Shown here: in pieces, positions 1-64,000 of the stretch
How positions within the stretch are numbered: the first letter of the stretch is position 1
Layout of the letters: the number at the start of each line of letters is the position of its first letter
IMG/VR virus record: IMGVR_UViG_3300015263_000944
Location: 171,395-235,394 of that record
DNA: 64,000 nt
Strand: one strand, 5' to 3'
DNA from: a virus
Notes under the pieces: model-generated
What the model was told of the DNA's origin: nothing
Databases searched by the model: none
Seen by the model: only the letters and a program-made list of their open reading frames with translations
Made by a program: the position numbers and the translations under genes

Positions 1-796
1 GATCTCCCTTCCCAGAGATCGTTGCTCCCCAACCAGTCGTAGAAGATCCATCGATGATGGCGTTGGTCGTGAACCCACTGGTTGAGTCATCGAAGATAAA
101 AACCTGTCGAGGGAAACCGGGCTCTGGGTTGGATGTCACCCAGAGACGGCCCGCATCTGTGTCTAAAGACACGCATCGACCGAACGAATGGTTGTCTCCG
201 GTTTCGACGACAACTCCTCGAATCTTCTGATAGAAGCTCCAAGTGGAACCACTGCGAGTGTAGATCCAGACTGCACCATTGTCTGTATCATAAGCCATTG
301 ACGAGATAGCAATCATGTCTTGGCCTAGATCAATTGAGTTGCCAAAGTTACCGCTCAAAATACGATCATCTGAGGTTCCATCCAAAGCCACAATTTTTTG
401 TTGGAACGACCAAGTGCCGCCCGACAAAGTATAGATGTAAACGGCTCCCGCTGCTGTGAGAGAGTTGGAGCCATCTGCATCCAAATTGTCCCCTGTTGCA
501 GAAATCGCCATCGTGTCGCCGTACACAGATACGTTGTATCCAAACAATGCGTACTGGTGCCTGTGAGGCGACACGATCTTTTGTCGCTGAACGTACTGCC
601 GTTGATTCCTCTGGTACACAAAAACCGCACCAGCCGAAGCCGTACCATCACCCCCGACCGCATTGAAATCATGAAACGGCCAGCCAGTCACAGCCCACAG
701 GCCATCGACGGCTGTGGAAATGACGAATCCGTCACCAGCCGCTCTGACATCTGGGACGAGCTTTTGGACTTGAGTGTAGGTTACAGTTTGACTCAT
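1..796 (-). CDS. FG-GAP (integrin-alpha-like beta-propeller) repeat protein; the 3' end of the gene runs off the window start
   Basis: Hand translation of minus strand from ATG at 796-794. About five ~55-aa repeats with FG..S..GD..IAIS..D.DG.N..GAVYIYT..GGTWSFQQKI pattern. Start sits 2 nt after the PhoH stop. Not in the ORF track because no stop lies in the window. Confidence 0.6.
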   Translation of the reverse strand, partial: MSQTVTYTQVQKLVPDVRAAGDGFVISTAVDGLWAVTGWPFHDFNAVGGDGTASAGAVFVYQRNQRQYVQRQKIVSPHRHQYALFGYNVSVYGDTMAISATGDNLDADGSNSLTAAGAVYIYTLSGGTWSFQQKIVALDGTSDDRILSGNFGNSIDLGQDMIAISSMAYDTDNGAVWIYTRSGSTWSFYQKIRGVVVETGDNHSFGRCVSLDTDAGRLWVTSNPEPGFPRQVFIFDDSTSGFTTNAIIDGSSTTGWGATISGKGD

Positions 797-798
797 TC

Positions 799-1491
799 TT
801 ATCCTTCGAGAGCTTCAATGATCCTTCCGACCAATGGGTGTCGGACGATCTGCTGCGGCTTAAATTGGACAAATCCAACTCCCGGCACGCCGTGCAATCT
901 GTGCATCACGTTGGTCAGAGCAACTTCGCCGCCGAGGTCGCTTTGTGATGGGTCGCCGGTGAGGATCACCTTTGAGTTTTCTCCGAATCGAGTGAGGAAC
1001 AACTTTAGCTGCATCATGGATGCGTTTTGAGCTTCGTCAAAAATGCAGACAGCATCGTCAAATGTTCGGCCTCGCATGTAAGCAATAGGGGCCACTTCGA
1101 GGGCACTATTGATCTTGTCTCTCCATGGAGAATTGTCGTCTGATCGACCGACAAGTTTATCTATGCAGTCATACATGGGCATCATGTAAGGATGCACTTT
1201 TTCTTCGAATTCTCCGGGGAGAAAACCGAGCTTTTCACCAGATTCCACGATGGGCCGGGTGATGACAATCTTTCGCTTCTCTTTGTTTAAGATCTGCTCG
1301 ATAGCAAACGCACAGGCAAGGTAGCTTTTGCCTGTACCGGCTGGGCCAGTCATAAACAGAACGTCGTGTTGTTTGAATGCGGCCCAAGCAAGTCCTTGAG
1401 CTTCATTCTTGAATTCGATGTGAAACGATCCGTTTCCAGAGGGTCGCCTAGCTCGTGTTTGCTGTGTTGGCTTAGGTGGTTTTCTTGGCAT
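799..1491 (-). CDS. phoH: PhoH-like ATPase
   Basis: Walker A GPAGTGKS; whole length matches the PhoH family (ITGDPSQSDL, RGRTFDDAVCIFDEAQN). Common phage auxiliary gene. Confidence 0.9.
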   Translation of the reverse strand: MPRKPPKPTQQTRARRPSGNGSFHIEFKNEAQGLAWAAFKQHDVLFMTGPAGTGKSYLACAFAIEQILNKEKRKIVITRPIVESGEKLGFLPGEFEEKVHPYMMPMYDCIDKLVGRSDDNSPWRDKINSALEVAPIAYMRGRTFDDAVCIFDEAQNASMMQLKLFLTRFGENSKVILTGDPSQSDLGGEVALTNVMHRLHGVPGVGFVQFKPQQIVRHPLVGRIIEALEG

Positions 1492-1552
1492 TTTGCTCCT
1501 TACCAGTTCGAATGAACCTTGTTGTGTTATTTATGAGAGGAAGAGCCAAAAG

Positions 1553-1590
1553 AAAAACCCTATCATGGTTGGGACATGATAGGGTTCTCA
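1553..1590 (-). terminator. Intrinsic-terminator-like hairpin (perfect 10-bp stem CCCTATCATG/CATGATAGGG) with a T-run on the minus strand
   Basis: Stem 1558-1567 / 1575-1584, 7-nt loop. On the minus strand the stem is followed by TTTTTCTTTT. Sits in the 300-bp PhoH upstream intergenic region. Confidence 0.35.
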
Positions 1591-1890
1591 ACTTCCCACA
1601 GAAAGCGTCTGGCGCATCATTCAACAACAGCGACCTCCCTCTGCCGTCACGTCTGCACTTAATAAACAAGCCAACCACGTCGATTTGAGGACTACACCAA
1701 TTGGAATTTTGGGCCTCTCATGCGGTTATTGAGAGCCCCCTCATCCTCACGACTTTCCCACCTCAGACTTGCTTAATCAACGGGAAGGATGAATGCCCGA
1801 GCGTTACCAGTGCTTACAGATGACTGGAGTTGGGTCAGGCTTTCATATTATACACTGAGAAATCTCTTTCTGCCAAGGCTAAATATCCAC

Positions 1891-2346
1891 ATGATGAGGT
1901 TTAAGGAATTCGTACAAAACATGTCCGCCGAAGACATGGATGAGGAAAAGAGGGACATACAACAAACCCTCGGAAAACTTCCTCCATCCCATGCCAATTT
2001 GGTCAAAGGATTCAAGTGGAAGTTCCAGAGCGGTAACACGCTTCATGGGGACGACGAGCATGTTGGCTACATGGACGATCAGTCCAAAGAAATCGCCGTG
2101 GCCGCACCATGGAATTACGGTCGAGAATTTACCGTTCTGCACGAAGTTGCCCATCGTGTCTGGGAACTGCTTCCCCGACCACTGAAGCAACAGTGGGCAA
2201 ATGTCGTAGCCCACACTGAGAAAAAGCAGAATCAGAGTCCAGAAGAGTTGTTCTGTATGGCATACGCTAACCATTATGCCAAGAACAAGATTGTGATCCA
2301 CGATCACCCACAATGGCACGAGTTTATCAAGAATCTACCGCAATGA
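1891..2346 (+). CDS. Hypothetical HExxH protein with CTS-like N-terminus (MMRFKEFVQN); start placed at internal Met
   Basis: ORF 1789-2346; internal start MMRFKEF matches the N-terminal motif family; HEVAHRVWE zinc-peptidase-like motif. ATGA overlap with next gene. Confidence 0.45.
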   Translation: MMRFKEFVQNMSAEDMDEEKRDIQQTLGKLPPSHANLVKGFKWKFQSGNTLHGDDEHVGYMDDQSKEIAVAAPWNYGREFTVLHEVAHRVWELLPRPLKQQWANVVAHTEKKQNQSPEELFCMAYANHYAKNKIVIHDHPQWHEFIKNLPQ

Positions 2347-3041
2347 CGTTTAGAGATTGGCTACAACTAGATGAAGCAAGAATGAAGGGGTTCAAGAGGC
2401 ACTTTCTTAAGATGCACCCCCATGTGCCAAAGTATGTCGCCCATCAGATGTACACAAATCGACTCGGGCCAGAGCTAGACCGATCCATCAGAACCTATGG
2501 AAGCGTTGCGCCAACAGTCCTTCAGATACCAGAGCCAGTTGACCTACAAGCAACCACTATCGATCATCGTCCCGCTGGCAGCCCTCGGCCTTCGCCAAGC
2601 GAACTTCTGAGAGACAGGGATTTCTTGAAAGACATTGTTTGGGAGAAACGCCCGAGAACAATAGAAGTCGGCCCGCTCGATTTCGATCAAGGCACCCTTG
2701 GCCTGTTCCTCCAATGGAGATTCGGATTTGCGCCCAAAAATCAACTGGTCAGAAACGACACGAACCGATTCGCTGTACAAAGAAAGAAACTGATCGACCA
2801 AATCGCCGGGGATAACGAGCCAATCATCATCGTCAAAGAAGGCAACAAATATCGCCTATTGGAAGGATATCACAGAACGATGATCTTCCTGCTCTGGCCC
2901 TATCAAGATGTGCCGGGCGCACCGCCAGATCAGATTGAAATCTTAGAAAAAGGTGGAGACCCCAACCTGCTCGACTTTGCCAAGTGGTTGAGAGTCCCCA
3001 TCAAAGCGTACATTGGAACTAAGTCTGGGCTTGCTGCATAA
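2343..3041 (+). CDS. ParB/Srx-like nuclease-domain protein with CTS-like N-terminus (MTFRDWLQLDE)
   Basis: Start ATG overlaps upstream stop (ATGA). KYRLLEGYHRT resembles the ParB N-terminal DGHHR motif. Confidence 0.45.
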   Translation: MTFRDWLQLDEARMKGFKRHFLKMHPHVPKYVAHQMYTNRLGPELDRSIRTYGSVAPTVLQIPEPVDLQATTIDHRPAGSPRPSPSELLRDRDFLKDIVWEKRPRTIEVGPLDFDQGTLGLFLQWRFGFAPKNQLVRNDTNRFAVQRKKLIDQIAGDNEPIIIVKEGNKYRLLEGYHRTMIFLLWPYQDVPGAPPDQIEILEKGGDPNLLDFAKWLRVPIKAYIGTKSGLAA

Positions 3042-3753
3042 GCTTCGGCACTTTGCCCATCGCCTCTTCACTGATCTGTTCGTATTCACTGGGATCGCCA
3101 CTGAAGATCTTGTAGTGATGCACAATGGAGTTTCCTGTTGCTTGCGGCTTGTGGCCTTTGAATTGGGCACGCAGCGTCATGATGAACGCTCCTCCCACCA
3201 GTGGGAGTTCTTCCGGCCATGGCCCAATATCATCCCAGCACTTACGGCTGATGAGCATACACCATTCCTGAATGAACTGTACCTTTTGTTTCTGGATGTA
3301 GTATTCATTCAGTTGTACGCCCACAATGCCAGCCCCTTTAGAGATCGAGATGTTGATCAAGATGTCCAGCCATGCTGGATTCAGGACGGCGGTGTCACAG
3401 TGGAGGAAGACGAAGTAGCTGGAACGGGGATCGGCCATTGCCACGCCTTGATTGCAGGCGGCTGACCAATACTTGTTCTCCTTGTTGCGGACAACCTTGA
3501 TTCCTTCAGATTCCAAGACACTCAAATAGTCCTTGGTCTCAGGATCATCAGATGCGTTGTCAACGACAATGACTTCGTAGTTGGCTAAATGACTACAGAC
3601 GTGAATCGACTGCAAGCAGATGTTGAGATATTCTGGCTTGTTGTGATGAACGACGATGATCGAGACTTGTTCGTCACGGCCATCCTCCAAATCGATTCGA
3701 AGATCAGGAACTCCTGATGGAGATTCAAGCGGGTTATGCGGTTGGTCTGTCAT
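3019..3753 (-). CDS. Glycosyltransferase family 2
   Basis: VSIIVVHHNKPEYL (GT-A N-terminal motif), VIVVDNASDD, HCD; about 240 aa, typical GT2. Confidence 0.7.
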   Translation of the reverse strand: MTDQPHNPLESPSGVPDLRIDLEDGRDEQVSIIVVHHNKPEYLNICLQSIHVCSHLANYEVIVVDNASDDPETKDYLSVLESEGIKVVRNKENKYWSAACNQGVAMADPRSSYFVFLHCDTAVLNPAWLDILINISISKGAGIVGVQLNEYYIQKQKVQFIQEWCMLISRKCWDDIGPWPEELPLVGGAFIMTLRAQFKGHKPQATGNSIVHHYKIFSGDPSEYEQISEEAMGKVPKLMQQAQT

Positions 3754-3814
3754 ACTATTCCCTCCTTGTGCATATTACAGTAAGGAGGATACATATTCTT
3801 AAAGAGGTAATCAC

Positions 3815-3979
3815 ATGGAAGACACACAACTCCAAGCACAGGGCCTATTCGATGCTTTCAGGCTCCTTGACAAAGAATTGGTAGACAAGGTTCTAGCAAT
3901 CGCCAAAACCCTGAAGATCGAAGAACTCGATGGTGGGATCACCAGAATTACGATTGAACTGGTGAATCAGAAGAAGTGA
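3815..3979 (+). CDS. Small hypothetical protein (54 aa)
   Basis: ATG preceded by AAGAGG RBS; below the ORF-track length cutoff; translated by hand as MEDTQLQAQGLFDAFRLLDKELVDK... Confidence 0.3.
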   Translation: MEDTQLQAQGLFDAFRLLDKELVDKVLAIAKTLKIEELDGGITRITIELVNQKK

Positions 3980-4229
3980 CACCTTCGACTTCAACATCTG
4001 TGACCACGCCATATTCAATCACACAATCCACATCCTGCACCTTCTCGGTTCGGGGAAGCTGGTTCGTGTAAAGGTATTGGCGGATCACATCTGGATCGAT
4101 GTGGGCCTTCTCGACACTCACGAAAACGAACTCGCCCTCAACCTGACGGGCGATCTTCATCAGCATTGCTACTTTCATGCGAGGCTCTCCTGCAAATCTG
4201 GGAACGGGCCTTCGAGCCAAACACGGCAC
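3948..4229 (-). CDS. Hypothetical protein (real start may be at MKVAMLMKIARQ)
   Basis: ORF track only; no recognisable motif. Confidence 0.3.
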   Translation of the reverse strand: MPCLARRPVPRFAGEPRMKVAMLMKIARQVEGEFVFVSVEKAHIDPDVIRQYLYTNQLPRTEKVQDVDCVIEYGVVTDVEVEGVTSSDSPVQS

Positions 4230-4528
4230 AAAGGAGTGTCACGTCTCAACGTGATGATTTCTTTTCCAGCGTTAACCAGATCCACATAGATCTCTCCGCT
4301 CTCAAATGATCCCGGCGCATTGGCGGCAACCAATCCCTTTTCCGTCAGTTCGGGAACAAGCTGGAAACACAGTCTGTAGCCGTTGGCTACCTCAACATGT
4401 ACTCCCGTGCTCACCCTCTTCGCATACCGGGAGGGAAACTGGCCCGTCATCACTTCGCTCGGCGGGAATGCTGCCGAGAGAACATTGTCCTGCGGGATTT
4501 GTCCCTTTGTTACTTTCACTAATGGCAT
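4175..4528 (-). CDS. dUTPase / dCTP-deaminase fold protein (short)
   Basis: FESGEIYVDLVNAGKEIITLRRDTPLCRV resembles the dUTPase GxIDxxYxGE..N and RIAQL motifs. Start chosen at MPLVKV. Overlaps ORF 4392-4829. Confidence 0.4.
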   Translation of the reverse strand: MPLVKVTKGQIPQDNVLSAAFPPSEVMTGQFPSRYAKRVSTGVHVEVANGYRLCFQLVPELTEKGLVAANAPGSFESGEIYVDLVNAGKEIITLRRDTPLCRVWLEGPFPDLQESLA

Positions 4529-4829
4529 TTCGATTCTCCTCTTGCTGTTGTTCTCTTCTGCGTTGCTCACGAACACGAGCAATCATCAAGTTGAAGTTTT
4601 TACGGAATGACTTCAATGCACTGGTCGGGTACTGTGCCGCCAGTTCGATCAAGCCATTCTCTGTGTATTCGTCAAACCCTTGAAGTCTGATCCAATCAGA
4701 GATGACCCCGAAGGTTAGTTGGCGGTTAGGGCCAACTCGGTGATCTTCACTCTTAAGTCTGTCTGGTACAAGAATCTTCGCTTGAATAGCGTTACCTTCA
4801 CGTCTTGCCATATTTTTCTCCTGTTTCAT
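4392..4829 (-). CDS. Hypothetical protein; 3' end overlaps the dUTPase-fold ORF
   Basis: ORF track; internal start MARREGNAIQAK plausible; basic Q/R-rich middle. Confidence 0.3.
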   Translation of the reverse strand: MKQEKNMARREGNAIQAKILVPDRLKSEDHRVGPNRQLTFGVISDWIRLQGFDEYTENGLIELAAQYPTSALKSFRKNFNLMIARVREQRRREQQQEENRNAISESNKGTNPAGQCSLGSIPAERSDDGPVSLPVCEEGEHGSTC

Positions 4830-5151
4830 ACAATTGGCTGTGTTCAGCCTTGGCTTCTTCTGCCTTCTGATAGATATCTTCAGACGCTTCGAAAAAGTTC
4901 TCAGGCAGATTATTGATGGCGTCGAGGTACTCGAAAATCTTGTCCGAGTAGGGAGTTTCTTTGTTATTCTGATACGCCTTCCGAGCGATGATGTCGATGC
5001 TCAGAATCTCCTCCTTCTGGACCCCATTGACCATCATGGACACCTTAGCGGGGGTCAAGAAGCGAACATCTTGGATTTCGATCTCGTGAGGCATAGAAGT
5101 GGCTACCAAAGGAGCTTGTGCCTCATACTTGAAGTGTTTTTGCTCTGACAT
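4798..5151 (-). CDS. Hypothetical protein
   Basis: ORF track; tidy tiling with neighbours. Confidence 0.4.
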   Translation of the reverse strand: MSEQKHFKYEAQAPLVATSMPHEIEIQDVRFLTPAKVSMMVNGVQKEEILSIDIIARKAYQNNKETPYSDKIFEYLDAINNLPENFFEASEDIYQKAEEAKAEHSQLYETGEKYGKT

Positions 5152-5172
5152 GACATAAATAGAGTAACGACT

Positions 5173-5600
5173 ATGGGCAAATTCAAAGAATTCCTACTCA
5201 CTGAAGAAATTGGCCTCGGCGATCTCGGCCAGCGAATTGACAGTCTCATGAACAGTCAAAAGTTCGGCAACCAGATCGGCGGTGCATTTGCATCGACTGA
5301 CGTAACTGGCTCCGAGATGGGACCGACCATGGGTTTTGCTGGTCACTCCCTGTGGCTGCCATCGACCGACTTGACCGTTCCATCTGTGGAACGAACAGGG
5401 CGCATCACCACTCTGCTGTTGAAGCGTAACCCGATCTATGTCAGGCTCTCCGATGGCACAGAAGCGAACTTTTCCTACGAGGAATATCGCCGCATCGAAG
5501 GCAGCCCTGCATTGGGAAAGACAATGACCCTCATCTTCCAGCGACATCCAGAGGATCAGACCTCTGGATACTCGAAGATCGACAAAGCCATTGTGCGTGA

Positions 5601-5604
<4 letters not shown>
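5173..5604 (+). CDS. Hypothetical protein with CTS-like N-terminus (MGKFKEFLLTEE)
   Basis: N-terminal motif family member; CATAAATA element 15 bp upstream. Confidence 0.5.
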
Positions 5605-7788
<2,184 letters not shown>

Positions 7789-7800
7789 CGATTTGTCTAT

Positions 7801-8385
7801 ATGCCGCCGCCAAAAACAGGCACAACCACCATTTCTTCAATCCTTTTTGAAGAATACGAGGTGGACTACTGGGACTTCAAAGATACTGTGCCTGTAAGGC
7901 TGGAGATTACTGACCCCAAAGGCTACGTCTGGCCCCGCCACATCATACACCTGCCAGAAGAACTTCAGGACTACTTTGTCTTTGCAACAATTCGCAACCC
8001 GTATCGACACACTCTGTCACAATACTGGAATCAATGCTTTGTCAAAAAGAAAAAAGTGTCGATGGCTGGTTTCCACAAATACCTATCTGCCCCGAGACTA
8101 CAGAGCTTTTACCACCTGTTACACAGGAACGAAGACTACAAACCACCAAAAGGTTGCGTTCATTTCGAAATCCACAAATACCTTGACACGGAGCGTCTTA
8201 CAGAGGGATTCAACGAACTACCATTTGTGCAAACGCCTGTGCGATTGCAGCACCTCAAGGCATCAATCAAAGACAATTTGTGTTACACGGAAGAGATGGC
8301 CCAACTCGTGTTAGAAAAGCGTCGATGCGACTTTGACTTCTTCGGATATGACACGAAGATACCGGAGGATCTATGTTCGTTGTGA
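7801..8385 (+). CDS. Sulfotransferase-family protein
   Basis: PKTGTTT (5'-PSB P-loop-like) and RNPYRHTLSQY (3'-PB) motifs. ORF track starts at 7768; Met at 7801 avoids overlap with divergent gene. Confidence 0.5.
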   Translation: MPPPKTGTTTISSILFEEYEVDYWDFKDTVPVRLEITDPKGYVWPRHIIHLPEELQDYFVFATIRNPYRHTLSQYWNQCFVKKKKVSMAGFHKYLSAPRLQSFYHLLHRNEDYKPPKGCVHFEIHKYLDTERLTEGFNELPFVQTPVRLQHLKASIKDNLCYTEEMAQLVLEKRRCDFDFFGYDTKIPEDLCSL

Positions 8386-9209
8386 CGCCCAGACTCAAGA
8401 TCGTAGCAACCATCCTCGCCAAGAACGAAGAGGACATCATCGCCCAAACGATTGAGCACCATCTCAAGCAGGGTGTCTGGAAGATCATCTTTACAGACAA
8501 CAATTCGACGGACGACACTCGCCGAATCGCCGAAAAATACCCCGAGGTGGTCGAGGTTATTGACGAGCCGGGGAACGACCATAATCAATCGCTGTGGGTC
8601 ACTAGAATGGCTCAGATCGCTTGTAAGCTAGATCCAGACTGGATCATCCACTTGGATGCTGATGAGCACTGGGGCGGCTTGATGGCCCTCTCAGAGATCT
8701 CTGCCGAAGTGGCAGGTTGCACCCGGATGTACCTACATCCGCCCATCGATTGGGAGTTCGACTTAGAACAGATGAGTCCCTATCTGGACTTCGACGACAT
8801 TCCCATTCCTCAAGAATGTAAAATTGCCCACCGACCCGATCCAAAAATTGTAATCAGCCATGGCAATCATGGTGTAGAAACTGGGCAATCCATAGAATTC
8901 ACCAAAAGGGTCTGGCGGCACCACTATCCCATCAGATCATACAAGCAGTGGGAACGCAAGTCTTTGGGCCACGAGGCACTTCTTAGAAGAAATGCCGTAT
9001 GTGAAAGATGGAAGATGTGGTATGATTCCCTCTCTTCAGGAGATCTTTCCGGCCAGTACGAGAGAATTATTAGAAGCTGGCGTGCTATGATAAAGAGCCC
9101 AAATTGCGAGGATTTCCTGCAATTGCTTGAGTTTTGGGCAACCCCTGATATGCAACAGTTCTTTAAGAAAAATGGCATGATGCCAAAGGTGAGGAAACAT
9201 GCGAAGTAA
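8373..9209 (+). CDS. Glycosyltransferase family 2-like
   Basis: IVATILAKNEEDII, DADEHW (DxD-like). Confidence 0.55.
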   Translation: MFVVTPRLKIVATILAKNEEDIIAQTIEHHLKQGVWKIIFTDNNSTDDTRRIAEKYPEVVEVIDEPGNDHNQSLWVTRMAQIACKLDPDWIIHLDADEHWGGLMALSEISAEVAGCTRMYLHPPIDWEFDLEQMSPYLDFDDIPIPQECKIAHRPDPKIVISHGNHGVETGQSIEFTKRVWRHHYPIRSYKQWERKSLGHEALLRRNAVCERWKMWYDSLSSGDLSGQYERIIRSWRAMIKSPNCEDFLQLLEFWATPDMQQFFKKNGMMPKVRKHAK

Positions 9210-9672
9210 GGTTGTGTTGGTTCGGGGCTGGGGTAGGGTTGCCGAACAGATCACACTAGGAGAATTCGAAAGAATCAACGCTGATTATGTCGTGTTGATC
9301 ACGGCACTGAGATACCCCTCAACCTTGCCAGAGGAATACTCTGGCTTCGAAGCCGATCCTACATCCATGTACACAGATGCCAAGAGCATTCTGCACTACT
9401 GGGCATTGCACGACCAACACTATATGGTCGCCGCCGAATATGCCAACATCGTTACCAGCCGATCAGGCAAAGAGATCAAGGCTGTTGAAGGCAACTCGCT
9501 GGAGATCGACTGGTGGTATGACACAGTGAGAAACTACCACCGCCACTTCGGCCAGACCGTCATCGATGCCCGTGTTTTGTATGATGAAGGCAAGTGCCTC
9601 ATTATTGATGGCATCAAGCACTCATTGGAACATGGGATCGAACTACTCCGACCCCAGCCATTTCTGGGATAA
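9199..9672 (+). CDS. Hypothetical protein
   Basis: ORF track; coupled to upstream GT. Confidence 0.4.
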   Translation: MRSKVVLVRGWGRVAEQITLGEFERINADYVVLITALRYPSTLPEEYSGFEADPTSMYTDAKSILHYWALHDQHYMVAAEYANIVTSRSGKEIKAVEGNSLEIDWWYDTVRNYHRHFGQTVIDARVLYDEGKCLIIDGIKHSLEHGIELLRPQPFLG

Positions 9673-10284
9673 CTGAATCAACCGCTGCGCCTGCTGGTGA
9701 TCGAAGACATCATTGCAGCACCCAGTCTTGCTTTCCAGATGAGCTTTGACTCGCTCAGTCTGCTCCCACTCCTCTTTGAGAATGCCGAGCATGATAGAGT
9801 CGTAGTATCTTCCAGACTTGAACACGGCACGGCGACGACGCCCTTCGACCTTCATGCCTAGATGGCCGATCTCAAGCTTCTGAGCGGCAGCGTGTGTCTC
9901 TAGCACTTCTGCTTGGACTCGCTGCATATTGAGCACCTCGAAACAGAAGTCGAGCCCGCAAGAGAAGGCAGGCTTAACGATCTCTTCCATCTTGCGGCTC
10001 TCTTTGAAGACGGAGCCACTGAGATTCAACGTCCGAGCAAACCAATCAATGTCGGTGAACAGAGCAATTCCAATGGCGTTGTTGTGCCCTGTGTTGCCCT
10101 CGCCTTCAGCCATCATCGCCAAGTTGTTGTGCCCGAGACTCTCGTACCACTTCAATTGATCTTCTGCGTTGATGATCGACGTTCCATGGGTGCCCCACCA
10201 GCTTTCGCTCTTCAAAGCCATCAAGGCGTGCAAGTCTCCCTTGTGCAACTTCCTTAGTGTAATTCCCTCTTTGTGCTTATACAT
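9643..10284 (-). CDS. GNAT-family N-acetyltransferase (RimL-like)
   Basis: QRVQAEVLETHAAAQKL and GMKVEGRRRRAVFKSGRYYDSIMLGILKEEW, typical GNAT motifs A/B. Confidence 0.65.
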   Translation of the reverse strand: MYKHKEGITLRKLHKGDLHALMALKSESWWGTHGTSIINAEDQLKWYESLGHNNLAMMAEGEGNTGHNNAIGIALFTDIDWFARTLNLSGSVFKESRKMEEIVKPAFSCGLDFCFEVLNMQRVQAEVLETHAAAQKLEIGHLGMKVEGRRRRAVFKSGRYYDSIMLGILKEEWEQTERVKAHLESKTGCCNDVFDHQQAQRLIQLSQKWLGSE

Positions 10285-10532
10285 CAGAATCCCTCCAATC
10301 TCCAGTTAGGTCGCAAATCGACAATCTCAAATTCTTGTGTGAAAGTAATGAGTCCTTTTTCGTACCAAGGCCAGAGAAGACTGCGTGCGTGTCTTGTCAG
10401 CCCTTTGACAATCTCCCCGGCCTCGAAAACTTGCTCAACATACAAGCCATTCGACAACTGCATCTCGAACGCCAAATCCTCATTGGAAATGTTGCGTGCA
10501 GTGAACGTGTTCAAAAGCCTTCGTTCTTCCAT
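10284..10532 (-). CDS. Small hypothetical protein, C-terminus ...NWRLEGF (paralog 1 of 3)
   Basis: Three tandem overlapping 73-82 aa ORFs all ending W-x-x-EGF. Confidence 0.45.
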   Translation of the reverse strand: MEERRLLNTFTARNISNEDLAFEMQLSNGLYVEQVFEAGEIVKGLTRHARSLLWPWYEKGLITFTQEFEIVDLRPNWRLEGF

Positions 10533-10747
10533 TTGACCGGCTCAGCCCTTTCTCCTTGCAAAAACGCATGTTCTAAGAACTCGGGAGTGAGCCAATAGTT
10601 CGTCCCATCTTGAAATGGCGACAGATCTCCGTGGTCAGAATAGAAAAGAACCGATTCTCCTGCATCCAACACAATCACTTCGCCATTCGGCCTGTGGATC
10701 GTAATTGGCTCAGACTCTCTGTTCTTTATAACATAAGTGTGGCTCAA
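10511..10747 (-). CDS. Small hypothetical protein, C-terminus ...KWKNEGF (paralog 2 of 3)
   Basis: See above; start overlaps upstream stop. Confidence 0.45.
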   Translation of the reverse strand: MSHTYVIKNRESEPITIHRPNGEVIVLDAGESVLFYSDHGDLSPFQDGTNYWLTPEFLEHAFLQGERAEPVKWKNEGF

Positions 10748-10965
10748 AATCCCTCGATGGCCCAGTTGTGGACTTCACTCTGGTAAACATCCTCGTCCTT
10801 AAACCAACCCCACTCAACGAAATCCCACGTCTCGTCTGTGGGATATTCATCAGAGTCTTCGTAGATCGCTTTTTGTCCGGGGCGAAGTAACTCTGTGCGA
10901 CCGGAAGTAAAGTCGGCAAGCAACGCAACGTCACACACATTTGTCAAACAACAGACCATCAACAT
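10744..10965 (-). CDS. Small hypothetical protein, C-terminus ...NWAIEGF (paralog 3 of 3)
   Basis: See above. Confidence 0.45.
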   Translation of the reverse strand: MLMVCCLTNVCDVALLADFTSGRTELLRPGQKAIYEDSDEYPTDETWDFVEWGWFKDEDVYQSEVHNWAIEGF

Positions 10966-11788
10966 ATTCCTTCAAGTTGTGCTTGGGCCTCCAGCCCAAC
11001 ATGGCCTTGGAATGGTGAATATCGGCCAACGTGTTGTCGGCCTCACCGGGTCGCTTTGGCAGATATTCGATTGGCCGTCCAAACATCTCTGCCACTTCGT
11101 TGATCGAATGATTCGTACCTGTCCCGAGATTAAAGATCTCGGCATCCCAGTCGCTCTCAGACATGGCGAGCAAACCATTCACGATGTCTTCGACATGGGT
11201 GAAGTCACGGCGTTGTTCTCCCGTCCCAGTGACGGTGAGTGATCGACCCTCTCTCGCTTGTCGCTCGAAGATTCCAACGACTGTAGCATAAGCCCCATCT
11301 TCAAGTTGGCGTGGGCCATAGACGTTGAAGAAACGAGCGATAGCAACTGGGACATTGTAGAGACGGTTGTAAAGTGTGCAATACTCTTCCGCCTTAAGCT
11401 TCGTGAAACTGTAAGGATTGGCGTACTGGTCATGGTAGACCGAACTTGAACCTGCGTAAATGACCCTTGACCCACAAAGCCGTGCCATCTCCAGAATCTT
11501 CATGGTGCCAGTGACGTTTGACTCATGTGTCACATCGGGCTTCTCGAAGCTGGGTTGAATTCTGGCCTCACCAGCCAGATGAAAGATGGCCTCATAGCCA
11601 TCCTCTGCATGATACTTTGGATGGATGGATTCTACAGATATCTCATGAAAGCGAGCCTGTTCATGAACTTGCTCCCGCTTGCCAGTCGTCAACGAATCCC
11701 AGACTACCACTTCATGGCCGTCCTTAATCAATCTGTCTGTCAGATGTGATCCAATGAAACCGGCTCCTCCTGTGACCAGATACCGCAT
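10931..11788 (-). CDS. NAD-dependent sugar epimerase/dehydratase (SDR; GalE/HldD-like)
   Basis: MRYLVTGGAGFIGSHL Rossmann motif, YSFTKLKAE (YxxxK), GEQRRDFTHVEDI. Start at MRYLV, not the upstream Met of the ORF track. Confidence 0.8.
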   Translation of the reverse strand: MRYLVTGGAGFIGSHLTDRLIKDGHEVVVWDSLTTGKREQVHEQARFHEISVESIHPKYHAEDGYEAIFHLAGEARIQPSFEKPDVTHESNVTGTMKILEMARLCGSRVIYAGSSSVYHDQYANPYSFTKLKAEEYCTLYNRLYNVPVAIARFFNVYGPRQLEDGAYATVVGIFERQAREGRSLTVTGTGEQRRDFTHVEDIVNGLLAMSESDWDAEIFNLGTGTNHSINEVAEMFGRPIEYLPKRPGEADNTLADIHHSKAMLGWRPKHNLKEYVDGLLFDKCV

Positions 11789-11790
11789 GA

Positions 11791-12105
11791 CTACCCCGGA
11801 TTGTTTTGATTGAAAGTCTGAAACGACCATGTGGCTCGATCAGACGGGTTGACGTTCTCCATTGGGGTGCCGCCGACTGTGATCGTGAATTGATCACTAG
11901 AGAATCGACCCATCATTGGATCGATGGCTGCGATCTCTGAAATTGATGGAGTTTTGTCCTCGGTGAGATAGGGTTGTATAAGACGCTCTGCTTCTTCGTC
12001 TTTCAGTTCCAAACAACCTCGCCACCCATTTTCATACGCTTGAACCAATAAACTTCTGAGATCGTCCAAATCAATTTGTATCATTCGTGTGGCTCCCAAT
12101 AACAT
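11791..12105 (-). CDS. Hypothetical protein
   Basis: ORF track; overlapping start/stop with neighbours. Confidence 0.35.
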   Translation of the reverse strand: MLLGATRMIQIDLDDLRSLLVQAYENGWRGCLELKDEEAERLIQPYLTEDKTPSISEIAAIDPMMGRFSSDQFTITVGGTPMENVNPSDRATWSFQTFNQNNPG

Positions 12106-13199
12106 ATAAAATAGTGGTCGCCGTCCTTTTCTCCCAGCAAGACGCCATCAGACTTGCGCCGCTGGCCGTCCGCAAAATCGGGCCGCAGAACACGATAATG
12201 ATCAAACAAAGGCTTCCCGCCAATCTCTGGGCAGTTGTCCAAATGATCAACAACCTTGTTCATTGCTTCGGATGGATTCAGTTGGTAGATGGGATATGTT
12301 TTCGGCTTGTACTCAACCCGATTAAACAAGTTCCCTTGTGAACTTTCTTCGACATAGGCCATCCCTTCCGACTCTTCGATATAGGCCATCGCCTTCGTCA
12401 TAGAATAAGGACGAACATCCACGGTGAACTTCACGCCGATCTGCTTGCCGAGAATGATCGATGCGGCTGTCAAAGAAATACGATTGAAACCGCAACACTG
12501 CTCCAACAAATGCTTCTGTTGGATCTCCTCGATGTATCGTTCCACTTCGCTTGCCATGTCTGGCAGATTGAATTTCTTCAGATGAATGAGTCGATTTCTG
12601 GCTTCGTCGATATCACGCTGGTAAATGTTTTGATGTCGATAGAAGGTTGAGAAGTCCGCTGGGTGAGCGATCCAAAACGACTCTCCCTTCTTGTGCAGAA
12701 CAGCGAGCCCCACTTCTTGTGAATCCTTGCGTTCTCGCATAAGCCGTCGCAAGCCACTGTCCTTAATGAAACGCACATTCATCAAGTGACTGTATGGCGA
12801 ACCAATCCCGCCTGCAATCGTCTTGAACATCTCATGTTTGGCAAGTCCACGCTGAACAGATGCCAAGACCTCAGAAGAGAGACTAACAGATTTTCCGTAT
12901 GAGACCAACTTGAGCACATCACAAGCATAACGGCTGAAGCTTCCTTCTTCACTCCCTACAAGCTGGCCGTCGAAAATCTCAAACAGATCAGGGTGTGGGT
13001 TCTCCAGATCGATGCACTCGACAAACAGAGCGAGATTTACACCGAGTTCCTGTCCCAAGGCATCTGTGAGATCCTTGTCATAGTACATCGGAACGTCTGT
13101 GAGAATACCCGAAAGGGGCGGCGTTTCTACAACGTCGCCCCTTTCAAATACTCGTTCCAAAATTTGGAGTTGTTGAGATTGAACATCCGTGTCAATCAT
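12081..13199 (-). CDS. Hypothetical protein (372 aa)
   Basis: ORF track; no motif recognised. Confidence 0.5.
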   Translation of the reverse strand: MIDTDVQSQQLQILERVFERGDVVETPPLSGILTDVPMYYDKDLTDALGQELGVNLALFVECIDLENPHPDLFEIFDGQLVGSEEGSFSRYACDVLKLVSYGKSVSLSSEVLASVQRGLAKHEMFKTIAGGIGSPYSHLMNVRFIKDSGLRRLMRERKDSQEVGLAVLHKKGESFWIAHPADFSTFYRHQNIYQRDIDEARNRLIHLKKFNLPDMASEVERYIEEIQQKHLLEQCCGFNRISLTAASIILGKQIGVKFTVDVRPYSMTKAMAYIEESEGMAYVEESSQGNLFNRVEYKPKTYPIYQLNPSEAMNKVVDHLDNCPEIGGKPLFDHYRVLRPDFADGQRRKSDGVLLGEKDGDHYFICYWEPHE

Positions 13200-13728
13200 C
13201 CTTCGTCCTTTTTACTTCCACACGGGCCGTCACATTATGGCCCTCGAAACCCGGTGGCTTCTCCACCGTTGCGATATCTGAAAGCATCGCAATGACCTTG
13301 TTCAAGGCTTCGAAGCCCATGTCCTTATGGGCCTTCTCTCTGGCCTTGAATTTGACGACGAACTTCACACGGTGTCCCTTCTCTATGAACTTCCGGGCTT
13401 GATTCGCCTTCGTCTCCAGATCGTGATCGCTGATCACATATCTGAAGGACAACTCTTTGTCCTTGTGGGACGCCGGTTGTTTCTTCTTCTTGCTCCTCTC
13501 GAACATGAACTTGCCGTAGTCCATGATCTGGCAGACTGGGGGCCGAGCTTGCGGAGCAACCTCGACGAGATCGAGACCAGCCTGTTTCGCTCGATAGAGA
13601 GCATCAGGCGTGGGCATGACCCCTAGATTCTGACCGTCCTGAATGACCCTGACTTCTTTGATGCGGATTCGCTCATTACAACGAACGAAATCCTTCTTCT
13701 TTTCTGCCTTCTCGAATTTCTTTGGCAT
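13192..13728 (-). CDS. infC: Translation initiation factor IF-3
   Basis: N-domain CNERIRIKEVRVIQDGQNLGV...LDLVEVAPQARPPVCQIMDYGKFMFE and C-domain FRYVISDHDLETKANQARKFIEKGHRVKFVVKFKAREKAH align along their length with bacterial IF-3. Confidence 0.85.
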   Translation of the reverse strand: MPKKFEKAEKKKDFVRCNERIRIKEVRVIQDGQNLGVMPTPDALYRAKQAGLDLVEVAPQARPPVCQIMDYGKFMFERSKKKKQPASHKDKELSFRYVISDHDLETKANQARKFIEKGHRVKFVVKFKAREKAHKDMGFEALNKVIAMLSDIATVEKPPGFEGHNVTARVEVKRTKDD

Positions 13729-13741
13729 GTTTTGAGTCTCT

Positions 13742-15379
13742 CTAAACCTTCTTGGCTAGAGCAGTTGTCATCCTTTTAAGGCCCTCGGAAACATCTTTCC
13801 GTCCGACCTCTACATTTATCACAAAAAGCTTCTTGGAGTCAAGGGCTTCTTTAAGAACCTCATGCAACTGGGTTTCTGTAGAAACCTCTCGGCCTTCCCC
13901 TCCACCAATCAGCTTTGTGACATCATGGTATTTCCAACGGGGAATATCGTTGAATTCACCGTCCAGCAAGAATCTCTCAGTCGTGTAACCGTCGTTGTTT
14001 AAGACAATCACGATGGGATTCAATTTGCGATTGACGATGGTGCCCAGTTCGGTCATGGACATCTGGAAAGCACCGTCTCCAACGATCACGATAGGTCGCA
14101 CGTCTGGCATAGCCGCCTGCACGCCCAAAGCTCCCGGAATGGCCGAACCCATGCTCGTATAGAAAGCGGGGCTCAGGAAGTGGTTCCGGTGGTGTACTGT
14201 AAGATTACCAGCACCAAACAGACTGTCGCCGATGTCGGAGACAATCGCCATGTTCTTGTCGAGAATTGAATCAATGGCCTCAAACAGACGTTCTGTAGTT
14301 ATCTTGGCTTCTGGTTTCGGCTCGAAAACCGGCTTCTTCTGTTTCACAGGCGGAAGTTCTGGAAGAGGCTTCTTGGTGAAGTCCATCTTAAACAAAGAAG
14401 CACAGAAATCCTTGAACTGGATACCGGAGTAGTTGTGGTTTCTGACCTGCAACCCTTCAACGGTCGAAGAAATCACCTGACGCTTCTTAAACTTCGCTGG
14501 TTTGAAGCACAAAGTCATGTCGGTAAGCATTACACCGAACATCAGAAGGCAGTCAGAATCTTCCACCAGCTTGCGTGTCATCTCATGGCTGCTATTGCCA
14601 GAGTAGATGCCAGCGAACAAACGATGTCGTTCATTGATGACCGACTTACTGAGCAATGTCGTTGCCACAGGAATGTCGGCACGTTCGGCGAAACGAATGA
14701 GTTGCTCGCCCAAATCGTAGCGGGCCAATTCCACACCGGCCAGAATGACAGGTTGCTTGGCTCCTTCGATCCACTCGGCCACTTCTTTGAGGGCTTCGCC
14801 GAGATTCTCTGTATCGGTAGCAGGAGCGACTGGCGTGCCCTGCTTGTACACATCATAGCTGATTGACTTCTTGGCGATGTCACGAGGCAACTCGATGTAA
14901 ATCGGTCGCTTGTAGTGGTGCATTGCCTCGAAGGCCCTGTCAATCTCGTATCCGGCTGTGGCTGGATTGTCGAGGACGACGCTGGCGCAAGTGATGTTGT
15001 CGAACATCTTCTTCTGTGAATTGAAGCTGCCCACCATGTGATGCAGCAAGTAGCCCTCGTTTCGCTCATTCAGACCGGGGGCACCGGAAATCACAACAAG
15101 AGGAGATCTTTCGGCATAAGCACATTGAACGGCGTTGATGACCTTGGCCGCTCCGACGTTGTATGTCACTACTACACAACCAACACCATTGACACGAGCA
15201 TATGCGTCGGCAGCAAAGCCGGAATGATTTTCATCTGTGTTGTTGATGACTTCGATGTTCTCATAGTCCCAGAGTTCCTTATAGAAATCCAGAACGTAGT
15301 CGCCGGGTACGCCCATTACATGTCGAACCCCAGCGTTTTCCAATCGTTCAATGAGAAAACGGGAAACTAACATAGCCAC
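13742..15379 (-). CDS. TPP-dependent 2-keto-acid decarboxylase (PDC/IPDC family)
   Basis: N-terminal GVPGDYVLDFYKEL, YLLHHMVGSFN (like LLHHTLGNGDF of PDC), TPP motif GDGAFQMSMTELGT...VIVLNNDGYT. Confidence 0.8.
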   Translation of the reverse strand: MAMLVSRFLIERLENAGVRHVMGVPGDYVLDFYKELWDYENIEVINNTDENHSGFAADAYARVNGVGCVVVTYNVGAAKVINAVQCAYAERSPLVVISGAPGLNERNEGYLLHHMVGSFNSQKKMFDNITCASVVLDNPATAGYEIDRAFEAMHHYKRPIYIELPRDIAKKSISYDVYKQGTPVAPATDTENLGEALKEVAEWIEGAKQPVILAGVELARYDLGEQLIRFAERADIPVATTLLSKSVINERHRLFAGIYSGNSSHEMTRKLVEDSDCLLMFGVMLTDMTLCFKPAKFKKRQVISSTVEGLQVRNHNYSGIQFKDFCASLFKMDFTKKPLPELPPVKQKKPVFEPKPEAKITTERLFEAIDSILDKNMAIVSDIGDSLFGAGNLTVHHRNHFLSPAFYTSMGSAIPGALGVQAAMPDVRPIVIVGDGAFQMSMTELGTIVNRKLNPIVIVLNNDGYTTERFLLDGEFNDIPRWKYHDVTKLIGGGEGREVSTETQLHEVLKEALDSKKLFVINVEVGRKDVSEGLKRMTTALAKKV

Positions 15380-15388
15380 ACCTCTTCC

Positions 15389-16450
15389 TTATATTTCGAC
15401 CGTTGGAGAATCCTCGATCTTAATGAGGAAACCCTCCCCACCAATCGGGAACCTTCGCACCCATTCCACTCCTTCTCCCAGAATACATCCAAAGTAATAT
15501 GGAGTCAATGATTCATCTGTGAAACTGGGGATGAGCGAAATGTCAACCAGACTGGCACTCCCCTGCTCATTATAAGAAACAGAAGATTCTGATGGAATAC
15601 CAGTTTGATTTAAGACAACAGAACCATCGTTGTGTACGAGGCCAGTAAAGGTGCTGCCAGAGTACAAATGGGTCTCACCTGCCCACGGTGTATCCGGGAG
15701 CAAGTATTTGTCTGCTATTTGATCATAGGAAAGACGCACAGAACTTTCTGTGTGAGTTGTGCCTGTGTAAAAGAAACCATCGGTATGCGTGTGGACTTCG
15801 CCAATCCAGTTCCCTCCGGGGAGGTAATATACCACATCGATCATCTTGATTAACTTGAACTCGAACCAATAGCAACCGGGAAGACAAGTATCTTCTGGTT
15901 GCCACTCATAAACCAAGTTCGCACTGACCAACACGTCTTTCGTAACGGTGCCGTCAACTTGTTGCTGATCTTCGAAGACTAATTCGGCTTCGGCGGGAGC
16001 ATTCAACATGCGGAAAATCCGCATCTTGGTCCCCTTCTTCCAAGAGGAAGCAGTTGTGCCATGGTAGCCTCGCTGGACTCGCACCAGACTATTTCCTTCA
16101 TCAAATCCCAGCACCAACATTCTTTCGGGCAAACGCACTCGGTCCATGACAATGATGTCACCGACCATAATCTGCTCGAACCCCACGTTGTCGGCCAATG
16201 GGAAATAGGTGTCGGTCTCTGTGATCTTGCACTTGAGTTTTGCCAAGGCCCACATGTTGGCCTCAACTACTAATCCCTGCACATCCAGCGGACCTTCACA
16301 GTCTTCCACTGAGACTTTGAATGGAGGCTTGGTGTCGTGTCGTCTGATGACGAAATCTGGGCACACGTTCGAAGGACATCCGAACTTGTCTGGGCACACG
16401 TTTTGTGAGCCGCACCCGCTACCTGATCGTAAACTGAATTGGACTGCCAT
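15389..16450 (-). CDS. Hypothetical protein (about 350 aa), Cys-rich N-terminus
   Basis: ORF track (15389-16477); start uncertain (MAVQFSLRSGSGCGSQNVCPD). Confidence 0.5.
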   Translation of the reverse strand: MAVQFSLRSGSGCGSQNVCPDKFGCPSNVCPDFVIRRHDTKPPFKVSVEDCEGPLDVQGLVVEANMWALAKLKCKITETDTYFPLADNVGFEQIMVGDIIVMDRVRLPERMLVLGFDEGNSLVRVQRGYHGTTASSWKKGTKMRIFRMLNAPAEAELVFEDQQQVDGTVTKDVLVSANLVYEWQPEDTCLPGCYWFEFKLIKMIDVVYYLPGGNWIGEVHTHTDGFFYTGTTHTESSVRLSYDQIADKYLLPDTPWAGETHLYSGSTFTGLVHNDGSVVLNQTGIPSESSVSYNEQGSASLVDISLIPSFTDESLTPYYFGCILGEGVEWVRRFPIGGEGFLIKIEDSPTVEI

Positions 16451-16473
16451 ACTCGTATATAGAGTTAGCAGGA

Positions 16474-17025
16474 TCAAATGTCGTAAACGCCCAGTTGTCT
16501 CAGACGCTCAGACCAATCTGCGATCCACGCCACGCTGCCTTGGAATTTTTCCAAACGAATACCGGCCATGCGTGCCATCTCGAAAGTCTTGTCTCTCCAA
16601 GACCCATTTTGCAGAGAGGAATTGCGGTCGCCTTGAAAATCGAAGTAGACGATTCGGCCAATTCCTTCATCGATGATTTCCAACATGCACTTCGGACAGG
16701 GCAATGCTGTGACATAGAGCGTGGCATCGGTGAGATCTTCGCCCTTCGAATGTTTGATCGCATTTGACTCGGCGTGCTTGACGAGATCATAACGATTGAT
16801 GCCTTCCTCATCTGGGGCGGGGCGATGCCAACTGAAAGAAGTGTCGTCAATCAGTCGAGGCGGTCCATTGTAACCTGAACCCAGCGGCTCGTTGTTCTGA
16901 CTGATGATCTGAGCCCCAACTTGAGTGTTGGGGTCTTTGCTGAAGCCAGCGTGAATCCAAGCAAGACCCATGTATTTCAGATCTCGCTCTGGAACTTCCC
17001 GAGGTGGAGTGCGGTGTTGGTTCAT
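16474..17025 (-). CDS. dCMP deaminase (CDA-fold zinc deaminase)
   Basis: HAESNAI ... LYVTALPCPKCMLEI zinc-binding HAE/PCxxC motifs. Confidence 0.75.
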   Translation of the reverse strand: MNQHRTPPREVPERDLKYMGLAWIHAGFSKDPNTQVGAQIISQNNEPLGSGYNGPPRLIDDTSFSWHRPAPDEEGINRYDLVKHAESNAIKHSKGEDLTDATLYVTALPCPKCMLEIIDEGIGRIVYFDFQGDRNSSLQNGSWRDKTFEMARMAGIRLEKFQGSVAWIADWSERLRQLGVYDI

Positions 17026-17043
17026 TGAGAATCCCTTCTCGTG

Positions 17044-17541
17044 TTAGAAAACTTGAAGACTCTGCAAGTATTCAATCTTGTAATCCTTGCGGTTCCACCG
17101 GGACTTCCAACAATTCAGCCGGTGCTTTTGTTCCTTTGTGAGATGCCGTTTGATTACAGATGTTGGCACAGGAATGTCCATCTGCCAACCATATGTCTCT
17201 TCCCCAAGTCGAATGGTGTAGTTGACTGGTATGGAGCCGACCTCTACCCAATCAACCCCTTCGACAACAAAGACATCCCGAACCGTGTCATAACATTCAC
17301 GGCTCAACGGCTCACCGAATACAGGCACAGCCAAAAGGCGATTCTCGTCCTCGTTCTTTCGGACGGCCACCGCACAGATGTATGTGCCCTGCATCGATTG
17401 TTCGACTTGAACTGCTCGTTTGATCTCACGGCTATCTTTAAGATGATTCTTACGACACGCCTCCACCAACTCCTCATTGGTGGCGTCATAAAAAATCGAC
17501 TCATCATAGCTGGAGAACCAGATGTCTTGTAAGCTAGGCAT
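17044..17541 (-). CDS. Hypothetical protein
   Basis: ORF track. Confidence 0.5.
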   Translation of the reverse strand: MPSLQDIWFSSYDESIFYDATNEELVEACRKNHLKDSREIKRAVQVEQSMQGTYICAVAVRKNEDENRLLAVPVFGEPLSRECYDTVRDVFVVEGVDWVEVGSIPVNYTIRLGEETYGWQMDIPVPTSVIKRHLTKEQKHRLNCWKSRWNRKDYKIEYLQSLQVF

Positions 17542-17560
17542 AGCTCACATTCTCACAGAT

Positions 17561-18208
17561 TCACTCAAAAATTGCAAGCAGAACTTGTGCCTCAAAGAGT
17601 TCCGCCTCGTCTTCAACAATTGAAGGCTTGGGTTCTCTAAGAACAGCACAGGCTACGGTCGCCCGGAAAAATTTGGTGAAATTCTGTCGGGAATGTCGGA
17701 ACTCATGGGCCAAGATGCTTGCAATGCGACCATTATTCTCGCAGTACAGGATCTTGTTGATTGTTAAGTCTTTGTCCATGTAGTTGTACTTGGCGTAGCA
17801 ACCACTGTACTCGACTTCCCAGATGAGGTGTCCGCTGGCATGGCGATCTCGGACCCAGTGTGCTGCCTCGGGGCAGACCTGATCCAAAATTTGCAACGGC
17901 TCTTGAAGGGCATCCCAAGCCTTGTCTTCATCCCACTTCAACACCAGATGTGTGTGAGGCGACTTGAATGCCAGTTGGCGTTCGGGGCTGAATCGCCCTA
18001 GCGTGCCAATCTGTGGTACATCATCACCAACGGTGATGTCATAAAGCGTCGTGATGCCGAGGGCAAAGATGATTGCGAGTCCCGTAATCAGCGAGTATTT
18101 CGCTGTGGCAACTACGACTTCTTTTCCGATTTCTCTGAGTCTTTTGAAGACTCCTTTTCTGTTTCTTTCTCCTGTCTCTCTTGAGCTATTTTCCTGAGAC
18201 GCTGCCAT
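17561..18208 (-). CDS. Membrane-anchored putative HExxH metallopeptidase
   Basis: TM helix YSLITGLAIIFALGITTLY; ILAHEFRHSRQ motif. Confidence 0.5.
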   Translation of the reverse strand: MAASQENSSRETGERNRKGVFKRLREIGKEVVVATAKYSLITGLAIIFALGITTLYDITVGDDVPQIGTLGRFSPERQLAFKSPHTHLVLKWDEDKAWDALQEPLQILDQVCPEAAHWVRDRHASGHLIWEVEYSGCYAKYNYMDKDLTINKILYCENNGRIASILAHEFRHSRQNFTKFFRATVACAVLREPKPSIVEDEAELFEAQVLLAIFE

Positions 18209-18474
18209 GCGTCCTCCGTTTCTTTATTCTTTGTTACGTCTGTCTCCTTTTCGTCGTCAGACGAGGGCTGGTCCTCAACCTTCTTCTGTTTGGCTTCTTC
18301 ATCGTCAAGATCCTTTTCTTTACGCTTGGCATCGCCAACCATTGAACCGATACTACCGCCGAGATCCTGAGCCATCTTGACCCAGCGATCCAAAGAATAA
18401 TCTGGGGCCTGATCCTCACTCAAGCGAGGACCAAATATCTCCCTCTGTTTCTTCCACTTCTGAAAAGACCCCAT
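18112..18474 (-). CDS. Highly charged K/E/D/S-rich low-complexity protein
   Basis: ORF track; composition only. Confidence 0.35.
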   Translation of the reverse strand: MGSFQKWKKQREIFGPRLSEDQAPDYSLDRWVKMAQDLGGSIGSMVGDAKRKEKDLDDEEAKQKKVEDQPSSDDEKETDVTKNKETEDAWQRLRKIAQERQEKETEKESSKDSEKSEKKS

Positions 18475-18724
18475 ATTCCGTCAACTCCTCGTAGATCTCG
18501 TTCAATCGACTACGGTATGTAGCAAGATCGTGGGTCATTCTTGTGACCGCTTCATCTACTTCGAGTTGCAAAGCGTCGGATGGGCCTTCATTCCAAGATG
18601 CCTTTTCAGCCCTCGCTTTTTGCTTAAAAAGAAGGCATCGCATCTTTACTTCGGCAATCATTCCCATGATTCCTGAAGCCTCGTCAAAAAGCTCCTGAAC
18701 CTTATCTGCACTGTCCTTAAACAT
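18416..18724 (-). CDS. Hypothetical protein
   Basis: ORF track. Confidence 0.35.
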   Translation of the reverse strand: MFKDSADKVQELFDEASGIMGMIAEVKMRCLLFKQKARAEKASWNEGPSDALQLEVDEAVTRMTHDLATYRSRLNEIYEELTEYGVFSEVEETEGDIWSSLE

Positions 18725-18767
18725 AGTTGCACCCTCCTTGGCGCAGCATCATCCCCACCGTCATTCT

Positions 18768-19088
18768 TTAAGAAAGCCGCTTTCCTGTCAAGCGATACTT
18801 CCCCGATTCCAACCGCTCAAGGAGATCCATGTTCTCCTCGGTCAGTTCGGATTTGGCCGCAGCGTGGGCCTCTGTCAATCGGCGGTATTTGCTCTGAAGT
18901 TTGTGAAGCATCCTCTCGCTGCAATAGTGGCCCGTATGGTCCACGAAGTTCCTGATCGTCCCGAAGACCAGATAGTAGCGAACAAATGCCACCTGAAGGT
19001 CTGTCTGGAAGTATTTCAGCAGATATTGCTTTTCCTTTGGGACTTCGATATCGAAGAACTCGCCCGAGATGAATTCAAGATCCTGCAT
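18768..19088 (-). CDS. Hypothetical protein
   Basis: ORF track; minus ORFs tile tidily here, whereas the long plus ORF 18738-19445 is antisense to three of them. Confidence 0.35.
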   Translation of the reverse strand: MQDLEFISGEFFDIEVPKEKQYLLKYFQTDLQVAFVRYYLVFGTIRNFVDHTGHYCSERMLHKLQSKYRRLTEAHAAAKSELTEENMDLLERLESGKYRLTGKRLS

Positions 19089-19094
19089 ACCCTA

Positions 19095-19574
19095 TCAAAG
19101 CAAGGGTGGGTCAATAATCTCGACGCCATAGCAGAATTTGAAGTACAAGAGGAGCAATCCGCCGAAGTAGTCCTTCGGCAAATGGAGAGCGGCCAATTCA
19201 CGCAACAGCCCCAGCAAGCTGTGGACTTGCCATGTGACAGTGTTGTCGGAGTAGTTGGGATCGGCAGGAATGAGCGGCAAGCAACGCTCATGGATGAAAT
19301 CGAGGCAGCGATCATCAAGCTGGGTTCGCAGCAGAGTTTTGACGCTGTGCTCGGAAAGCAGGTCGTGCTTGGGGATGGGTCCGCCACAGTAAAAACTTTT
19401 GGACTTAAAGAACGTCTCGATGCTCTCGACGGCCAGCCGTCTTAAATCAACGGCATGGTCTCCTTTCTCAAAGGGATTGTCTCGGCAATCCCGGCGTGGC
19501 TTCCGTGGCATATCGTCTCCTCCGTGAGAGCATGTGGACCACTTTATTATTAGCTGACCGGGCGAGGAAATCAA
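19095..19574 (-). CDS. Hypothetical protein
   Basis: ORF track. Confidence 0.35.
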   Translation of the reverse strand: MISSPGQLIIKWSTCSHGGDDMPRKPRRDCRDNPFEKGDHAVDLRRLAVESIETFFKSKSFYCGGPIPKHDLLSEHSVKTLLRTQLDDRCLDFIHERCLPLIPADPNYSDNTVTWQVHSLLGLLRELAALHLPKDYFGGLLLLYFKFCYGVEIIDPPLL

Positions 19575-19637
19575 CCCCGAATTCCATTGATAGCCAATAC
19601 ATACTTTAAGAAGGTTGAGAATTCAAGGAGGTAGCCC

Positions 19638-20129
19638 ATGAAGAGAATGCTTCTAGCAATCGTTGCTGCACTCGCACTTGTCGCAATGCCCGGTTGCGGC
19701 AATCTTTCGCCACGCCAGCAGCAAGAGATCGACAACCAAGATGGGAGAATCGGGAATCTCGAAAACCTTGCCAACAGCATGAAAATTGAGTTGGGCAAGG
19801 TGCAGTCGCAAAACGACATTCAAGACAGCCAGATCGGCCAAATGCAACAAGGTTTGGTCAACAATCAAAGCAACTATGAGAACAGCGGCGTACAGATCCT
19901 CTCTGGCCCCGGTGGACTCATTGTCTCGCTGATTGGCATCATGGCTGCCGTAGTGCTTGTGCTGCACTACAGACGTATCGCCAAGGTCCAAGAGAAGACA
20001 GCCGAGTTGATGGCACAGAGCATCGCTGAAATGCAAGACCCTGTGCTAGAGGATCACGTCTTCCGTGCCTGTATGCACACCGAGACTGAGGAGAACGTCC
20101 TTAATCTGATGAGGAAGCACAAGAAGTAG
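19638..20129 (+). CDS. Membrane protein with N-terminal signal/lipoprotein-like peptide, coiled-coil, and C-terminal TM helix (unimolecular-spanin-like architecture)
   Basis: AAGGAGG RBS; MKRMLLAIVAALALVAMPGC signal with Cys; Q/N-rich coiled segment; C-terminal TM GGLIVSLIGIMAAVVLVLHY. Confidence 0.4.
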   Translation: MKRMLLAIVAALALVAMPGCGNLSPRQQQEIDNQDGRIGNLENLANSMKIELGKVQSQNDIQDSQIGQMQQGLVNNQSNYENSGVQILSGPGGLIVSLIGIMAAVVLVLHYRRIAKVQEKTAELMAQSIAEMQDPVLEDHVFRACMHTETEENVLNLMRKHKK

Positions 20130-20364
20130 GCACGCTCGAAACCGAAAGGCCCGTCACACCATCATTGCAAACCGTCAGGTGCAACATGCCTGATGCACTG
20201 CCAGAAGCGATGTGACGGGTCATTTCCATGATGCCTTCATAGAAGTCCGCTCTATCCGCTTCTTTTGTAAGGTCGAATGGCCGACCTTGGAACTTTGCTC
20301 TCCACTGATCGATAAGATCAGCCAAGTTTGGATCTTTCTGTCTTAAAATTTCGACATCGCTCAT
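20101..20364 (-). CDS. Hypothetical protein
   Basis: ORF track. Confidence 0.3.
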   Translation of the reverse strand: MSDVEILRQKDPNLADLIDQWRAKFQGRPFDLTKEADRADFYEGIMEMTRHIASGSASGMLHLTVCNDGVTGLSVSSVPTSCASSSD

Positions 20365-20373
20365 TTTGATCTC

Positions 20374-20667
20374 CTATGGCTTCTTGCCATCTACGTCGTA
20401 ACCCTGTTGTTTCGTCGTCAGCTTAAGATACCCACTGCATCCATCGCCGAGCGGCACACCTTGTTTGCGTGGATCTTGCCCCTTCTTCTTCACATCTTTC
20501 AACCAGTCGGCCAACTCGATATCAATGATCTTGGCGTCTGGGGACTTCTTCTTACAAACATACACGATGTTGCCTTTGTCGTCCATGTCTTCATCGAGGT
20601 AACGGCACTGTTGGTCGCCGCCCCAGATGTAACAGACATCTTTCAGATGTTTTTGAGTTAGGGCCAT
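20374..20667 (-). CDS. Hypothetical protein (start at MALTQK)
   Basis: ORF track. Confidence 0.4.
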   Translation of the reverse strand: MALTQKHLKDVCYIWGGDQQCRYLDEDMDDKGNIVYVCKKKSPDAKIIDIELADWLKDVKKKGQDPRKQGVPLGDGCSGYLKLTTKQQGYDVDGKKP

Positions 20668-20671
20668 AGTT

Positions 20672-21187
20672 TCACCACACAAATACTTCTTTCCCAAAGT
20701 CAGAAATCAGGATTGATTTCTGGTGGTCGATTTCGTGTTGAAAGACGACGCCCTGTTGAATAAGTGACAGGGCGTCGTCGATCTCAACTATTTTCAAACC
20801 ATTTTTCTCTTCAAGCATATAACCAAACAAATGAACTTTGCAAAAGCGTTTCACTTCGAAGAGTCGCAATTGACCCTCTGGGGACCGAATTGACAGACAC
20901 CCCTCGACAGAGACGACCTGTTCTTCGTTTTCTGTAAGTGGACTGTAATCGCAGTTGATAAAGTAACCGTACTTGTCTTTAGGAACAAGAGGACATTTGC
21001 CGTCACCTCTCACAAGGAACAGTTTCCACGGTATCCCGACTTGGACGGCACTGATACCAATACCACGCTCCTTGTCGCAGACCTCTTGCATTTCTTGACA
21101 GACCTTGTAGACCTTGATCAAGTCGTCCAAAGGGACATCTACGATGTCGTCAAGTTTGGGGATTTGCCCCGTTTCCACAATCATCAT
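20672..21187 (-). CDS. def: Peptide deformylase
   Basis: Three PDF motifs: GIGISAVQVG, EGCLS, QHEIDH. Confidence 0.85.
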   Translation of the reverse strand: MMIVETGQIPKLDDIVDVPLDDLIKVYKVCQEMQEVCDKERGIGISAVQVGIPWKLFLVRGDGKCPLVPKDKYGYFINCDYSPLTENEEQVVSVEGCLSIRSPEGQLRLFEVKRFCKVHLFGYMLEEKNGLKIVEIDDALSLIQQGVVFQHEIDHQKSILISDFGKEVFVW

Positions 21188-21519
21188 ACGTCATTTGCCT
21201 TTGATTCATCACTTGCCGCTGGAGGAGTCGCCGTCAGCTTCTTATACAGGTTAGTTACCTGAACCGACAGCCATTTCTTCAGTTGCTCTGGGTCCGATCT
21301 CAGATGCACAGGGATCTTTAAGACCACAGCCTTGACTTCTTCATCAACTGGCGTGCCGATGACGATTGGATCATCATCAGGGTCCAGCTTGACAGCCTGT
21401 TCAATCAGATTGCCAACATACGAAGAAGCAGACAGCCCCTTTCGCTTGGAGAATTTCTTAAGCTCCTCATGTAGCTCTGGCCGGATGGCGATGCTCATGA
21501 CTTTCTTGTTTTTGCTCAT
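21184..21519 (-). CDS. Ribbon-helix-helix (CopG/Arc-like) DNA-binding protein
   Basis: MSIAIRPELHEELKKFSKRKGLSASSYVGNLIEQAV typical RHH beta-strand plus helices; start chosen at MSKNKK to avoid overlap with S21. Confidence 0.5.
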   Translation of the reverse strand: MSKNKKVMSIAIRPELHEELKKFSKRKGLSASSYVGNLIEQAVKLDPDDDPIVIGTPVDEEVKAVVLKIPVHLRSDPEQLKKWLSVQVTNLYKKLTATPPAASDESKANDV

Positions 21520-21526
21520 AACTACC

Positions 21527-21850
21527 TCACCTGTTTTTGTCTCTCCGCTTTTTCTTGCCCTTGCCTTGATTTGCCATGGCTTTCTTGATGAGTCCGGTCG
21601 GAGCCTTGACACGTTCGCCACGTTGAAGCTTTTCTTCCAGCAATTCCATCTGGAGCTTCTTCACTGCGGCCTTCCGCTTCTTACGCTGCTTCTCAGACTT
21701 GCTTTCGTAGAACTGGTGTTCCTTGAAATCGTGCATGATGCCAGCGTTGCTCACTCTCCGCTTGAACTCAGTGAACATTTCCTTGAAGTTCTTGTGGGGA
21801 TCGTTGTACTTCTTCTTGAGTTCAACTCTTACTCGTGTGGCATTAGCCAT
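21527..21850 (-). CDS. rpsU: Ribosomal protein S21 homolog with K/R-rich C-terminal extension
   Basis: MANATRVRVELKK...NFKEMFTEFKRRVSNAGIMHDFKEHQFYESKSEKQRKKRKAAVKK matches the S21 pattern; GGAG RBS before ATG at 21850. Confidence 0.75.
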   Translation of the reverse strand: MANATRVRVELKKKYNDPHKNFKEMFTEFKRRVSNAGIMHDFKEHQFYESKSEKQRKKRKAAVKKLQMELLEEKLQRGERVKAPTGLIKKAMANQGKGKKKRRDKNR

Positions 21851-21911
21851 GGTCAGTCTCCTTACTTGTGATGCCTCATCATAGCGATTGGGCGAAGCCC
21901 ATAGTAGATCG

Positions 21912-23042
21912 CTATTTGCTCTTAGACGAGTTGATGAAAGTGACGCCCAAGCGTCGAGCCTTCCGTTGCCGAACCGTATCATATGATACCGTCTCATATG
22001 ACTCGTTCGTCGATCCCCATTCCTGACCTGCAAGCGTTGGAGCGAACTCTTTCAACCTGACGATGATCCCGTCAATGATGCTGTTCTTCCAATCGCTCGG
22101 CTCGCCAGCCATGAGCATCGTCGAGAACGACCACAGGTATTGCTTCGGGCTTAGGCAACACAAGTCGTCAATCTCATACCCTTTGTGCTCCATGTATCTC
22201 TGTCGCTCGTCAACGACCAAGAATGGAGTCCTAGCCGCAATGGCTAAGTTGGATATCCCGGAATGCACATCCAGTACCAGCCCGACATACCGCATCGCCG
22301 CCAAAACGTCTGTGACGTTGCGTGGCACCAAGTAGATGCAACGCTGGGCGAATTCTGTGGACATGTCATATGTGAACCAGTTCTGATATACCACCGGAAC
22401 AAAGTCTGCCGCCAACAACTCCTCAATCAACGTCTCCCAAAACAGCTTGGGAACCGTAAGGTTCGTTGCCTTGCCTTTCTGCCACGACCACATCCTTGTG
22501 GTAGGGTAGATGAAGACTTTGCGTCCACTCTTCCTCGACATCTCAGTCAAGAAGTTCTGTGAAAGCTTGTTGGCAGACGGTATCTCGGGCAAGTATCTTC
22601 TAATGTCCGGGAATGTTTCAAAGTATTTCGCAGTAAGCCCAAAGTCGTACAGTTCTTTAAGGTCACGCATCGTGACAATTCTTACAGACTCCATGAGCCT
22701 GTGAGTCAGTTCTGTAGCCAAAGCACTCGTATTGTAAAAGTTATTAGCTTCTGATGCAAGTGTTTTTGCCACAGATTCGTCGTCTAAACACCAATACTCG
22801 TCCACATATGGGAAGAGCCCCTGAAGGCCCGGCCAAGAGCAAAGTATCAGATACTTGCCTGTAAGCTCCTTATATGGCCTCAGAAGTAGGGAGGAGAGGA
22901 CGAAAGCCGATCTGAGATCTCCATAGAAGGGCATTGCGACGACGTTCGACGGGACCGAAGGCATGTTCTTTTCCTTATAGAACTCCCTTCGATAGCCGGT
23001 GCGTTCCGCTACCCTCTGAATGAAATCACTTGTTTGGCTCAT
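21912..23042 (-). CDS. GT-B glycosyltransferase, GT9 (heptosyltransferase)-like paralog 1
   Basis: C-terminal VGLVLDVHSGISNLAIAARTPFLVV resembles the heptosyltransferase GNDSGPMHLAAALGTP motif. Confidence 0.5.
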   Translation of the reverse strand: MSQTSDFIQRVAERTGYRREFYKEKNMPSVPSNVVAMPFYGDLRSAFVLSSLLLRPYKELTGKYLILCSWPGLQGLFPYVDEYWCLDDESVAKTLASEANNFYNTSALATELTHRLMESVRIVTMRDLKELYDFGLTAKYFETFPDIRRYLPEIPSANKLSQNFLTEMSRKSGRKVFIYPTTRMWSWQKGKATNLTVPKLFWETLIEELLAADFVPVVYQNWFTYDMSTEFAQRCIYLVPRNVTDVLAAMRYVGLVLDVHSGISNLAIAARTPFLVVDERQRYMEHKGYEIDDLCCLSPKQYLWSFSTMLMAGEPSDWKNSIIDGIIVRLKEFAPTLAGQEWGSTNESYETVSYDTVRQRKARRLGVTFINSSKSK

Positions 23043-23181
23043 TTACACCTCTTGGTCGGACTTGGGATCGTGCCTCGATTGAGCCCTTGTGGAGCGAACC
23101 AAACCAGACCCTTATCCGCAATCTCCTTCAAGATCTTCTTTCTCTGCTCTTTCGTTCTTCGTTTTTCTAACCAATGATTCT

Positions 23182-24369
23182 TCATGTCAACATCTCATAA
23201 TGTTCAGATTGCAATTGCTTCGTGAACTCCTCATCTTTGACCATACCGACAATCTCGCCATAGTTGCCAGCCTGCATTTCTTCTACAGCCTGCCGAACGA
23301 GATTGAGAGCGGTGTCATTGTCGTTTAAGACGCTACGGTAATGGGCGAGGACGACCTTCTTAGGACCGAAGGTAGCGAGTTCCAACCGTTTGCCCTCTTG
23401 GGCTCCCATGATTCCAGAGTAGGAAACATAAATTTGCTCGGGGCTCTCAAACAACAGGAAGGGAACCCCCATCATGCCTGCTAACCTAGTAGAAGCGGTC
23501 CAGAATTGGACGGTGAATTCAAGGTTGCAGATGATCGCCAAGGTTTTCTCAAGGTCTCTCGACTCTGGCATCTGAGAAAAGTCCAATACATCCTCCACAG
23601 GACATGGCAGGACGTTCTGTTTTTCTCCCAACCAGACAATGTTGTACCCCATTTCTTTAAGAATACCGATGAGTCTTACATAGAACTCTGGCTGAAGATT
23701 TCTGCCGTAGGTTTTGCGGCCTCGGGCAAAGATGCCCACGCTTTTCGGCCTCATCAACCCCTTCGCCCATTCCAATTTTTGGACTGACGGCCTTGGAATC
23801 GCCCTTGCCATCTTACGATTGTGTTCGATATCAGTGAAGATTGACCTGACCAGCATCGTGCTGTGACAATGAGGACAATCTTCATACGCTCTTCGCCATT
23901 CATGCCAGAACTTGCCACAGGTTCGGCAGAAATTGCAGACGGCGTATTTGCCCAGTGCCGCTGAGGGAATTACGTCCCCGTACTTCGTGGCCGCTCGCTC
24001 CAGTCGTTCCAAATTGTTCGAGATGTGGTGGAAAGCCCGAGCATGATCTCGGAGCCACATATACTCCTCCTTCATTTCCCAGAACTCATCAACCAGATGG
24101 CGGTAGATGTACTCTCGGCCATGCCAGCCCATTACGATAACGTAAGCTCCCGGAAACCGTCTCAACAGACGGGGGATACAATACATCGCCCCTAGCGTCT
24201 CACAACCGAATTCTGAGAAGCACGCAATGATCTTGATGCGATCCTTCTTCTTCGGTCTGGGACGATGGTTAAGCTTGTGGACAGTGAAAGAAATCTCATC
24301 GAGCGTCTGCTCTGAGATCTTGGATACAAAGGCATCCTTGTCCTTCGTCTTGAAGTAGGCCAACGCCAT
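23182..24369 (-). CDS. GT9 (heptosyltransferase)-like paralog 2 with inserted CxxC...CxxC zinc ribbon
   Basis: FWTASTRLAGMMGVPFLLFES motif; CNFCRTCG...CPHCHS insertion. Confidence 0.5.
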   Translation of the reverse strand: MALAYFKTKDKDAFVSKISEQTLDEISFTVHKLNHRPRPKKKDRIKIIACFSEFGCETLGAMYCIPRLLRRFPGAYVIVMGWHGREYIYRHLVDEFWEMKEEYMWLRDHARAFHHISNNLERLERAATKYGDVIPSAALGKYAVCNFCRTCGKFWHEWRRAYEDCPHCHSTMLVRSIFTDIEHNRKMARAIPRPSVQKLEWAKGLMRPKSVGIFARGRKTYGRNLQPEFYVRLIGILKEMGYNIVWLGEKQNVLPCPVEDVLDFSQMPESRDLEKTLAIICNLEFTVQFWTASTRLAGMMGVPFLLFESPEQIYVSYSGIMGAQEGKRLELATFGPKKVVLAHYRSVLNDNDTALNLVRQAVEEMQAGNYGEIVGMVKDEEFTKQLQSEHYEMLT

Positions 24370-24617
24370 TTACTTGTTCCCCTTGAGTCGTTTCATCTGC
24401 GAAGGCATACCACACTTCGGACACTTAAATCTTCGCCACTTGCCACAATTTGTACATCCGGGATCAATCTCATTGAGATCGGCGATGTCAGCACTCAGCC
24501 CAGACGAAATCCGAGCCCAACGGCAACGAGGGCAGCGAATGAAGAAGTTCTTGGGTGCCCCGGTGTTGTCCGCTTCCGGCTCATATTCATCTTTGGGGTC
24601 TGCGATGTTTTCTGTCA
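24370..24617 (-). CDS. Small zinc-ribbon protein
   Basis: CPRC...CTNC...CPKC; start at MTENIADP. Confidence 0.45.
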
Positions 24618-24661
24618 TATTGCCTCCGAAATAATATAGTGTGCCGTTAATAAGAAATTCC

Positions 24662-24699
24662 AAAAGAAAAAGCCCGGTAGTGGAATTCCACTACCGGGC
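24662..24699 (-). terminator. Rho-independent terminator (12-bp perfect palindromic stem GCCCGGTAGTGG/CCACTACCGGGC, AATT loop)
   Basis: A-run on plus (T-run on minus) next to stem; lies just downstream of the 691-aa gene ending at 24734. Confidence 0.5.
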
Positions 24700-24733
24700 C
24701 ATTCAATCAGGAGTAATGTCAGATCGTGAGACG

Positions 24734-26809
24734 CTACTCTGAAATCACCTCCTTCGGCGTCTTCTTCTGATCTGACCATGAGACGGCGAGCGTCGAGAGA
24801 GTCTCTTGGAGAGACTTCAGCAACGCATCCCGCTCTTTCGTCAGGTTCGGAATGGTCTCCTTCTGGAGCTTCCGAGCCTCTGCCTTGGCGGCGTCAATCT
24901 CGGCGACCCAGCTTGTGAGCTTGTCACCCGACGCCACACTCTCAGCGGCCCGCAGGTCTTCTCGAACGCCTTCACGCTCTTGATTGACTTCGGCAACCCG
25001 CTGTTGTGCTTCCTGAATCTGGCGATTCTTGTCGTCAATCTGCGACTGGATTTCAACACATTGCTTGACAGTCTTGTCGTTGGCAATTGACTTGCCAGAC
25101 TCGATGACATTCTGTTGAACCCATCGGAAGTGATTGACGATGTTCACCTCTCGGCGATCCAGACGAGTCTCTGTCACTTTCAGAGTGGCAGACTGGTTGG
25201 CACCCACGGTGAAATAGGCACGCCATCCGTTCGACTGGGAGAGCTTCTCTTGTTCTTGAAGCTCGACGCCTTCGAAGTCCACCATGACATTCTCTCCACC
25301 GAGAATGCTCAGGTGTTCCAGAGCCAACTTGAACGGCTCGTTCTTCTTGTTGGTCAGGGTGTATTCGGTCACGCCTGTAGAGACGATCTCAGTCAACCCA
25401 ACACCATCAGAAATCCGAACCGCAGTGAGGCGTGATTCGGTGGGAAGAGTCTTCTTCGACACCTTCATGCCATTTTCCAAGCAGTGCGGCAACATCCGAT
25501 TGTCGCCCGGCTTGGTTGACTCCAGCACGCATTCGCCACTGAAGATACCTTCGTTGTAGATGACCGTCTTTCCCTTGCCCAAACTGTAATCGGTCTCGTT
25601 CTTGAACTTGACGGCACGGTACGGTCTCGTAGCATGGTTCTCTTCTTTGTAGAGAAGAACCACGCCTGCGTGCTGCAATGGCACAGAGAACATCGGCACC
25701 ACCGCACTCTTGCGAGCGAGAATGGTGATTCGTTCCTTGCTGGTGAAGATGCAGAAGTCGCCGACTTCCTTGGAATCCACACCGGGCGATTGGGCCGCTG
25801 TCCCTGCATAACCGAGATCCTCGGCATCACAAGTCTCCAGCCCGAAGCTGGCATAATTAGAGACACTGGCCTTCACACCCAGACCACGAGCGGCAGCCAT
25901 CCGCATCTTGGCTTCGGGTGGAGCCGCCATCGCTTCGAAGCCACAGGCTACGGCTCCACCGCCATAAGCCTCCTCGACATCCACATTGCCCAGCGTGGTC
26001 TGTTCAACCAGATGGACGAAACGTCGCTTCGGAACAACCACGTTTGCAATGTCGGTGCTGAAGCTGATGGGATTTCCGGTAACAACGCTCACACGGAAGT
26101 TGTCCCAATCCTCATCAGTGTTATTGTCGATGATTGCGGCCCCTTCGAGAGTGAAGTTGCCTTTGTCTTCTCGGATCGCATACCGCATTTTCCATGCGGC
26201 CACGGGAATCGTGTACTGCACCGAGAACTCTTCTGCCCCTTCCAACGACTCCAGCGTCAAATCCAACAGCGTGCTGTCGGGTTTGATCTTCTGGAAATTG
26301 GTCTTGAGGGCCTTTTCGATTTCCGTGCGAACAGCTTCGTCCTTGAACTCGATGTTCTGCACGTTGTTGAGTGGATACCGATAGACGGAGCCGTCCTTCA
26401 TGACGACGACGTAATCGGTATAGACTTCGTTCCCGTCGCACACCTTCGTCTCGGAGTCAAGACCGAGCAACTGATACTCATTCGAGCCGCTGCCCAGAGT
26501 GAGTTGCACTGTTGACCCCGACAGTTGACGGAGGAGGGACTTCATCGCCTCGTCTTGCTCAATCGCAAGAGATGTGGCATTCGAGTTGGCGGGAGTGAAT
26601 GACGGCGGGGCCGTGAGCTTCACCTTGCCGAAGACTTGGAGAGATGCGGCGACATCGCCGATGCTGTCAGTCTTGAATGGAATTGAGATGGCTGCTTCGC
26701 CATCCTTCGGCGCATTGTAGACACGCCGGAAATGACCTATGCCGTTCGAAAAGAGTGTAACGTCATTGGTCTTAGAAGTTGGTGCTTGCATTTCGTCCTT
26801 CCTTGACAA
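24734..26809 (-). CDS. Large hypothetical protein (691 aa) with C-terminal coiled coil
   Basis: ORF track; long uninterrupted ORF; heptad-like C-terminal 150 aa. Confidence 0.6.
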   Translation of the reverse strand: MSRKDEMQAPTSKTNDVTLFSNGIGHFRRVYNAPKDGEAAISIPFKTDSIGDVAASLQVFGKVKLTAPPSFTPANSNATSLAIEQDEAMKSLLRQLSGSTVQLTLGSGSNEYQLLGLDSETKVCDGNEVYTDYVVVMKDGSVYRYPLNNVQNIEFKDEAVRTEIEKALKTNFQKIKPDSTLLDLTLESLEGAEEFSVQYTIPVAAWKMRYAIREDKGNFTLEGAAIIDNNTDEDWDNFRVSVVTGNPISFSTDIANVVVPKRRFVHLVEQTTLGNVDVEEAYGGGAVACGFEAMAAPPEAKMRMAAARGLGVKASVSNYASFGLETCDAEDLGYAGTAAQSPGVDSKEVGDFCIFTSKERITILARKSAVVPMFSVPLQHAGVVLLYKEENHATRPYRAVKFKNETDYSLGKGKTVIYNEGIFSGECVLESTKPGDNRMLPHCLENGMKVSKKTLPTESRLTAVRISDGVGLTEIVSTGVTEYTLTNKKNEPFKLALEHLSILGGENVMVDFEGVELQEQEKLSQSNGWRAYFTVGANQSATLKVTETRLDRREVNIVNHFRWVQQNVIESGKSIANDKTVKQCVEIQSQIDDKNRQIQEAQQRVAEVNQEREGVREDLRAAESVASGDKLTSWVAEIDAAKAEARKLQKETIPNLTKERDALLKSLQETLSTLAVSWSDQKKTPKEVISE

Positions 26810-26821
26810 GTTGCGGAGCAG

Positions 26822-27967
26822 TTATTTGTTGATGATTCGGTTGATCCTTTTGGCCTCACGTTTCTTGATTGACTCCCAAGCTTCTTGGGCGTCCTTCTCG
26901 TCCTCTTCATCATCAATGCTGAATCCGGCCAGCGACAACTGGTAAGCTCCCTTACCTTGTTTCCCGCCGCCAGACCCATGTTTGCCACCAAGTTTCTTAC
27001 AGAAATCGGAGACTGATAGAGAGGCGTTGAGGCTTCTTACGGAACCTTCGATTCGATCACCGCCAACCACTCCAAAGGCTACAGCGGTTTCTACAGAAGC
27101 CCAAGAGACCATCTCCTCGGCCATATCTGCGATCAGATCCCTTTCTTTCTCAGGGATGAGGCCCAATCCTACCACAGCATACCCCTCTGAGTCAATCTCA
27201 GCTTCAGAGATAGCTTCTGCCTTTCTGTCTACCCAGAACTTGCGTCTCTTAAAGAAGACAATCTGGTTAAGATAGTTGGAGTTGCGGAACTCGAAGAGTT
27301 CGTTGAACGCTTGCCGTTCAAGCTCGGTGCAATCGTCGGCCAGCATGAAGTGCGTGTCCGTCATGATCCCGGCGATGAGGGCGGTGGCGAGCTTTGCGTC
27401 TGCATCTACGCCATCGTCAAACCATTTATCGGACGGAACCAACTCCTTCATCATCTCGAAGATGATGGCGGCACAACTGCCCGCTTTTCGATGGATCAGA
27501 ATGCCATCGTAGTGTGTGGGTAGATCACGGTGATGATCGATCACGACATCAAAACGACCCCGGAGATCGCCTCGTTCGCCCACGCCCGCATAAGACGGAA
27601 CCGTATCGACAAGAATGTGGAGACAGTGTTTGTCTGGCTCATAGTCCTCGATCTTAGTCAGATCGGGGCTGAGCAAATTCACCATCGACCCATTCTGGGG
27701 ATGTGAGACCTCCCCGTCATAAAACATGTGAGATTCGACCCCAAAGGCTTTGTCGAGCAGCCATGCCATTCCCATCATAGAAGAGATGGCATCGGGATCA
27801 GGACATCTGTGCGTGAAGATTGCCGCAGGACATCCTTGCTCTCGGCGTTGCTCTACCAGTTTCTTAAAGTCATCGAAGCATCTCTTCGACTTTCCTCTGG
27901 ACGGTTTAGACTGGTCCTCTTCGTCCAAAGGCTCCTCGGTTTGAGGAGTGGTAGGTTCTTCGGCCAT
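26822..27967 (-). CDS. DHH-family phosphoesterase (NrnA-like)
   Basis: DVVIDHHRD (DHH motif), LGGKHGSGGGKQG (GGGH-like DHHA1 motif). Confidence 0.7.
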   Translation of the reverse strand: MAEEPTTPQTEEPLDEEDQSKPSRGKSKRCFDDFKKLVEQRREQGCPAAIFTHRCPDPDAISSMMGMAWLLDKAFGVESHMFYDGEVSHPQNGSMVNLLSPDLTKIEDYEPDKHCLHILVDTVPSYAGVGERGDLRGRFDVVIDHHRDLPTHYDGILIHRKAGSCAAIIFEMMKELVPSDKWFDDGVDADAKLATALIAGIMTDTHFMLADDCTELERQAFNELFEFRNSNYLNQIVFFKRRKFWVDRKAEAISEAEIDSEGYAVVGLGLIPEKERDLIADMAEEMVSWASVETAVAFGVVGGDRIEGSVRSLNASLSVSDFCKKLGGKHGSGGGKQGKGAYQLSLAGFSIDDEEDEKDAQEAWESIKKREAKRINRIINK

Positions 27968-27970
27968 GAT

Positions 27971-28417
27971 TTACCTATCCAACAGGAGTTCCTTTGATCT
28001 AAGTAAGCTCGTCATGCTCACACGTTTTCCTTCGTGGGTCAATTCAAGCTCGACGATCCAGTAGTCTCCTACCTTTCTGAGTAATGTGACAGTTGGCGGG
28101 GGCGGGGTTGCCGCATTGAGCCATTCGATAACCAAAGGAATTGCTTCTTCCTTCGTGGCTACTGGGAGATGAGCCGCAATCCACTTGTCACCTTCAAGAT
28201 ACAAACCAAATTTGTAACCATCAACAACTTTGCAGGCCAAAACATCCAGCGTAACTCCCGGTTCCAATTCAATGTTCTTGGGGCGACGTTGGAATTCGAC
28301 TGTGGCAATCGTTGACGGTCCTTCGGACTGTTGATTCTCGTGTAAATAATACACGACATAGAAAATCGGTGCAATGGCTACCGCCGCTAACACCAGTGCG
28401 ACTATCCAGCTTCTCAA
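27971..28417 (-). CDS. Membrane-anchored hypothetical protein
   Basis: N-terminal TM WIVALVLAAVAIAPIFYVVYYL. Confidence 0.4.
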   Translation of the reverse strand: MRSWIVALVLAAVAIAPIFYVVYYLHENQQSEGPSTIATVEFQRRPKNIELEPGVTLDVLACKVVDGYKFGLYLEGDKWIAAHLPVATKEEAIPLVIEWLNAATPPPPTVTLLRKVGDYWIVELELTHEGKRVSMTSLLRSKELLLDR

Positions 28418-28432
28418 TCCTACCTCCAGCGA

Positions 28433-28927
28433 TCAGTTTTCCTTGACCACCCAAGGCGACGGTTCGTGCTCGACGCCGAGACTACTGCTCACCTTCTCGA
28501 TCCTTTTTCTTATGGATTCAATTTCGGACATCAGCTTGCCTTCTTCGCCCTTGCGAGCCTTTTGTTCAAGCTTGTCCCCTGCTCCCATTTTTGCCATTTT
28601 GTTTTCGACCTTAAAGAGTTGATTCTTGAGTGATTCAATTTCTTTAAGCAGGTCTTCACTGACCCACACAGGAGGCGTAGTCTTGTGATCTGGACCGGCA
28701 CTGTCTGGATAGACAGGGTTTGGAGTCTTGTGCTCCTCTTGAAGAAGCTGATCCTCGGAGTCCATGAAATCCCAATACGCATCCTGAGCGTCGTCGCCTA
28801 AAACGGAAGCGGCGAACTCAGAAGGTTGAGGCGGTTCGGGTGCTGGGTGGACATTATCTTGTTGGGCTTGATCCCACATGTCCGCCCACATCTCGATCTC
28901 TGATCTATAATCATTGTACTCAGACAT
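28433..28927 (-). CDS. Acidic hypothetical protein
   Basis: ORF track. Confidence 0.4.
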   Translation of the reverse strand: MSEYNDYRSEIEMWADMWDQAQQDNVHPAPEPPQPSEFAASVLGDDAQDAYWDFMDSEDQLLQEEHKTPNPVYPDSAGPDHKTTPPVWVSEDLLKEIESLKNQLFKVENKMAKMGAGDKLEQKARKGEEGKLMSEIESIRKRIEKVSSSLGVEHEPSPWVVKEN

Positions 28928-28959
28928 AGTAATGTATGTAGCGTCTGAGAACTGAAATT

Positions 28960-29391
28960 TCAGATTTCAATGGTGGACTTGAAGGTGTTTGTTTCGGGAT
29001 CAAATTTGAGAGTTGTGATCAATTCCCAGTGCGGGTCGGCCTTCGGGACGTACTCTTTTTGTGTGTAGAACATGGCTTCTATGACGAATTCGTACTCTTT
29101 TGCCGCCACTTCGTCATCTGACATGCCCGCCAGAAGATCCTCGCACATCTCCCGACAAATCCGGTAGCAATCCGGCATCCGGGCGCAATGGATCTTGTTC
29201 ATAACCATCGAAGCCTGAAACGCCTTGTCAATCTTCAGCAGATTGATGATGTCTCGCTTCTCAGGGCCATCGCCGAAAATAGCGACGGCAGAGAACTTCG
29301 CCATCACCTGCCCAGCTTTCGGGCCGTGCTTGCGGGTGTCGAAGAAATAGTCGTGAAAATTGCTGTCGTCGATGATGACTTCTTCTGTCAC
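28960..29391 (-). CDS. Hypothetical protein
   Basis: ORF track. Confidence 0.4.
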   Translation of the reverse strand: MTEEVIIDDSNFHDYFFDTRKHGPKAGQVMAKFSAVAIFGDGPEKRDIINLLKIDKAFQASMVMNKIHCARMPDCYRICREMCEDLLAGMSDDEVAAKEYEFVIEAMFYTQKEYVPKADPHWELITTLKFDPETNTFKSTIEI

Positions 29392-32270
29392 AGATCCTCC
29401 AGAATGTCGAAGCCTTCTTCGAAGGTCAGGTCCGTCAGGATCGACTCATCGGGCTTCTCAGGCTTGGGTATCGTCTTCATTACTCTGATGCGATAATCCT
29501 CATCTTTCGGCGGCAGTGTGTTCCGCTTATGCTTCGGAACGCTGTCGAAGGTGAAAGTGTTATATCCACCAGATGGGGGCCTCATGCGAACTTTCAGCAG
29601 AGCACCCTTCTTCAATTCGTCCTGCCATCTGGTGTAGTCGTCTGACCAGATATTCATCTTGGCCTGCCGACTATTCGCATCCTCAAATTCAACAGAGTAA
29701 AAAACGACACCATTCTTGCTGGTTCTTTTCCGAACCGACAAGATCTTCACTTCGATGGGCGCAGGGGCGTCACCATCTTTGTCGCATTCTTCAAGGAAGT
29801 AGTCGATGGTGCGACCAGTGAAATCTGGACTCGATTCCAATTCATGATTCCATTGGAAACCATAGTATTGAGACTCGGCCATCGGATATGTCCGCTGGTC
29901 AAAGACCATCATGTAGTCATTCAGCACGGCTACTTCTTCTTCGTCCAACTTCACCGACGCCGCATTGAACCCATCCATCGTGATCGGATTCTCATCATCG
30001 TCCTTCTCATTCTCCTCGAATCGACGCACGCTGGTTGCTCGTTTGTTCGACAAATCGCTGAGCATCTTCGCCACAGAAACCTGTCGCACTCGATCCTCAC
30101 CCTTGTACTTGTAGGGCACGTCACGGACGATATGTTCAAAGCGTTCTTCCCAGAGCTTCTCAGCCTCTTCAGTGAAGCGAGCCATCTTATCGAAGTCGGG
30201 ATCGCTCTCAGTGATCTCAGTGAGAAGCAACTCACGCAATTCTTCATCCTTCTTGACCATCGAGCCTTCGAAGCGTTGTTGACGCTGCCGACGCTTGGTG
30301 ATTTTGTCTTTGAAGAACTCATGGAACTTCCGCAAATGTTCTCTGTCATAGTGCGGCTCCAGTTCGTCGAACACGCCCAGAGCGATGAGGGCTTTGAGCG
30401 GCGCACCATCCGTTCCAAATTTTGTAAGGAAGTCCGGGAAGTCCTTGTACGGCTGATTCTCCACGATGCGATCAGCCACCGCTTCCCCGATGCCCTTGAT
30501 GTTCTTGAATCCGAAGTAGACCTTCCCATCAGCGATGTTGAAGTTCATCTTCGACTTGTTGATGTTCACCGGACAAACCTCAATGCTATGTTTCTTGGCA
30601 TCCAGTTTGTACTCACGGAACTTCTCGTGATCCTTCTCACACATCAGCGTGGCTGCATAGAACTCCAGAGGATAATGCGCCTTCAAATACAGCAGTCGTG
30701 ACGAGATGTAGGTGTAAGCACAAGCATGGGACCGGTTGAACCCGTATTCGGCGAATGACTCAATTTGATCCCAGAGATCACTGACGAACTCCAGATTCGC
30801 CCCGAGGTTCTTCTGGCCGTTCGTCAAGAACATCTCTTTGTACTTGGCGAACTGAGACACCTTCTTCTTTGAGATGGCTTTACGCACTTTCTCAGTGTGC
30901 ATGTCAGGAATGTTCCCGACGATACGCAAGATGTCCATGACTTGTTCTTGGTACACAAGAACGCCGTAGGTCTTGCCGAGACTTTGTTCCATGATCGGAT
31001 GGATGTTATATGGCTCGCCGCCCTCACGGTCGCCATCACGCCACTTCTTGCGTTTGCAGTAGCGGGCGTCCATCCCCATGTTCAACGGGCCGGGACGATA
31101 GAGAGCCGAATAGGCCACCAGATCTTCGAAGCTGGTCACACCACCACGCTTCACCAGCTTGCGAATACCTTCGCCGTCAAACTGGAAGATACATCGCAGG
31201 TCGGCTTTGTTAGCCATCTCAATCGCAGCAGGATCATTGAGATAAGAGATGTCAGACCAATCGGTGTCCCCCTCTCTGGCACAGATGGATGTAAGACCAT
31301 ATCGCTTCTTCACGAGTTCTGCCGCCAGAGCGATCTGCATGAGGTTGTTGATGACCAGAAGGTCGAACTTGATCAAGCCCACCGGCCCAAGGTCTTGATG
31401 GGCGAGGCCCTCAGACCATGCCGAGCAGATTACACCGTTGGGATGCTGCTTGTTGACCTTCCGCACTTCGAGCGGCACGAAACCATCGATTCGCTTACTG
31501 GAGATAATCAGACCTCCAGCATGGACGCCAGAGTGAGTGTTGCGGCCCTGAAAGAGTTTTGCCGCTTCGGCGATCTCTGGGTTCTCTTCGCAGTAGAGGG
31601 CAAACTTCACATATGCGGTGTCGGCAGGGACGCTGCCTTTGGCTTTCCGAAGTTCAGAGAACTTCTGAACCCAATCCACATCGCCGGTCTCCAACTCCTT
31701 CTTAATCTCATCCTGCTCTTCTTTGGTGGCGATCTGGAAGGTGGCGATTTCAAAGATCTTGTCCCACTCCAGCGGCTTGCCGTCGTCATCCTTATCTTCA
31801 AGCATCGACGTGATGCCTTGAATCTCATGAATGTCAGCCCCATGCACACGGGCCATATCCAAGATGGATGACTTGATGCCCGCCGTTCCGTAGGTGCCGA
31901 TCTCACAAACCTTCTCTTGGCCGTAGGCTTGAGCCGCCCACTGCTCTTTGAGGTAGTCTCGCACCGGCTTCAAGAAGTCGATGTCGATATCGGGGAACTC
32001 GCCCTGAATCCAAGTGTTGGGCCGCTCGATGTCGAACTGTCCTGTGAGATCCAACAGGTAGTCGATGAGGTTGTTGTGTTCGTTCTCTGGGAAGATTAAG
32101 TTTTCCGCCCGAAACTTATCGTGAAGGCCAAGAAGGTACTCATGCTCAGCCTGAGCATCGATTTCCTTAAGCTCTGACTTCAGCCGTTCCTTGTACCTGA
32201 CATCCTGCATCAAGCCTCGCTTCTCCATAGATGCAAGGCACAAGCGGATTAGCTTGTCTCGTTCCTTCAT
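29388..32270 (-). CDS. dnaE: DNA polymerase III alpha (DnaE-type) polymerase core, C-terminal fragment of a split gene
   Basis: EFPDIDIDF catalytic motif about 100 aa from start; GLIKFDLLVINNLMQIALAAELV (GLLKMDFLGL-like); length 960 aa matches the palm/thumb/fingers/OB region. Confidence 0.85.
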   Translation of the reverse strand: MKERDKLIRLCLASMEKRGLMQDVRYKERLKSELKEIDAQAEHEYLLGLHDKFRAENLIFPENEHNNLIDYLLDLTGQFDIERPNTWIQGEFPDIDIDFLKPVRDYLKEQWAAQAYGQEKVCEIGTYGTAGIKSSILDMARVHGADIHEIQGITSMLEDKDDDGKPLEWDKIFEIATFQIATKEEQDEIKKELETGDVDWVQKFSELRKAKGSVPADTAYVKFALYCEENPEIAEAAKLFQGRNTHSGVHAGGLIISSKRIDGFVPLEVRKVNKQHPNGVICSAWSEGLAHQDLGPVGLIKFDLLVINNLMQIALAAELVKKRYGLTSICAREGDTDWSDISYLNDPAAIEMANKADLRCIFQFDGEGIRKLVKRGGVTSFEDLVAYSALYRPGPLNMGMDARYCKRKKWRDGDREGGEPYNIHPIMEQSLGKTYGVLVYQEQVMDILRIVGNIPDMHTEKVRKAISKKKVSQFAKYKEMFLTNGQKNLGANLEFVSDLWDQIESFAEYGFNRSHACAYTYISSRLLYLKAHYPLEFYAATLMCEKDHEKFREYKLDAKKHSIEVCPVNINKSKMNFNIADGKVYFGFKNIKGIGEAVADRIVENQPYKDFPDFLTKFGTDGAPLKALIALGVFDELEPHYDREHLRKFHEFFKDKITKRRQRQQRFEGSMVKKDEELRELLLTEITESDPDFDKMARFTEEAEKLWEERFEHIVRDVPYKYKGEDRVRQVSVAKMLSDLSNKRATSVRRFEENEKDDDENPITMDGFNAASVKLDEEEVAVLNDYMMVFDQRTYPMAESQYYGFQWNHELESSPDFTGRTIDYFLEECDKDGDAPAPIEVKILSVRKRTSKNGVVFYSVEFEDANSRQAKMNIWSDDYTRWQDELKKGALLKVRMRPPSGGYNTFTFDSVPKHKRNTLPPKDEDYRIRVMKTIPKPEKPDESILTDLTFEEGFDILEDL

Positions 32271-32283
32271 GGTTCGACCTTCC

Positions 32284-33312
32284 CTAGTCGTAATAGTCTG
32301 GCGGTACTTCTGGTTTACCGAAGCCTATGTTCCCTTCAAAGTCTTTGTCTTGGACGGGTTCCTTCATTTTCTGAAGGGTCTTGATGGCTTCATCGTATTC
32401 GTCGCCAATGATCACCACTGCCACAAAGAGTTCTTTAAGGTGGGCCAGCGACATCTCGTCAGTATCCTTTACCCACTGATTTAAGTCAATGTCGAGTTTG
32501 GAGATGTTCTCTTCGCCAATGAGGTGCTTAAAGTAAATCTCTCGTGATTCCGCAGTTGGGAAGCCGATGCGGAATCGTTTGTCGAATCGACTGGGCCGAT
32601 TCATGATGCGAGGTTGAAGAGCGTGCGGATAGTTGGTGGTCGCCAAGAATATCGTTTTGTCAACTTCGTTGGCTCCATCAAGGAGATTTAAGATCTCCGA
32701 TTCATTGTGCATTTCAAGAAGAGCGTCCAAGTCTTCCATCACAACAACGACTGGCGTGTCTGACTGGATTTGCTTCAGTTTGCGATAGCCCTCAACAAAG
32801 AGATATGGCTCTTGGAATTCAAGGACCACGCCGCCACGCTTCACCACATCTTGCATGATGAACTGAACGGTGCTGCTCTTGCCGCTCCCCGGAGGCCCAT
32901 GAAGAATGATGCCTCTCTTGTAGGTGATGCCATATTCCCTGAAGACATTTTCTCTGTCCCAGAACTTCTGTACTTCGCTGATCACACGATCCGACTTTGT
33001 GTCAGGAAACCTTAAGAGACCCTCTGTTTTTACAGGAATCTTTTCGAAGAAGATGCCCACGTTGGGGGCACTCTTAATCTCATAGACTCCCGGCACCAGC
33101 CTGTCCACAGTGCGACTGGATGGGACAAAGATGCGATTGTCCGAAGTGGACCATTGACAGTATGTTTGTTCGATATCTTTTTCTTCTTCATCAACAGAGC
33201 AGTTTCCGTAAGCTGGCATAGCATTCCTCCTTGATTTGGCACGGGGAGCCTTCCCCATCTTGTCTAGGGTTCTCAGAGCCTTCCTGAATCTCTCATCCAA
33301 ACTTTTAGACAC
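32284..33312 (-). CDS. AAA-family ATPase
   Basis: Walker A GPPGSGKS; Walker B VVVMEDLD; SRH-like NRPSRFDKRFRIG. Confidence 0.75.
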   Translation of the reverse strand: MSKSLDERFRKALRTLDKMGKAPRAKSRRNAMPAYGNCSVDEEEKDIEQTYCQWSTSDNRIFVPSSRTVDRLVPGVYEIKSAPNVGIFFEKIPVKTEGLLRFPDTKSDRVISEVQKFWDRENVFREYGITYKRGIILHGPPGSGKSSTVQFIMQDVVKRGGVVLEFQEPYLFVEGYRKLKQIQSDTPVVVVMEDLDALLEMHNESEILNLLDGANEVDKTIFLATTNYPHALQPRIMNRPSRFDKRFRIGFPTAESREIYFKHLIGEENISKLDIDLNQWVKDTDEMSLAHLKELFVAVVIIGDEYDEAIKTLQKMKEPVQDKDFEGNIGFGKPEVPPDYYD

Positions 33313-33375
33313 ACCTGCCTCCGTGCATAGATACCGTAGTATAAGAAACTACGGATTATCCGGCAAGGAGAATAT

Positions 33376-33753
33376 ATGGCCCTAGAATACAAGCTGGAAT
33401 TCAACACACCAAGCGGTGCTGCTGATGATTCCGTGTACATCCATCTGAGAGTTGACCCTGTTTATCGCACCAGAATTGGCAAAGAAGCCTATTCGCTGCT
33501 CGACGCCGCAGACAAACAACCCCTGATTACAGAGCTTTTTGACATCGCTGGCGTCGTGGAAATCTCCACCAAGGCTCACCGAGTCTGGCTGATGAAGTCG
33601 CCTATCTTTTCTTGGCAAGAAGTGTTGCAGCCGGTACTCTTCTTGTTAAGAGACCGATTTGGAGAAACATCGATCTCGCCACTGCCGGGATCTGCTGAAA
33701 TCGATGGCTCTGGATTGCGACTAGACTCGGACACGAATCGGAGAACAATATGA
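33376..33753 (+). CDS. Hypothetical protein, possible Nfu/NifU N-terminal-like domain
   Basis: PLITELFDIAGVVEIS...HRVWLMKSPIFSWQEVLQPVLFLL loosely resembles the Nfu_N pattern (LFxIxGVxxVF...FITVTK..W..L.P.I...I..F). Confidence 0.3.
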   Translation: MALEYKLEFNTPSGAADDSVYIHLRVDPVYRTRIGKEAYSLLDAADKQPLITELFDIAGVVEISTKAHRVWLMKSPIFSWQEVLQPVLFLLRDRFGETSISPLPGSAEIDGSGLRLDSDTNRRTI

Positions 33754-34310
33754 CAGAACTGCTCCCCGGACCTTGGGTTGGACACGAACAGGATTTCGAC
33801 AGAATACGACCCCAGATCCCAGAACAGGGAGATATCATCGAGTTTGGTGTCTTCCAAGGCGGCACCACTCGACAACTGGCAACTTGGGGTCGCCGTGTCT
33901 GGGCACTGGATACCTATGGCGGAATGCCAAGTGAAGACTTCAGTGCCGAACATGGCGATCACGATTTGCCGGGCAAGTTCAACCCGTCAGAAGGCCCATG
34001 GGGCGAAATGAGCGTTTGGAGAATGTTCAAGGATTTCCCAAACATCTGTCCGCTCAAGGGTCGATTTGTAGAGACCCTACCTATCATTCCACCAAGTATC
34101 CAGATTGCCTTTGCTTATATGGATTGTGATCTGTACGAATCATACCATCAGGCTTTCTCGTGGCTGGAGAAGCATCTAATGCCGAAAGCCCACGTTTTGA
34201 TCGATGATTACGGGGCCTGTGCTGGCTGCCGCAAAGCTGTTGACGAATGGTCGGCAGATAAGCCTATCGAATGGATCATCGCCTGCAAGCACTTCATTTG
34301 GAAACAATAA
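33750..34310 (+). CDS. Class I SAM-dependent O-methyltransferase (TylF/MycF-like)
   Basis: IIEFGVFQGGTT (motif I), LDTYGGMP, AYMDCDLYESY, DDYGACAGCRKAVDEW. Confidence 0.7.
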   Translation: MTELLPGPWVGHEQDFDRIRPQIPEQGDIIEFGVFQGGTTRQLATWGRRVWALDTYGGMPSEDFSAEHGDHDLPGKFNPSEGPWGEMSVWRMFKDFPNICPLKGRFVETLPIIPPSIQIAFAYMDCDLYESYHQAFSWLEKHLMPKAHVLIDDYGACAGCRKAVDEWSADKPIEWIIACKHFIWKQ

Positions 34311-35082
34311 CTTGACGAGGCACCTTTCCCTCATCCCACAACGACTGAATGGGAGAGATGATTGATGGCAAAGATGGATCTCCATAGACCCTGAATACTG
34401 TTGGGAAATGCTGAAGATACAACGCCGAGTATTCATCCAGATAGTCCTCGATGGTACAATCTGTCATCAAAAACCCCTCTGAGAACATCCGTTGTCCATT
34501 ATCTTGATGGTGAAGCAGTTCGCCAAAGCGTTTCTTGACTTTCTCTAGCGACCTATAATGGCATATGCCATTGGAAACAGCCGCCCCTTTCGTTTGGACA
34601 ACAATAGTCTGCCTTTTCTTTCCACGCATAATTTTTTTGGAGAAATACATCGGCCCACAAACACTACACAAGTAATCACACCTTTTGTTCTCCAACATCC
34701 TAATCAATTCTGCATCAAATCCATTCAGAGTCGGGATGTAGTCGTCCTCCATCAAGATGTAGTAGTCAAACTGAGAGCCGTACTGATCAAAGATGCGGGA
34801 GTATTGGCCGTATGAGTAGCCCTTGTTTGGAGTGCGGACAACATGAATAGGGACACCTGACTTCAGTTGAGACAGGCTATTCATGAATGAAGTGTATCTC
34901 CCGCTCTCCTTTGGATTCTCGGGCCAACCCACTGTGATTTGATCCAGATTGTGTTGAATCGAATCTAAGCGGGCCAGATGTTCTTCGATGTAGCAACGCC
35001 TTTCATCGAAACCGCATCTGACTCGCTTGCCGCTCCATGTGGCAATCATGTAGTTTGTACGCATATCGTATGTACGATACAA
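34294..35082 (-). CDS. Hypothetical protein (possible glycosyltransferase-like)
   Basis: ORF track; MEDDY acidic motif only. Confidence 0.4.
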   Translation of the reverse strand: MYRTYDMRTNYMIATWSGKRVRCGFDERRCYIEEHLARLDSIQHNLDQITVGWPENPKESGRYTSFMNSLSQLKSGVPIHVVRTPNKGYSYGQYSRIFDQYGSQFDYYILMEDDYIPTLNGFDAELIRMLENKRCDYLCSVCGPMYFSKKIMRGKKRQTIVVQTKGAAVSNGICHYRSLEKVKKRFGELLHHQDNGQRMFSEGFLMTDCTIEDYLDEYSALYLQHFPTVFRVYGDPSLPSIISPIQSLWDEGKVPRQVIVSK

Positions 35083-35100
35083 ATTTTGGACTGGCGCACG

Positions 35101-35139
35101 AAAAAACCCGCTTCCCCTTTGCTGTTGGGGAAGCGGGTT
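35101..35139 (-). terminator. Rho-independent terminator downstream of tmRNA (13-bp stem AACCCGCTTCCCC/GGGGAAGCGGGTT)
   Basis: On the minus strand the stem is followed by UUUUUU (plus 35101-35106 AAAAAA). Confidence 0.6.
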
Positions 35140-35152
35140 CTTCTAACTTGAG

Positions 35153-35532
35153 TGGACCGGACGGGATTCGAACCCGTGTCTTGCTCTGCCGTCAAAGCGG
35201 CGTCTACGATCATGTCTCTCGATTTGAGTTGTCGGCCAGCCGGTCGCTCATGAGAGCACAGCTACCATGCCAGCTTAGTCGATTTGAGTTTCGCCCATCT
35301 CTCCTACGACTCGGAGATTCAGGACTATCCTGATGGCGGTACGTCGCAGACCTATCAGGCATCGGTCATTGACGCTTCGGACGGGCCTAGCCCGTCACTG
35401 CTTACGCAGCCATGCGAAGAGGAGTCGAAGTTTCGACAATTATGGTTTTGAATGACTTTTAACGTGGCCCGTCATTCAACCACGGATCGCAGCCATCTTC
35501 TCAGAACAGCCAATCGATTCCAATTCCAGCCC
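35153..35532 (-). ncRNA. ssrA: tmRNA (ssrA), one-piece, about 380 nt
   Basis: Minus strand: 5' GGGCUGGAAUUGGAAUCGAUUGG (cf. E. coli GGGGCUGAUUCUGGAUUCGACGGG). 3' ...ACGGGUUCGAAUCCCGUCCGGUCCA with T-loop GGUUCGAAUCC. Acceptor stem GGGCUGG/CCGGUCC includes G3-U70 and discriminator A. Putative tag ORF GUC|GAA ACU UCG ACU CCU CUU CGC AUG GCU GCG UAA (ETSTPLRMAA) at 35402-35434, preceded by CAAAACCAUAAUUGUC like E. coli CAAAAAAUAGUC. Confidence 0.7.
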
Positions 35533-35854
35533 AAGTTTTCAAAGATCAAGCCACCAGCCTGCCTTACCTGCACGTTGCCATCGTGTGCTATAGTCAGGGA
35601 GCCCCTGCCGTCATCGCAGTTCTCCCTCCAAGCCGAGGCGACCGGCTTTTCAGGTATGCAGACACCTTCACAGCCTTGCGGCTCCAGCGGGTGACTAAAT
35701 CCAGTTTTGCCTCGGAGAGCACTGCCGAAGGACGGAAACTGGAAACATCCCTTCGATCACGGCTCTTTCCCCGAGGGGCCTGTACGCTAGGCTCTCCCCT
35801 TTCGGGGTCGCTTCGGTCAGGTACTCTACATAGTATGGCACGGCCCGATTTCAG

Positions 35855-36082
35855 TCAAGCCGCTTCCCACATTTTCCTGCACTTGTCGAGCAGTGCGGGG
35901 TCTTTCGGAATTGCCTTGCGGATCTTCCCTTCTGTCTTGGCCTTCTCCATCGGGCAAGGATCGGTGTCCTTGTGGCGTCGGGGATTCCGGCACTCGCAAT
36001 GGCATCGAAACTTGCACCGAGGCGGCTCCTCAAAGAGTTGCCAATCGACCACGAAGACAGGTAGCATTTTGCATGTCAACAT
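35855..36082 (-). CDS. Small Cys-rich hypothetical protein (75 aa)
   Basis: Strong RBS GGAGGTG 6 nt before ATG; CKFRCHCECRNPRRHKDTDPC. Confidence 0.4.
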   Translation of the reverse strand: MLTCKMLPVFVVDWQLFEEPPRCKFRCHCECRNPRRHKDTDPCPMEKAKTEGKIRKAIPKDPALLDKCRKMWEAA

Positions 36083-36145
36083 GATGCACCTCCGTTTGTG
36101 CGAGTTTCTTAATCATCTGTAATATAGCACAAACGAAAGAAAAAG

Positions 36146-36460
36146 TCAGTCCCACTTGGCAACCATCTCTTCTAAGGTTTCCGGCTTCAAAAAGCGGTCG
36201 CCCATACGGTCACGAAGACGAGGAGATGCAGAAGAGTCCTCTGCACTGATCATGAAGTTGAGCGGCACCAGCGAGAAATCGTCTGGCGTGAGTTTGCGGC
36301 CCAAACGATTCTCCAGACAGCCAATGCACAAGAAGTGTGCGAAACCGGCGTGCATGGCGGAAACCCATACATGGTGTTCGACCATGTACCATTCGCCAAT
36401 GCCACCATCACGAGAACATGTTTCTACCCGACAATCGTGACATCGTGAATCAGGATACAT
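36146..36460 (-). CDS. Hypothetical protein
   Basis: ORF track. Confidence 0.35.
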   Translation of the reverse strand: MYPDSRCHDCRVETCSRDGGIGEWYMVEHHVWVSAMHAGFAHFLCIGCLENRLGRKLTPDDFSLVPLNFMISAEDSSASPRLRDRMGDRFLKPETLEEMVAKWD

Positions 36461-36683
36461 GACGCATCCTTACTACGAGCAGGAAACAAAGCCAAGCGAT
36501 CCCTGCCAGCGAATGCGGGTATCCAACATTAGCCAAAACGATTCCGGGAGTCACGAGAGCCATGGCGATAAAAAATCTCATCGGCTCCTGAGTCCTGTCG
36601 TAACTTCTGTTCAGCTTCGAGAACACGGGGATCATCCTCATCAACGAGCAGGTGCCATCCCACCCACAATGCAAAACATACAA
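36450..36683 (-). CDS. Small membrane protein (two predicted TM helices)
   Basis: Hydrophobic segments FIAMALVTPGIVLANV and LAGIAWLCFLLVV; overlapping alternative ORF 36529-36777 is also hydrophobic. Confidence 0.3.
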   Translation of the reverse strand: MYVLHCGWDGTCSLMRMIPVFSKLNRSYDRTQEPMRFFIAMALVTPGIVLANVGYPHSLAGIAWLCFLLVVRMRHVS

Positions 36684-36710
36684 CTCCGCTAATGATCAAC
36701 CAAGCAATCG

Positions 36711-37382
36711 TCAGGGGTAGAAACGAAGCGTTTCCCAACATGACCAAGCACACCATGACGGCCTCCGAGCCCACCAAGCGGCGGATCTTTCACACCAGCT
36801 TTTCTTCTCCGAATCTCTAAGAACCACATGGTATTGTTTGCCTAGCTGGTGATGGCAAACCCTGAGCAAACCATGCAGGTCTCCCGGCGAGATGGTACGG
36901 TTTGGGGCCGAAAAATCTCTTCGCCCTGTCGCTTCAATAGCAGCGGCGCACATCTCAGAGCAATGTGTACCATTTGTCTGCACATTCCGCAAGTAGCCCC
37001 GGACGGAGTACCGGCGTCCCACTTGAGTCTCCAGAAACTCTTTCATTTTGGAGACTTCTGCATCCGAATATGGCCTGTTCGGCGTGACCACTGTGACCAA
37101 AGCTGGGCTCTGTGGATGTGACGTGTTGTAGTCACCCATGGCCGTCAGCCATTCCTCAATGGTGTATCTCTTCACAACAGGCGGCTCGGCTTCATAGACC
37201 CATGTTTTGTCACCATATTTGACGACGACAGCAACATGGCTGAATGACGACTTCGTGTAACACTCGACGAGGTTGTGGCTGTTCTGGACGAACAGCATGT
37301 CGCCGCTGTGCAGGTTGTCTGAAAAGGCATGAACAGGTGCAGCGAAAAGAAGAATCGCTGCGATGACTTGTAGGAATCGCAT
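36711..37382 (-). CDS. Secreted permuted papain-fold (NlpC/P60 superfamily, YiiX/C92-like) putative amidase
   Basis: Signal peptide MRFLQVIAAILLFAAPVHA; SHVAVVVKYGDKTWVYEAEP and HCSEMCAAAIEATG resemble the YiiX-family His...Cys permuted catalytic motifs. Confidence 0.5.
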   Translation of the reverse strand: MRFLQVIAAILLFAAPVHAFSDNLHSGDMLFVQNSHNLVECYTKSSFSHVAVVVKYGDKTWVYEAEPPVVKRYTIEEWLTAMGDYNTSHPQSPALVTVVTPNRPYSDAEVSKMKEFLETQVGRRYSVRGYLRNVQTNGTHCSEMCAAAIEATGRRDFSAPNRTISPGDLHGLLRVCHHQLGKQYHVVLRDSEKKSWCERSAAWWARRPSWCAWSCWETLRFYP

Positions 37383-37446
37383 CGCTACCTCCGTGAATAA
37401 GTATGCACGAAACGATTATTGCAAAATTTGGAACAGAAACCAAGAG

Positions 37447-38106
37447 TCATTTCTGAATGACTGCCTCGATACTGTACTCCCCGACAGGATGTTGATCGGG
37501 GGCCACGAGATGATTGTAGCCCTCATCAATCACTCGAAAGTCCACGATGTTCGCATTGGGGATCGCTTCCAAAATAACTCTTTTGAGACTCTTGGTGCAT
37601 GGCGGCTCATCTGTCTCGGGCAGCCAGAAATACTTGTGATCTGGGTTCCATTGGCTCGGGAGCATCTTTCGCTTCTCATATAGGTCTCTATGGGGGATCG
37701 AAATAATCAGGTGCCCACCCGGCTTGACCAACTCAAACCAACGTGCCAACGCCTTCTCTGGGAACTTCATGTGTTCCAAAACGTGACTGGCATAAACTGT
37801 CCAGTATGTGTCGTTTGGAAAATCATACATGAATTGTGCGTCACCGTCACCAAATGCCATATCGAAACGACGAAATGTCTTGTTCACCGGATCTTGCGAG
37901 CAACCAATGTCCAACCCGAGCTTGTCTTCGGGACAATACTTCTCATACCAACCTTCTCTCAAACGTCTCTCCCGAGCACGACTGGTTTCTCCGTTAAAAA
38001 AATTTGCCATATAATCTCCTATCGCTGGCGAAAACTTGTGTTCCCATTCTTCCAAATTCTCGTCATCTGGGATGTGCCCTCCCATGTGAACGGCTTTGAA
38101 TGTCAT
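37447..38106 (-). CDS. Class I SAM-dependent methyltransferase
   Basis: LDIGCSQDP (motif I), LVKPGGHLIISIP; start at MTFKAV after GGAGG. Confidence 0.65.
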   Translation of the reverse strand: MTFKAVHMGGHIPDDENLEEWEHKFSPAIGDYMANFFNGETSRARERRLREGWYEKYCPEDKLGLDIGCSQDPVNKTFRRFDMAFGDGDAQFMYDFPNDTYWTVYASHVLEHMKFPEKALARWFELVKPGGHLIISIPHRDLYEKRKMLPSQWNPDHKYFWLPETDEPPCTKSLKRVILEAIPNANIVDFRVIDEGYNHLVAPDQHPVGEYSIEAVIQK

Positions 38107-38182
38107 GACGCCTCCTTTCTTTAATAACAGAGTCTCGCCGCCAAATTTCCCTTCCAAAGTCTAAATATGGTGGAGGTGTGAT

Positions 38183-38356
38183 ATGCCACTACAACGAGAT
38201 CACGAAAACAAAATGATTCTTGGCGTCTGTGCAGGACTTGCCAAAGAAATGAACATCGATCCCACAGTCATGCGGTTGATTTTCGCCGTTGCAACTTTGA
38301 TGGGTTTTGGATTGCCGATTTTGATCTACATCATTCTGGCAATCGTCATGAAATAA
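38183..38356 (+). CDS. PspC-domain small membrane protein (57 aa)
   Basis: Hand-translated: MPLQRDHENKMILGVCAGLAKEMNIDPTVMRLIFAVATLMGFGLPILIYIILAIVMK matches the PspC domain (R.I.GVC.GLA.y..iDp.lvRl.f). GGAGG RBS. Below the ORF-track cutoff. Confidence 0.55.
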   Translation: MPLQRDHENKMILGVCAGLAKEMNIDPTVMRLIFAVATLMGFGLPILIYIILAIVMK

Positions 38357-38365
38357 GGAGAAACC

Positions 38366-39112
38366 ATGGGACTATTCCAAGAATACATGGATGCCAAAGG
38401 ACAGGTGAAGAAGCCTGTCGTTGACATTCATGGAGGCAAACCGACGCCAGCAACACCGCCGACCAAACCGCCCAAAGAACACGGAAACGCTCCGTACATC
38501 GCCAAAGGCGAAAAAGGCGGAAAGAAAGGGTTCGGCGATCTCGGCGACACAAAGTGTAAGTGTGATGGCAAGGAACCCGCTCCAGCCAAGATTCCAACAG
38601 CCGAACATGCCGAAATTGCAGCGTTGGTTACAGACGTGATGCTGAAAGATGGTGCTCTGGTCGAACAACTGGTCTACCAGTTGAAGAACAAGGGCCTACT
38701 GGGCGTTGTGGTCGCAGAGATGTTGACCTACAAGGAGACGTACCAGCATCTCACAGAAATCATGGCTCACGAATCATATGGTCCCAAGGTTTGCGGCAAG
38801 CTCATTCGTGCCATGAACGAAGAAGTTGCCCCACCACTCAGTGCCAGCCTTGAAGGCGAAGACATTGAGGATGACGCAGACGAAGCCGAGGAAGGCGATG
38901 AATTCGACAATGAATTCTCGGGCGACATGGAAGGCATCGATGATGAAGACATTGACATGCAAGACGCCGACTTCGAGATGGACCCAGCCCAAGCGGCTGA
39001 TCCCTTGATGATGGACCCGACCATGCAACAACAAGCTCCGGGCCAAGCTCCAATGGCCCCGCCACACGGTCAAGCAATGATGCACCTTCAACGTGCAATG
39101 ATGAGACGCTAA
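38366..39112 (+). CDS. Acidic hypothetical protein with CTS-like N-terminus variant (MGLFQEYMDAK) and D/E-rich C-terminal half
   Basis: GGAG RBS; N-terminus resembles T4 MKTYQEFIAE; Lys/Pro-rich then D/E-rich low complexity. Confidence 0.5.
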   Translation: MGLFQEYMDAKGQVKKPVVDIHGGKPTPATPPTKPPKEHGNAPYIAKGEKGGKKGFGDLGDTKCKCDGKEPAPAKIPTAEHAEIAALVTDVMLKDGALVEQLVYQLKNKGLLGVVVAEMLTYKETYQHLTEIMAHESYGPKVCGKLIRAMNEEVAPPLSASLEGEDIEDDADEAEEGDEFDNEFSGDMEGIDDEDIDMQDADFEMDPAQAADPLMMDPTMQQQAPGQAPMAPPHGQAMMHLQRAMMRR

Positions 39113-39333
39113 TGAATTTCAAACAATGGTTCGAAGAGACTGAAGCAGAAGAACATGCAAAGCGTAAGATGCTTGGCGCAAAGCGTTATGCTGCCAATAG
39201 TCGTTCGGATCATCTGGGACGCCCCAAAGGTGCGACTGTGGGAGGGAACCCACGGTACAGGGGAGGCAAAGGTTGGTGGACCAACGTAGGCCCAACCAGA
39301 ACACAGGACAAACGAGATGAACGAGAAGAGTGA
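39112..39333 (+). CDS. Small basic protein with CTS-like N-terminus (MNFKQWFEETE)
   Basis: TAATG start/stop overlap with upstream gene; family motif. Confidence 0.5.
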   Translation: MNFKQWFEETEAEEHAKRKMLGAKRYAANSRSDHLGRPKGATVGGNPRYRGGKGWWTNVGPTRTQDKRDEREE

Positions 39334-39544
39334 CGCACGCCCAGCCACAAAAGATCTTCTCGACAGTATTCGTGGCGTCTTCAAACACTATAGCAAATCA
39401 GCGAGAAGAAAATCGTGGGACGCCCTGATGTCACCGGGTGGCAAGTCCGTCGTCAACAAGTTGATCACCGACCCGAGGGCACCAGTTGTTGGCATCCCAC
39501 GATTGCTCCGTTTCAAAGAATGGATCGAATCACTCGATCAGTGA
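39317..39544 (+). CDS. Hypothetical protein; C-terminus contains the family motif (LLRFKEWIESLDQ)
   Basis: ORF track. Confidence 0.4.
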   Translation: MNEKSDARPATKDLLDSIRGVFKHYSKSARRKSWDALMSPGGKSVVNKLITDPRAPVVGIPRLLRFKEWIESLDQ

Positions 39545-39946
39545 ATCAATCTTCTTCAGATCCTCTTCTGTGAAGTACATCTTGGCACCTAACTTCTTGG
39601 TTGGTCCCGGCAGAAATCCTTCGATGACGTACTTCCTCAAATCGTCATATCTGACATTCAACCAGCGAGCGGCTTCGGCCAGACTGTAAAGCTTGTCTCG
39701 CAAAATGATTCGTCGAGGGACTGGCTTCAATCTCTTTCGGATGGCACACTCTTTACATCTGAAACCACGACTGAAAGCATTCCAACAAGTCATGTTGGTT
39801 TTTCCGCAACCTTTGCAACGATACTTCAACCGTTGCTTGCAACCTCGATACTCTTCTGACAGAAGTTCGCAGTTGGCCTTACGGAAACCCTCTCGGATAT
39901 CGTCAATCGTAAGCTTCGGTCTTCTAACTCTCTTCTCCTTGGGCAT
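39530..39946 (-). CDS. Zinc-ribbon plus MerR/Xis-like HTH DNA-binding protein
   Basis: CKGCGKT...CKEC Cys pairs; C-terminal LYSLAEAARWLNVRYDDLRKYVIEG HTH-like. Confidence 0.45.
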   Translation of the reverse strand: MPKEKRVRRPKLTIDDIREGFRKANCELLSEEYRGCKQRLKYRCKGCGKTNMTCWNAFSRGFRCKECAIRKRLKPVPRRIILRDKLYSLAEAARWLNVRYDDLRKYVIEGFLPGPTKKLGAKMYFTEEDLKKIDSLIE

Positions 39947-40271
39947 GTGATCTGTCCTTGTCAAACACGCCATCTGGATACCGGGCACTCAGCTTCTCGA
40001 CATTTGCATCGATCACCTCTTGAAGTGAACTGCCAATGGTTCGGGCAGCAAATGCCAGATACCACATGCAATCACCCAGTTCCTTGACAGCGACTTCCTT
40101 TTTCAGTTCTTGACCGTGAAACACGACCTTCTTCATATGGTCGGCAAATTCCCCGGCCTCTCCAGCCAAGCCCAGCCCTCCGAGACACAATTGCATTTTC
40201 GGTGTCTCTGTCGATTGAGGTGAGGCCAGTTTCAGCACGAATTCTTCGTATTCGGGTAGTGTCTTCGACAT
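39924..40271 (-). CDS. mazG: MazG-like nucleotide pyrophosphohydrolase
   Basis: LGGLGLAGEAGEFADHMKK and EVAVKELGDCMWYLAFAA match the MazG EExxE/ELGDxLWY motifs. Confidence 0.7.
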   Translation of the reverse strand: MSKTLPEYEEFVLKLASPQSTETPKMQLCLGGLGLAGEAGEFADHMKKVVFHGQELKKEVAVKELGDCMWYLAFAARTIGSSLQEVIDANVEKLSARYPDGVFDKDRSHAQGEES

Positions 40272-40282
40272 CCTTGTCTCCT

Positions 40283-40549
40283 TCAGTACAAAAGTTGTAA
40301 CGCATCAATGAAAACACGCAGAGCGAGGCACAGTATTCCTGTAGCAGCCACCACGACCATCCAGTCAATGATGGTCCACTGATGCCACCTCAAAGATGCT
40401 CGCAGCCCGGTGGCTTCGGCATCGGAGGCGGCGGCAACCGTTTCTCGATCTCTTCCAGTTTTTGAAGTATCTTGATTTGGTTCTTCAAAATCTGGCTGAT
40501 TTGATCGGCGATCAATGTGGGGAAATTCATGGTTGGAACCATTTTCCAT
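40283..40549 (-). CDS. Membrane hypothetical protein
   Basis: C-terminal TM WTIIDWMVVVAATGILCLALRVFI. Confidence 0.35.
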   Translation of the reverse strand: MENGSNHEFPHIDRRSNQPDFEEPNQDTSKTGRDRETVAAASDAEATGLRASLRWHQWTIIDWMVVVAATGILCLALRVFIDALQLLY

Positions 40550-41006
40550 TGAACAAAATCTTGGGGCCTCCCAAGTCTCCTTCGAGCCAGACAGTTTCTA
40601 CTCCTGACTCAGCAAGCATCGTGAATGCGTGTTCGATGGATTCCTTCCAGTGATCCGGCGTTCCATCGAGCATCTTCTTGTGTCCAACCACCTGCCGGAT
40701 GCCAACACTGATGATGGCCCGAGCACAATCCGAACAAGCGAACCACGGAACATACATGGTCGAACCCGGAAGTGGCAGTTGAAGCTTGGCAGCCTTGAAG
40801 ATGGCGTTGCGTTCGGCGTGCTCAATGAAGTTGTACTTCAATGGCCGCTGCAAACGATCATCTGTGACTTTCACTCGATCTGGGAAGCGATTACAGTCTT
40901 CTGCTGTTCCCGCCGAAGTGACAACCACGGCTCCGTTCTGGGTTGATGGGTCAGGGCTTTTCGTAGCAGCCTTGTACGCCATCAACATGTATTGCTGAGG
41001 TGTCAT
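40527..41006 (-). CDS. CDA-fold zinc deaminase (dCMP deaminase-like), second paralog
   Basis: HAERNAI ... PWFACSDCARAI. Confidence 0.7.
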   Translation of the reverse strand: MTPQQYMLMAYKAATKSPDPSTQNGAVVVTSAGTAEDCNRFPDRVKVTDDRLQRPLKYNFIEHAERNAIFKAAKLQLPLPGSTMYVPWFACSDCARAIISVGIRQVVGHKKMLDGTPDHWKESIEHAFTMLAESGVETVWLEGDLGGPKILFNGKWFQP

Positions 41007-41023
41007 CCTTGACTCCTGATGGG

Positions 41024-42433
41024 TTAAGCTGCATCCGCATGTGGGATCGGCTGCAAGCTGTGTCGAATCTTCATCTGCTTACCGCCACGAGCCGGGCTCA
41101 AGAAACGACTGAATCTCAAGTCGTTGATGATTGGCTCCACATCATGCAATCGCAGGCAGTAAGCCACCAGTGAACCGCAAGCCGAACCACGGCCCGGACC
41201 CACGGCTTCTGAGCCATCGCCGAACCCAACAATGCTGGGGCCGACATGGCGAGCTTCATCTGTCATCTGTTTCTGAATCAGGAAGTAGCTGGAGAAGCCC
41301 TTCTCACAGATCAGGTCGTACTCTTCCCGGATGCGGGATGAGTATTCCTTGGTGGCTGGACAACCTCGGGCCTTGAAGCCTCGCAGGGTCTCTTGCCATA
41401 GAAGGTCATCGGCATCTGGAATCTTCGGGAGCTTGATGTCCCTGTCGATCTCAACGCCCTTTGCTTTCTCACAGATGGCGATGGTGTTTGCTTTGGCTTG
41501 TTTGAAGATCTCGTAGTCGATGATGTCTTTGTACTTCAACTCCCACATGGCGTTGAGTTCGTCTTCTGACTTCAGCCACAGATTGGTGTCCTGAAGCTCA
41601 AAGAGATCATCGGCTTGACCGGAATCGATCATGGCCTGCACTTCTTGAATCGTGCGTTTGTTTTGCTGCATCAGCATGAGTCGCTGATTGTGACTGTGCT
41701 CTTTCTTGATCATCGGGAGACCGTACTTCTCGTGTGCCCGAATGAGGAAGGCGTTGTACGGCCCCTGCATCTTCCAGTCGAGCATCATCATTTCAAGGTA
41801 GAAGTTGTCTCGACCGAGCATGTCGATGTAGTATTCCAACATTTGGAATCCCGCCTCATCGCCGCCCTCAAAGAAGGCTGTGGCTATTTCGCTGATGCCA
41901 CAACCACTGGTGAAAATGATGCCTTCCTTGTGTTCTCGGAGAGCATCATGGTTGATTCGAGGGCGATAGTAGTATCCGTGAATCCACGCCCACGACGACA
42001 ACCGAACGAGGTTTTGGTAGCCGATGTTGTTATAGGCAATAGCGAGCAGATGACATGATTTGCGGAAGATCTTCTGCTCTGGTGTTTGGGCTTTCGTCTC
42101 GGCATTGGGATCGCCAAGACTCTTGTAGAACTCAGCCGTATCAGAACGAGTGTTGGATTTGGGCTGCATCCGATTGACATACAACTCGCAACCGAACAGC
42201 GGGTACAAGTTGTGCTTCTCTGCTTGTTCGATCTGCTGGGGAACTGCGCCCATAACCCCGTGATCGGTAATGCAGAGATACTTCTGGTTGATCTCCTTCA
42301 TCCGCTGGGCATACTCCCACACCATGGCAAAGCCATCGAGAAGAGAGAAATCCGAGTGTCGGTGAAGATGCTCAAAGCCCATAATCGGATGGTGCATTAC
42401 TCGTCGCCTTCCTTGGTTCCGTTTTGTTGCCAC
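41024..42433 (-). CDS. dnaE: DNA polymerase III alpha (DnaE-type) N-terminal fragment: PHP domain through start of palm
   Basis: HLHRHSDFSLLDG PHP motif; ends GPGRGSACGSLVAYCLRLHDVEPIINDLRFSRFLSPAR (E. coli [36 protein letters not shown]), then about 20 extra aa and a stop. Confidence 0.85.
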   Translation of the reverse strand: MATKRNQGRRRVMHHPIMGFEHLHRHSDFSLLDGFAMVWEYAQRMKEINQKYLCITDHGVMGAVPQQIEQAEKHNLYPLFGCELYVNRMQPKSNTRSDTAEFYKSLGDPNAETKAQTPEQKIFRKSCHLLAIAYNNIGYQNLVRLSSWAWIHGYYYRPRINHDALREHKEGIIFTSGCGISEIATAFFEGGDEAGFQMLEYYIDMLGRDNFYLEMMMLDWKMQGPYNAFLIRAHEKYGLPMIKKEHSHNQRLMLMQQNKRTIQEVQAMIDSGQADDLFELQDTNLWLKSEDELNAMWELKYKDIIDYEIFKQAKANTIAICEKAKGVEIDRDIKLPKIPDADDLLWQETLRGFKARGCPATKEYSSRIREEYDLICEKGFSSYFLIQKQMTDEARHVGPSIVGFGDGSEAVGPGRGSACGSLVAYCLRLHDVEPIINDLRFSRFLSPARGGKQMKIRHSLQPIPHADAA

Positions 42434-42612
42434 TGTTCAAAGTCGGCCAGCAACGCTGCTGCCTCTTGATCGATCTCTTTGACGGCGGCTTTGTGTTGTT
42501 CATAGAGCTTGCGGAATTCTGCTTGCATCTCTTTCTTCCGCTCATGGAGAGCGGTGATCTTCCCAGAGAAGTTGGCGAATTCGTCACTCAGCAGGTGTGC
42601 CGTTTGCATCAT
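42397..42612 (-). CDS. Small coiled-coil hypothetical protein
   Basis: ORF track. Confidence 0.35.
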   Translation of the reverse strand: MMQTAHLLSDEFANFSGKITALHERKKEMQAEFRKLYEQHKAAVKEIDQEAAALLADFEQWQQNGTKEGDE

Positions 42613-43123
42613 TCATCCTTTCCCAGATGTCGCCCTTCTTCAGCCAGATCCCTTCCGTGGGATCGACGGCGAAGTAGTAGCCTCCCTGTGGCTCATACTT
42701 GGTTATCTTCCATTTCGGGCCACCGGCATCTTCGATGGCCTGATTCATCACTGCCCGTTCAACCATGAACGCATAAGTTTCATCATCGCTGATGACGAGG
42801 TGAACGTGGGCGTCACATTTGGCTTTTCGATAAGGAATGTCCACTGTGTCCCAGCGGAACGGATAACCATTCTTCTCGATCCAATGATCGGCATAGTAGC
42901 CCTTTTCATTGACCTTGATCTCTGGCTCGACTTTCCACTCTTCCCCGCTGGGAAGAATGAAGAGTTGGTCCCAAACCCCAAGTTCGTATCCTTTGCCCTC
43001 TGTCGTGTTCTCTGTAACCAGTTCGGCCTCAAAGACATCACGCATGATTTCGATGGCAACTCTCTTTCCGTGCGGATCGAATTTGTCACATAGTGTTTTG
43101 CTGAATTGTTTGTTGATACCCAT
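42584..43123 (-). CDS. Hypothetical protein
   Basis: ORF track. Confidence 0.45.
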   Translation of the reverse strand: MGINKQFSKTLCDKFDPHGKRVAIEIMRDVFEAELVTENTTEGKGYELGVWDQLFILPSGEEWKVEPEIKVNEKGYYADHWIEKNGYPFRWDTVDIPYRKAKCDAHVHLVISDDETYAFMVERAVMNQAIEDAGGPKWKITKYEPQGGYYFAVDPTEGIWLKKGDIWERMNDANGTPAE

Positions 43124-43159
43124 TTACGAAAGAACTTCCTTGTTCATAGACGCTGGATT

Positions 43160-43843
43160 CTACTCGGTGCTCCTTAAAGAATCAAGGTCAGGATAATCGC
43201 TGCTTCCCAGAATCCCATCTGCCAAACCATAAAAAACGGCTTCTTCGGCTGACATGTACCAATCGACCTCATCTTTAAGTTTGCGGTCAAAAAATTTGTA
43301 TGCCGTATCGTAAGTGGCCGTCTTCTTCCTCTTAAAGAATTCTGCTGTTTCTGAGGAAATGGCTTTTTCGGCAAAGATCTGCAACATACGCTTGCAGGCC
43401 CGCTCTTGGAACTCGGCTTCGTTTTTCAGAGCGTAGGGATGCACCATTGAGCCTCCCGAGTATCCGTGGTGCATCAAGAAGTGGCAGTCTGGCATCATGA
43501 TTCTGAGGTCTGCCGCTTGGAAGATGATGCCGCTCATAGAAGATGTCTGGGAGTATCCCAACATTGTGATCTGGCTGACTGCATACTCGATAGAATTGAA
43601 AACCGCCATGCCATTGTCCCAGCACCCACCGGCAGAGTGGAGATGGACCAAAATGGGTTTGTTGGGCGACTGATCGAGCAAATGCAAATTCTTAATAAAA
43701 GTCGTGGCTTGCCGGTAATCGACTCCCGGTTCTGACTCGTCGTCCTTGACATAGTAGCTGTGAAGGTAGATTTCCCTTCGATTGAGATTCACCTGATGAT
43801 TGTGGATGTCATAAAGAACTTGATCCTTGGACTGACGGGCCAT
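43160..43843 (-). CDS. ClpP-like serine protease (S14 family)
   Basis: ILVHLHSAGGCWDNGMAVFNSIEY (INSPGG-like), catalytic Ser in SSMSG, His in FLMHHG. Confidence 0.8.
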   Translation of the reverse strand: MARQSKDQVLYDIHNHQVNLNRREIYLHSYYVKDDESEPGVDYRQATTFIKNLHLLDQSPNKPILVHLHSAGGCWDNGMAVFNSIEYAVSQITMLGYSQTSSMSGIIFQAADLRIMMPDCHFLMHHGYSGGSMVHPYALKNEAEFQERACKRMLQIFAEKAISSETAEFFKRKKTATYDTAYKFFDRKLKDEVDWYMSAEEAVFYGLADGILGSSDYPDLDSLRSTE

Positions 43844-43922
43844 TTTTCAGCCTCCTCTTGAGTATTCACTAGGCGGACGACGTATTATAAGAAATTCGTC
43901 GCCAAACCTACATACTTATGAT

Positions 43923-44396
43923 ATGAACTTCAAGACTTGGATTGAGAACGAAGCCAGTTTAGGCTCTGGAACCCCAGAAATGGGTGCGATGCCCATGGTT
44001 AATAGGGGGAGCGAAACCCCTGCGTCCGATGCGGTTAAGCAAACTGGCCTCCAACCGCAAGTTGATGCCAAAGAGCTTAAGACAAAATCTCATAAAGAAC
44101 AAGATGCAATGCTCGCCATTGACTCAGAAATCGAGCACATGGACATGCAAATCCCTGCCGGGGACGATTCTGAGACTCCCAAACTGAACCAGTTCAAACA
44201 GCTTTGGGACGCTCTGAAAACAGCTTGGGAAGACATCAAGATGAGCGACAATACGCCCGGCGCAGAAGAGGGTGGTCTCGGCACCAACATGGGCGACCCG
44301 AAGTATCTGGCGATGATGCAGCAGCACCCGAATATGGTCCCCGCAAGCGGCCAAGGTCAGGGACCACATGGTCCGGGCACTTTCGGTCAGCAGTGA
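43923..44396 (+). CDS. Hypothetical protein with CTS-like N-terminus (MNFKTWIENE)
   Basis: Family motif; rest is low-complexity, Gly/Pro/Gln-rich. Confidence 0.5.
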   Translation: MNFKTWIENEASLGSGTPEMGAMPMVNRGSETPASDAVKQTGLQPQVDAKELKTKSHKEQDAMLAIDSEIEHMDMQIPAGDDSETPKLNQFKQLWDALKTAWEDIKMSDNTPGAEEGGLGTNMGDPKYLAMMQQHPNMVPASGQGQGPHGPGTFGQQ

Positions 44397-44722
44397 ACTT
44401 CTGGGAGAATCTGATCCAGATCCCACTTGCCGTTGACTTTCAATTTACGGAAGTCGAAAGTCACAGAAACAACATGGTCAGTGATGATCATGTGATGTTG
44501 TTCCTGTTGCCAGATAATCGAGCCGTTTCTGTCAAGAATCATGCCGCCGCAAACTCTGGCGTTTAGGCCCTCCACATCCCATGTGACGGTTGGGGCCAGA
44601 GGCTTCTCGGTGTTTGGGATCAATACCCAAAGACCTTCGGAGTCTTGATCGAACAAAGCCACCTTGCATCCCTGCAACAGCTTCTTCGCCGCTTTGAAAT
44701 CCTTCAGCCAAGGATTGATCAT
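44387..44722 (-). CDS. Hypothetical protein
   Basis: ORF track. Confidence 0.4.
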   Translation of the reverse strand: MINPWLKDFKAAKKLLQGCKVALFDQDSEGLWVLIPNTEKPLAPTVTWDVEGLNARVCGGMILDRNGSIIWQQEQHHMIITDHVVSVTFDFRKLKVNGKWDLDQILPEVHC

Positions 44723-44724
44723 CC

Positions 44725-45045
44725 TTAGTCTCCCATGATCAGCGATCCGAGATCATCGTCGATGCCAGCAGGCTTGACGTATCCGGTCGCTTCGAGTTTC
44801 TTTTGTGTTCGATAGGCATTCCGAAGACTCATACAACAATCTTCGGCACGATCCCATCCTGCCGTCTTCCAGACATCTTTGAGTGGGCCGACGTTCTGCC
44901 AGCCCTTCTCTGTGAGGTATTCAGCCATCACTTTCTCTTCGGCCTGACGAGCCTCTCGCTTCTTTTCCTTTTGCTTCTCTCGACGGCGGGTCTTAGAAGC
45001 AGGTTCGTTGGCTCGCTTGGCACGTTGCTTTTTGGTTAGTGTCAT
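44725..45045 (-). CDS. Basic hypothetical protein
   Basis: ORF track; K/R-rich N-terminus. Confidence 0.4.
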   Translation of the reverse strand: MTLTKKQRAKRANEPASKTRRREKQKEKKREARQAEEKVMAEYLTEKGWQNVGPLKDVWKTAGWDRAEDCCMSLRNAYRTQKKLEATGYVKPAGIDDDLGSLIMGD

Positions 45046-46643
45046 TTCAGGAAATCCTTCTCATATTGTTCTCTGGACATGATGTGGACATCACTATCCA
45101 TGTTCGGACCATCGCAGACCAAGACGTATTCTTCCCCGTCAAGGTTCTGAGATCCCAGAACAACCACATTCTGCCAGATCATGTGAATTGAAGTGAGAAC
45201 CTCTGTGGCGTACTTGTGGTACAGCGGTCGTCCATCAGCGTAGTGCTGCATGAAGAACCAGCCTTTGCCCAAGTGGTTCGGGTCGGTCAACCTGATGTCA
45301 GGCAAACCGCCATTACAGTAGCGTTGGAGCATCTGTTTCTTGACTTCCTTGAAATCACGAGACGTGATCTTCCACTCGCCCGTTGACATGCGGCGGTAGG
45401 TGTAATACTGCATCTTCTCGGCGAACTCTGGAGTGAAGAATTCGTTGATCAAGGTGTAGTCGTTGTAATACTTCCTGACTTCGAAGACCTTCTCCATGCC
45501 GAGCCCAAGTTTCTTATCCCACTTGGCCTTCTCCCGCATGTTGGTGCATTCTTCCCATTCCTTGCCGAACTTGCCCTTGTTCCATCGATCTTCGATGTCC
45601 AAGAGAAGCTCGAAGCCCAGCTTGTATGGGTTCTGACTCCACTGACCTCCCAAGACTCGCATCTTGTGTTCGGCATAGTGCCAGATACCAGCCGCTTCAT
45701 CGTCCTGTCCGAGTGAGGCAAGGCCCTCCCGACAGAGTAGGTGGTAATCGACGAAACTGGCCCAACCTTCATTGATCATCTTCGTTTGTCGCTGAGGTTG
45801 GAAGTACATGGACTCATCATAGAGCATCGAGATGATGTCTTGCTGCCACGGCTTGAGTGGAGCATTATTCTTCAAGAATCCCATGATGTCTCGATCAGCA
45901 CGACCGAACAGGCCAAGGAATTCCGAAGCTTCTTTCTTCTCAATTCTCTCGTGTTCCTTCTCGATGTACGAGTCGGGGTTGACCCATTCGTCCATGTAGT
46001 CATGAGTGGATTTCAAACGTCTGGGAAAATGGTATTTTCTTTCATCCCTGACATTCTTGTTTTCAATCTTCTTTCGCTTCCATGCCTTCTGAGGATCAAT
46101 GAGCGTTTCGATTCGCATCACATGGTCGATGAACTCTGTGACACGCTCGCCGCCCCAACGCTTCATGTACTGACGAATTCGAGTGCTGTGATTCGCCAGC
46201 TTGTTCATCATGTTTTCGTCAGTCGGCCCAAAGAAAATGTTGTTCTTGAAGAAGTCGTTGTGGCCGATGGCGTGACAGATAACGTCCACGTTGTCTACCA
46301 ACGTGTTCGAGTCCATGCAGTAGATGTAACATGGATTGGTGTTGATCACCATTTCCGAGATACGGTACTGGTTGTATTCGTAACCACGACTCATTTCCTC
46401 ATATTCCATTCCCCACTTCCAGTGTGGGTATCGGACAGGGAAACCGCCGTAGCTGGCAAGCTCAGCCATTTCGTCGTAGCGGACAAATTCAACGATGATG
46501 GGATAGTAGTCCAACCCCATATCCCTGCAAGCCTTCTCCATCTGAGGAAGCAGTTCCTCCACTTCCTTGTGGATCTTCAGACCGGGAATGTTGTTGTCAC
46601 CAACCAGAATTGGTGTCCCGCTCATCATGTTAGATTTTGACAT
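45042..46643 (-). CDS. SpoVR-family protein
   Basis: Full-length similarity pattern to SpoVR/YcgB (about 530 aa; HWKWGMEYEEMSRGYEYNQYRI, CHAIGHNDFFKNN). Confidence 0.85.
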   Translation of the reverse strand: MSKSNMMSGTPILVGDNNIPGLKIHKEVEELLPQMEKACRDMGLDYYPIIVEFVRYDEMAELASYGGFPVRYPHWKWGMEYEEMSRGYEYNQYRISEMVINTNPCYIYCMDSNTLVDNVDVICHAIGHNDFFKNNIFFGPTDENMMNKLANHSTRIRQYMKRWGGERVTEFIDHVMRIETLIDPQKAWKRKKIENKNVRDERKYHFPRRLKSTHDYMDEWVNPDSYIEKEHERIEKKEASEFLGLFGRADRDIMGFLKNNAPLKPWQQDIISMLYDESMYFQPQRQTKMINEGWASFVDYHLLCREGLASLGQDDEAAGIWHYAEHKMRVLGGQWSQNPYKLGFELLLDIEDRWNKGKFGKEWEECTNMREKAKWDKKLGLGMEKVFEVRKYYNDYTLINEFFTPEFAEKMQYYTYRRMSTGEWKITSRDFKEVKKQMLQRYCNGGLPDIRLTDPNHLGKGWFFMQHYADGRPLYHKYATEVLTSIHMIWQNVVVLGSQNLDGEEYVLVCDGPNMDSDVHIMSREQYEKDFLK

Positions 46644-47638
46644 TACTCGGTTCTCCTCCAGATATCATCCACATCATACGAGATATCTGTAATTAACTCA
46701 AGCTCTTCCCGCACTCTTCTTATAGGTTCCGACCAATCTCCTTCGGTCGATTGCCAGAAGAGTTTAACCGTGTCGTACCACATGGTTGTTTTAGAACGAT
46801 CCCACAAAGGATTATCGTCGGATTTCATCAATCCAAAAGTTGGTTTGTTCATGGTGCCTGCCAAATGAAGGACAGATGAGTCTGTCGCAATGACCGCATC
46901 CATGGCGTCGATCAAAATTGCCACGTCGTTGAAATCGTATGTTGATGGCATCAACATTGATTCGGTGTTGGGCAAGGTGTAAATGTTCCATCCCGATTCT
47001 TTAAGGACGGCCATTTGTTCCTCGGGGATTTGTTTGACGTGCAAACCACAAGCGGGCCGATTGGGCTGTATTGCCGCCTCGCCGTGAGGCAGAATCTCTG
47101 GCTGCCAAGGAACTTTGGTCTTCAGAATGACCGATCTGTCGGCGGGATAGTAGTGATCCAACTTGAGGCCACTCAACAGAGCCGGGATGCACATGATGTT
47201 GGTGTGGTAATCGCAAAGGACATGCTGATTGGTGAACTCATCCACGAACCAAACATCTTCCATCAATTTCTTTAAGGCTTCGTAGGCCGAGTAGCAATTC
47301 AGCACGATGCGACATTCCCATTCCCGCTTCAAAGCGGCGAGATATCTAAAGAAATTGATGGTGTTGCCGATGTTGAAGTCCGTGAACACTTCAATGGACG
47401 ATCCACGCAGGGACTCCCCCCGCCAGTTGCGGCCAAAGTGTTTGGAAAGGTCTGGACGTGATGCGCCCAGTGTGTCTGAAACAATCAGGCTGTAGAGTTC
47501 GCCGATGAGTTCGTGACTGGGATCTAATTTGCGGATAACTTCCAACAACTTGACGGCTTTATCGGGCAAGCCGATCCAGTAGTAGTTGTTGACAGTCGCC
47601 AGACCTTGATCAAGATACTGTTTGGAGTCCCGTGCCAT
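46643..47638 (-). CDS. GT9 (heptosyltransferase)-like paralog 3
   Basis: VIATDSSVLHLAGTMNKPTFGLMKSDDNP resembles the heptosyltransferase C-terminal motif. Confidence 0.5.
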   Translation of the reverse strand: MARDSKQYLDQGLATVNNYYWIGLPDKAVKLLEVIRKLDPSHELIGELYSLIVSDTLGASRPDLSKHFGRNWRGESLRGSSIEVFTDFNIGNTINFFRYLAALKREWECRIVLNCYSAYEALKKLMEDVWFVDEFTNQHVLCDYHTNIMCIPALLSGLKLDHYYPADRSVILKTKVPWQPEILPHGEAAIQPNRPACGLHVKQIPEEQMAVLKESGWNIYTLPNTESMLMPSTYDFNDVAILIDAMDAVIATDSSVLHLAGTMNKPTFGLMKSDDNPLWDRSKTTMWYDTVKLFWQSTEGDWSEPIRRVREELELITDISYDVDDIWRRTE

Positions 47639-48473
47639 GAATGCTGTCCCTCAACTCTCGAATTTCCTGATGCGTCGGATCGTCGCTTTCATCGAGATTG
47701 ACAAGGAACTCGTCGGACACTTCTGGCCTTCCGCCCTTGGGATAGCAGAAAATGTTCAACGAATTGCCTGCATTCAAGACATCCACCTTGTGATACTTGA
47801 AGTTGTCTGGATTGTAGACAGGAGTTTCATGCAACTCCCAGTCATAACCCACATGCTCCACGAATCTCAAAATGTCTTCCCTGTTGTCGGCAAAGTTCAC
47901 ATACAACAGAGGGGTGGACCTATCGATGGTGCGACGGCAACCATTCAGTACAGAAAGCTCCATGCCCTGCACTGACACCTTAATCAACTTGGGCTTCGCC
48001 AAGTTGACATCATCGATGGCAATTGATGCTACCGGATTATCACATTTACGTCCATCTCGGTCCTTGGCATTCAACAATGTCGCCAAGCTGATTTGTGATA
48101 GATCGACTTCACCATTGATGTCAACCGATGGGAAGTAACAGACGCCTTTGCTGGAATCTGTCACCGAACGGTTGAATGCTTGGATGTTGGTGATCTGGTT
48201 GAGAGCGATGTTGCCGCACAACATGAAGTACAGGAACGTGTGAGCCTCAATTGCCAAGACGTAACCCTCTGAGGTAACGTGCTTCGCCAAAGGAATCGTG
48301 ATCGATCCAATGTTGGCCCCAACATCAACGACCACATCACCCTTGTCAGTCAGCTTCTTCAAGAATTCTACCTTGAAAGAATTGACTTCTCCGTAGGTGT
48401 CCAGAGAACGACCTACCAATTGATCGTTCTCTAAGAACATCATGTCTCCATACTTCGTGCTGCTGACTTTCAT
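47610..48473 (-). CDS. FkbM-family methyltransferase
   Basis: VVVDVGANIGSITIPLAK motif typical of FkbM MTases. Confidence 0.65.
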   Translation of the reverse strand: MKVSSTKYGDMMFLENDQLVGRSLDTYGEVNSFKVEFLKKLTDKGDVVVDVGANIGSITIPLAKHVTSEGYVLAIEAHTFLYFMLCGNIALNQITNIQAFNRSVTDSSKGVCYFPSVDINGEVDLSQISLATLLNAKDRDGRKCDNPVASIAIDDVNLAKPKLIKVSVQGMELSVLNGCRRTIDRSTPLLYVNFADNREDILRFVEHVGYDWELHETPVYNPDNFKYHKVDVLNAGNSLNIFCYPKGGRPEVSDEFLVNLDESDDPTHQEIRELRDSIHGTGLQTVS

Positions 48474-49714
48474 GCTGCTGCCTCTCTCTTATCGTTTTCT
48501 TTGCCCAAGATCTTACGGATGGCTTCGATGATCTGCTCGTTGCGATCTTCTTCGCTGAGATTGGGGGCATAACCCCAGTTCCCGAATCCGAAGTTCCCAT
48601 CATCGTTATCCGATTCATCGGGGCCGACATTGGCCGTCTCGATATAAGAAGAGTCCAACTTTCCGCCTTTTAGGGCGTTGTCGAGGTGTTGTTTCACACT
48701 ATCTTCGTATCTCCAAGAACAAACCTGCGTCATGCCCAACAGATTAACCTTGCTGGGACCGAGTTCTTCTTTGATGATCTTGATCATCCGGCTGTTGTCG
48801 TCGCCCCAGTTGTCACCATCTGAGAAGTAGAAGATGTAGACGTTGTACTTCTCTGGCGGATATCTGTTTTCCAACTGATCCGCAATGGCCCGGAACGCCG
48901 ACGAACACATTGTTCCACCACCATAACGATAGGTGTAGAACGCCTCTTCGTTGACTTCCTGTGCTCTGGTGTCGTGGACAAAGTAGCAACGATCCACCTT
49001 GTCATAGAATTTTCTGATCCAGCAGTCGATCCACCAACTCATGTCGCTGACAATATCGCAGCGATAGTCGTCCATCGACGCCGAGCAGTCTCGGGCGAAG
49101 AAGATGACAGCATTCGAGGAAGGAATCTTGATCTGTTTGTACTGTCGATATCTGAAGTCGTTGTTGATGGGCGTCAGCAATCGAACTGGCACCTTGCAGC
49201 CCGGCACCCACTGGAGGTTCTCCAGTTCGCCGGTCATCGACAATCGCTTCAGTGCTTCCTTCATCGTTCGACGAGGATGGCGCAACGCTTGCAAACCGAC
49301 CCGAGAGATATCGTTGTACTTGATCTTGATCTCTTCGTAGGTTTCATTGGGCTTGGGCCTCATGCGAGGCAACTTCAGTTCGTCCTGCATGAACCGCAGA
49401 ACGTCATCCATATCGATAGTGATCTGGATGCCTTCACCGGGATCTTCCCCAGCTTTGTTGCCACCCTTGCCCGGTTGTGGGTCTCGCCCAACAACGTCGC
49501 CTTCTTTTCCCGGCCCACGACCGACACCTTCCCCGTTGCTTCCAAACACGAAGCGAGGAATCTCGATCTGCGGGATAGAGATCGTCATCTTGCCGCCCTT
49601 GGGCCGCTGACGAACGATGGACCCCGACTTGATCAGTCTTTTCAATTCACGTCGGGTGCGTCCAGAGATCACATCTCTGAACTTCTTATGATCTTCTTGG
49701 ATTCTCTTTGGCAT
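48470..49714 (-). CDS. YeaH/YhbH-like DUF444 (vWA-fold) protein
   Basis: Gly-rich N-region GPGKEGDVVGRDPQPGKGGNK, then vWA-like FFARDCSASMDD; length and order match DUF444. Confidence 0.8.
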   Translation of the reverse strand: MPKRIQEDHKKFRDVISGRTRRELKRLIKSGSIVRQRPKGGKMTISIPQIEIPRFVFGSNGEGVGRGPGKEGDVVGRDPQPGKGGNKAGEDPGEGIQITIDMDDVLRFMQDELKLPRMRPKPNETYEEIKIKYNDISRVGLQALRHPRRTMKEALKRLSMTGELENLQWVPGCKVPVRLLTPINNDFRYRQYKQIKIPSSNAVIFFARDCSASMDDYRCDIVSDMSWWIDCWIRKFYDKVDRCYFVHDTRAQEVNEEAFYTYRYGGGTMCSSAFRAIADQLENRYPPEKYNVYIFYFSDGDNWGDDNSRMIKIIKEELGPSKVNLLGMTQVCSWRYEDSVKQHLDNALKGGKLDSSYIETANVGPDESDNDDGNFGFGNWGYAPNLSEEDRNEQIIEAIRKILGKENDKREAAA

Positions 49715-49794
49715 GATGCTCCCCTTGTGTAAGAAAAGAGGGCGATAGCGGTAGAGTAACGATCAACCACCACTACCGCCCCCAACGTCCGTCA

Positions 49795-51879
49795 TTACTC
49801 GGAGACATCGCCTCTGGCAAAGATGCTGCTCACATAATCGAGCACATCAGTAGCCGACTGCTGGTTGTATCCGCACTGCTTAATCAATCGAGTCTTGATG
49901 GCATCGATCTTTTCTTGCAGATCGGGGTCCAACTCGGCAGCTTCTTTTGTCAAAGCCGACAACTTGATCGTGTCTTTGACATCTTCAAAGACCTTGGCTT
50001 CAAGAGCCCGCTTCAACTCAGGATTGCTGTCCCAGCGGAACTTTTTGTCCCGAGAAGCCAGCGTGCCGATAAAGGCGGCGAGCGAACGTCGGAAGTCGTC
50101 ACAACCCTGTTCGGGGATGCCGTTCTTCTCTTCAATGCTACGCATCAGTCGCTCGTCGGGGTCCATGAGGTTGCCCGTAATCGGGTTCTCCATCTTCTCG
50201 TCATTGACGTAGGCGATCACGTTGTCAACGTATTTGTTGCACAGTCGTTCAATGGCCTTCTCATCGGCGACGAGAGCACGTTGGACCTCGTTTTTCAGGA
50301 TTTCGTCGAGTTCCTTGATTGCCAATTCGACACAGAACTCATACTTCTTCCTGTCCTCCACCTTGGTAATCAGCGACGAGTGACCCAAACCTTCCTTGAT
50401 TTCGCTGAGCACATGGAACACGTTCACATAATGCTTGCGGCGAGCCAATTGGTTCGAGATCTTGTCCTGCACATATCGTGCAGACACGCCACCGATCATA
50501 CCTTCATCTGGGAACTTGTCCCGAAGCTCCTTCACGGTATCTTCGGTCCAGCCCGGAAGCTGACGGCCATCATAAAGTTTGGCCTTGTCCCGCAGATCGA
50601 GTTTCCCCTCACCGTCATCGTGTAAACGAGTCAGAATGGCGAAGAAAGCAGCGATCTCCAAAGTATGTGGCATGATGTGTTGCTTGACTTTTCCGGGACC
50701 ATACAGGTGTTCCAGAATCTTCTGCTCATCCGACCAGCGAAGCAGGTACGGCACATCCACCTTGACGGTTCGGTCACGAAGAGCTTCCATGAACTGGTTG
50801 TTCTTGAGCTTTTCGTACTCGGGGTTGTTCGTGTGAGCAATGATCAACTCATCGATCACAATCTGAGGGAACTTCTTCGGCTTGATCTGGTGCTCTTGAG
50901 ACGCTCCCAGAAGATCGTAGAGAAATGCGTTGTCGAGCTTCAACATTTCGATGAATTCACAGATGCCTCGGTTGGCAACTTGGAATTCGCCGTCGAAGTC
51001 GAAAGCACGAGGATCTGAGTCGGCCCCGAAGTGGCCGATCTTGCGATAGTTCATATCGCCGGTGAGTTCCGTGCTGTCCTGATTCTTCTCGTCCTTGGGC
51101 TGGAATGTTCCGATGCCCACACGATCCGTTTCAGAGTGACATCTGCGGACCACCACGATGTGGTTGTCGATGACCTTCTGCCAATCCCCATCATAGGTCT
51201 TGAGCAGGTGGTTCAAGAACAGCTTGCAGCGGGGATTGATCTCTCCCTCACAGATCAGCTTGTAGAGACTGTCCTTGTCGTCATCACTCGCCATGTCTGT
51301 GAACGTGGCGTTGAGATCCTTCAAGAACTCCTGCCGCATGGGAATCGGCATCAGCTTCAAAGGATTTTCGTTGAGAGCCGCATCGCAGGTGTCATTCAGG
51401 TAGATCGCATTCTGCCCTTCGAAGGGAAGATTGACCCACTTGTAAGTGTACCATGCACCAGCATTGGTGCGGCTGTAGCGTTCCAGACCTCTCTTCAAGA
51501 GGCGGCAGATGGTGGATTTCGACGAACCCACCGGACCATGCAGCAAGAGCACACGCTTCTCGGTTCCATAAGAACCGGCTGCACCGTGAATGAAATCGAC
51601 AAGACCCTGAAGAGTCTTCTCTTCCAATCCGAAGATCGGAAGGGTGTCGTCGTCGAAGAAGTGGTATCTGGTGTGTGTCTTTCGATAACGCTCGAAAGTG
51701 CTGGTGCCCTTTTCCATGATCATGTCATAGACATATTGGAAAGCGTTACGGGCCAGCGTTGGCCGCTTCATGACCAAGTTCAGGTAGTCGCCATACGACA
51801 TTTCTTCGTTCAAGGCGAGAAACTGTTCTCGATCATAAAGTTCAGCGTACTTGCTTAAGAAAGTAGTTGTGTTCTCCAT
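49795..51879 (-). CDS. prkA: PrkA-family serine protein kinase (AAA-like N-domain)
   Basis: 694 aa; N-terminal MENTTTFLSKY...; P-loop LLLHGPVGSSKST; overall PrkA/YeaG architecture. Confidence 0.9.
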   Translation of the reverse strand: MENTTTFLSKYAELYDREQFLALNEEMSYGDYLNLVMKRPTLARNAFQYVYDMIMEKGTSTFERYRKTHTRYHFFDDDTLPIFGLEEKTLQGLVDFIHGAAGSYGTEKRVLLLHGPVGSSKSTICRLLKRGLERYSRTNAGAWYTYKWVNLPFEGQNAIYLNDTCDAALNENPLKLMPIPMRQEFLKDLNATFTDMASDDDKDSLYKLICEGEINPRCKLFLNHLLKTYDGDWQKVIDNHIVVVRRCHSETDRVGIGTFQPKDEKNQDSTELTGDMNYRKIGHFGADSDPRAFDFDGEFQVANRGICEFIEMLKLDNAFLYDLLGASQEHQIKPKKFPQIVIDELIIAHTNNPEYEKLKNNQFMEALRDRTVKVDVPYLLRWSDEQKILEHLYGPGKVKQHIMPHTLEIAAFFAILTRLHDDGEGKLDLRDKAKLYDGRQLPGWTEDTVKELRDKFPDEGMIGGVSARYVQDKISNQLARRKHYVNVFHVLSEIKEGLGHSSLITKVEDRKKYEFCVELAIKELDEILKNEVQRALVADEKAIERLCNKYVDNVIAYVNDEKMENPITGNLMDPDERLMRSIEEKNGIPEQGCDDFRRSLAAFIGTLASRDKKFRWDSNPELKRALEAKVFEDVKDTIKLSALTKEAAELDPDLQEKIDAIKTRLIKQCGYNQQSATDVLDYVSSIFARGDVSE

Positions 51880-51986
51880 GAAAAACCCCTTATATCATGT
51901 GACCGATGCAAGGAGTCTATCAGATGGTTGCAGTTGTTACAAGAGGTCTTCTGCGAAAATCTTTAAGATGGAGAGAAAATCGATAT

Positions 51987-52244
51987 TTAAGAAATCGACT
52001 TCAAAACAGAAGGCACAGTCATTGGTCTGTTGGGTCCGAGGCCCGGACCAGCAGGACGTGCGGGCTTCGTTGCTTTTGGCCCAGCTTTCATCATGTTTCT
52101 GATGGCATCGCCTCGACCCATACCAAATGGTGGTTTCACATCTTTGATCATCAGCTTGAAGATGTTCTTTTCGCCACCAGCTTTTCCGACTGGGCCGTAG
52201 AGACCATGAAGTTCTTCGTTCTGTAAGAATTCCTTAAACCTCAT
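51987..52244 (-). CDS. Small protein with CTS-like N-terminus (MRFKEFLQNEE)
   Basis: Family motif; ATGA overlap with upstream gene. Confidence 0.5.
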   Translation of the reverse strand: MRFKEFLQNEELHGLYGPVGKAGGEKNIFKLMIKDVKPPFGMGRGDAIRNMMKAGPKATKPARPAGPGLGPNRPMTVPSVLKSIS

Positions 52245-52612
52245 GACTTTTTCATCCTCTTCAACATCATCTTCTTCATGCCGAACATCTTCGGTTTCGG
52301 AATCTTCAAACCTTGAATGGGGGAATCGAGAGACATCTTGAAAGCGACGTTGCCAGCATTGGTCGCACCACCAATCTTCGGCGGAACAATCTTATCCATG
52401 CCCCAGCCCACATCCTTCAAGAATGTTTTGTTCAATGAAGATGGGTTCCCAGAAAGATCCATCCAGTTTGTTTGACGGTCGGAGAACTTGGGTGACTGTT
52501 GAAGAAATTGCGAAGACTTCTCCGTCGCCTGACTCGTTTGAGTGGCTTGATTATCACGGGTTCCGTCAGAACCCACTTCGATCTCATTGTACAGCCATGC
52601 CTTAAATCTCAT
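52241..52612 (-). CDS. Hypothetical protein with CTS-like N-terminus (MRFKAWLYNE); start placed at internal Met
   Basis: ORF 52241-52675; motif-bearing Met at 52612. Confidence 0.45.
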   Translation of the reverse strand: MRFKAWLYNEIEVGSDGTRDNQATQTSQATEKSSQFLQQSPKFSDRQTNWMDLSGNPSSLNKTFLKDVGWGMDKIVPPKIGGATNAGNVAFKMSLDSPIQGLKIPKPKMFGMKKMMLKRMKKS

Positions 52613-52629
52613 GCAATTATCTATGAGAC

Positions 52630-52908
52630 CTACTCCCACTTCTCCACACCGTCTTCCCAATAGTGCAAAATCCACTTTCCGCTAGTGGAGAAGTATTTCC
52701 GGTCGATCACGATCTGCCCATCATGAACTCTTCGATGGCAATTAGAACATGTGACTACAGTGTTGTAGTCTGTATATTCGCCGCCCTCTTCGCCCGGAAC
52801 AATGCGGTGGCAATCCAACAAGGCGTAGTCGTCAATATCGCAGAAGTAGCACTTTCCTTCGAGACGCTTCTTAGACTTCTTATCAATAAGTTTTTTCGGC
52901 CTTGCCAT
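52630..52908 (-). CDS. Small HNH endonuclease
   Basis: CYFCD...LDCHRIVP...NCHRRVH HNH Cys/His spacing. Confidence 0.55.
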   Translation of the reverse strand: MARPKKLIDKKSKKRLEGKCYFCDIDDYALLDCHRIVPGEEGGEYTDYNTVVTCSNCHRRVHDGQIVIDRKYFSTSGKWILHYWEDGVEKWE

Positions 52909-52952
52909 ATAACCTCCTCTTGCATAGATATGGTAACGAAAAGGAGGTTTCT

Positions 52953-53129
52953 ATGCGAGCACTATCTGCTTTGCTCCTCGGCCTCGCCCTGTGTTTCTCA
53001 GTGGGCTGCTCTTCTTCTGACAAGTGTTGCGACGATGGTTGCCACTGCCAAAAGGACGGTAAGTGTTGCTGTGAGAACGGCGAATGCAAAGAGGGCTGCG
53101 ATTGCGTCAACTGCGATTGCAAGAAATAA
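52953..53129 (+). CDS. Secreted/lipoprotein-like Cys-rich metallothionein-like peptide (58 aa)
   Basis: GGAGG RBS; MRALSALLLGLALCFSVGC signal ending in Cys; then CCDDGCHCQKDGKCCCENGECKEGCDCVNCDCKK (18 Cys in 35 aa). Confidence 0.5.
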   Translation: MRALSALLLGLALCFSVGCSSSDKCCDDGCHCQKDGKCCCENGECKEGCDCVNCDCKK

Positions 53130-53134
53130 CCACG

Positions 53135-53166
53135 AAGAAAAGCCGCCAGAAATGGCGGCTTTTTTC
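53135..53166. terminator. Bidirectional rho-independent terminator (GCCGCCA gaaa TGGCGGC + TTTTTT)
   Basis: Between convergent genes 52953-53129(+) and 53168-54535(-); A-run upstream and T-run downstream. Confidence 0.6.
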
Positions 53167-53167
53167 A

Positions 53168-54535
53168 TTACTTAAGGAACCCAGTTGTGCTCAACCCATC
53201 CATCAAAGGAGCACACAAAACCTCCGGGACAATATCCGCCCCGACGATATCCGACTTCTTGTAGTCCGCTCCCTTTACCAGCACGTCTGGCCGGATCTCC
53301 TTAATAATCTCCAAAGGTGTGTCCTCGTCGAAAGATACGACGAAATCGACCATCTCCAGAGCCGCCATGACCTTCATTCGTTGGTCCAATGGCTTCAGAG
53401 GCCGCTCAGGGCCTTTCAGACGCTTCACAGAATCGTCCGAGTTCAATGCCACGACCAGCTTGTCTCCTTGGCTCTTAGCGAACCTGAGCGTCTCCAGATG
53501 GCCTTCGTGGAGGATGTCGAAGCAACCGTTGGTAAAGACCAGCTTGAAATCTCGGCTGGCGAGATCAAGCCCGTTTTCGACCAAGCCCCGGTGGGCCATC
53601 TCGGCTGGGACAATGGGCCGGTTCATCTTGTTCTGGACGTAGACGGCTCCAGCCGTCCATGCGATCTCTGCCGCCTCTGGGACCGAGAATCCGTGCCCAA
53701 TCGCCATCGCAAAAGTTGCACAGAAACAATCGCCAGCCCCAATCACACTCTCTACCTCCACGGTTCGAGTGGGGTTAAAGCAGAAGAACTCGTCGTGCCA
53801 GACTCCCGCCACCTTCTCGCCGCCGAACGTAATCACAACGCCTTCACACTCGGTTTCGTTCTGCAAATGTTTGGCCTGTTCTCGCCATGTGCTGCGACCA
53901 GTCAGATCTGCGGCCTCTTTGGCGTTTGGCTTCAAAATCGTGCAACCTCGCCATTTGCTCAATGGCCCATTCTTTGGATCAACGATGGTTGTGACATCAT
54001 GATAGAAATCGAGGATGCTGTGTTCCTCGCTGGCGAAGAAACCTTTGTTATAGTCTGACAGAATGGCGACATCTGGCTTGGACGACTTAGCGATCACGCT
54101 CTCAAGATGTTCTGTGACAAAATCAAGCAGATATTCGTCGAGGCCACAGTTGGGTGATTCGATATCGTGTCGCACGACTTGGACGCCGCCATCGAGGAAA
54201 CGTCGTTTGATTGGGAGGCTTGCTTCGATACCACTGAAAGGGGCACAGGTCCATGACAAGCCATGTTCATCAAAAACCCTTGCTGCTTTGTCATCATAGA
54301 AACAAAACAGCAAGGGATCGACATTGAAGTGTTTGAATTGGTAAGCGACATTCGCTGCGCCGCCCGGCTTCCGCACACGCTGGGAATGCGGGGACCACAT
54401 GATCGGCATGGGAAACTCGGGACTGATGCGATTGACCTTCACTTCATAGTATTCGTCGATCATTGCATCGCCGAGCACATGAATCTTAAGATTCTGGCTC
54501 CTGTTCTTTTGTAGAAAGGTCTGGATGTGACTCAT
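53168..54535 (-). CDS. hldE: Bifunctional D-beta-D-heptose 7-phosphate kinase / heptose 1-phosphate adenylyltransferase (HldE/RfaE)
   Basis: N-terminal ribokinase-like domain with GAGDCFCATFAMAI; C-terminal cytidylyltransferase domain LVFTNGCFDILHEGHLETLRFAK (HxGH). Confidence 0.85.
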   Translation of the reverse strand: MSHIQTFLQKNRSQNLKIHVLGDAMIDEYYEVKVNRISPEFPMPIMWSPHSQRVRKPGGAANVAYQFKHFNVDPLLFCFYDDKAARVFDEHGLSWTCAPFSGIEASLPIKRRFLDGGVQVVRHDIESPNCGLDEYLLDFVTEHLESVIAKSSKPDVAILSDYNKGFFASEEHSILDFYHDVTTIVDPKNGPLSKWRGCTILKPNAKEAADLTGRSTWREQAKHLQNETECEGVVITFGGEKVAGVWHDEFFCFNPTRTVEVESVIGAGDCFCATFAMAIGHGFSVPEAAEIAWTAGAVYVQNKMNRPIVPAEMAHRGLVENGLDLASRDFKLVFTNGCFDILHEGHLETLRFAKSQGDKLVVALNSDDSVKRLKGPERPLKPLDQRMKVMAALEMVDFVVSFDEDTPLEIIKEIRPDVLVKGADYKKSDIVGADIVPEVLCAPLMDGLSTTGFLK

Positions 54536-54752
54536 TCTCCTCCTTCGAGCCCTTCCACCAATTCCATACCGGGATGAATAGCTGAACGGCTACCCAGCCG
54601 ATAACACCTTGTAGAGCAGCTTTGAATGCGAACCATCCGAATGCACCAACGGCGGCGGTGGTCACAGGATCAAGGAGATCCTTCTGCTCATGGTTTTGGG
54701 CAGAGACTTGTACGTTTTGGTCTGCTGCGGGTTTGTTAAGCTTTCTTGCCAT
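54486..54752 (-). CDS. Membrane hypothetical protein
   Basis: TM GAFGWFAFKAALQGVIGWVAVQLFIPVW. Confidence 0.35.
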   Translation of the reverse strand: MARKLNKPAADQNVQVSAQNHEQKDLLDPVTTAAVGAFGWFAFKAALQGVIGWVAVQLFIPVWNWWKGSKEENESHPDLSTKEQEPES

Positions 54753-54811
54753 AGAACACCTCCGCAGTATTTATGGCTGATAACCCGCAGTATCCTATGA
54801 GAGTGCCAAAA

Positions 54812-54842
54812 CGAAAAAACCGCCGTGCAAAACTGCACGGCG
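54812..54842 (-). terminator. Rho-independent terminator (CCGCCGTGCA aaac TGCACGGCGG)
   Basis: A6 on plus upstream, hence T-run on minus after stem; follows gene 54952-55686(-). Confidence 0.5.
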
Positions 54843-54951
54843 GCGACTAGGAGATCACATGTTCGCCTTTTCAGAAAATGACGTTCATGGAATTATGACT
54901 GGCAGATTTCCTTGTTCCTGCTGATTTCTGCAATCACAAATTAAGAGAGTG

Positions 54952-55686
54952 TCACTTGATGTATTTTTCGGCGACCCAATTCCAAGAAATTTCATACATC
55001 TTGCGGAGGGCAGCCTGCCCTCTTGAGGAGATCTGAACCGTCTCCAATGATTCAAAGAGATGGGGAGGGAGATAGAAGTTGTACTTGGTGTAGTTTTGCT
55101 CTGACTTCTGGTGTCTTACTTGAGCACCATCTCCACGAGACCACGCCTCGAACAAAGGAACTGGTTTTCTGGCCCAGTCCTGATCCAACTTTTGGACTTC
55201 GTTCCAAAAGTCAGACGACTTGATTCGATGGATCTTTGTGAAGCCCCCGTGCTCCCAGATCGCTGCGTAGTTGTACTCAGTCGTATGTGCCTGCAAACCG
55301 AGATAGTCTCTGCCGTCTGATGTCTGGCTGGAATTGAAGCCATGAAACGGCTGAAGTCGAACACAGGGAAAGTCTGGATAACTCTTGTTCCTGATCTTGT
55401 ATTGAATGGGAACATTCCCATTCACAAAAGCGTCCTGCCTCAACTCTCTGTCTTCTTCTGCCGTCGCCAACCTGTCGATTTGAATTCTTGACAGGGCTTG
55501 CTCTTCATAGATCAGCAGGCAGAGTGTCCAGATAGAGGAAATCAAGGTTCGGATTCCAAATGGTTCTCCCTTGACGGCTTCACCGTATGTGAAGAACCTG
55601 TTTCCGATTCGTATCCTCGTGAAGTCGGCGTTATAGCGAGCCAAACTCCACTCGTACAACTCCTTGAATCTCTCAATTGGCTTCAT
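54952..55686 (-). CDS. Hypothetical protein
   Basis: ORF track. Confidence 0.5.
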   Translation of the reverse strand: MKPIERFKELYEWSLARYNADFTRIRIGNRFFTYGEAVKGEPFGIRTLISSIWTLCLLIYEEQALSRIQIDRLATAEEDRELRQDAFVNGNVPIQYKIRNKSYPDFPCVRLQPFHGFNSSQTSDGRDYLGLQAHTTEYNYAAIWEHGGFTKIHRIKSSDFWNEVQKLDQDWARKPVPLFEAWSRGDGAQVRHQKSEQNYTKYNFYLPPHLFESLETVQISSRGQAALRKMYEISWNWVAEKYIK

Positions 55687-56191
55687 CAGAATCCCTTCGA
55701 TATCTCACAACGTCAAAACCATTGTACGATTTGACGGTTTCTCCAGTCCAGCCCACAAGCTCGGGGAAGAAGGTGTCTCCTTCAAAATCCCCACTGACTT
55801 CCGATGCCCAAATTTCCGTAATGAGATTGGCGTCGAGAGCCTGCTGGTAGATTTCGCCGCCGCCAATGATCCAGACGGTAGCACCCGGAACCGTCAAATC
55901 AATGAGTTCCAGTGCTCTGTTTATCGACGAAACATACTGCGGAGCTTTAGGGTCGAAGAAAAGTTCGTTGGTTTTCTGGGTACGAGACACCACCAGATTC
56001 ATACGATTCGGCAGCGGGCGGAACTTCTCTGGAATCGAATCATAGGTCTTCCGGCCCATGATGACAGGATCGAATCCCGTGGTCTCCTTGAAGTGCTTCA
56101 TGTCCTCTGGCAAATGCCAAGGCAGTTTGCCACCTTTGCCGATGACACGATTGTTCTTCGCATACGCCACAATGATTCTGGCATCAATCAT
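55673..56191 (-). CDS. folA: Dihydrofolate reductase
   Basis: IIVAYAKNNRVIGKGGKLPWHLPEDMKHFKETT ... VIMGRKTYDSIP ... VWIIGGGEIY. Confidence 0.85.
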   Translation of the reverse strand: MIDARIIVAYAKNNRVIGKGGKLPWHLPEDMKHFKETTGFDPVIMGRKTYDSIPEKFRPLPNRMNLVVSRTQKTNELFFDPKAPQYVSSINRALELIDLTVPGATVWIIGGGEIYQQALDANLITEIWASEVSGDFEGDTFFPELVGWTGETVKSYNGFDVVRYRRDSDEAN

Positions 56192-56409
56192 CAGTCAGTT
56201 CCTCTTCTGAAGATCAAGCTTGCCACCCATCCCAGAATCATGCCAACCAGCAATGACAGAGGCGCAGCAAGATACAACCACACAACAACATATGCCCCGC
56301 CAATTGACGGGTCTTGTTCTGCGGCAGCCCCGCCAGCATTTTGCAGCCATATCCAAGAGCCAAGCAGGCCCAACAGACCACCGCAAACAACAAACAGAAA
56401 CTCTCTCAT
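56191..56409 (-). CDS. Small membrane protein
   Basis: Two hydrophobic segments. Confidence 0.35.
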   Translation of the reverse strand: MREFLFVVCGGLLGLLGSWIWLQNAGGAAAEQDPSIGGAYVVVWLYLAAPLSLLVGMILGWVASLIFRRGTD

Positions 56410-57272
56410 ACAGCCACCGGAATTTCCAGCTTCGGCCCACTCTCGAATTCTGAGATCACGAACGAGTCAGGCGTGTAGCTGTAGATGTCTGCCGCCTTCT
56501 CGATCTCCAACTTAGGAGACGGAATCTCTGGCAGAGTGAGATACTCGGCGACAGCATCCATCTGATCTTCATAGATGTGGCTGTCGTGGGTTTCGTGGAC
56601 GAACTCATAAGGAATACAGTCCGTCTGCTGGGCCAACATCACAGTCAATGCACTGTAGAATTGGATGTTGGCCGGGACGCCGATTGGGAAGTCACAGGAT
56701 CGCTGCGTCATGATCCCGGTCAGGCGTCGGTCATCGTCGATGAGAACCTGATAGCCGTAGTGACACGGCGGGAGCCGCATCTCTGCGACATCGTTCGGGT
56801 TCCACAGTGACCATAAAGTTCGGCGGCAGCTTGGATCTTCCTTGATCCTATTCACGACCCAATCAAGTTGGTCGAATCCACCTCGACCGTAGGCCGCATT
56901 TTCAATTCCTTTGTTGTAGCTGCCGCCGAAATGTCTCAACTGAAAACCATAGACTGGACCGAACGAGTTCTTCTCAAACCCGTGCTTCTTCTCGAAGTTT
57001 TCATCCACCCACGGAGTCCAAAAATTGCAACCGAGAGCCTTGAGTGTTTCGTTGTTGGTACTGCCGCTGATGAACCAGAGAAGTTCTGAGAAGACAGACT
57101 TCGGCCACACCTTTCGCTTGGTGAGGATGGGAAAGCGATCTGTGTCCAGACGGTATCGCTTCAGCATCCCAAAGACTGACTTGGTGCGAATGCCCGTTCG
57201 CTTGTTTGTTCTCCAAACACCTTGCTCCATGATTTCTTTAAGAGCGTCATCGTAGGGCTGCATCAAGTACAT
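56406..57272 (-). CDS. thyA: Thymidylate synthase (ThyA)
   Basis: LPPCH active-site motif, FGPVYGFQLRHFGG, ELLWFISGST. Confidence 0.9.
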   Translation of the reverse strand: MYLMQPYDDALKEIMEQGVWRTNKRTGIRTKSVFGMLKRYRLDTDRFPILTKRKVWPKSVFSELLWFISGSTNNETLKALGCNFWTPWVDENFEKKHGFEKNSFGPVYGFQLRHFGGSYNKGIENAAYGRGGFDQLDWVVNRIKEDPSCRRTLWSLWNPNDVAEMRLPPCHYGYQVLIDDDRRLTGIMTQRSCDFPIGVPANIQFYSALTVMLAQQTDCIPYEFVHETHDSHIYEDQMDAVAEYLTLPEIPSPKLEIEKAADIYSYTPDSFVISEFESGPKLEIPVAV

Positions 57273-57432
57273 GGAAGTCTCCTAAAATGAAAATATGGGG
57301 CTCATCGACACCGCTGACCCTCATACTCAACGCTGAAAAACAATCTTGAACCTTGGTCAACAATGCACGGTCGGTGCCCCATGAACCGCCAGCGGGGTGC
57401 CACTGAGTTTATGGAAACAATTTACGTCACCA

Positions 57433-57445
57433 ACGCAAGTTGCGT
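57433..57445. promoter_or_regulatory. 6-1-6 perfect palindrome ACGCAAgTTGCGT in divergent intergenic region
   Basis: Lies in the 230-bp non-coding gap between thyA(-) and gene 57501(+); candidate operator. Confidence 0.25.
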
Positions 57446-57500
57446 GACTTCCAAATGCTATTGGATCTTAAGGAATGTGTCAACCTCACTCTCTTAAGGA

Positions 57501-58163
57501 ATGATCACAAAATTTGGAAAAGACCTTTCGGTGCTGATTGTTACAGAGCCCGGTCGAGATTGGGAAGCCTATGCCACATGGTACTCGGTCTTCAAGAATC
57601 TCCCGGATGCTCGGACAGCCATCGTTTCTATAAGAAACGGCGAGACCCCGTTTCATCTGTTCCAATGGACCAAACGACTGAAAGTGCCGCTGGTGCATAT
57701 CCAGCCCATCTGCGAGAAGCCAGAAGCCGCTCGCTGGCTAGATGCTGCCCGGCACGCCATCCAACGAAAGCTGGTGGGAGAAAACGTCCTCGTCATCCCT
57801 CATCTGGTCATGGCCTTAGAAGTTTTGGACGCAAAGCTTCTTAATGAATTCGCCAACTCAGATGTCGCTTTCGGGCACAACGCAATTTTCTTGAAGAATC
57901 CAAACGTAGACCAACTACTGAATGACATCCTGTTGGACGATAAAAAACCGGAGTTGCGGAATATCTGCCCTGAAGCAAAAGAAACCCAGACACTCTCTTC
58001 TATGGTGAGTTACCGGAAAGGGTGTGGGAAATGGATACATAGATTGAAAGGATGTCCGTTTTCGAATGCGGCTGGTCTTGTCACGAGTGACATGACCGTA
58101 AACGAGATTCGAATCATAGATCTATGGAAAAGGATGTGCCAACTTTATAGCGCAGTCTTGTGA
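57501..58163 (+). CDS. Hypothetical protein
   Basis: ORF track. Confidence 0.5.
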   Translation: MITKFGKDLSVLIVTEPGRDWEAYATWYSVFKNLPDARTAIVSIRNGETPFHLFQWTKRLKVPLVHIQPICEKPEAARWLDAARHAIQRKLVGENVLVIPHLVMALEVLDAKLLNEFANSDVAFGHNAIFLKNPNVDQLLNDILLDDKKPELRNICPEAKETQTLSSMVSYRKGCGKWIHRLKGCPFSNAAGLVTSDMTVNEIRIIDLWKRMCQLYSAVL

Positions 58164-58173
58164 GGTAAAACAA

Positions 58174-58485
58174 ATGGAACGCTTTTTTGATAACGACCCA
58201 GAACGAGAGCACAAATTCTTCGAATCGCTTCATGATGAAGATGATTTGGAGATGGAGCTAGACGAAGATGCAATCGCCTACCTTGACCCAGAAGGCGTCA
58301 TGCAAGTCATGAACATCGATCTGGCCCACAGCGAACTGAAGCATCACCTAATCAGCAAGGCTGTAGAGATCTGTGAGAAGAGCTTCTTGTGGAAGTTCAA
58401 AGGCATCAAAACAAAGATGCGAGAAATCCACGTCGTCTATGAATGGCTGAAGCTGATGACCGAAGACGACCCAAATGAGGAATAG
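58174..58485 (+). CDS. Acidic hypothetical protein
   Basis: ORF track. Confidence 0.45.
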   Translation: MERFFDNDPEREHKFFESLHDEDDLEMELDEDAIAYLDPEGVMQVMNIDLAHSELKHHLISKAVEICEKSFLWKFKGIKTKMREIHVVYEWLKLMTEDDPNEE

Positions 58486-58487
58486 AA

Positions 58488-58850
58488 ATGCCAATCTACG
58501 AATTCGAATGTAATGAATGTCATGAAAAGTTTGACGACTTGGTAACTATGAGCAAAGCTGAAACGTGCCCAGACACCAAGTGTCCAAAATGCGAATCCAA
58601 AAATTGGACTAAGCTTGTAAGCTGCCCCAATTTCATGTTCACCAACCCGGTAGGCACTGACCGGTGGAACAGCAGTTCCTCCGGTCATGACTATCGCTTC
58701 AAACACAACATCCCAAAGGTGAAGGCCGAGCGTGAGATGGCCGAGCAACTGTCGCACATGGGTTCGAATCCCTATGGTGATACCTCGGACAAAGACATCC
58801 AGATGGACACCGGAATTCACGACGCCGACTCAAGGCCGGGCCTAAGCTGA
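58488..58850 (+). CDS. FmdB-family zinc-ribbon protein
   Basis: MPIYEFECNECHEKFD...CPKCES (CxxC...CxxC, FmdB N-terminal signature). Confidence 0.55.
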   Translation: MPIYEFECNECHEKFDDLVTMSKAETCPDTKCPKCESKNWTKLVSCPNFMFTNPVGTDRWNSSSSGHDYRFKHNIPKVKAEREMAEQLSHMGSNPYGDTSDKDIQMDTGIHDADSRPGLS

Positions 58851-59261
58851 TGTGAGAGCCTGAAGCAAATCGTATTCCCGTCTGAACTGTGGGAATCGTG
58901 CGATATATGGCAAGATGTTTTCCCTGACCGTGGCTTCCATGTTCAGGACATAAGGATCGTCAGTTGAATTGTCGTTGCTCAGCACGTCGATCAACTGACC
59001 CAGCCATTGTCGAACCATTGGCTCTTGAGCATTCCCGCTGACAATTTTCTGAGCGATTGAATCGATGTTCGCCAAGACGTTTTCCTGCACCTGCGGCTGC
59101 TTCTTGGGCTGCTTCTCTTTCTTGGGAGGATCTTCCTCAAACATCGTAGAAACCATGGGAGGCCACATGCGTCTCCACATGGGGATGGAAATCCGCCTGA
59201 ACCCAGCGATGTCGCCGGTCGAGGTTCCAACTTCCTTCAACAACCATTCTTTGAATCCCAT
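58842..59261 (-). CDS. Hypothetical protein with CTS-like N-terminus (MGFKEWLLKE)
   Basis: GGGAGGAA RBS; family motif. Confidence 0.5.
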   Translation of the reverse strand: MGFKEWLLKEVGTSTGDIAGFRRISIPMWRRMWPPMVSTMFEEDPPKKEKQPKKQPQVQENVLANIDSIAQKIVSGNAQEPMVRQWLGQLIDVLSNDNSTDDPYVLNMEATVRENILPYIARFPQFRREYDLLQALTSA

Positions 59262-59827
59262 TACATTCCTCCCATCGGTGGCCCGCCCATCGGTGGTGCG
59301 CCTCCCATTGGAGGACCACCCATCGGTGGCCCGCCCATACCCATACCGCCGCCGCCACCAGCAAGTGGCTCAACCCATGCGTCCATCAACTGTTCCAAGT
59401 TCATTTGCTCTGTTTGATCTTCGACAGGGCCATCCCAGTAAAGCGGGTTCTGGTCACTGCTGTATCTGTGAATGAACAGTTTAGGGTTATCTTGGTACAT
59501 CATTGCCAACGGAAACGTCACTTCGTAGGTCTCATCCCCTCGATCTTTGATCGAAACATTGATGTTTCCAGCAACTCTGAAAGGCCAACCAAAATCAGGA
59601 ATCTTCGGGCCATAGAGCATCACGCTGTCAGATTCCAATGCAGCAGAAAAATCTTCGTCTCGAATCCCAAACTCACGACCAAGCACTTCAGGATGGTGCT
59701 TATTAGTCGTTTTGTTTTGAGGATCAGACGGTGGTGCGGCATCAGCACCCATTGGTGGTGCTGCTTCATCTTCTCTCAACTTGCAGGAGAAGGAATGCTC
59801 TCTGATGAATTCACGAAATCTGGTCAT
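59261..59827 (-). CDS. Hypothetical protein with CTS-like N-terminus (MTRFREFIRE) and C-terminal (PPMGG)n Gly/Pro/Met repeat
   Basis: ORF 59261-59854, motif at internal Met; C-terminus GGGGGMGMGGPPMGGPPMGGAPPMGGPPMGGM. Confidence 0.5.
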   Translation of the reverse strand: MTRFREFIREHSFSCKLREDEAAPPMGADAAPPSDPQNKTTNKHHPEVLGREFGIRDEDFSAALESDSVMLYGPKIPDFGWPFRVAGNINVSIKDRGDETYEVTFPLAMMYQDNPKLFIHRYSSDQNPLYWDGPVEDQTEQMNLEQLMDAWVEPLAGGGGGMGMGGPPMGGPPMGGAPPMGGPPMGGM

Positions 59828-59872
59828 GTCAAAGGTATATATTAAGGCAGACACAGTTTGGCGAGGTGATAA

Positions 59873-60325
59873 GTGGCAACTTTTAAGACATGGCTATTTG
59901 AGGAAGAAGAGTTAGATGGGAAGATCAACTCCCTTCTCGACTCGGAAGGCTTCATCTTGTTCTTCAAGAAAGACGATGATTTCTTTGGTGTATCAGAGGA
60001 CGGGCGAATTGTTTTCGCCAAGATGAAAAACCCCGAGGATGAAGATCTGCCGTCTGGATGGGAAGATGAAGCCAGCTTTTCTGCCCAGAATCTCACCAAG
60101 AAAATGAAGGGGGAACCCGCCACTCACCTCTTCAAGAAGGAAGACCTGAACTCGATCAAAGTCATGGATCGGGAGAAAATGTTCGCAGAACTGAAGAAGA
60201 TCGCCGAAGGTCTCGGGGACGAAGCGTTCAAGAAAGACCCCGGATTCAGGGTCATCGACATCGCCAGCTTGTTCCAACGTGAGCCTGATGAGGCTCCCAA
60301 TTTTGTCAGGGCAGACGAGGAGTAA
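59873..60325 (+). CDS. Acidic hypothetical protein with CTS-like N-terminus (MATFKTWLFEEEE)
   Basis: Family motif. Confidence 0.5.
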   Translation: MATFKTWLFEEEELDGKINSLLDSEGFILFFKKDDDFFGVSEDGRIVFAKMKNPEDEDLPSGWEDEASFSAQNLTKKMKGEPATHLFKKEDLNSIKVMDREKMFAELKKIAEGLGDEAFKKDPGFRVIDIASLFQREPDEAPNFVRADEE

Positions 60326-60328
60326 CAA

Positions 60329-60721
60329 ATGCCATCACTACTAGAACTTCAAGATCTGTACTACGAAGCATTGGTTCGTGAACTGATCGAAAAAACCAAA
60401 TCCTGCGGCCTGACATGGATTCATCTGGGCGGCACGCAGTTTCAAGCAACAGAAGTCAATACAGCCGTTGACCCCAACGTCACATGGGACTTCTTCCTGA
60501 CCCAGACCACTATCGGCAACGCTACAGAGAAATTCACACTCGATGTGAAGAAAGATAGCGTGACCTACGTTTCCATGGAAGCTGGCCCTCTGCCAAACAC
60601 GGGCCGCAGCAGTGTCGTCAAAGAGCTTTACGAGATCGTTGAGATCATCGTGCTCGAACTGGACGCCAAACTGAAGGAGACTGTCAACTTCGTACAGAGT
60701 CTCCAAGATTGTAGGAGCTAA
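60329..60721 (+). CDS. Hypothetical protein
   Basis: ORF track. Confidence 0.45.
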   Translation: MPSLLELQDLYYEALVRELIEKTKSCGLTWIHLGGTQFQATEVNTAVDPNVTWDFFLTQTTIGNATEKFTLDVKKDSVTYVSMEAGPLPNTGRSSVVKELYEIVEIIVLELDAKLKETVNFVQSLQDCRS

Positions 60722-60723
60722 GA

Positions 60724-61419
60724 ATGAGTCGCAACTTCGAAGATGCAAGCGACCAAGGCAAAAGTATGCGAAAGTGGCAGTGCTTTGTCTGCGGTCAAAA
60801 CTTCGACGAATATCCAGAATACAAAGAACACATTCTTGAGAACCACGAGGAAGGTCGTGAATACCTCAAGTGTCCTGCTTGTGATGCGCCGGTACGAGAC
60901 ATGAAGGCACACTTCAAGTGCAAGCACCCACAACGTATCATGCCAAAAGGAATTCAACATCGAGTCTCCATCTGGCATGACTTCAAGCCCGGCAAGAACG
61001 GGAAGAAAAAGAACTCGGTGCGAAAACCAAAGTTCCGCACAGGAGAGTTTGAATCAAGAAAAAGCGGAACCCTGATCAAGTATCGATCAGGGATGGAAGA
61101 AGAGTTCTACAATCTGTTGGAACAAGACAATGACGTGATGTCATTTCATGCTGAGCCTTACAAGGTTCCCTATTATTGGCAAGGGGAGTGGCACGACTAC
61201 ATTCCAGATATCCGGGTCAACTTCATGGATGGCAGCGTAGAGATCTGGGAAGTAAAGCCTGCCAATCAGACCAGCTATGATCAGAACAAAGCCAAGTGGG
61301 CCTCAGCCCATACATGGGCACAGAATCACGGATGGGGATTCGTGGTTCAAACAGAAGTTGGTCTGGGCAAATTGAAGACCAAAGTGAGACGCCAGCGAGG
61401 CGATCTGCTTAACGAGTAG
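60724..61419 (+). CDS. C2H2 zinc-finger protein fused to TnsA-like PD-(D/E)xK endonuclease domain
   Basis: CFVCGQNFDEYPEYKEHILENH and CPACDAPVRDMKAHFKCKH (C2H2); C-terminal YIPDIRVNFMDGSVEIWEVKP (PD...ExK). Confidence 0.55.
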   Translation: MSRNFEDASDQGKSMRKWQCFVCGQNFDEYPEYKEHILENHEEGREYLKCPACDAPVRDMKAHFKCKHPQRIMPKGIQHRVSIWHDFKPGKNGKKKNSVRKPKFRTGEFESRKSGTLIKYRSGMEEEFYNLLEQDNDVMSFHAEPYKVPYYWQGEWHDYIPDIRVNFMDGSVEIWEVKPANQTSYDQNKAKWASAHTWAQNHGWGFVVQTEVGLGKLKTKVRRQRGDLLNE

Positions 61420-61704
61420 TCACTTCTTCAGCCGTCTTAACGTCAGAAGCAAGAAGATTCCGGTCCAAGACCCCATCATCATCGGAATCAAATACAAGAA
61501 ATTGTTGACATAACAAAGCACGCCGAGTGCGATAAAGAAGTGCATCGTGCATCCGGCACACGCTGCATGGAAGGCCGACATCTCCACTACCTTGATCGTA
61601 AAATACGAATTGATGGCATCCAGAATGCAATAAATGCAAAAAAGGGCGGCAGCAATGCCGAAGTTAAATGTTGCGATGTCCATCGGTCCCCCTGCTTTTC
61701 TCAA
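61420..61704 (-). CDS. Membrane protein (3 TM)
   Basis: Hydrophobic throughout. Confidence 0.4.
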   Translation of the reverse strand: MRKAGGPMDIATFNFGIAAALFCIYCILDAINSYFTIKVVEMSAFHAACAGCTMHFFIALGVLCYVNNFLYLIPMMMGSWTGIFLLLTLRRLKK

Positions 61705-61921
61705 GAAGTTGTTTAAGGTGTTCTCTTATTTGATCTCTGGTTTTCTCCTCTAAGATCTCTGCGGCTCTTTTTTGATGCTCCTTGTACTCCTCAGCAGTAA
61801 TGAGACCCTTCTCGTGCAGAACTGTCTTCAATGCCAAGTTCTCGACCAGCAAGAACTTGATCATATCTGCCTTCATAAAGAATGCTTCGGTCGCAACTCG
61901 TTCGATTTCTTGTCGATCCAT
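61664..61921 (-). CDS. Hypothetical protein
   Basis: ORF track. Confidence 0.35.
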   Translation of the reverse strand: MDRQEIERVATEAFFMKADMIKFLLVENLALKTVLHEKGLITAEEYKEHQKRAAEILEEKTRDQIREHLKQLLEKSRGTDGHRNI

Positions 61922-61948
61922 TATCTATCCTCCTGACAACAGCTTAGA

Positions 61949-63028
61949 TTATCCTGACACGTTAATTGAATCACAGAATTGTTGAATAACGTCTTCCAAC
62001 AAAAGACCCAATACTCCGTTAATTACAGTACCCGCTGTTGCATCTGTAATATCCGTGGCTTGATTCTTGGGTTGTTCTGGATCAGTATCACTGCCACCAT
62101 CCAAGCCAAGACCAGCACTTCCGGGATTGAGGGCAATCACCTGAATGTTCGCAGCAGTCAATGCTGTAATGACCTCTCCCACTGTCGGATAATCATGGCC
62201 TTTCGCTCCAGCAGCCCAGCCCCAGATATCGCCTACCCATGCAATTGCTCGATTGGCAGTGGGGCGTCCCCCAAGAGTTGTTTCCCACTCCAAGGCGGCT
62301 TTCTGTAATGTAGCCAATTGCTGCTCCGGGCCATCTCCTCCACCACCGGCACTTAAATTACCCACAGCGAAAACCACTCCCTCAAAGTCATCGGTGAATC
62401 CTGTGTTGACTTTCCATCCGTTCGCATAATCGCCAACGTCTTCAAAGTCCCTGTATGTCACCAATCCAATACGACAGGTTGGGCTGTCCATAGCCACAAT
62501 AACTTCAGACAACAAATCTCTGAAAGCCGCAATGGTGCTTCCCATAGAACCTGTCGTATCGACAACCAAAAGAATATCGGTGTTCGAACACACGCAGCCA
62601 GACAGATAATCTGGAATTAGCGATCCTCCCACAACAACACCTCCCGAGGTGGTAATGTTGTGGGTTCTAAGACAACGACAACTATCTTGAAGAGCCTCAA
62701 GAAGCTCTTGCTCGTCATCAGGAAGAAACGAGAACTGTTCTTCTACAGTCTCAAAAATTGAGATGATCTCAGGGTGGACAGACGAGGAGAGCGTGACAAA
62801 AAGCTTGCCCTCCTTCAAGAATTCCAGATAGTAACCCGTGCTGGAGTTGTTGACAGACACACGGCCCACACGCACCACCCAATACGTCCCATTGATGACG
62901 GGGGTGACTTCATAGAGCGTAGGGCCGATTTTATTCCAGACATAGGCGCAATTTTTGGTGCTCTCCTGAATGATGTCAATCAGGATCAACTCTTCAATGC
63001 CAAAAAGTTCTTCAAGGTTCTCTGCCAT
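61949..63028 (-). CDS. von Willebrand factor A (vWA) domain protein
   Basis: MIDAS motif DILLVVDTTGSMGS; Gly-rich C-terminal region. Confidence 0.7.
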   Translation of the reverse strand: MAENLEELFGIEELILIDIIQESTKNCAYVWNKIGPTLYEVTPVINGTYWVVRVGRVSVNNSSTGYYLEFLKEGKLFVTLSSSVHPEIISIFETVEEQFSFLPDDEQELLEALQDSCRCLRTHNITTSGGVVVGGSLIPDYLSGCVCSNTDILLVVDTTGSMGSTIAAFRDLLSEVIVAMDSPTCRIGLVTYRDFEDVGDYANGWKVNTGFTDDFEGVVFAVGNLSAGGGGDGPEQQLATLQKAALEWETTLGGRPTANRAIAWVGDIWGWAAGAKGHDYPTVGEVITALTAANIQVIALNPGSAGLGLDGGSDTDPEQPKNQATDITDATAGTVINGVLGLLLEDVIQQFCDSINVSG

Positions 63029-63057
63029 ACTTGTATGTACGGCTCATGAGAACCTTT

Positions 63058-64000
63058 CTAGTTTCCGTGTTTCGTCGTTAACCAGCGAACAGTTCGACTT
63101 TCGGATCGCATTGCCACAGAGTTAGTAACAGGACCGTGTGAGGTGAATCGGACACCTTCCAAAAGCTGGCCGTTGGTGATTCCAGTGGCAGCGAACATGA
63201 CCTCGCCCGCTGCCAAATCTTCAATTCCGAGCAACCGGTCGTTGGCGGGATTCCATGTTTCGGCAGTGCCATAGCTCATGTTATGATCAACCTTCTCTTC
63301 GCCTTTCTCAAACTCCTGACATTGCATAAATCCACCCATGCACTTCATTGCCGCTGCGGCAATGACGGCCTCTGGTGCGCCACCAATACTCCAATACATG
63401 TCAATCCCCGAGTCGGGCACACATGTCGCAATACAAGCAGTCACATCACAATCTGTGATGAATTTGATTCGACAACCTATTTGCCGCAAATCCGCAATGA
63501 GATCTTTGTGCCGTGGACGATCCATCACACAGACAGTGACATGTTGAGGGGACTTACCGAGAGCGGCGGCGACCATTCCAACATTTGCACTGGCCGGGTT
63601 CCTCAGATCGATCTGAGACTTGGACGCCACTTCTGGCCCTACGGCGATCTTGTCCATGTAGAACCAGTCGGTTTTGTAGAGCGAATCTTTCTTGCCCATA
63701 GCGATCACAGACATCGCTTCATAGCCGCCCTTGGCTGTGGGGGTTGTGCCTTCGATGGGATCGACGGCGATAGCGTAGTCTGGGATGTGCGTCTTTTGAC
63801 CCCATTCCTCAACCGCTGTTGGATCTTTGCCAATTGACTCCAGCCCAACCCACTCGCCTTCATACAAACCGAAGGACTCGTCCTTTTTGCCTTCGCCGAT
63901 GGCGATCTCTGCGAAAAAGTCGATGTCATTCAACCGACTCCGCATGGCATCTGTGGCTTCTTTGTCAGCAGCCTCTTTGTTGCCCCTTCCAACCCACTTG
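63058..64000 (-). CDS. glpX: Class II fructose-1,6-bisphosphatase (GlpX/FBP-SBPase type); N-terminus lies beyond the window end
   Basis: AIAVDPIEGTT, LAAGEVMFAATGITNG. The frame stays open upstream of Met 63945 to the window end: KWVGRGNKEAADKEATDAMR matches GlpX RWMGRGDKNAADGAAVDAMR. Confidence 0.8.
   Translation of the reverse strand, partial: KWVGRGNKEAADKEATDAMRSRLNDIDFFAEIAIGEGKKDESFGLYEGEWVGLESIGKDPTAVEEWGQKTHIPDYAIAVDPIEGTTPTAKGGYEAMSVIAMGKKDSLYKTDWFYMDKIAVGPEVASKSQIDLRNPASANVGMVAAALGKSPQHVTVCVMDRPRHKDLIADLRQIGCRIKFITDCDVTACIATCVPDSGIDMYWSIGGAPEAVIAAAAMKCMGGFMQCQEFEKGEEKVDHNMSYGTAETWNPANDRLLGIEDLAAGEVMFAATGITNGQLLEGVRFTSHGPVTNSVAMRSESRTVRWLTTKHGN

Follow-up and report, generated by a model that had tools for sequence, protein, structure and literature searches.

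INTRODUCTION

The LPS heptosyltransferases WaaC (HepI) and WaaF (HepII) belong to CAZy family GT9 and are encoded in LPS core operons together with hldD. The donor of a GT9 enzyme is not always heptose, and CAZy places an LPS GlcNAc transferase in the same family. A GT9-like enzyme, TibC, uses ADP-D,D-heptose on a protein, and its Cys4 finger serves both substrate recognition and dimerisation (PMC4358343). Phages are also known to activate and transfer heptose; in one phage cluster, a cytidylyltransferase and a GT-B transferase work with a kinase/HAD enzyme to place mono- and di-heptose on 5hmC (bioRxiv 10.1101/2023.12.21.572611). When HldE and GT9 genes are found in a phage genome, the usual interpretation is that they are auxiliary genes for adjusting the host's LPS.

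Here we analyze a 64,000-nucleotide stretch of viral DNA (the window), which is a fragment of a huge phage from the same clade as the 595 kb genome LR756511.1; genomes in this clade reach ~0.7 Mb. An earlier note on its sequence described a bifunctional hldE gene and three paralogous heptosyltransferase-like genes, called A, B and C below. All four ORFs lie on the minus strand with ATG starts, and their homologs span 93–100% of their lengths. We found that the three transferases are not equivalent: B and A form an obligately linked pair within the clade's core genome, and C is a sporadic, fast-evolving insert.

RESULTS

An HldE-like enzyme without the rest of its pathway

The window encodes a 455 aa, putatively bifunctional heptose-7-phosphate kinase / heptose-1-phosphate adenylyltransferase (53168–54535, minus strand). 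Pfam places a PfkB domain at residues 182–303 (PF00294) and a CTP_transf_like domain at residues 334–427 (PF01467), and NCBIfam resolves the same fused, two-domain architecture as rfaE_dom_I (12–313) and rfaE_dom_II (328–453). The top NCBIfam match is the HldE equivalog PRK11316, which aligns over the full length (285.5 bits, E = 6.5e-85) and outscores all other models by far, even though the scores fall below the curated cut-offs (285.5 versus 521 for PRK11316, 151 versus 345 for rfaE_dom_I and 166.9 versus 181.5 for rfaE_dom_II). The protein is ~34% identical to Salmonella RfaE and is assigned to PHROG 7878. In a PDB search its closest matches with a solved structure were 4e84, a heptose-7-P kinase, and 5x9q, an HldC-type enzyme, and the motifs VIGAGDCF, PGGAANVA and FDILHEGH in the window copy align to them. 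Across six clade HldE homologs, the motifs GDxMxDxY...RISPE and GGAANVA, the kinase motif GAGD, with its catalytic Asp, and the transferase motif HxGH are invariant. The earlier hldE assignment is therefore borne out by both domains, the full-length equivalog match and the retained catalytic motifs. We regard the protein as an HldE homolog with a predicted function, intact in both domains and, by its nearest relatives, heptose-specific. Its gene belongs to the core genome and keeps a syntenic position between DHFR-ThyA and PrkA; 62 of 66 clade loci have it upstream of PrkA, and it lies 1.9 kb from ThyA in a conserved arrangement.

The neighboring steps of the pathway are missing. As the earlier note had reported, GmhA and GmhB are absent from the window, here by six-frame search, and SIS and HAD Pfam domains are likewise missing from the scanned window ORFs. 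The absence of gmhA, gmhB and hldD extends to every clade locus; in the complete LR756511.1 genome GmhA was not found, and a weak GmhB-like HAD was the only candidate for GmhB. Elsewhere, in unrelated viral contigs, HldD and GmhB adjoin HldE as an operon. Because none of gmhA, gmhB and hldD was found, the phage, judged by its gene content, cannot synthesize ADP-heptose alone.

An SDR epimerase (10931–11830) had been put forward as a possible stand-in for HldD, a suggestion that its scores do not support. It reaches 104.7 against a cut-off of 274.6 for the HldD model TIGR02197, with the GalE, dTDP-glucose dehydratase and LegB models all scoring higher. Its identity to Escherichia coli HldD is 27.6%, with a phmmer score of 53.8 bits compared to 97–258 for genuine viral HldD proteins. 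In the PDB, UDP-glucose 4-epimerase and UDP-xylose synthase match it best, and the top 60 include no heptose epimerase. Along with this UDP-sugar epimerase-like SDR, the window contains three GT2 genes as further nucleotide-sugar genes.

B and A form an obligate, clade-core pair

B (23182–24369, minus strand, 395 aa) and A (21912–23042, minus strand, 376 aa) belong to no Pfam family. They are paralogous (hhalign 96.5%, E = 8e-10), and their predicted structures are GT-B folds whose nearest structural matches are GT9 enzymes, with TibC scoring below WaaF for both. At the sequence level, neither matches the GT9 models of Pfam (PF01075) or NCBIfam (heptosyltransferase) at E ≤ 0.1, and no GT9 match was found in the PDB by sequence or profile. 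A B-family profile does reach PF01075-bearing proteins, namely P0369, P0370 and P0375, with library-wide E-values of 8e-6 to 3.5e-4. The B–C comparison gives an hhalign probability of 71% and the A–C comparison is not significant; A is linked to GT9 by profile only via B, and its probability against WaaC is 20%. The proposed set of three paralogs consequently divides, A and B being true paralogs and C a separate, far more distant GT9 lineage. The GT9 profile check divides it in the same way, since C matches PF01075 while A and B match no GT9 sequence model and are GT9-like by structure.

A and B stand next to each other in every one of 52 loci, always in the order B then A, and the pair adjoins replication genes. 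Its conservation equals that of the core replication and PrkA genes, and it is restricted to this clade. HldE is present in the window, in LR756511.1 and in all eight long B contigs examined, a count that leaves out six long B contigs. In every case examined HldE lies 20–35 kb from B, and the two are not in one operon. The start of B directly meets the stop of a small CxxC-type ORF (24370–24663, minus strand, 97 aa), which also adjoins B in LR756511.1 (44% identity) and weakly matches the zinc-binding family ECs_2282; it is possibly an operon partner of B.

The zinc-ribbon insert described in B is real. It lies in the N-terminal lobe, which is the acceptor lobe (23866–23928, minus strand), and weakly matches Pfam Zn_ribbon_8. 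All 64 sequences compared share its four cysteines (C148-x2-C151-x13-C165-x2-C168), whereas the corresponding segment of A has no cysteines.

The two proteins also differ in their active-site regions. In A, beta-1 is directly followed by G41-D42, an arrangement shared with WaaC and WaaF, and 62 of 65 sequences have the Asp. The position that corresponds to WaaC D261, assigned by profile alignment and not by superposition, is occupied in A by His260, and two residues before it D258 is invariant; several further acidic and basic residues of its C-lobe are invariant. In B, the Gly-Asp is replaced by G55-C56-E57, and the D261 position, again by profile alignment and not superposition, holds an invariant W290. 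B has invariant R216, R218 and R223 at the site of the GT9 phosphate-binding Lys, together with an LGE motif, and is basic (pI 8.8).

C is part of a sporadic accessory cassette

C (46643–47638, minus strand, 331 aa) has a TPR-like N-terminus and scores 27.6 bits with PF01075 (gathering score 22), over residues 231–275 only (45 residues). Among its 23 homologs, PF01075 was found in 12 of 23 listed rows, with the window copy counted. The family profile matches WaaC/WaaF/WaaU with 95.4% probability over the C-lobe signature (hhalign), which reads ATDSSVLHLAG in C and in which D253, the equivalent of WaaC D261, and H258 are invariant (21/21). By these matches, C is GT9-like.

The window copy is unusual within its family. 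The N-lobe motif GMGD is kept in 20 of 21 members, and the window copy alone has GN (D92N); its correspondence to the catalytic base D13 of WaaC is mapped by motif position, not by superposition. K202 is kept, and the 12-residue W-x-S-N-x-x-N-x-L-S loop found in the 20 other members is deleted. The deleted loop precedes this conserved Lys, in the region of the WaaC diphosphate-binding loop (T187, T188, K192). Overall, 18 of 78 near-invariant positions are changed, including D92N, D276N and R278L, compared to 0–11% in the other members. With its presumed catalytic Asp replaced and its diphosphate-binding loop partly deleted, the window copy of C is probably impaired or changed in function.

The distribution of C is similarly irregular. 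It occurs in 8 of 80 clade PrkA loci and is 37–41% identical to its sister copies, whose flanking genes are 71–80% identical. Its start is overlapped by an FkbM-family methyltransferase gene (47610–48473, minus strand; Pfam Methyltransf_21; TIGR01444, 73 bits), and the two form an accessory cassette inside the PrkA-DUF444-SpoVR operon. The methyltransferase accompanies C in L001/L144 and L147; the other sister loci are without it. Because C is found in only 8 of 80 loci, a conserved role of HldE cannot depend on it. In other viral lineages C-family genes adjoin HldE, which indicates that GT9-type genes and HldE are linked in viruses generally.

DISCUSSION

A proposed core module and a separate cassette

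A capacity for heptosylation is plausible in this phage, because it encodes an intact HldE together with three GT-B proteins most closely related to heptosyltransferases. Our overall explanation, to which we assign a probability of roughly 45%, is that the clade carries a core module made of HldE and the B-A pair, and that C belongs to a separate accessory cassette. According to this explanation, HldE would phosphorylate host-made D-glycero-D-manno-heptose 7-phosphate, a GmhB-type enzyme that the window does not encode would dephosphorylate the product and HldE would then adenylylate heptose 1-phosphate. In the absence of an HldD, this route would end at ADP-D,D-heptose. B and A would most likely act as a two-subunit glycosyltransferase with ADP-D,D-heptose as its donor. 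The evidence for this donor is circumstantial, coming from the co-conservation of B-A with HldE, which may reflect only their shared membership of a wholly conserved core synteny block. Within the pair, A carries what would be the canonical Gly-Asp catalytic-base motif, and B may supply acceptor recognition, because its active-site region is remodelled and its acceptor lobe bears the Cys4 zinc ribbon.

The conservation pattern bears on the acceptor. Because the B-A pair is as conserved as the core replication and PrkA genes and is clade-restricted, a conserved molecule, either phage-encoded or a component of the cell, would be a likelier acceptor than variable host LPS, against which this pattern argues. 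The C and FkbM cassette has the pattern that would be expected of a host-surface-glycan modifier. A more specific version is that HldE and B-A constitute a core heptosylation system of a widespread phage clade that modifies a conserved phage macromolecule, not host LPS, with the B ribbon as its acceptor-recognition element. We offer it tentatively and consider it somewhat unlikely as a whole. Candidate targets would then include virion proteins, components of the phage's translation or replication machinery and phage DNA, and the system would represent the first conserved GT9-type heptosyltransferase of viruses that acts on protein or DNA.

Alternative explanations

HldE may instead be an auxiliary metabolic gene that raises the host's ADP-heptose pool during infection, so that heptosyltransferases of the host can continue to build or alter its LPS, capsule or S-layer glycan. 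B-A would then have no connection with HldE and would transfer a different nucleotide sugar to a different target. HldE-like genes are indeed common in viruses, with at least 371 stretches in IMG/VR; the cyanomyoviruses P-SSM2, S-SSM7 and P-SSM5 have such genes but lack a B homolog; and a heptosyltransferase I has already been listed as an auxiliary metabolic gene in huge phages (PMC10747093). The 20–35 kb between HldE and B-A, their different gene neighborhoods and the phage's dependence on host GmhA and GmhB in any event are also consistent with such a role. However, HldE is near-universal in a clade whose sole core GT9-like proteins are B and A, and it is retained alone here, whereas unrelated viruses keep it in an operon with HldD and GmhB. 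A lone HldE is a better fit to a TibC-type user of ADP-D,D-heptose than to LPS core synthesis, which uses the L,D form in enterobacteria. We consider this alternative unlikely.

It is less probable still that A, B or both are non-catalytic GT9-fold scaffolds or pseudo-enzymes, as PnsB1 is, with a structural or regulatory role such as zinc-ribbon binding of nucleic acid or protein. The Gly-Asp motif and the invariant acidic and basic C-lobe residues of A argue against it, as do the invariant Arg and Lys of B in the loop that binds diphosphate in GT9 enzymes. The conserved Trp of B is no sign of inactivity, since W305 of TibC serves sugar binding (PMC4358343). Moreover, a heterodimer with one catalytic and one non-catalytic subunit is compatible with the HldE and B-A module that we favor. 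Finally, heptosylation of phage DNA by B-A, for example on a hydroxymethylated pyrimidine with a donor from HldE, has a precedent in the phage clusters reported to make 5-heptosyl-methylcytosine (bioRxiv 10.1101/2023.12.21.572611) and could draw on the conserved 1.9 kb proximity of HldE to ThyA, the position of B-A beside replication genes and the basic character and acceptor-lobe ribbon of B, but we consider it highly improbable. No hydroxymethyl-base pathway was seen here, and ThyA is canonical.

Consequences for annotation

The only Pfam-recognized heptosyltransferase here is C, which is sporadic and apparently degraded, while HldE's conserved partners in the clade are two 'hypothetical proteins' that are GT9-like by structure prediction only. 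B-A is a previously unannotated, always-adjacent pair conserved across a whole phage clade. If B-A use ADP-heptose, then these phages would have heptosylation as a core and not an accessory trait, two of the clade's most conserved unannotated genes would gain a function and a defined biochemical target, with one donor and two proteins, would become available; the reach of the GT9 fold would also widen past LPS and autotransporters. If they do not, the profile-based annotation that GT9 plus HldE means LPS modification is still unsafe for huge phages.

Comparison with known systems

Compared to WaaC and WaaF, A and B have no detectable PF01075 similarity. B differs from both enzymes by its acceptor-lobe Cys4 ribbon, by Gly-Cys-Glu in place of Gly-Asp and by Trp at the D261 position, where A has His. 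The genomic setting differs as well, as A and B are obligate neighbors within the core genome of a phage and not part of an LPS core operon with hldD. In the bacterial autotransporter heptosyltransferases (BAHT family) TibC and AAH the finger is in the C-lobe (Cys339, 342, 358 and 370 of TibC; PMC4358343), whereas the ribbon of B is in the N-lobe (C148–C168). The B model also has no N-terminal beta-barrel, unlike TibC, so that neither BAHT feature, the C-lobe Cys4 iron finger or the barrel, is found in it. PnsB1 (NDF1) is a GT9-fold subunit of the chloroplast NDH complex, a structural, unpaired protein of a membrane complex in the eukaryotic/cyanobacterial lineage, and has no link to phages.

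Among viruses, the cyanomyoviruses P-SSM2, P-SSM5 and S-SSM7, together with PHROG 7878 and the IMG/VR stretches, likewise provide phage-borne kinase/adenylyltransferase genes; the cyanophage HldE-like proteins are 27–29% identical and split into two genes, whereas the window HldE is fused. Many other viral contigs encode HldE with genuine HldD and GmhB, while the window HldE stands alone. The 5-heptosyl-methylcytosine clusters are likewise phage systems that pair sugar activation with a GT-B transferase and place heptose onto a phage macromolecule; they do so with a C5-methyltransferase, a TET-like dioxygenase and T4 beta-GT-like glycosyltransferases, whereas the transferases in the window are GT9-like.

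Gene content and genomic setting

All four ORFs considered here lie on the minus strand with ATG starts, where the earlier note had placed them: three heptosyltransferase-like ORFs, A (21912-23042, 376 aa), B (23182-24369, 395 aa) and C (46643-47638, 331 aa), and the bifunctional heptose-7-phosphate kinase/heptose-1-phosphate adenylyltransferase HldE (53168-54535, 455 aa). Alignments to their homologs span 93-100% of the ORF lengths, and we therefore regard all four as real genes. The window is a piece of a huge phage. Its replication and nucleotide genes include a split DNA polymerase III alpha, an AAA ATPase, ThyA, DHFR and dCMP deaminase, and it further encodes IF3, bS21, peptide deformylase, DnaJ, ClpP, PhoH, a PrkA-DUF444-SpoVR operon and a tmRNA. 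We considered ThyA as a pyrimidine hydroxymethylase feeding DNA glycosylation and do not prefer this assignment; the protein scores above the equivalog cut-off, retains the dUMP-specifying Asn and adjoins DHFR.

Compared by megablast with 50,697 deposited phages, 22 kb of the window matched none, and there is hence no close DNA relative among them. The relative LR756511.1 ('uncultured phage', 595,163 bp) was found by protein-level search only, and its synteny with the window is extensive; we call the group containing both the clade. Proteins identical to those of the window occur on a contig of 238,888 bp, and JGI sample 3300022562 has one of 120 kb. B also occurs on contigs of up to 546 kb (loci L220-L226) in MAG bins labeled Bacteriovoracaceae, Myxococcales, Neisseriaceae, Chloracidobacterium, Nitrosotalea, Acidimicrobiaceae and one archaeon. 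These bins span unrelated phyla and indicate no consistent host, and their B-carrying contigs most likely come from huge phages and were mis-binned into cellular MAGs.

Several neighboring features deserve a record of their own. The phage tmRNA gene (35150-35532, minus strand) has an ARAGORN tag peptide VETSTPLRMAA and matches the full-length Rfam model RF00023 at 88.5 bits. DNA polymerase III alpha occupies two minus-strand ORFs (41024-42433 and 29388-32270), carrying the PHP/N-terminal and C-terminal parts, and the ~8.7 kb between them holds the AAA ATPase, two methyltransferases, a C92 amidase and the tmRNA. LR756511.1 (locus L007, 13869-17390) has both parts side by side, with the AAA gene upstream, which points to a rearrangement or insertion. 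A thiamine-pyrophosphate enzyme (13742-15379, minus strand), acetolactate-synthase-like with three TPP domains, is followed by a 362-aa ORF without a family (15389-16477, minus strand); LR756511.1 keeps both, at 53% and 58% identity, and such a metabolic pair is unusual for a phage. On the plus strand, the ORF at 60724-61419 combines a zinc finger with a TnsA-like or endonuclease I-like nuclease domain and, by its domains, may be a homing or mobile endonuclease.

An intact HldE in a partial heptose pathway

Pfam divides HldE into a PfkB kinase and a cytidylyltransferase-like domain. Among NCBIfam models the HldE equivalog fits best, covering the whole protein (285 bits, E = 6.5e-85), and both rfaE domain models match as well, with all three scores under the curated cut-offs. 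In the PDB, the protein comes closest to the heptose-7-phosphate kinase HldA (4e84) and to an HldC-type nucleotidyltransferase (5x9q). It carries the motifs GDxMxDxY...RISPE, GGAANVA, GAGD and HxGH, which do not vary among six clade homologs (47-69% identical). The window's HldE is an intact HldE homolog, predicted from its sequence to be active.

The remainder of the pathway is missing. As the earlier note had reported, GmhA and GmhB are absent: a six-frame tblastn of the window with the E. coli proteins gave no match (E > 0.8), which together with phmmer rules out copies concealed in unannotated ORFs, and the 55 window ORFs scanned with Pfam contain no SIS or HAD domain. Beyond the window, LR756511.1, a complete relative, has no GmhA homolog and a weak GmhB-like HAD match only, and GmhA was seen in none of the fetched loci. 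The phage consequently relies on a host GmhA and a GmhB-type phosphatase, and its pathway, unaided, would yield ADP-D,D-heptose. Separately, the HAD ORF of LR756511.1 (31% identical to E. coli GmhB; 6894-7910, minus strand, within its 95000-110000 segment, locus L008) lies ~7 kb from a second cytidylyltransferase-like stretch, similar to the C-terminal half of HldE (~14784-14996 of that segment, plus strand); the two may form a further sugar-activation module, outside the window. The window also carries a GlpX-type class II fructose-1,6-bisphosphatase (63058-63945, minus strand). Enzymes of this class can double as sedoheptulose-1,7-bisphosphatases, so this one could, speculatively, increase the supply of sedoheptulose-7-phosphate, from which the heptose pathway starts.

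The suggestion that the SDR at 10931-11830 substitutes for HldD fails. It scores 54 bits only against HldD, versus 97-258 bits (against E. coli HldD) for the genuine HldD adjoining HldE in unrelated IMG/VR contigs, our positive control; GalE and dehydratase NCBIfam models fit it better than the HldD model, and among solved structures it is closest to UDP-glucose 4-epimerase and UDP-xylose synthase. These results rule out the SDR as a stand-in for HldD. In the control contigs GmhB also sits beside HldE (56-79 bits), and many smaller unrelated contigs (loci L091-L139) carry HldE, genuine HldD and GmhB as near-complete ADP-L,D-heptose operons. The SDR, a UDP-sugar 4-epimerase-like or UDP-xylose-synthase-like protein, belongs to a separate glycan-related cluster (3019-11830) with three GT2 genes (3019-3753, 6970-7788 and 8373-9209), a sulfotransferase-like gene (7768-8385), a GNAT (9643-10284) and, in its middle, a DnaJ gene.

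A and B are diverged GT9-like proteins

The earlier note had described A, B and C as three GT9-like paralogs. Searches with A and B of Pfam, NCBIfam, PHROGs and the PDB, by sequence or profile, found nothing, the GT9 families of Pfam and NCBIfam included, and we took one profile match of A to glycogen phosphorylase (E = 1e-3) as a generic GT-B echo. Compared profile to profile, A and B are paralogs (96.5% probability, E = 8e-10, 256 columns), and C stands apart, with a weak link to B (71%) and none to A. AlphaFold models both confidently, A with a pLDDT of 93.1 and a pTM of 0.91, and B with 89.8 and 0.87; in a viral structure library both match phage proteins annotated as RfaF, GT9 or Aah/TibC. 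When the B profile was run exhaustively as an HMM against 1.84 billion representative proteins, only 116 matched, nearly all B-family members or fragments; the search also reached the A family (E = 1.6e-4) and, more distantly, three multidomain proteins bearing bona fide PF01075, the Pfam GT9 family. Taken together, the paralogy, models, and structure and profile matches define A and B as a branch of the GT9-like GT-B fold that has diverged strongly and is restricted to the clade. Their fold assignment is sound; by sequence, neither protein belongs to GT9 in the strict sense.

Homologs of each number in the hundreds (52-85% identity) and lie on contigs as long as 693 kb, and A and B are adjacent on the same strand at all 52 loci where both are visible. 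LR756511.1 has the same arrangement, its identity to the window's proteins being 39% for A and 49% for B. The bS21 gene (~21527-21850, minus strand; PF01165 on an identical JGI contig) lies directly downstream of A, and with peptide deformylase (20672-21187) and IF3 (13192-13728) nearby, the pair is set among translation-related genes.

C in a probable accessory cassette

C alone of the three is matched by Pfam GT9, at 27.6 bits over 45 residues against a gathering score of 22. Its family is small (23 proteins, about half with PF01075) and shows GT9 hallmarks: G-D after beta-1, a conserved Lys and D-T-x-x-L-H-L-A-G, with a C-lobe signature that aligns with the LPS heptosyltransferase WaaC at 95% probability. 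C occurs at 8 of 80 loci only and is absent from locus L004 and LR756511.1. In seven of the eight carriers, the window's closest relatives, it is inserted between DUF444 and SpoVR; in the eighth it lies beside HldE. Between sister genomes C is 39-66% identical (39-52% without one closely related pair), well under the 70-81% of the flanking PrkA, DUF444 and SpoVR (that pair again excepted), and C thus evolves fast. It overlaps an FkbM-family methyltransferase gene that is also variably present, and the two probably form a fast-evolving accessory cassette for a surface glycan.

The window's copy is an outlier, with mismatches at 18 of 78 near-invariant positions versus 0-11% in other members. 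It alone in the family carries D92N, at the presumed catalytic base; it further has D276N, R278L and a 12-residue deletion of the loop before the conserved Lys. Judged by these changes, this C is likely impaired. The operon that contains the insert, PrkA-DUF444 (YeaH-like)-SpoVR (YcgB-like), spans 45042-51879 on the minus strand, it is highly conserved in the clade (PrkA 59-80% identical), and the FkbM and C genes interrupt it in the window's sub-clade. In other viral lineages a C-family GT9-like gene adjoins HldE (L064, 1718-3001; L213, 5197-6480; also L087, L088 and L094); the highest score with the C-family HMM, 152 bits, comes from a contig of 298 kb. These loci are independent cases of genomic coupling between GT9-type genes and HldE.

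A candidate B-A transferase

Of the 66 clade loci with enough upstream sequence, 62 have HldE no more than 10 kb upstream of PrkA, and in one of the four exceptions it sits just beyond the fetched range. A gene as rare as C cannot underlie the conserved role of HldE, which nearly every member of the clade carries; HldE must therefore be partnered by either host heptosyltransferases or B-A, the only core GT9-like proteins. We propose, with a probability of roughly 45%, that A and B are the two subunits of one transferase, which depends on ADP-heptose and modifies a conserved acceptor. A would be its catalytic subunit, and B would recognize the acceptor through a zinc ribbon.

Host heptosyltransferases are the partner if HldE is a plain AMG for host LPS and B-A is unrelated to it, a less likely alternative. 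Phage HldE is already known from cyanomyoviruses, as PHROG 7878 and in at least 371 IMG/VR stretches. Within the clade, B and HldE share a contig in 18 cases, 20-35 kb apart where measurable, and HldE is present on all eight examinable long B contigs (six further long contigs are outside this count), in the window and in LR756511.1. A pattern-limited scan had put HldE absence at 11 of 14 long B contigs, which the PrkA-neighborhood check exposed as false negatives.

The active sites were read from sequence register and AF2 secondary structure; hhalign against a WaaC/F/U profile of three sequences, too thin for significance, supplied register only. In A, G41-D42 directly follows beta-1 (Asp in 62 of 65 sequences; compare WaaC MGD and WaaF VGD), a His aligns with WaaC D261, and invariant D258 lies two residues upstream. 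B has an invariant S-E-F-G-C-E where GT9 has G-D; its R216, R218 and R223 (the last aligned with WaaC K192), an L-G-E and a Trp at the D261 position are likewise invariant. It is improbable, given less weight than the AMG reading, that the two proteins are non-catalytic scaffolds like PnsB1. The zinc ribbon noticed earlier in B is borne out as a CxxC-x13-CxxC insert in the N-terminal lobe, in which none of the four Cys varies; A lacks cysteines in the segment aligned with it. GT-B enzymes bind the acceptor with the N-terminal lobe. A and B are mildly basic, and no transmembrane segment is predicted in A, B or C. A DNA target is very unlikely, for although phage heptosylation of 5hmC has been reported (bioRxiv 10.1101/2023.12.21.572611), the window's ThyA is canonical and no hydroxymethyl-base pathway is seen.

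Comparison with known systems

HldE and GT9 genes are both already known in phages. In the literature we found no description of a GT9-like pair such as B-A: invisible to Pfam, obligately adjacent, core to its clade, bearing a Cys4 ribbon in its acceptor lobe and co-conserved with a stand-alone HldE. The proposed B-A transferase has a partial precedent in TibC, an autotransporter heptosyltransferase that uses ADP-D,D-heptose as donor, has a Trp in its sugar pocket and carries a Cys4 finger serving dimerization and substrate recognition (PMC4358343). The finger of TibC lies in the C-lobe (PMC4358343), whereas the ribbon of B lies in the N-lobe, and this difference of lobe rules out B's zinc ribbon as the equivalent of the TibC iron finger.

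Follow-up and report, generated by a model that had tools for sequence, protein, structure and literature searches.

We propose that two open reading frames on the minus strand of the window, the whole 64-kb stretch of viral DNA that was analysed, encode the separately translated subunits of one non-covalent DnaE-type (C-family) replicative polymerase with a composite active site, a reading to which we assign a probability of roughly three in four. Enzymes of this family copy bacterial chromosomes, and their catalytic subunit is usually regarded as a single chain. The two products jointly carry the features of the DnaE type, namely a PHP (polymerase and histidinol phosphatase) domain, the G-S motif, three catalytic aspartates, fingers, a helix-hairpin-helix (HhH) domain and an OB fold, but not on a single polypeptide, as the two ORFs are 8,753 bp apart. 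In the proposed enzyme the N-subunit would provide PHP together with the first half of the Pol-beta-like palm and its GPGRGS nucleotide-binding loop, and the C-subunit the PDIDIDF strand with two aspartates, the third aspartate in KFD, the thumb, fingers, HhH and OB fold. With the G-S motif on one chain and the aspartates on the other, the active site would be composite and present only in the heterodimer. We infer that such a polymerase assembles physically and is active, that the vestigial segments beside the cut have a role and that the split arose by duplication.

Domain content of the two genes

The location and content of both fragments, as given by the initial annotation, were confirmed by ORF and Pfam analysis. 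The N-fragment gene (41024..42433, minus strand), which encodes PHP and the N-terminal portion of the palm, is an ORF of 469 codons from a GTG at 42433. The true start is probably the ATG at 42397, giving a product of 457 aa, because homologues begin at MxHPIxGFEHLH, and this exact 457-aa product is recorded on two contigs. The fragment matches the Pfam families PHP (E 4e-38) and DNA_pol3_alpha (profile positions 8-98 of 260) and aligns to residues 3-411 of Mycobacterium tuberculosis DnaE1. Its PHP domain (41564..42370, minus strand; ORF aa 22-290, limits approximate; PF02811), a putative proofreading exonuclease, has metal-ligand positions that are invariant or nearly so throughout the clade in the homologue alignment. 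Peculiar to this genome is a 24-nt in-frame deletion (41707..41708, minus strand) that removes LTQDCHYC, the segment bearing the conserved D-x-H of the PHP domain. Apart from these eight deleted residues the product is identical to the homologue P0001 (457/457), and the gap is the sole case among 111 N homologues; the copy may be impaired, at least as an exonuclease. The palm N-sub-domain follows (41087..41416, minus strand; aa 340-449) and consists of three helices, the GPGRGS loop, a further helix and then RFLSPAR, with helices at 341-355, 362-378, 381-402 and 416-426 in the single-chain AlphaFold model. The GPGRGS sequence (41183..41200, minus strand; aa 412-417), the G-S motif with which a Pol-beta-like palm binds nucleotide, is unchanged in all 52 aligned N homologues. 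Inteins of relatives are inserted exactly between G416 and S417 within it, a placement which suggests that the motif is functionally important in the N-fragment.

The C-fragment gene (29388..32270, minus strand) encodes 960 aa comprising a vestigial head, the catalytic strand, the thumb, the remaining palm, the fingers, HhH and OB fold. It matches DNA_pol3_alpha (positions 100-259), the finger domain and HHH_6 in Pfam, and its top Foldseek matches are Pol III alpha structures (best 7pu7, E 5e-28; 940-990 alignment columns). The PDIDIDF strand with two catalytic aspartates (31974..31994, minus strand) is at aa 93-99, and the third is in KFD (31362..31370, minus strand; aa 301-303), which aligns to the E. 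coli KFD whose aspartate we take to be D555. Residues D94, D96 and D303 align to the PDFDVDF and KFD motifs of E. coli, and P93, D94, D96, D98, K301 and D303, together with the finger motifs, are invariant across 54 C homologues. Further along the chain are the finger domain (30807..31334, minus strand; aa 313-488; PF17657, E 8e-37), the HhH DNA-binding domain (30351..30584, minus strand; aa 563-640; PF14579, E 1e-17) and a C-terminal OB-fold-like beta barrel (29547..29762, minus strand; about aa 837-908), delimited from AlphaFold strands and matched by Foldseek to SSB/RPA OB folds and to full-length alpha. A Shine-Dalgarno-like GGGAAGG (32278..32284, minus strand), read from the sequence 7 nt upstream of the ATG, gives the C-fragment its own ribosome-binding site, so that its translation would be initiated independently.

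The break lies inside the palm, between RFLSPAR of the N-fragment and PDIDIDF of the C-fragment, that is, between GPGRGS and the aspartate strand. Since the DNA_pol3_alpha profile is covered from 8 to 98 on one protein and from 100 to 259 on the other, the two ORFs meet at profile position 98/100. Among the ORFs scanned within the window there was no family B polymerase.

The duplicated overlap and the proposed active site

Both fragments carry additional sequence at the cut. The N-fragment ends in a conserved 20-aa tail, GGKQMKIRHSLQPIPHADAA (41027..41086, minus strand; conservation 0.6-0.9 over 111 homologues), which looks like a Gly-Gly hinge followed by a vestigial beta-2 catalytic strand in which QMKIRH replaces DIDIDF and the aspartates are gone; similar tails occur in distant N-only proteins. 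The C-fragment begins with a head (32001..32270, minus strand; aa 1-90) that is conserved throughout the clade and has FPENEHNN at the place expected for GPGRGSxxGS. On the evidence of the family profiles, the head is a diverged copy of the palm N-sub-domain that ends the N-fragment, with the GPGRGS motif lost. The profiles of the head and of the N-end align in register, both locally (hhalign E 1.2e-5, 81% probability, 45 columns) and globally (E 9.5e-5, 87 columns), and profiles were required to detect the homology, since direct BLASTP of the N-fragment against the C-fragment gave no significant match. Both segments align to residues 336-433 of an intact 1179-aa relative and to residues 315-400 of E. 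coli alpha, and they have matching helix patterns in the AlphaFold models of N and C, with single-chain helices in the C head at 2-17, 24-40, 43-56 and 68-72 (pLDDT 75-91). The duplication across the break noted in the initial annotation is thus borne out by profile-profile alignment and by the models. The part of the C-fragment before PDIDIDF does resemble the N-end, as had been claimed, but it is 90 aa long rather than about 100 and is a whole sub-domain rather than a linker.

We propose that the module beside the cut (three helices, G-S loop, helix and catalytic strand) is present in both subunits and has decayed in complementary fashion. The N copy retains the G-S motif and reads QMKIRH where DIDIDF would stand, and the C copy retains DIDIDF and reads FPENEHNN where GPGRGS would stand. 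The N tail and the C head are conserved to the same degree as the catalytic domains, and our proposal is that both vestiges are retained because they serve as docking elements; it is plausible from the alignments that the duplicated segment aids reassociation of the halves. A possible arrangement is a reciprocal swap, with the tail of N paired to the head of C and the G-S loop of N covering the aspartates of C. In the single-chain models the head is confident, but pLDDT falls below 50 in the tail of N and, in C, in the catalytic strand (88-98) and the palm strands (263-304). These low values are weakly consistent with a palm that would be incomplete without its partner.

As a more tentative extension, which we consider possible but doubtful, the heterodimer might be pseudo-symmetric and swapped, with one active hybrid module and one dead latch, and the cut might be a recurrent and reversible fission point of the C family. 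The active module would place the N G-S loop over the C aspartates, and in the latch the N tail (QMKIRH) would hold the C head (FPxNExN), charge-reversed residues taking the place of metal- and nucleotide-mediated contacts. Reversibility would be expressed in independent splits in phage lineages and in the group of the uncultured huge phage LR756511.1, in which the halves may have re-fused.

The main competitor of the two-subunit polymerase, which we consider unlikely, is that the halves act apart. The N product would be a free PHP enzyme, an exonuclease or phosphoesterase, carrying an orphaned remnant of the palm, and the C product either a self-sufficient polymerase, its own head completing its palm, or a non-catalytic DNA-binding factor, so that no composite site would exist. 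The head does have the canonical helix pattern of the sub-domain and is modelled confidently in cis, but it has lost GPGRGS, which is invariant in the N copy after long divergence, and it is the N-fragment G-S motif in which relatives have their inteins. The catalytic strand and palm strands of C are poorly modelled without a partner, and the N tail is conserved yet disordered alone, neither of which favours independent action. Actinophages encode PHP and polymerase as two genes and the two genes here are not co-transcribed, both of which speak for this alternative, but their order and strand are constant among relatives. Taken together, we favor the reading in which the two products form one polymerase.

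Conservation, intervening DNA and origin of the split

The split is genuine, as the initial annotation had supposed, being repeated in independent assemblies (JGI, ENA, Logan and NCBI) and shared by a large clade. An intact gene was sought in related genomes, and the best 120 homologues of each half are all truncated while the LR756511.1 group is intact. The best 120 N homologues (57-98% identity) are all N-only proteins of about 450-480 aa, longer only by virtue of inteins, and the best 120 C homologues (53-100% identity) all lack PHP and have about 890-980 aa, or more via inteins. There are more than 100 clusters per half from the four data sources, with reading frames intact. Eighteen contig sizes, from 17 kb to 693 kb, are common to the N and C match lists, which is indirect evidence that both halves sit on the same contigs. 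Gene order in an independently made Logan assembly is identical, and the gap there is again about 8.75 kb. Among the metagenomic loci surveyed, 79 in all, the sequence continues for 1.5 kb or more beyond N in 56, and in none of these (0/56) is C found within that 1.5 kb; C begins 1.9-9.0 kb downstream, on the same strand, in 26 of the 79, and the order and strand of N and C are constant wherever both are seen. Synteny is kept between sequences that are just 50-70% identical, and a distant lineage (L010, 28% identity) has the same cut, a similar tail and a head without G-S. Judged from these comparisons, the palm split is ancient, widespread and recurrent in distant phage lineages. A scan of genome contigs also returned a 546-kb contig binned as a Bacteriovoracaceae MAG, which is probably a phage contig and unreliable as evidence of a host. 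That the arrangement is an artefact or a dying gene, through mis-assembly, recent insertion of a mobile element or a pseudogene pair, is hardly credible: the 24-nt PHP deletion in this genome's N copy would fit decay, but the clusters from four sources keep their frames intact and their catalytic residues invariant, the layout recurs in an independent assembly, and synteny persists at 50-70% identity.

The intervening 8,753 bp (32271..41023), flanked by N and C on the same strand and in N-to-C order, contain a tmRNA and no fewer than 12 ORFs, distributed over both strands. They encode a dCMP deaminase, MazG, an HTH/zinc-finger protein, an acidic protein (plus strand), a methyltransferase, a C92 amidase, a TylF-like methyltransferase (plus strand), an AAA ATPase and several unknowns. 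In relatives the region varies in content and ranges from 1.9 to more than 10 kb, with conserved genes within. Because opposite-strand genes intervene, the N and C genes are in different transcription units, and stoichiometric expression of the two is thus not guaranteed. The classical AAA ATPase gene (32284..33312, minus strand) has a stop codon that overlaps the C-fragment ribosome-binding site. A scan for promoters and terminators was uninformative, with 10 promoter-like sites against 11.4 expected; one promoter-like site (33366-33338, minus strand) is upstream of the AAA gene.

It is very improbable that the halves are rejoined, whether by an atypical split intein with its N-part in the tail and C-part in the head, by RNA trans-splicing or by excision of the 8.75 kb through site-specific recombination. 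In favour of a split intein, the gene family is rich in inteins, phage metagenomes contain atypical split inteins whose N-parts measure about 25 aa, and the tail and head, at 20 and 90 aa, would suit such an element. However, intein and Hint families gave no match on either protein at E≤0.01 or on the junction peptides at E≤10, in keeping with the initial annotation, which had seen no intein at the break. The sole family match of the C head in the junction-peptide search was DNA_pol3_alpha, in register, so the head is homologous to palm and not to an intein. The tail begins with Gly-Gly, and the head ends in WIQGEF, without HN followed by Cys, Ser or Thr. The ordinary inteins of relatives are at C-fragment aa 514 (the AEY|CFN fingers site) and at two other sites, never at the junction; the fingers site is uninterrupted here (AEYGFNRSH) and carries contiguous inteins in 22 relatives. 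Rfam searches found no intron, no recombinase was found among 10 ORFs scanned in the intervening region, and the longest word common to both junctions is 7 nt, against 8.2 in shuffles. An excisable element of the skin or nifD-element type finds no support in the last two results, and an insert that varies in size and has conserved genes inside also speaks against any scheme of rejoining.

For the origin of the two-subunit polymerase, the most economical scheme would be that part of dnaE was duplicated and that the two copies then underwent reciprocal loss. In the nearest intact relatives AAA is followed by one or two small ORFs and an intact dnaE, and in split genomes the order is N, a variable block, AAA, sometimes with a small ORF, and C; the AAA ATPase gene is directly upstream of DnaE-C in split relatives and of dnaE in intact ones. 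These gene orders would match the expectation for a tandem duplication that took in the upstream block together with the 5' portion of dnaE. In a neighbour-joining tree of the N part, the intact relatives fall among the split ones, with split forms monophyletic in 0 of 100 bootstraps and a parsimony ancestor that is split in 99 of 100; such nesting is not predicted by a single intact-to-split event. The corresponding tree of the C part gave the relations of split and intact forms without resolution. We read the direction, fission or re-fusion, from these trees with caution, because neighbour-joining with simple distances is crude.

The essence of our proposal is that a large and diverse phage group, with contigs of up to 693 kb, has apparently long replicated with its catalytic palm on two proteins. 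If true, this would be a natural system for the assembly in trans of a Pol-beta-like active site and for the minimal sufficient interface, and it would test whether keeping the PHP/NTP-binding half apart from the catalytic half permits regulation, for example of timing or stoichiometry. The overlap looks like a clear example of gene fission via duplication and complementary degeneration, and it is a possible ready-made design for intein-free split polymerases. There is also a practical consequence: annotation pipelines call both halves 'DNA polymerase III alpha', and dnaE phylogenies could take them for fragments.

Comparison with known split and intact polymerases

The two fragments have the same domains in the same order as single-chain DnaE/Pol III alpha (E. 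coli alpha, M. tuberculosis DnaE1 and LR756511.1) but differ in that there are two polypeptides here, with a duplicated overlap of some 100 aa that has decayed reciprocally, and the genes are 8.75 kb apart. The identity to the intact 1179-aa DnaE of LR756511.1 is 49% for N and 39% for C, and the neighbour genes PrkA, DUF444, SpoVR and AAA are common to the two loci. As in cyanobacteria with split-intein DnaE (Ssp and Npu DnaE), dnaE is represented by two distant genes in one genome. In the cyanobacterial protein the split is at AEY|CFN in the fingers and a split intein rejoins the halves, whereas the break here is in the palm, without an intein, and the AEY|CFN site is uncut. Non-covalent splits are known in family B, in the two-gene gp43 of some T4-like phages and the two-subunit PolB of Methanothermobacter, where a catalytic polymerase is likewise rebuilt from two separately encoded fragments, of a different family and fold. 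To our knowledge none of these family B enzymes has a reciprocal vestigial overlap.

A DnaE-like polymerase in two genes, with no intein detected or annotated, is also found in Gordonia phage Suzy (gp64/gp65) and Microbacterium phage PhunaPhoke (gp56/gp57), and a comparable two-gene Pol III alpha is described for the Microbacterium cluster EF phages (Jacobs-Sera et al., 2020; PMC7302621). Unlike here, the two genes of Suzy and PhunaPhoke lie side by side and divide the protein where PHP meets palm (318-345 aa and 767-811 aa), which leaves the whole palm on one chain. Streptomyces phage Nanodon, considered as a further split case, was rejected, as its gene is intact.

We found no description of a PHP-bearing, palm-split DnaE in the searchable literature. 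A close counterpart is the 'minimal' Pol III alpha of group 2.2 jumbo phages, in which NTP binding belongs to an N-terminal protein and Mg and template binding to a C-terminal one, with the genes far apart and no intein mentioned (Iyer, Anantharaman, Krishnan, Burroughs and Aravind, 2021, Viruses 13:63; PMC7824862). That enzyme has only the core nucleotidyltransferase and template-binding modules, without PHP or others, and occurs alongside a family B polymerase (PMC7824862) and T4-like replication genes. Compared by description, the cut is topologically the same and the genes are distant in both. By the same description the present system is set apart by its overlap and vestiges, which are not reported for group 2.2 (PMC7824862), and it differs in being full-size, with PHP on the N-fragment and the fingers, HhH and OB fold on the C-fragment.

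The two polymerase genes and the DNA between them

The N-fragment of the DnaE polymerase is encoded on the minus strand at 41024-42433, with the ATG at 42397 most likely being the start of the gene, and comprises a PHP domain (E 4e-38) followed by a match to the Pfam DNA_pol3_alpha model (260 positions) at 8-98. It aligns with residues 3-411 of M. tuberculosis DnaE1, homology stopping at ...LRFSRFLSPAR. The C-fragment (29388-32270, minus strand) takes up the model at positions 100-259, followed by the finger and HhH domains, and aligns with approximately residues 315-895 of E. coli alpha, such that its PDIDIDF falls on the PDFDVDF strand that bears two of the catalytic aspartates. As the initial annotation had stated, N precedes C on one strand, with unrelated genes between them. 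The gap of 8,753 bp (32271-41023) contains genes for a dCMP deaminase, MazG, an HTH protein, two methyltransferases, a C92 amidase, an AAA ATPase and, on the opposite strand to both halves, an acidic protein, together with several unknown ORFs and a tmRNA (35150-35532, minus strand; Rfam RF00023, 88.5 bits; ARAGORN tag peptide VETSTPLRMAA). Huge phages are reported to carry tmRNAs (Al-Shayeb et al., 2020). GGGAAGG, a Shine-Dalgarno sequence dedicated to C, overlaps the AAA stop codon. The C-fragment also carries a thumb-region insertion of ~45-50 aa (aa 176-226, window ~31590-31745; ATFQIATKEEQDEIKKELETGDVDW...), modelled as helices, and only ~10% of C-fragment homologues have it.

The metal-ligand positions of the PHP domain are conserved across the clade, which argues by analogy with M. 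tuberculosis DnaE1 that the N subunit probably also proofreads. At window 41707-41708 (N codons 242/243), eight residues (LTQDCHYC) containing the conserved PHP D-x-H are absent, and the protein is otherwise identical (457/457) to P0001, a homologue from an independent assembly. The gap is unique to the N-fragment of this genome (1/111 homologues), the variant being on record on 2 JGI contigs, and either this copy may encode an inactive PHP exonuclease or a consensus error may be present in the contig.

Conservation of the split and of its surroundings

That dnaE is genuinely split is borne out by the best 120 relatives of each part (drawn from JGI, ENA, Logan, and NCBI assemblies), by an independent Logan assembly and by 79 metagenomic loci containing the 3' end of the N gene. 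All of the best 120 relatives of N (57-98% identity) are N-only proteins of ~450-480 aa, five being longer solely via inteins, and all of the best 120 relatives of C (53-100%) are without PHP and of ~890-980 aa, 25 being longer with insertions at known intein sites. The two match lists have 18 contig sizes in common (maximum 693 kb), which suggests that N and C sit on the same contigs, and the Logan assembly, which represents virtually the same phage, reproduces both the gene order and the gap. None of the 56 loci that reach 1.5 kb downstream of N has a C start within that distance; in 26 loci C starts further downstream, at 1.9-9.0 kb (median 6.1 kb) and on the strand of N, and four further loci show the AAA gene preceding C at 5.9-9.8 kb downstream. 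The split genomes share the order PrkA, DUF444, SpoVR, ClpP, N, variable block, AAA, C. The conserved split forms, the independent assembly, and the synteny rule out an artefact or recent accident, and the split is real.

The window comes from a very large phage genome, to which LR756511.1, an uncultured phage of 595 kb, is the nearest relative in GenBank; a search of the GenBank phage collection found no members of the split clade. CALFYV010000090.1 (L101, 546 kb) also carries a split N-fragment (56% identity). The GTDB genome set places this contig in an 'uncultured Bacteriovoracaceae' MAG; it is probably a huge-phage genome mis-binned as bacterial.

From their sequences, more distant lineages also use the palm cut. 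Among the best 150 matches to N in a database of 1.8 billion representative proteins, 141 cover it nearly completely, of which 37 stop within 40 aa past RFLxxxR and 100 run on as intact DnaE. Several N-only proteins have just 27-42% identity to the window N, with tails such as RGGKLMKLEV, RGGNLLKVTMQ, and R....CTFEV. One of these lineages (L010) has 1 kb between N and C, and here too C opens with a copy of the sub-domain without the G-S motif. In a distant phage lineage (L014, 7026-10908) the next genes after an N-only fragment with the same cut site are dnaN (beta clamp) and dnaB, with no C partner within 10 kb downstream of N.

A classical AAA ATPase gene (window 32284-33312, minus strand; 9223-10209, 16499-17536, and 4104-5120 in relatives L001, L015, and L017), with Walker A GPPGSGKS and the second region of homology, is always immediately upstream of DnaE-C in split genomes and also lies upstream of dnaE in intact relatives; it is a conserved neighbor not specific to the split state. 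The PrkA/DUF444/SpoVR trio (45042-51879, minus strand) corresponds to the bacterial yeaG-yeaH-ycgB-type stress module. It is conserved ahead of the polymerase in every relative examined, the intact group of LR756511.1 among them, and is followed by ClpP in split genomes. Other cell-like genes of the window encode DnaJ (5957-7114), a TPP-dependent enzyme (13742-15379), an HldE-like kinase/cytidylyltransferase (53168-54535), thymidylate synthase (56406-57272), and GlpX fructose-1,6-bisphosphatase (63058-63945), and the many cell-like functions also include several glycosyltransferases and methyltransferases.

A duplicated overlap and its possible origin

The resemblance of the first part of C to the end of N, earlier read as a duplicated segment, holds up. 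The head (the first 90 aa of C) matches, in register, the stretch of intact DnaEs that the final 100 aa of N also match (336-433 in the LR756511.1 protein and 315-400 in E. coli alpha), and the two family profiles match each other with E 1.2e-5 (local) and 9.5e-5 (global). The sole Pfam model touched by the isolated head is DNA_pol3_alpha, at positions 2-47. Both AlphaFold models share one helix-helix-helix-loop-helix pattern (N 341-355, 362-378, 381-402, and 416-426; C 2-17, 24-40, 43-56, and 68-72). Within the clade, conservation of the head equals that of the catalytic domains, with R29, E33, Q40, Y45, and N66 invariant, and has FPxNExN at the place of the canonical GPGRGSxxGS, GPGRGS being invariant in the N copy. 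The 20-aa tail of N is conserved as GGKQMKxRH..P at 0.6-0.9 (111 sequences), ruling out read-through junk, and its alternating hydrophobics M454, I456, and H458 can be read as matching the canonical strand D-F-D-V-D-F, in which case Q, K, and R take the place of the aspartates. From the helix pattern, the two loops, and the tail set against the aspartate strand, the helices/G-S loop/strand module appears to be present twice and reciprocally decayed, each copy being without what the other retains.

No device that would rejoin N and C is apparent in the sequence. In agreement with the initial annotation, intein/Hint models match neither N nor C, nor the junction peptides even at E<=10; the tail starts with Gly-Gly and the head ends ...WIQGEF. 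The tmRNA is the sole match in an Rfam scan, no recombinase was found among 10 ORFs of the insert between N and C, and the longest word common to the two junction regions is 7 nt, versus 8.2 in shuffles. Inteins of relatives occur at three sites, N G416|S417 (inside the G-S motif), C aa 436-439, and C aa 514 (AEY|GFN), none of which falls at the split junction; the last corresponds to AEY|xFN, where the split intein of cyanobacteria is located. They are found in N of P0058, P0081, P0085, P0116, P0118, and P0241 (with two insertions) and in C of a subset of P0133-P0236, some with LAGLIDADG domains. Further insertions of ~0.2-1.3 kb at two loci (L002 10069-10291 and 1867-3188; L006 8740-10001 and 14038-15086), in the N gene (after codon 31 and at codon 243), at SpoVR codon 101 and at AAA codon ~145, are probably inteins or introns, and selfish inserts seem to favor the polymerase neighborhood.

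Intact genes, sought in related genomes, were found, the nearest (LR756511.1, P0252, and others) being 46-51% identical to N. Their gene order is AAA, one or two small ORFs, and dnaE with the canonical junction RFLSKFRKDYPDVDVDF; that of split genomes is N, a block ending in the same AAA gene, and then C at once. We suggest that the upstream block, together with the 5' portion of dnaE, may have been duplicated in tandem and the redundant parts then lost, which would give exactly the gene order and overlap of the split genomes. In a bootstrapped neighbor-joining tree of the N part (100 replicates), the intact group is not outside the split forms (split monophyletic in 0/100, parsimony ancestor split in 99/100); the C-part tree favors neither outcome, at 40 versus 49 of 100.

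A proposed mechanism and comparison with known systems

In Pol III alpha and other Pol-beta-like nucleotidyltransferases, the G-S loop binds the incoming nucleotide triphosphate and three aspartates bind metals. Here the loop is on one polypeptide and the three aspartates are on the other, all of them invariant, so that activity would most likely require the N+C heterodimer. The low-confidence parts of the single-chain AlphaFold models (N tail 444-459, C catalytic strand 88-98, and central C palm strands 246-252 and 263-304; the rest is good) are weakly consistent with a palm that could be completed in trans. We propose that the conserved vestiges, tail and head, would form the docking device of N and C, perhaps by a reciprocal swap, in which the tail would pair with the head to give a dead pseudo-site, with conserved Q453, K455, and R457 facing N63, E64, and N66, and the live G-S loop would be placed over the live aspartates.

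The window DnaE is a naturally split polymerase, a kind already known, its physical assembly and activity being predicted. In cyanobacteria DnaE is split in the fingers, at a split intein, whereas the cut in the window is in the palm and is without an intein. In actinophages DnaE is encoded by two neighboring genes, and the cut is at the PHP|palm boundary, not inside the palm as here. Topologically equivalent is the minimal Pol III alpha of T4-like jumbo phages, split into NTP-binding and Mg/template-binding proteins with genes far apart (Iyer et al., 2021, PMC7824862), which by the description in that paper has the same cut but is without the PHP and other domains that the window version has. 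In open-access papers and bioRxiv we found no account of a full-size DnaE that has a PHP domain, is cut within the palm and carries reciprocal vestiges, and the importance of the window enzyme lies in the position of the cut, the age and breadth of the split, and its reciprocally decayed overlap.

Follow-up and report, generated by a model that had tools for sequence, protein, structure and literature searches.

The 64-kb stretch of DNA analysed here (64,000 nucleotides, referred to below as the window) contains a genuine, complete tmRNA gene carried, most probably, by a very large bacteriophage. We put at roughly 85% the probability that it is a functional one-piece ssrA gene of a huge phage related to the 595-kb phage LR756511. 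The find is ordinary in kind, as tmRNAs are already known in huge phages, where their occurrence together with IF3, S21 and PDF was reported in 2020 (Al-Shayeb et al., PMC7162821). Phage-borne ssrA genes are found in ~2.3% of sequenced phages and are thought to sustain or redirect host translation (PMC9004378; PMC12484599).

Architecture of the tmRNA gene

The sole gene that ARAGORN reports in the whole window is a tmRNA on the minus strand (35152-35532), with the tag VETSTPLRMAA*. Rfam model RF00023 matches 35150-35532 of the same strand over its full length (model positions 1-374 of 374), and its score of 88.5 bits (E 5e-33) is well above the gathering score of 47. An earlier note, made from the letters alone, had called a one-piece tmRNA here and proposed a covariance-model check; the agreement of the two programs and the full-length match bear this out, and the coordinates given at that time have G1 (35532) and the discriminator A (35153) as their exact ends. 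The minus-strand orientation of the gene did not appear in that note. A two-piece (permuted) organisation was considered and rejected, since the permuted-tmRNA model RF04321 gave only 16.5 and 16.2 bits, below its gathering score of 47, and the ARAGORN call carries no permuted flag.

The tRNA-like ends are as originally described: the acceptor stem GGGCUGG/CCGGUCC is paired in seven of seven positions and includes G3-U70, the discriminator is A and the T-loop reads GGUUCGAAUCC. In eight related tmRNAs every cell of the acceptor stem (56 of 56) and of the T stem (40 of 40) is paired, with compensatory changes, and G3-U70 is invariant. After the discriminator come the bases CUC, which means that the gene does not encode CCA, a point on which the earlier note did not remark; none of the eight related tmRNA genes encodes it either. 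Pseudoknot PK1 (tmRNA nt 49-83) ends 12 nt before the codon GUC, and its two helices, which were assigned by hand, are paired in 38 of 40 and 53 of 56 cells in eight sequences, with compensatory changes at most pairs. Helix 5, with the UAA stop in its loop, follows a pattern, AUGGCUGC-N-UA(A/G), that is kept in all relatives. The folding of all four pseudoknots had been suggested as a further check: PK1 is backed by covariation, whereas PK2-PK4 are candidate helices only, in regions covered by the Rfam alignment with several non-canonical pairs. In E. coli these three are dispensable (PMC3968760). In the predicted minimum free energy fold, the resume codon is sequestered in a 5-bp hairpin (nt 96-109).

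The overall design is that of the one-piece tmRNA of E. coli and other bacteria (RF00023), with which it shares the tRNA-like domain with G3-U70, discriminator A and a TPsiC-type loop, PK1 ~12 nt upstream of the resume codon, U-A at positions -5/-4, a short tag ORF ending in hydrophobic-Ala-Ala with its stop in helix 5, and three more regions that the covariance model aligns as pseudoknots. It differs from the bacterial RNAs in being phage-encoded, in lacking an encoded CCA, in its long leader with a conserved hairpin and in having no smpB nearby. The bacterial resume codon is usually Ala or Gly (PMC3968760) while here it is most likely GUC (Val), and the tag ends in MAA where the bacterial one has LAA.

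Table 1. Features of the tmRNA locus and its gene context, in positions of the window; nucleotide motifs are written as RNA for transcribed elements and as DNA for the promoter.
Feature	Position	Strand	Basis
One-piece tmRNA (ssrA), G1 to discriminator A, 380 nt	35153..35532	(-)	ARAGORN, Rfam RF00023, pattern match
Acceptor 5' strand GGGCUGG, partner of CCGGUCC	35526-35532	(-)	
tRNA-like domain, 3' part: T-arm ACGGG-UUCGAAU-CCCGU, acceptor CCGGUCC, discriminator A	35153..35177	(-)	Sequence and relatives
Pseudoknot PK1: CGUGG/CCACG, GAAUGAC/GUCAUUC	35450..35484	(-)	Helix search and covariation
Tag frame (most likely) GUC GAA ACU UCG ACU CCU CUU CGC AUG GCU GCG UAA = VETSTPLRMAA*	35402..35437	(-)	ARAGORN, Rfam, relatives, A86 rule
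Helix 5: CUGC-GUAA-GCAG, UAA stop in loop	35398..35409	(-)	Rfam alignment, fold, helix search
Intrinsic terminator CCCGCUUCCCC-(9 nt loop)-GGGGAAGCGGG, then U6	35101..35143	(-)	Fold
Leader remainder, hairpin to tmRNA G1, 242 nt	35533..35774	(-)	Alignments
5' leader hairpin UA-CCUGACCGAAG-(variable stem-loop)-CCUAGCGUACAGGCCC	35775..35823	(-)	Conserved flanks, covariance model R1
Sigma-70-like promoter TTGACT, 17-nt spacer, TACTAT	35830..35858	(-)	Consensus scan
AAA+ ATPase, classical clade	32284..33312	(-)	Pfam AAA 2.5e-14
IF-3	13192-13728		IF3_N 2.7e-30, IF3_C 3.1e-25
Peptide deformylase (PDF)	20672-21187		1.6e-14
S21	21527-21850		1.5e-10

Phage context and conservation in the clade

The assignment to a phage is supported by synteny with a published phage genome. 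Twenty-two proteins of the window match, in conserved order, a 42-kb stretch of LR756511 (SR-VP_PHAGE_COMPLETE_CIR-CU-CL_42_23), which is the complete, circular and curated 595-kb genome of a huge phage from the study of Al-Shayeb et al., and the claim that the tmRNA is phage-encoded is upheld by this synteny. The best match of the DnaE core among GenBank phages is also in LR756511 (41.6% identity over 85% of the protein). Most ORFs of the window lack a Pfam or PHROG family. Searches for capsid, portal and terminase genes came up empty in the window and in the 10-kb flank read alongside it; PHROGs were run on 20 proteins, and the only match was to a ClpP-type 'head maturation protease' family. 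The accompanying IF-3, S21 and PDF genes pointed out in the earlier note are confirmed by profile matches in the window (Table 1); of the translation set of huge phages (IF3, S21, PDF and SmpB) these three are present, and SmpB was found neither in the window nor in LR756511. As to genome size, the contig read here is 120 kb long, with no structural gene seen, a protein 100% identical to a neighbour of the tmRNA is recorded on a 238,888-bp contig, and the contigs of relatives span 151-693 kb; the phage genome is at least 120 kb and probably larger than 239 kb.

LR756511 and all five of the other relatives that were fetched have a tmRNA in the same slot, upstream of the genes for the AAA ATPase and the DnaE core, with RF00023 scores of 86-148 bits. 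The related RNAs have diverged to a mean column identity of 56% and the slot is kept. In this widespread clade of huge phages (genomes up to ~690 kb) the tmRNA is a conserved, syntenic gene under selection and not a stray host fragment. At least three of the clade tmRNAs that RF00023 finds were missed by ARAGORN, so counts of phage tmRNAs based on ARAGORN alone are underestimates. The AAA+ ATPase, mentioned here as context only, follows the tmRNA as a conserved downstream neighbour in all the relatives that were examined; its nearest solved structures are YjoB, AFG2 and p97, and its homologues number more than 1274 and occur on contigs as long as 693 kb.

The tmRNA of LR756511 shares with the one described here the slot, a neighbourhood that includes PrkA/DUF444/SpoVR, PDF, IF-3 and others, a tag ending in MAA (ANPEFAMAA), the lack of an encoded CCA and a terminator of its own. 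In contrast, it is too diverged to be found by blastn, its resume codon is GCA, its promoter abuts the tmRNA without the leader hairpin that is present here, and its DnaE is a single ORF, which in the window is split around the tmRNA. Closer relatives are found at four other loci, L022, L023, L026 (693 kb) and L029 (IMG/VR, 68-kb contig), which have the same leader hairpin and promoter; L026 and L029 also have the same acceptor stem and the same UA(A/G)UU|GUC-GAR start. The tags of L029, L026, and L022 and L023 read VENTTPLRMAA, VEETRPLRLAA and AN(S/R)NVAPLRMAA, respectively. L026 differs in that its tag ends in the canonical LAA, and L029 in that a group I intron interrupts its tmRNA gene in the T-loop. 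Phage G carries a tmRNA with the tag AKLNITNNELQVA, and the methylophage Melnitz has a two-piece tmRNA carrying a glutamine riboswitch (PMC9004378; PMC12484599). Compared with these two, the present RNA is one-piece, its leader matches no riboswitch family and its sequence is unrelated.

Broader searches returned little. Neither megablast of 20 kb of the window nor blastn of the tmRNA gave a match among GenBank phages, an exact search for the tag region and a DnaE-based locus search found nothing in IMG/VR, and end-anchored tmRNA patterns twice found nothing in metagenome contigs, in a collection that does not hold the source contig. In 185,579 species genomes the strict end-anchored pattern had no match and the loose one a single distant match, L019, on a MAG contig with the tag GNNYSYRMAA; the host hint that L019 provides is weak (Planctomycetota, 39% identity to one protein). 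Two leads were dropped: a 23-nt 3'-end match in seven IMG/VR contigs covers only the T-arm and acceptor strand of tRNA-like sequences and no tmRNA, and the ORF immediately downstream (34294-35082) has its homologues in sugar-modification clusters that are unrelated and contain no tmRNA.

Could the gene then be a bacterial chromosomal ssrA, sitting at a prophage or island junction or in a mis-binned contig? ssrA is a common integration site and its fragments occur in prophages (PMC9004378), the contig is of metagenome origin, the window holds no structural phage gene, and some large plasmid-like elements carry similar translation genes (Al-Shayeb et al., PMC7162821). Nevertheless, we find a bacterial origin very improbable, as the gene is of full length and both of its flanks are syntenic with a complete curated phage genome for tens of kilobases, a tmRNA occupies the same slot in six other relatives (contigs of 151-693 kb), and IF-3, S21 and PDF lie outside their bacterial operon contexts. 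In addition, GC content is uniform along the window, with no junction and no integrase seen there, and the two end-keyed scans of the species genomes returned 0 and 1 distant match. It is harder still to believe that the gene is a decaying relic without function. Its Rfam score of 88.5 bits is indeed lower than the 96-148 bits of four of the six relatives, it has no adjacent promoter and CCA is absent. However, the identity elements are intact, the stems of the tRNA-like domain and PK1 are all paired, promoter, leader and terminator are conserved, and CCA is encoded in none of the relatives either.

Resume codon, tag and proposed role

The earlier note had placed the resume codon at GAA, preceded by a sequence "as in E. 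coli", and had derived the tag A-ETSTPLRMAA. The in-frame ...PLRMAA-UAA part of this tag stands, but its start is probably wrong: GAA (35432-35434) would be the second codon of the tag frame, and the resume codon is probably GUC, one codon upstream. Both ARAGORN, with a coding part at tmRNA nt 96-131, and the Rfam alignment set the resume codon at GUC, nt 96. GUC is preceded by U(-5) A(-4) AUU, while for GAA position -4 would be U; the equivalent of -4 in E. coli, A86, is almost invariant among 555 tmRNAs and A86U is inactive (PMC2481249). The 12-nt distance of GUC from PK1 is as in E. coli, whereas for GAA it would be 15 nt. The starts of the relatives read UAAUU|GCA-AAC (L023), UAGUU|GUC-GAA and UAAUU|GUC-GAG, with A(-4) in every relative under the ARAGORN/Rfam placement. 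The tag most likely is (A)VETSTPLRMAA, one residue longer than proposed, with the predicted C-terminal peptide ...AVETSTPLRMAA. The MAA ending, which had been considered unusual, is there, but it is not unusual within the clade, where M and L alternate: tags such as VEETRPLRLAA and ANRNVAPLRMAA are found, and the clade tags end in RMAA, RLAA, AMAA or ALAA, the canonical LAA alternating with MAA. The hydrophobic residue-Ala-Ala is present here as ...LRMAA, while the tags of relatives are free to differ in their N-terminal part. As the C-terminal LAA is bound by ClpX (PMC3968760), the hydrophobic-Ala-Ala end would by analogy be a ClpXP-type degradation signal.

We envisage the following sequence of events. 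A precursor would be transcribed from the sigma-70-like promoter ~290 nt upstream, through the leader hairpin, up to its own intrinsic terminator. RNase P would cut the 5' end of the tmRNA, and trimming of the 3' end would stop at the discriminator A; since CCA is not encoded, it would be added after transcription by a CCA-adding enzyme (none was found in the window) to give ...CCGGUCCA-CCA. The host AlaRS would charge the RNA with alanine via G3-U70, and the tmRNA with SmpB and EF-Tu would enter ribosomes stalled on broken or non-stop mRNAs. Translation would resume at GUC (nt 96), appending (A)VETSTPLRMAA, the C terminus of which would direct ClpXP-type degradation. Where would SmpB come from? 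A query 100% identical to the annotated E. coli SmpB had no match in any of the six-frame ORFs of the 64-kb window, and the five 'uncultured phage' records that match SmpB do not include LR756511, so the tmRNA probably works with the SmpB of the host; the protein could also be encoded elsewhere, as the 64 kb examined are part of a genome that spans 120 kb or more and probably exceeds 239 kb. The benefit for the phage would be extra ribosome-rescue capacity during infection, alongside the phage IF-3, S21 and deformylase, which would be useful because host mRNA decay in infection creates many stalled ribosomes. The earlier note connected the gene with manipulation of host translation; this is plausible and had been proposed before for huge phages (PMC7162821).

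Two alternatives bear on this scheme, one concerning the frame and the other the function. If resumption did occur at GAA (nt 99), with GUC as the -1 triplet, the tag would be (A)ETSTPLRMAA. The pentamer UUGUC resembles UAGUC of E. coli, where GUC is the natural -1 triplet (UAGUC|GCA; PMC2481249), and GUC-GAR is kept in the three closest tmRNAs, so that within that subclade the two placements are inseparable. Against this frame stand the U at -4, the longer PK1 spacer and the choice of nt 96 by both programs, and in L023 the canonical GCA-AAC comes directly after the same UAAUU; we regard a start at GAA as improbable. The other alternative is that the RNA is made but that its main role is not degradation tagging: it could titrate host SmpB or AlaRS as a decoy, time lysis by sensing stalled ribosomes, or counteract host defence nucleases that cut mRNAs. 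With no phage SmpB found in the window or in LR756511, the tmRNA must compete for host SmpB; tmRNA sensing in phage development has been discussed (PMC7162821), the phage plaque phenotype in E. coli does not depend on tagging (PMC2481249), and the tag is free to vary in its N-terminal part. We give such a role little credence, however, as the C-terminal (R/A)(M/L)AA and the stop codon are kept across the clade, and the frame is open and A(-4) present in every relative, which would not be expected of a pure decoy. Tagging for degradation by means of (A)VETSTPLRMAA is the reading that we prefer.

Promoter, leader hairpin and terminator

A consensus scan found no canonical promoter abutting the tmRNA gene. 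The nearest one, at the distance given above, is the likely start of the tmRNA precursor, judging from its sequence and from the promoters that stand at this position, ahead of the hairpin, in 11 of 12 related sequences. The hairpin begins 7-8 nt past the -10 element and is better conserved than the tmRNA itself. Its flanks are identical in L022, L023, L025, L026 and seven IMG/VR contigs, its variable stem covaries, and each locus holds a single copy, to which a covariance model built for the hairpin (R1) gives 52.8-60.3 bits. It has no Rfam family at E <= 10, and a literature search with the leader sequence returned chance matches only. The remainder of the leader is conserved in parts with L026 and L029, relative to which ~150 nt are an insertion, and leader lengths range from 8 to 247 nt among L029, L026, L022 and L023. 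The 322-nt upstream gap does not stand out as a structured RNA (z = -0.8 on either strand, no Rfam match at E <= 10), and only its first 49 nt are the conserved element. At the other end, the terminator claimed immediately downstream of the tmRNA is confirmed by a fold with a stem of at least 13 bp, -30.2 kcal/mol and z = -6.1; a simple terminator scan had missed it on account of the 9-nt loop.

What might the leader hairpin do? It may be bound by a factor of the phage or the host, may signal processive antitermination or stability, or may belong to a leader RNA that is released by processing. The most far-reaching idea is that the element, CCUGACCGAAG-(stem-loop)-C(C/U)UAGCGUACAGGCCC, is a new RNA element for the expression or processing of phage tmRNA which, together with the SmpB-less tmRNA, the AAA+ ATPase and the ClpP homologue, could mark a phage-specific tagging-and-degradation module and not just a copy of the host's system; we consider this unlikely.

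The gene is a well-documented addition to the short list of phage tmRNAs. Comparison within the clade translates into a concrete predicted tag, (A)VETSTPLRMAA, in which M and L are interchangeable at position -3, and the clade appears to rely on host SmpB. Among the elements described, only the leader hairpin could open up something new.

Identity and phage origin of the tmRNA gene

Both ARAGORN and the Rfam one-piece tmRNA model RF00023 (gathering score 47 bits) bear out the tmRNA that an earlier note, made from the sequence alone, had called in the window (Table). The note had placed the gene exactly, from G1 at 35532 to the discriminator, but gave no strand, and the gene is on the minus strand. 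The tRNA-like ends it described (acceptor with G3-U70, discriminator A and T-loop) are all present in the sequence, and its downstream terminator is supported by the fold; a simple scanner, which accepts loops of at most 8 nt, overlooked this terminator only on account of its 9-nt loop. CUC directly follows the discriminator, so CCA is not encoded. Since the permuted-tmRNA model scores 16.5 bits at most on this gene, the tmRNA is one-piece. Of the pseudoknots PK1-PK4 whose folding the note had proposed, PK1 is clear, while PK2-PK4 exist as candidate helices in a region that the RF00023 alignment covers with several non-canonical pairs. All testable defining features of RF00023 are found in the window gene. 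The observation is confirmed and its interpretation mostly right, save for the resume codon and the argument 'as in E. coli'.

The comparative evidence appears decisive for a phage origin. The window lies within JGI metagenome contig Ga0247387_10000633 (120,310 bp, sample 3300022562). GC content is uniform (about 0.50), most window ORFs belong to no Pfam or PHROG family, proteins identical to two of them are present on a 238,888-bp contig, and no capsid, portal or terminase was found in the window or its 10-kb flank. Among GenBank phages the DnaE core is closest to LR756511.1 (595,163 bp), with 41.6% identity across 85% of the protein; this genome is SR-VP_PHAGE_COMPLETE_CIR-CU-CL_42_23, a complete, circular and curated genome from vernal-pool mud with 82% of genes unclassified and the host not given (Al-Shayeb et al. 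supplementary tables, PMC7162821). Twenty-two window proteins match a 42-kb stretch of LR756511 in conserved order, with identities of, for example, 62% for PrkA, 59% for SpoVR, 52% for DUF444, 51% for the AAA ATPase, 53% for the TPP enzyme, 46% for PDF and 41% for IF-3. This ordered synteny with a complete curated phage genome upholds the claim that the tmRNA is phage-encoded; that the gene is bacterial or marks a prophage junction is very unlikely. More than 1274 proteins are homologous, at E <= 1e-20, to the AAA ATPase adjoining the tmRNA; identity is 55-76% for the best 120, whose contigs reach 693 kb. Together with the synteny, this would place the window in a large huge-phage clade.

Resume codon and tag

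The earlier note had translation resume at GAA, with the tag A-ETSTPLRMAA, because UUGUC before GAA resembles UAGUC of E. coli, and the GUC and GAA placements do share one frame. However, GAA leaves U at position -4, the equivalent of A86 in E. coli. Miller et al. (PMC2481249) found no upstream nucleotide more conserved than A86 across 555 tmRNAs, showed that it chiefly sets the frame and that A86U is inactive, and place the resume codon ~12 nt after PK1. With GUC as the resume codon the sequence reads U(-5)A(-4)AUU/GUC and the spacer from PK1 is 12 nt, a placement favoured both by the ARAGORN coding part (96-131) and by the RF00023 alignment (consensus GCa over GUC). Most of the question is decided by the relatives' upstream sequences, as under such a placement A stands at -4 in all six compared (L023, L029, L026, L024, LR756511 and L025). 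Since A(-4) is universal among them, the tag is most likely (A)VETSTPLRMAA, resuming at GUC and one residue longer than proposed, and we consider resumption at GAA improbable. Val is a minority choice of resume codon among tmRNAs, and it recurs within this phage clade.

In the window the resume codon sits in a predicted hairpin, a similar one being possible in L026 (CGAG-GAAA-CUCG) and impossible in L029. In A86C mutants of E. coli, a helix enclosing the resume codon has been discussed as inhibitory (PMC2481249).

The MAA ending is indeed present, but it is hardly unusual: Met and Leu alternate at tag position -3 among the relatives by single-base changes (AUG, UUG, CUG), and MAA is therefore a conservative variant of LAA and no separate tag type. 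Some bacterial tags, e.g. that of Borrelia, likewise end in MAA. LAA is the C-terminal ending recognised by ClpX (PMC3968760).

Conservation across the clade and the leader hairpin

In LR756511 the tmRNA lies directly upstream of the AAA ATPase homologue. Five relatives fetched via this ATPase (L022, 249 kb; L023, 173 kb; L024, 151 kb; L025, 221 kb; L026, 693 kb) all have their neighbourhood in common with the window and carry an RF00023 match in the same slot (86-148 bits), with ARAGORN finding a tmRNA in two of the five. L024, L025, L026 and the IMG/VR contig L029 have no ARAGORN tmRNA, yet score 60-111 bits with RF00023, so phage tmRNA surveys by ARAGORN only would undercount. The tmRNAs of L028, L029 and L032 were found in IMG/VR via the leader motif. 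In eight tmRNAs with helices assigned by hand, the acceptor stem is paired in 56/56 cells, with invariant G3-U70 and compensatory changes at pairs 4-7, the T stem in 40/40 and the PK1 stems in 38/40 and 53/56. Mean column identity among relatives is only 56%, and blastn of the window tmRNA against GenBank phages gave no match. With the slot kept and the structure upheld by compensatory change, the gene is under selection in this clade.

The tmRNA closest to that of the window, in L029 (UViG_3300031623_001144), carries a group I intron in the T-loop after GGGUU. When 185,579 species genomes were scanned with a loose pattern of tmRNA ends, the single match was the 3-kb MAG contig L019 (CBDTVD010000265.1), whose tmRNA has the 5' sequence GAAUUGGAAUCGA and a tag ending in RMAA in common with the window. 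Next to it lies an Nmad2-domain protein that is closest, among named homologues, to one from a Planctomycetota MAG (39% identity), which hints weakly at the host lineage. In IMG/VR, seven viral contigs (L009-L015) contain an exact copy of the last 23 nt of the tmRNA (T-arm and acceptor strand), the similarity stopping after 24-26 nt; in L015 the match is the end of a tRNA-Arg gene inside a tRNA array, and L013 has a suppressor tRNA (anticodon UUA).

The nearest sigma-70-like promoter of the window is ~290 nt upstream of the tmRNA, whereas that of LR756511 (TTGACA, 17 nt, TATATA), a textbook example, abuts its tmRNA. A leader hairpin, single-copy in the window, starts 7-8 nt after the -10 hexamer. 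The consensus across leader loci is CCUGACCGAAG-[variable covarying stem-loop]-C(C/U)UAGCGUACAG(G/A)CCC, with 13-nt and 14-nt flanks identical in L022, L023, L025, L026 and seven contigs from IMG/VR, the longest of 511 kb; a covariance model finds one copy per locus (52.8-60.3 bits). The apical stem-loop varies in sequence and length and covaries, its first variable pair being formed in 12/12 (CG, GC, UG, UA, GU). In 8 of the 12 loci the hairpin lies 8-247 nt before a tmRNA, and in one it precedes a tRNA-Leu; nothing was detected downstream in another, and two are cut by the contig end. The hairpin is more conserved than the tmRNA, matches no Rfam family at E <= 10, and a literature search for its sequence gave no occurrence in a relevant context. 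Its variable spacing and compensatory changes point to an element that works as RNA and speak against a DNA operator.

Features of the window and of related loci
Locus	Feature	Position (strand)	Detail
Window	tmRNA, ARAGORN	35152-35532 (-)	single RNA gene in 64 kb; tag VETSTPLRMAA*
Window	tmRNA, RF00023	35150-35532 (-)	full model 1-374/374; 88.5 bits, E 5e-33
Window	discriminator	35153 (-)	A
Window	acceptor stem		GGGCUGG/CCGGUCC, 7/7 paired, G3-U70
Window	T-arm		ACGGG-UUCGAAU-CCCGU
Window	PK1	tmRNA nt 49-83	stem 1 CGUGG/CCACG, stem 2 GAAUGAC/GUCAUUC
Window	tag frame	tmRNA nt 96-131	GUC GAA ACU UCG ACU CCU CUU CGC AUG GCU GCG UAA
Window	resume-codon hairpin	35424-35437 (nt 96-109)	predicted, 5 bp, GUCGA-AACU-UCGAC
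Window	helix 5		CUGC/GCAG with GUAA loop, UAA stop in loop; canonical layout
Window	terminator	35143-35101	CCCGCUUCCCC, 9-nt loop, GGGGAAGCGGG, U6; -30.2 kcal/mol, z = -6.1
Window	promoter	35858-35830	TTGACT, 17 nt, TACTAT
Window	leader hairpin	35823-35775 (-)	49 nt; UA-CCUGACCGAAG-[stem-loop]-CCUAGCGUACAGGCCC
Window	DnaE, PHP/N-terminal	41024-42433 (-)
Window	DnaE core	29388-32270 (-)
Window	AAA ATPase	32284-33312 (-)
Window	ClpP homologue	43160-43843 (-)	Pfam CLP_protease 2.4e-19
Window	PrkA	49795-51879 (-)
Window	YeaH (DUF444)	48470-49714 (-)
Window	SpoVR	45042-46643 (-)
Window	auxiliary genes	799-1491, 5957-7114, 13742-15379, 53168-54535, 55673-57272, 63058-63945
L018	auxiliary gene	16389-16937
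LR756511 (L020)	DnaE, single ORF	18996-22535	1179 aa
LR756511	tmRNA		UAAAC/GCA; tag ANPEFAMAA
L019	tmRNA	1254-1640 (-)	tag GNNYSYRMAA
L022	tmRNA		tag ANSNVAPLRMAA
L022	leader	8626-8665
L023	tmRNA		UAAUU/GCA-AAC; tag ANRNVAPLRMAA
L023	leader	8908-8958
L024	tmRNA	9009-9405	UAACU/GGC; tag GNTVAPLRMAA
L025	tmRNA	7493-7888	CAAGU/GUU; tag ...TPVARLAA
L025	leader	7342-7394
L026	tmRNA	7030-7405	UAAUU/GUC-GAG; tag VEETRPLRLAA
L026	leader	6896-6935
L028	tmRNA		tag ANDYVALAA
L028	leader	11334-11369
L029	tmRNA	about 3100-3701	UAGUU/GUC-GAA; tag VENTTPLRMAA
L029	group I intron	3127-3353 (-)	RF00028, 96.3 bits
L029	leader	3796-3840
L030	leader	3480-3523
L031	leader	920-972
L032	tmRNA		tag AAPAALAA
L032	leader	5021-5075
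L033	leader	5193-5236
L034	leader	6-61

Neighbouring genes, partners and known phage tmRNAs

The tmRNA and its constant neighbour, a single-domain, classical-clade AAA+ ATPase (nearest solved structures B. subtilis YjoB, AFG2 and p97/Cdc48, not clamp loaders), sit between the two genes, about 9 kb apart, into which DNA polymerase III alpha (DnaE) is split. The break is at position 98-100 of the Pfam DNA_pol3_alpha profile, with no intein-sized extension seen at the junction; such a split is also found in L022-L026, while LR756511 has one ORF. About 8 kb upstream lies a ClpP homologue with Ser and His motifs apparently kept, as judged by eye; a link of this protein or the ATPase to the breakdown of tagged proteins would be speculation. 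PrkA, YeaH and SpoVR form a phage-encoded version of a bacterial stress- and sporulation-associated trio (52-62% identity in LR756511); in the window, YeaH is separated from SpoVR by two inserted genes, one for a methyltransferase and one GT9-like. Auxiliary genes, several identified by eye only, include PhoH, DnaJ, a thiamine-pyrophosphate enzyme next to IF-3, bifunctional HldE, DHFR and ThyA, a GlpX-type fructose bisphosphatase, two dCMP deaminases and numerous methyl- and glycosyltransferases. Just beyond the edge of the window lies a sigma-70 family factor.

SmpB was not found within the window with a query that is 100% identical to annotated E. coli SmpB. In tblastn with two SmpB queries the 'uncultured phage' records with a match were five, LR756501 to LR756504 plus LR745206, and thus did not include LR756511. 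The clade therefore probably uses host SmpB and, we infer, probably also relies on host AlaRS, RNase P and CCA-adding enzyme.

Huge phages with tmRNA, SmpB, IF1, IF3, S21 and PDF were described in 2020 (Al-Shayeb et al., PMC7162821), tmRNA occurs in about 2.3% of 18,146 phage genomes (PMC9004378), and phage G carries one (PMC12484599). Melnitz combines a tmRNA with a glutamine riboswitch (PMC9004378), but its tmRNA is two-piece, in contrast to that of the window. With Val as its resume codon and MAA as its ending, the gene departs only in minor ways from a known tmRNA type; some added weight comes from synteny across the whole clade, from the apparent dependence on SmpB of the host and from a leader hairpin outside the Rfam families.
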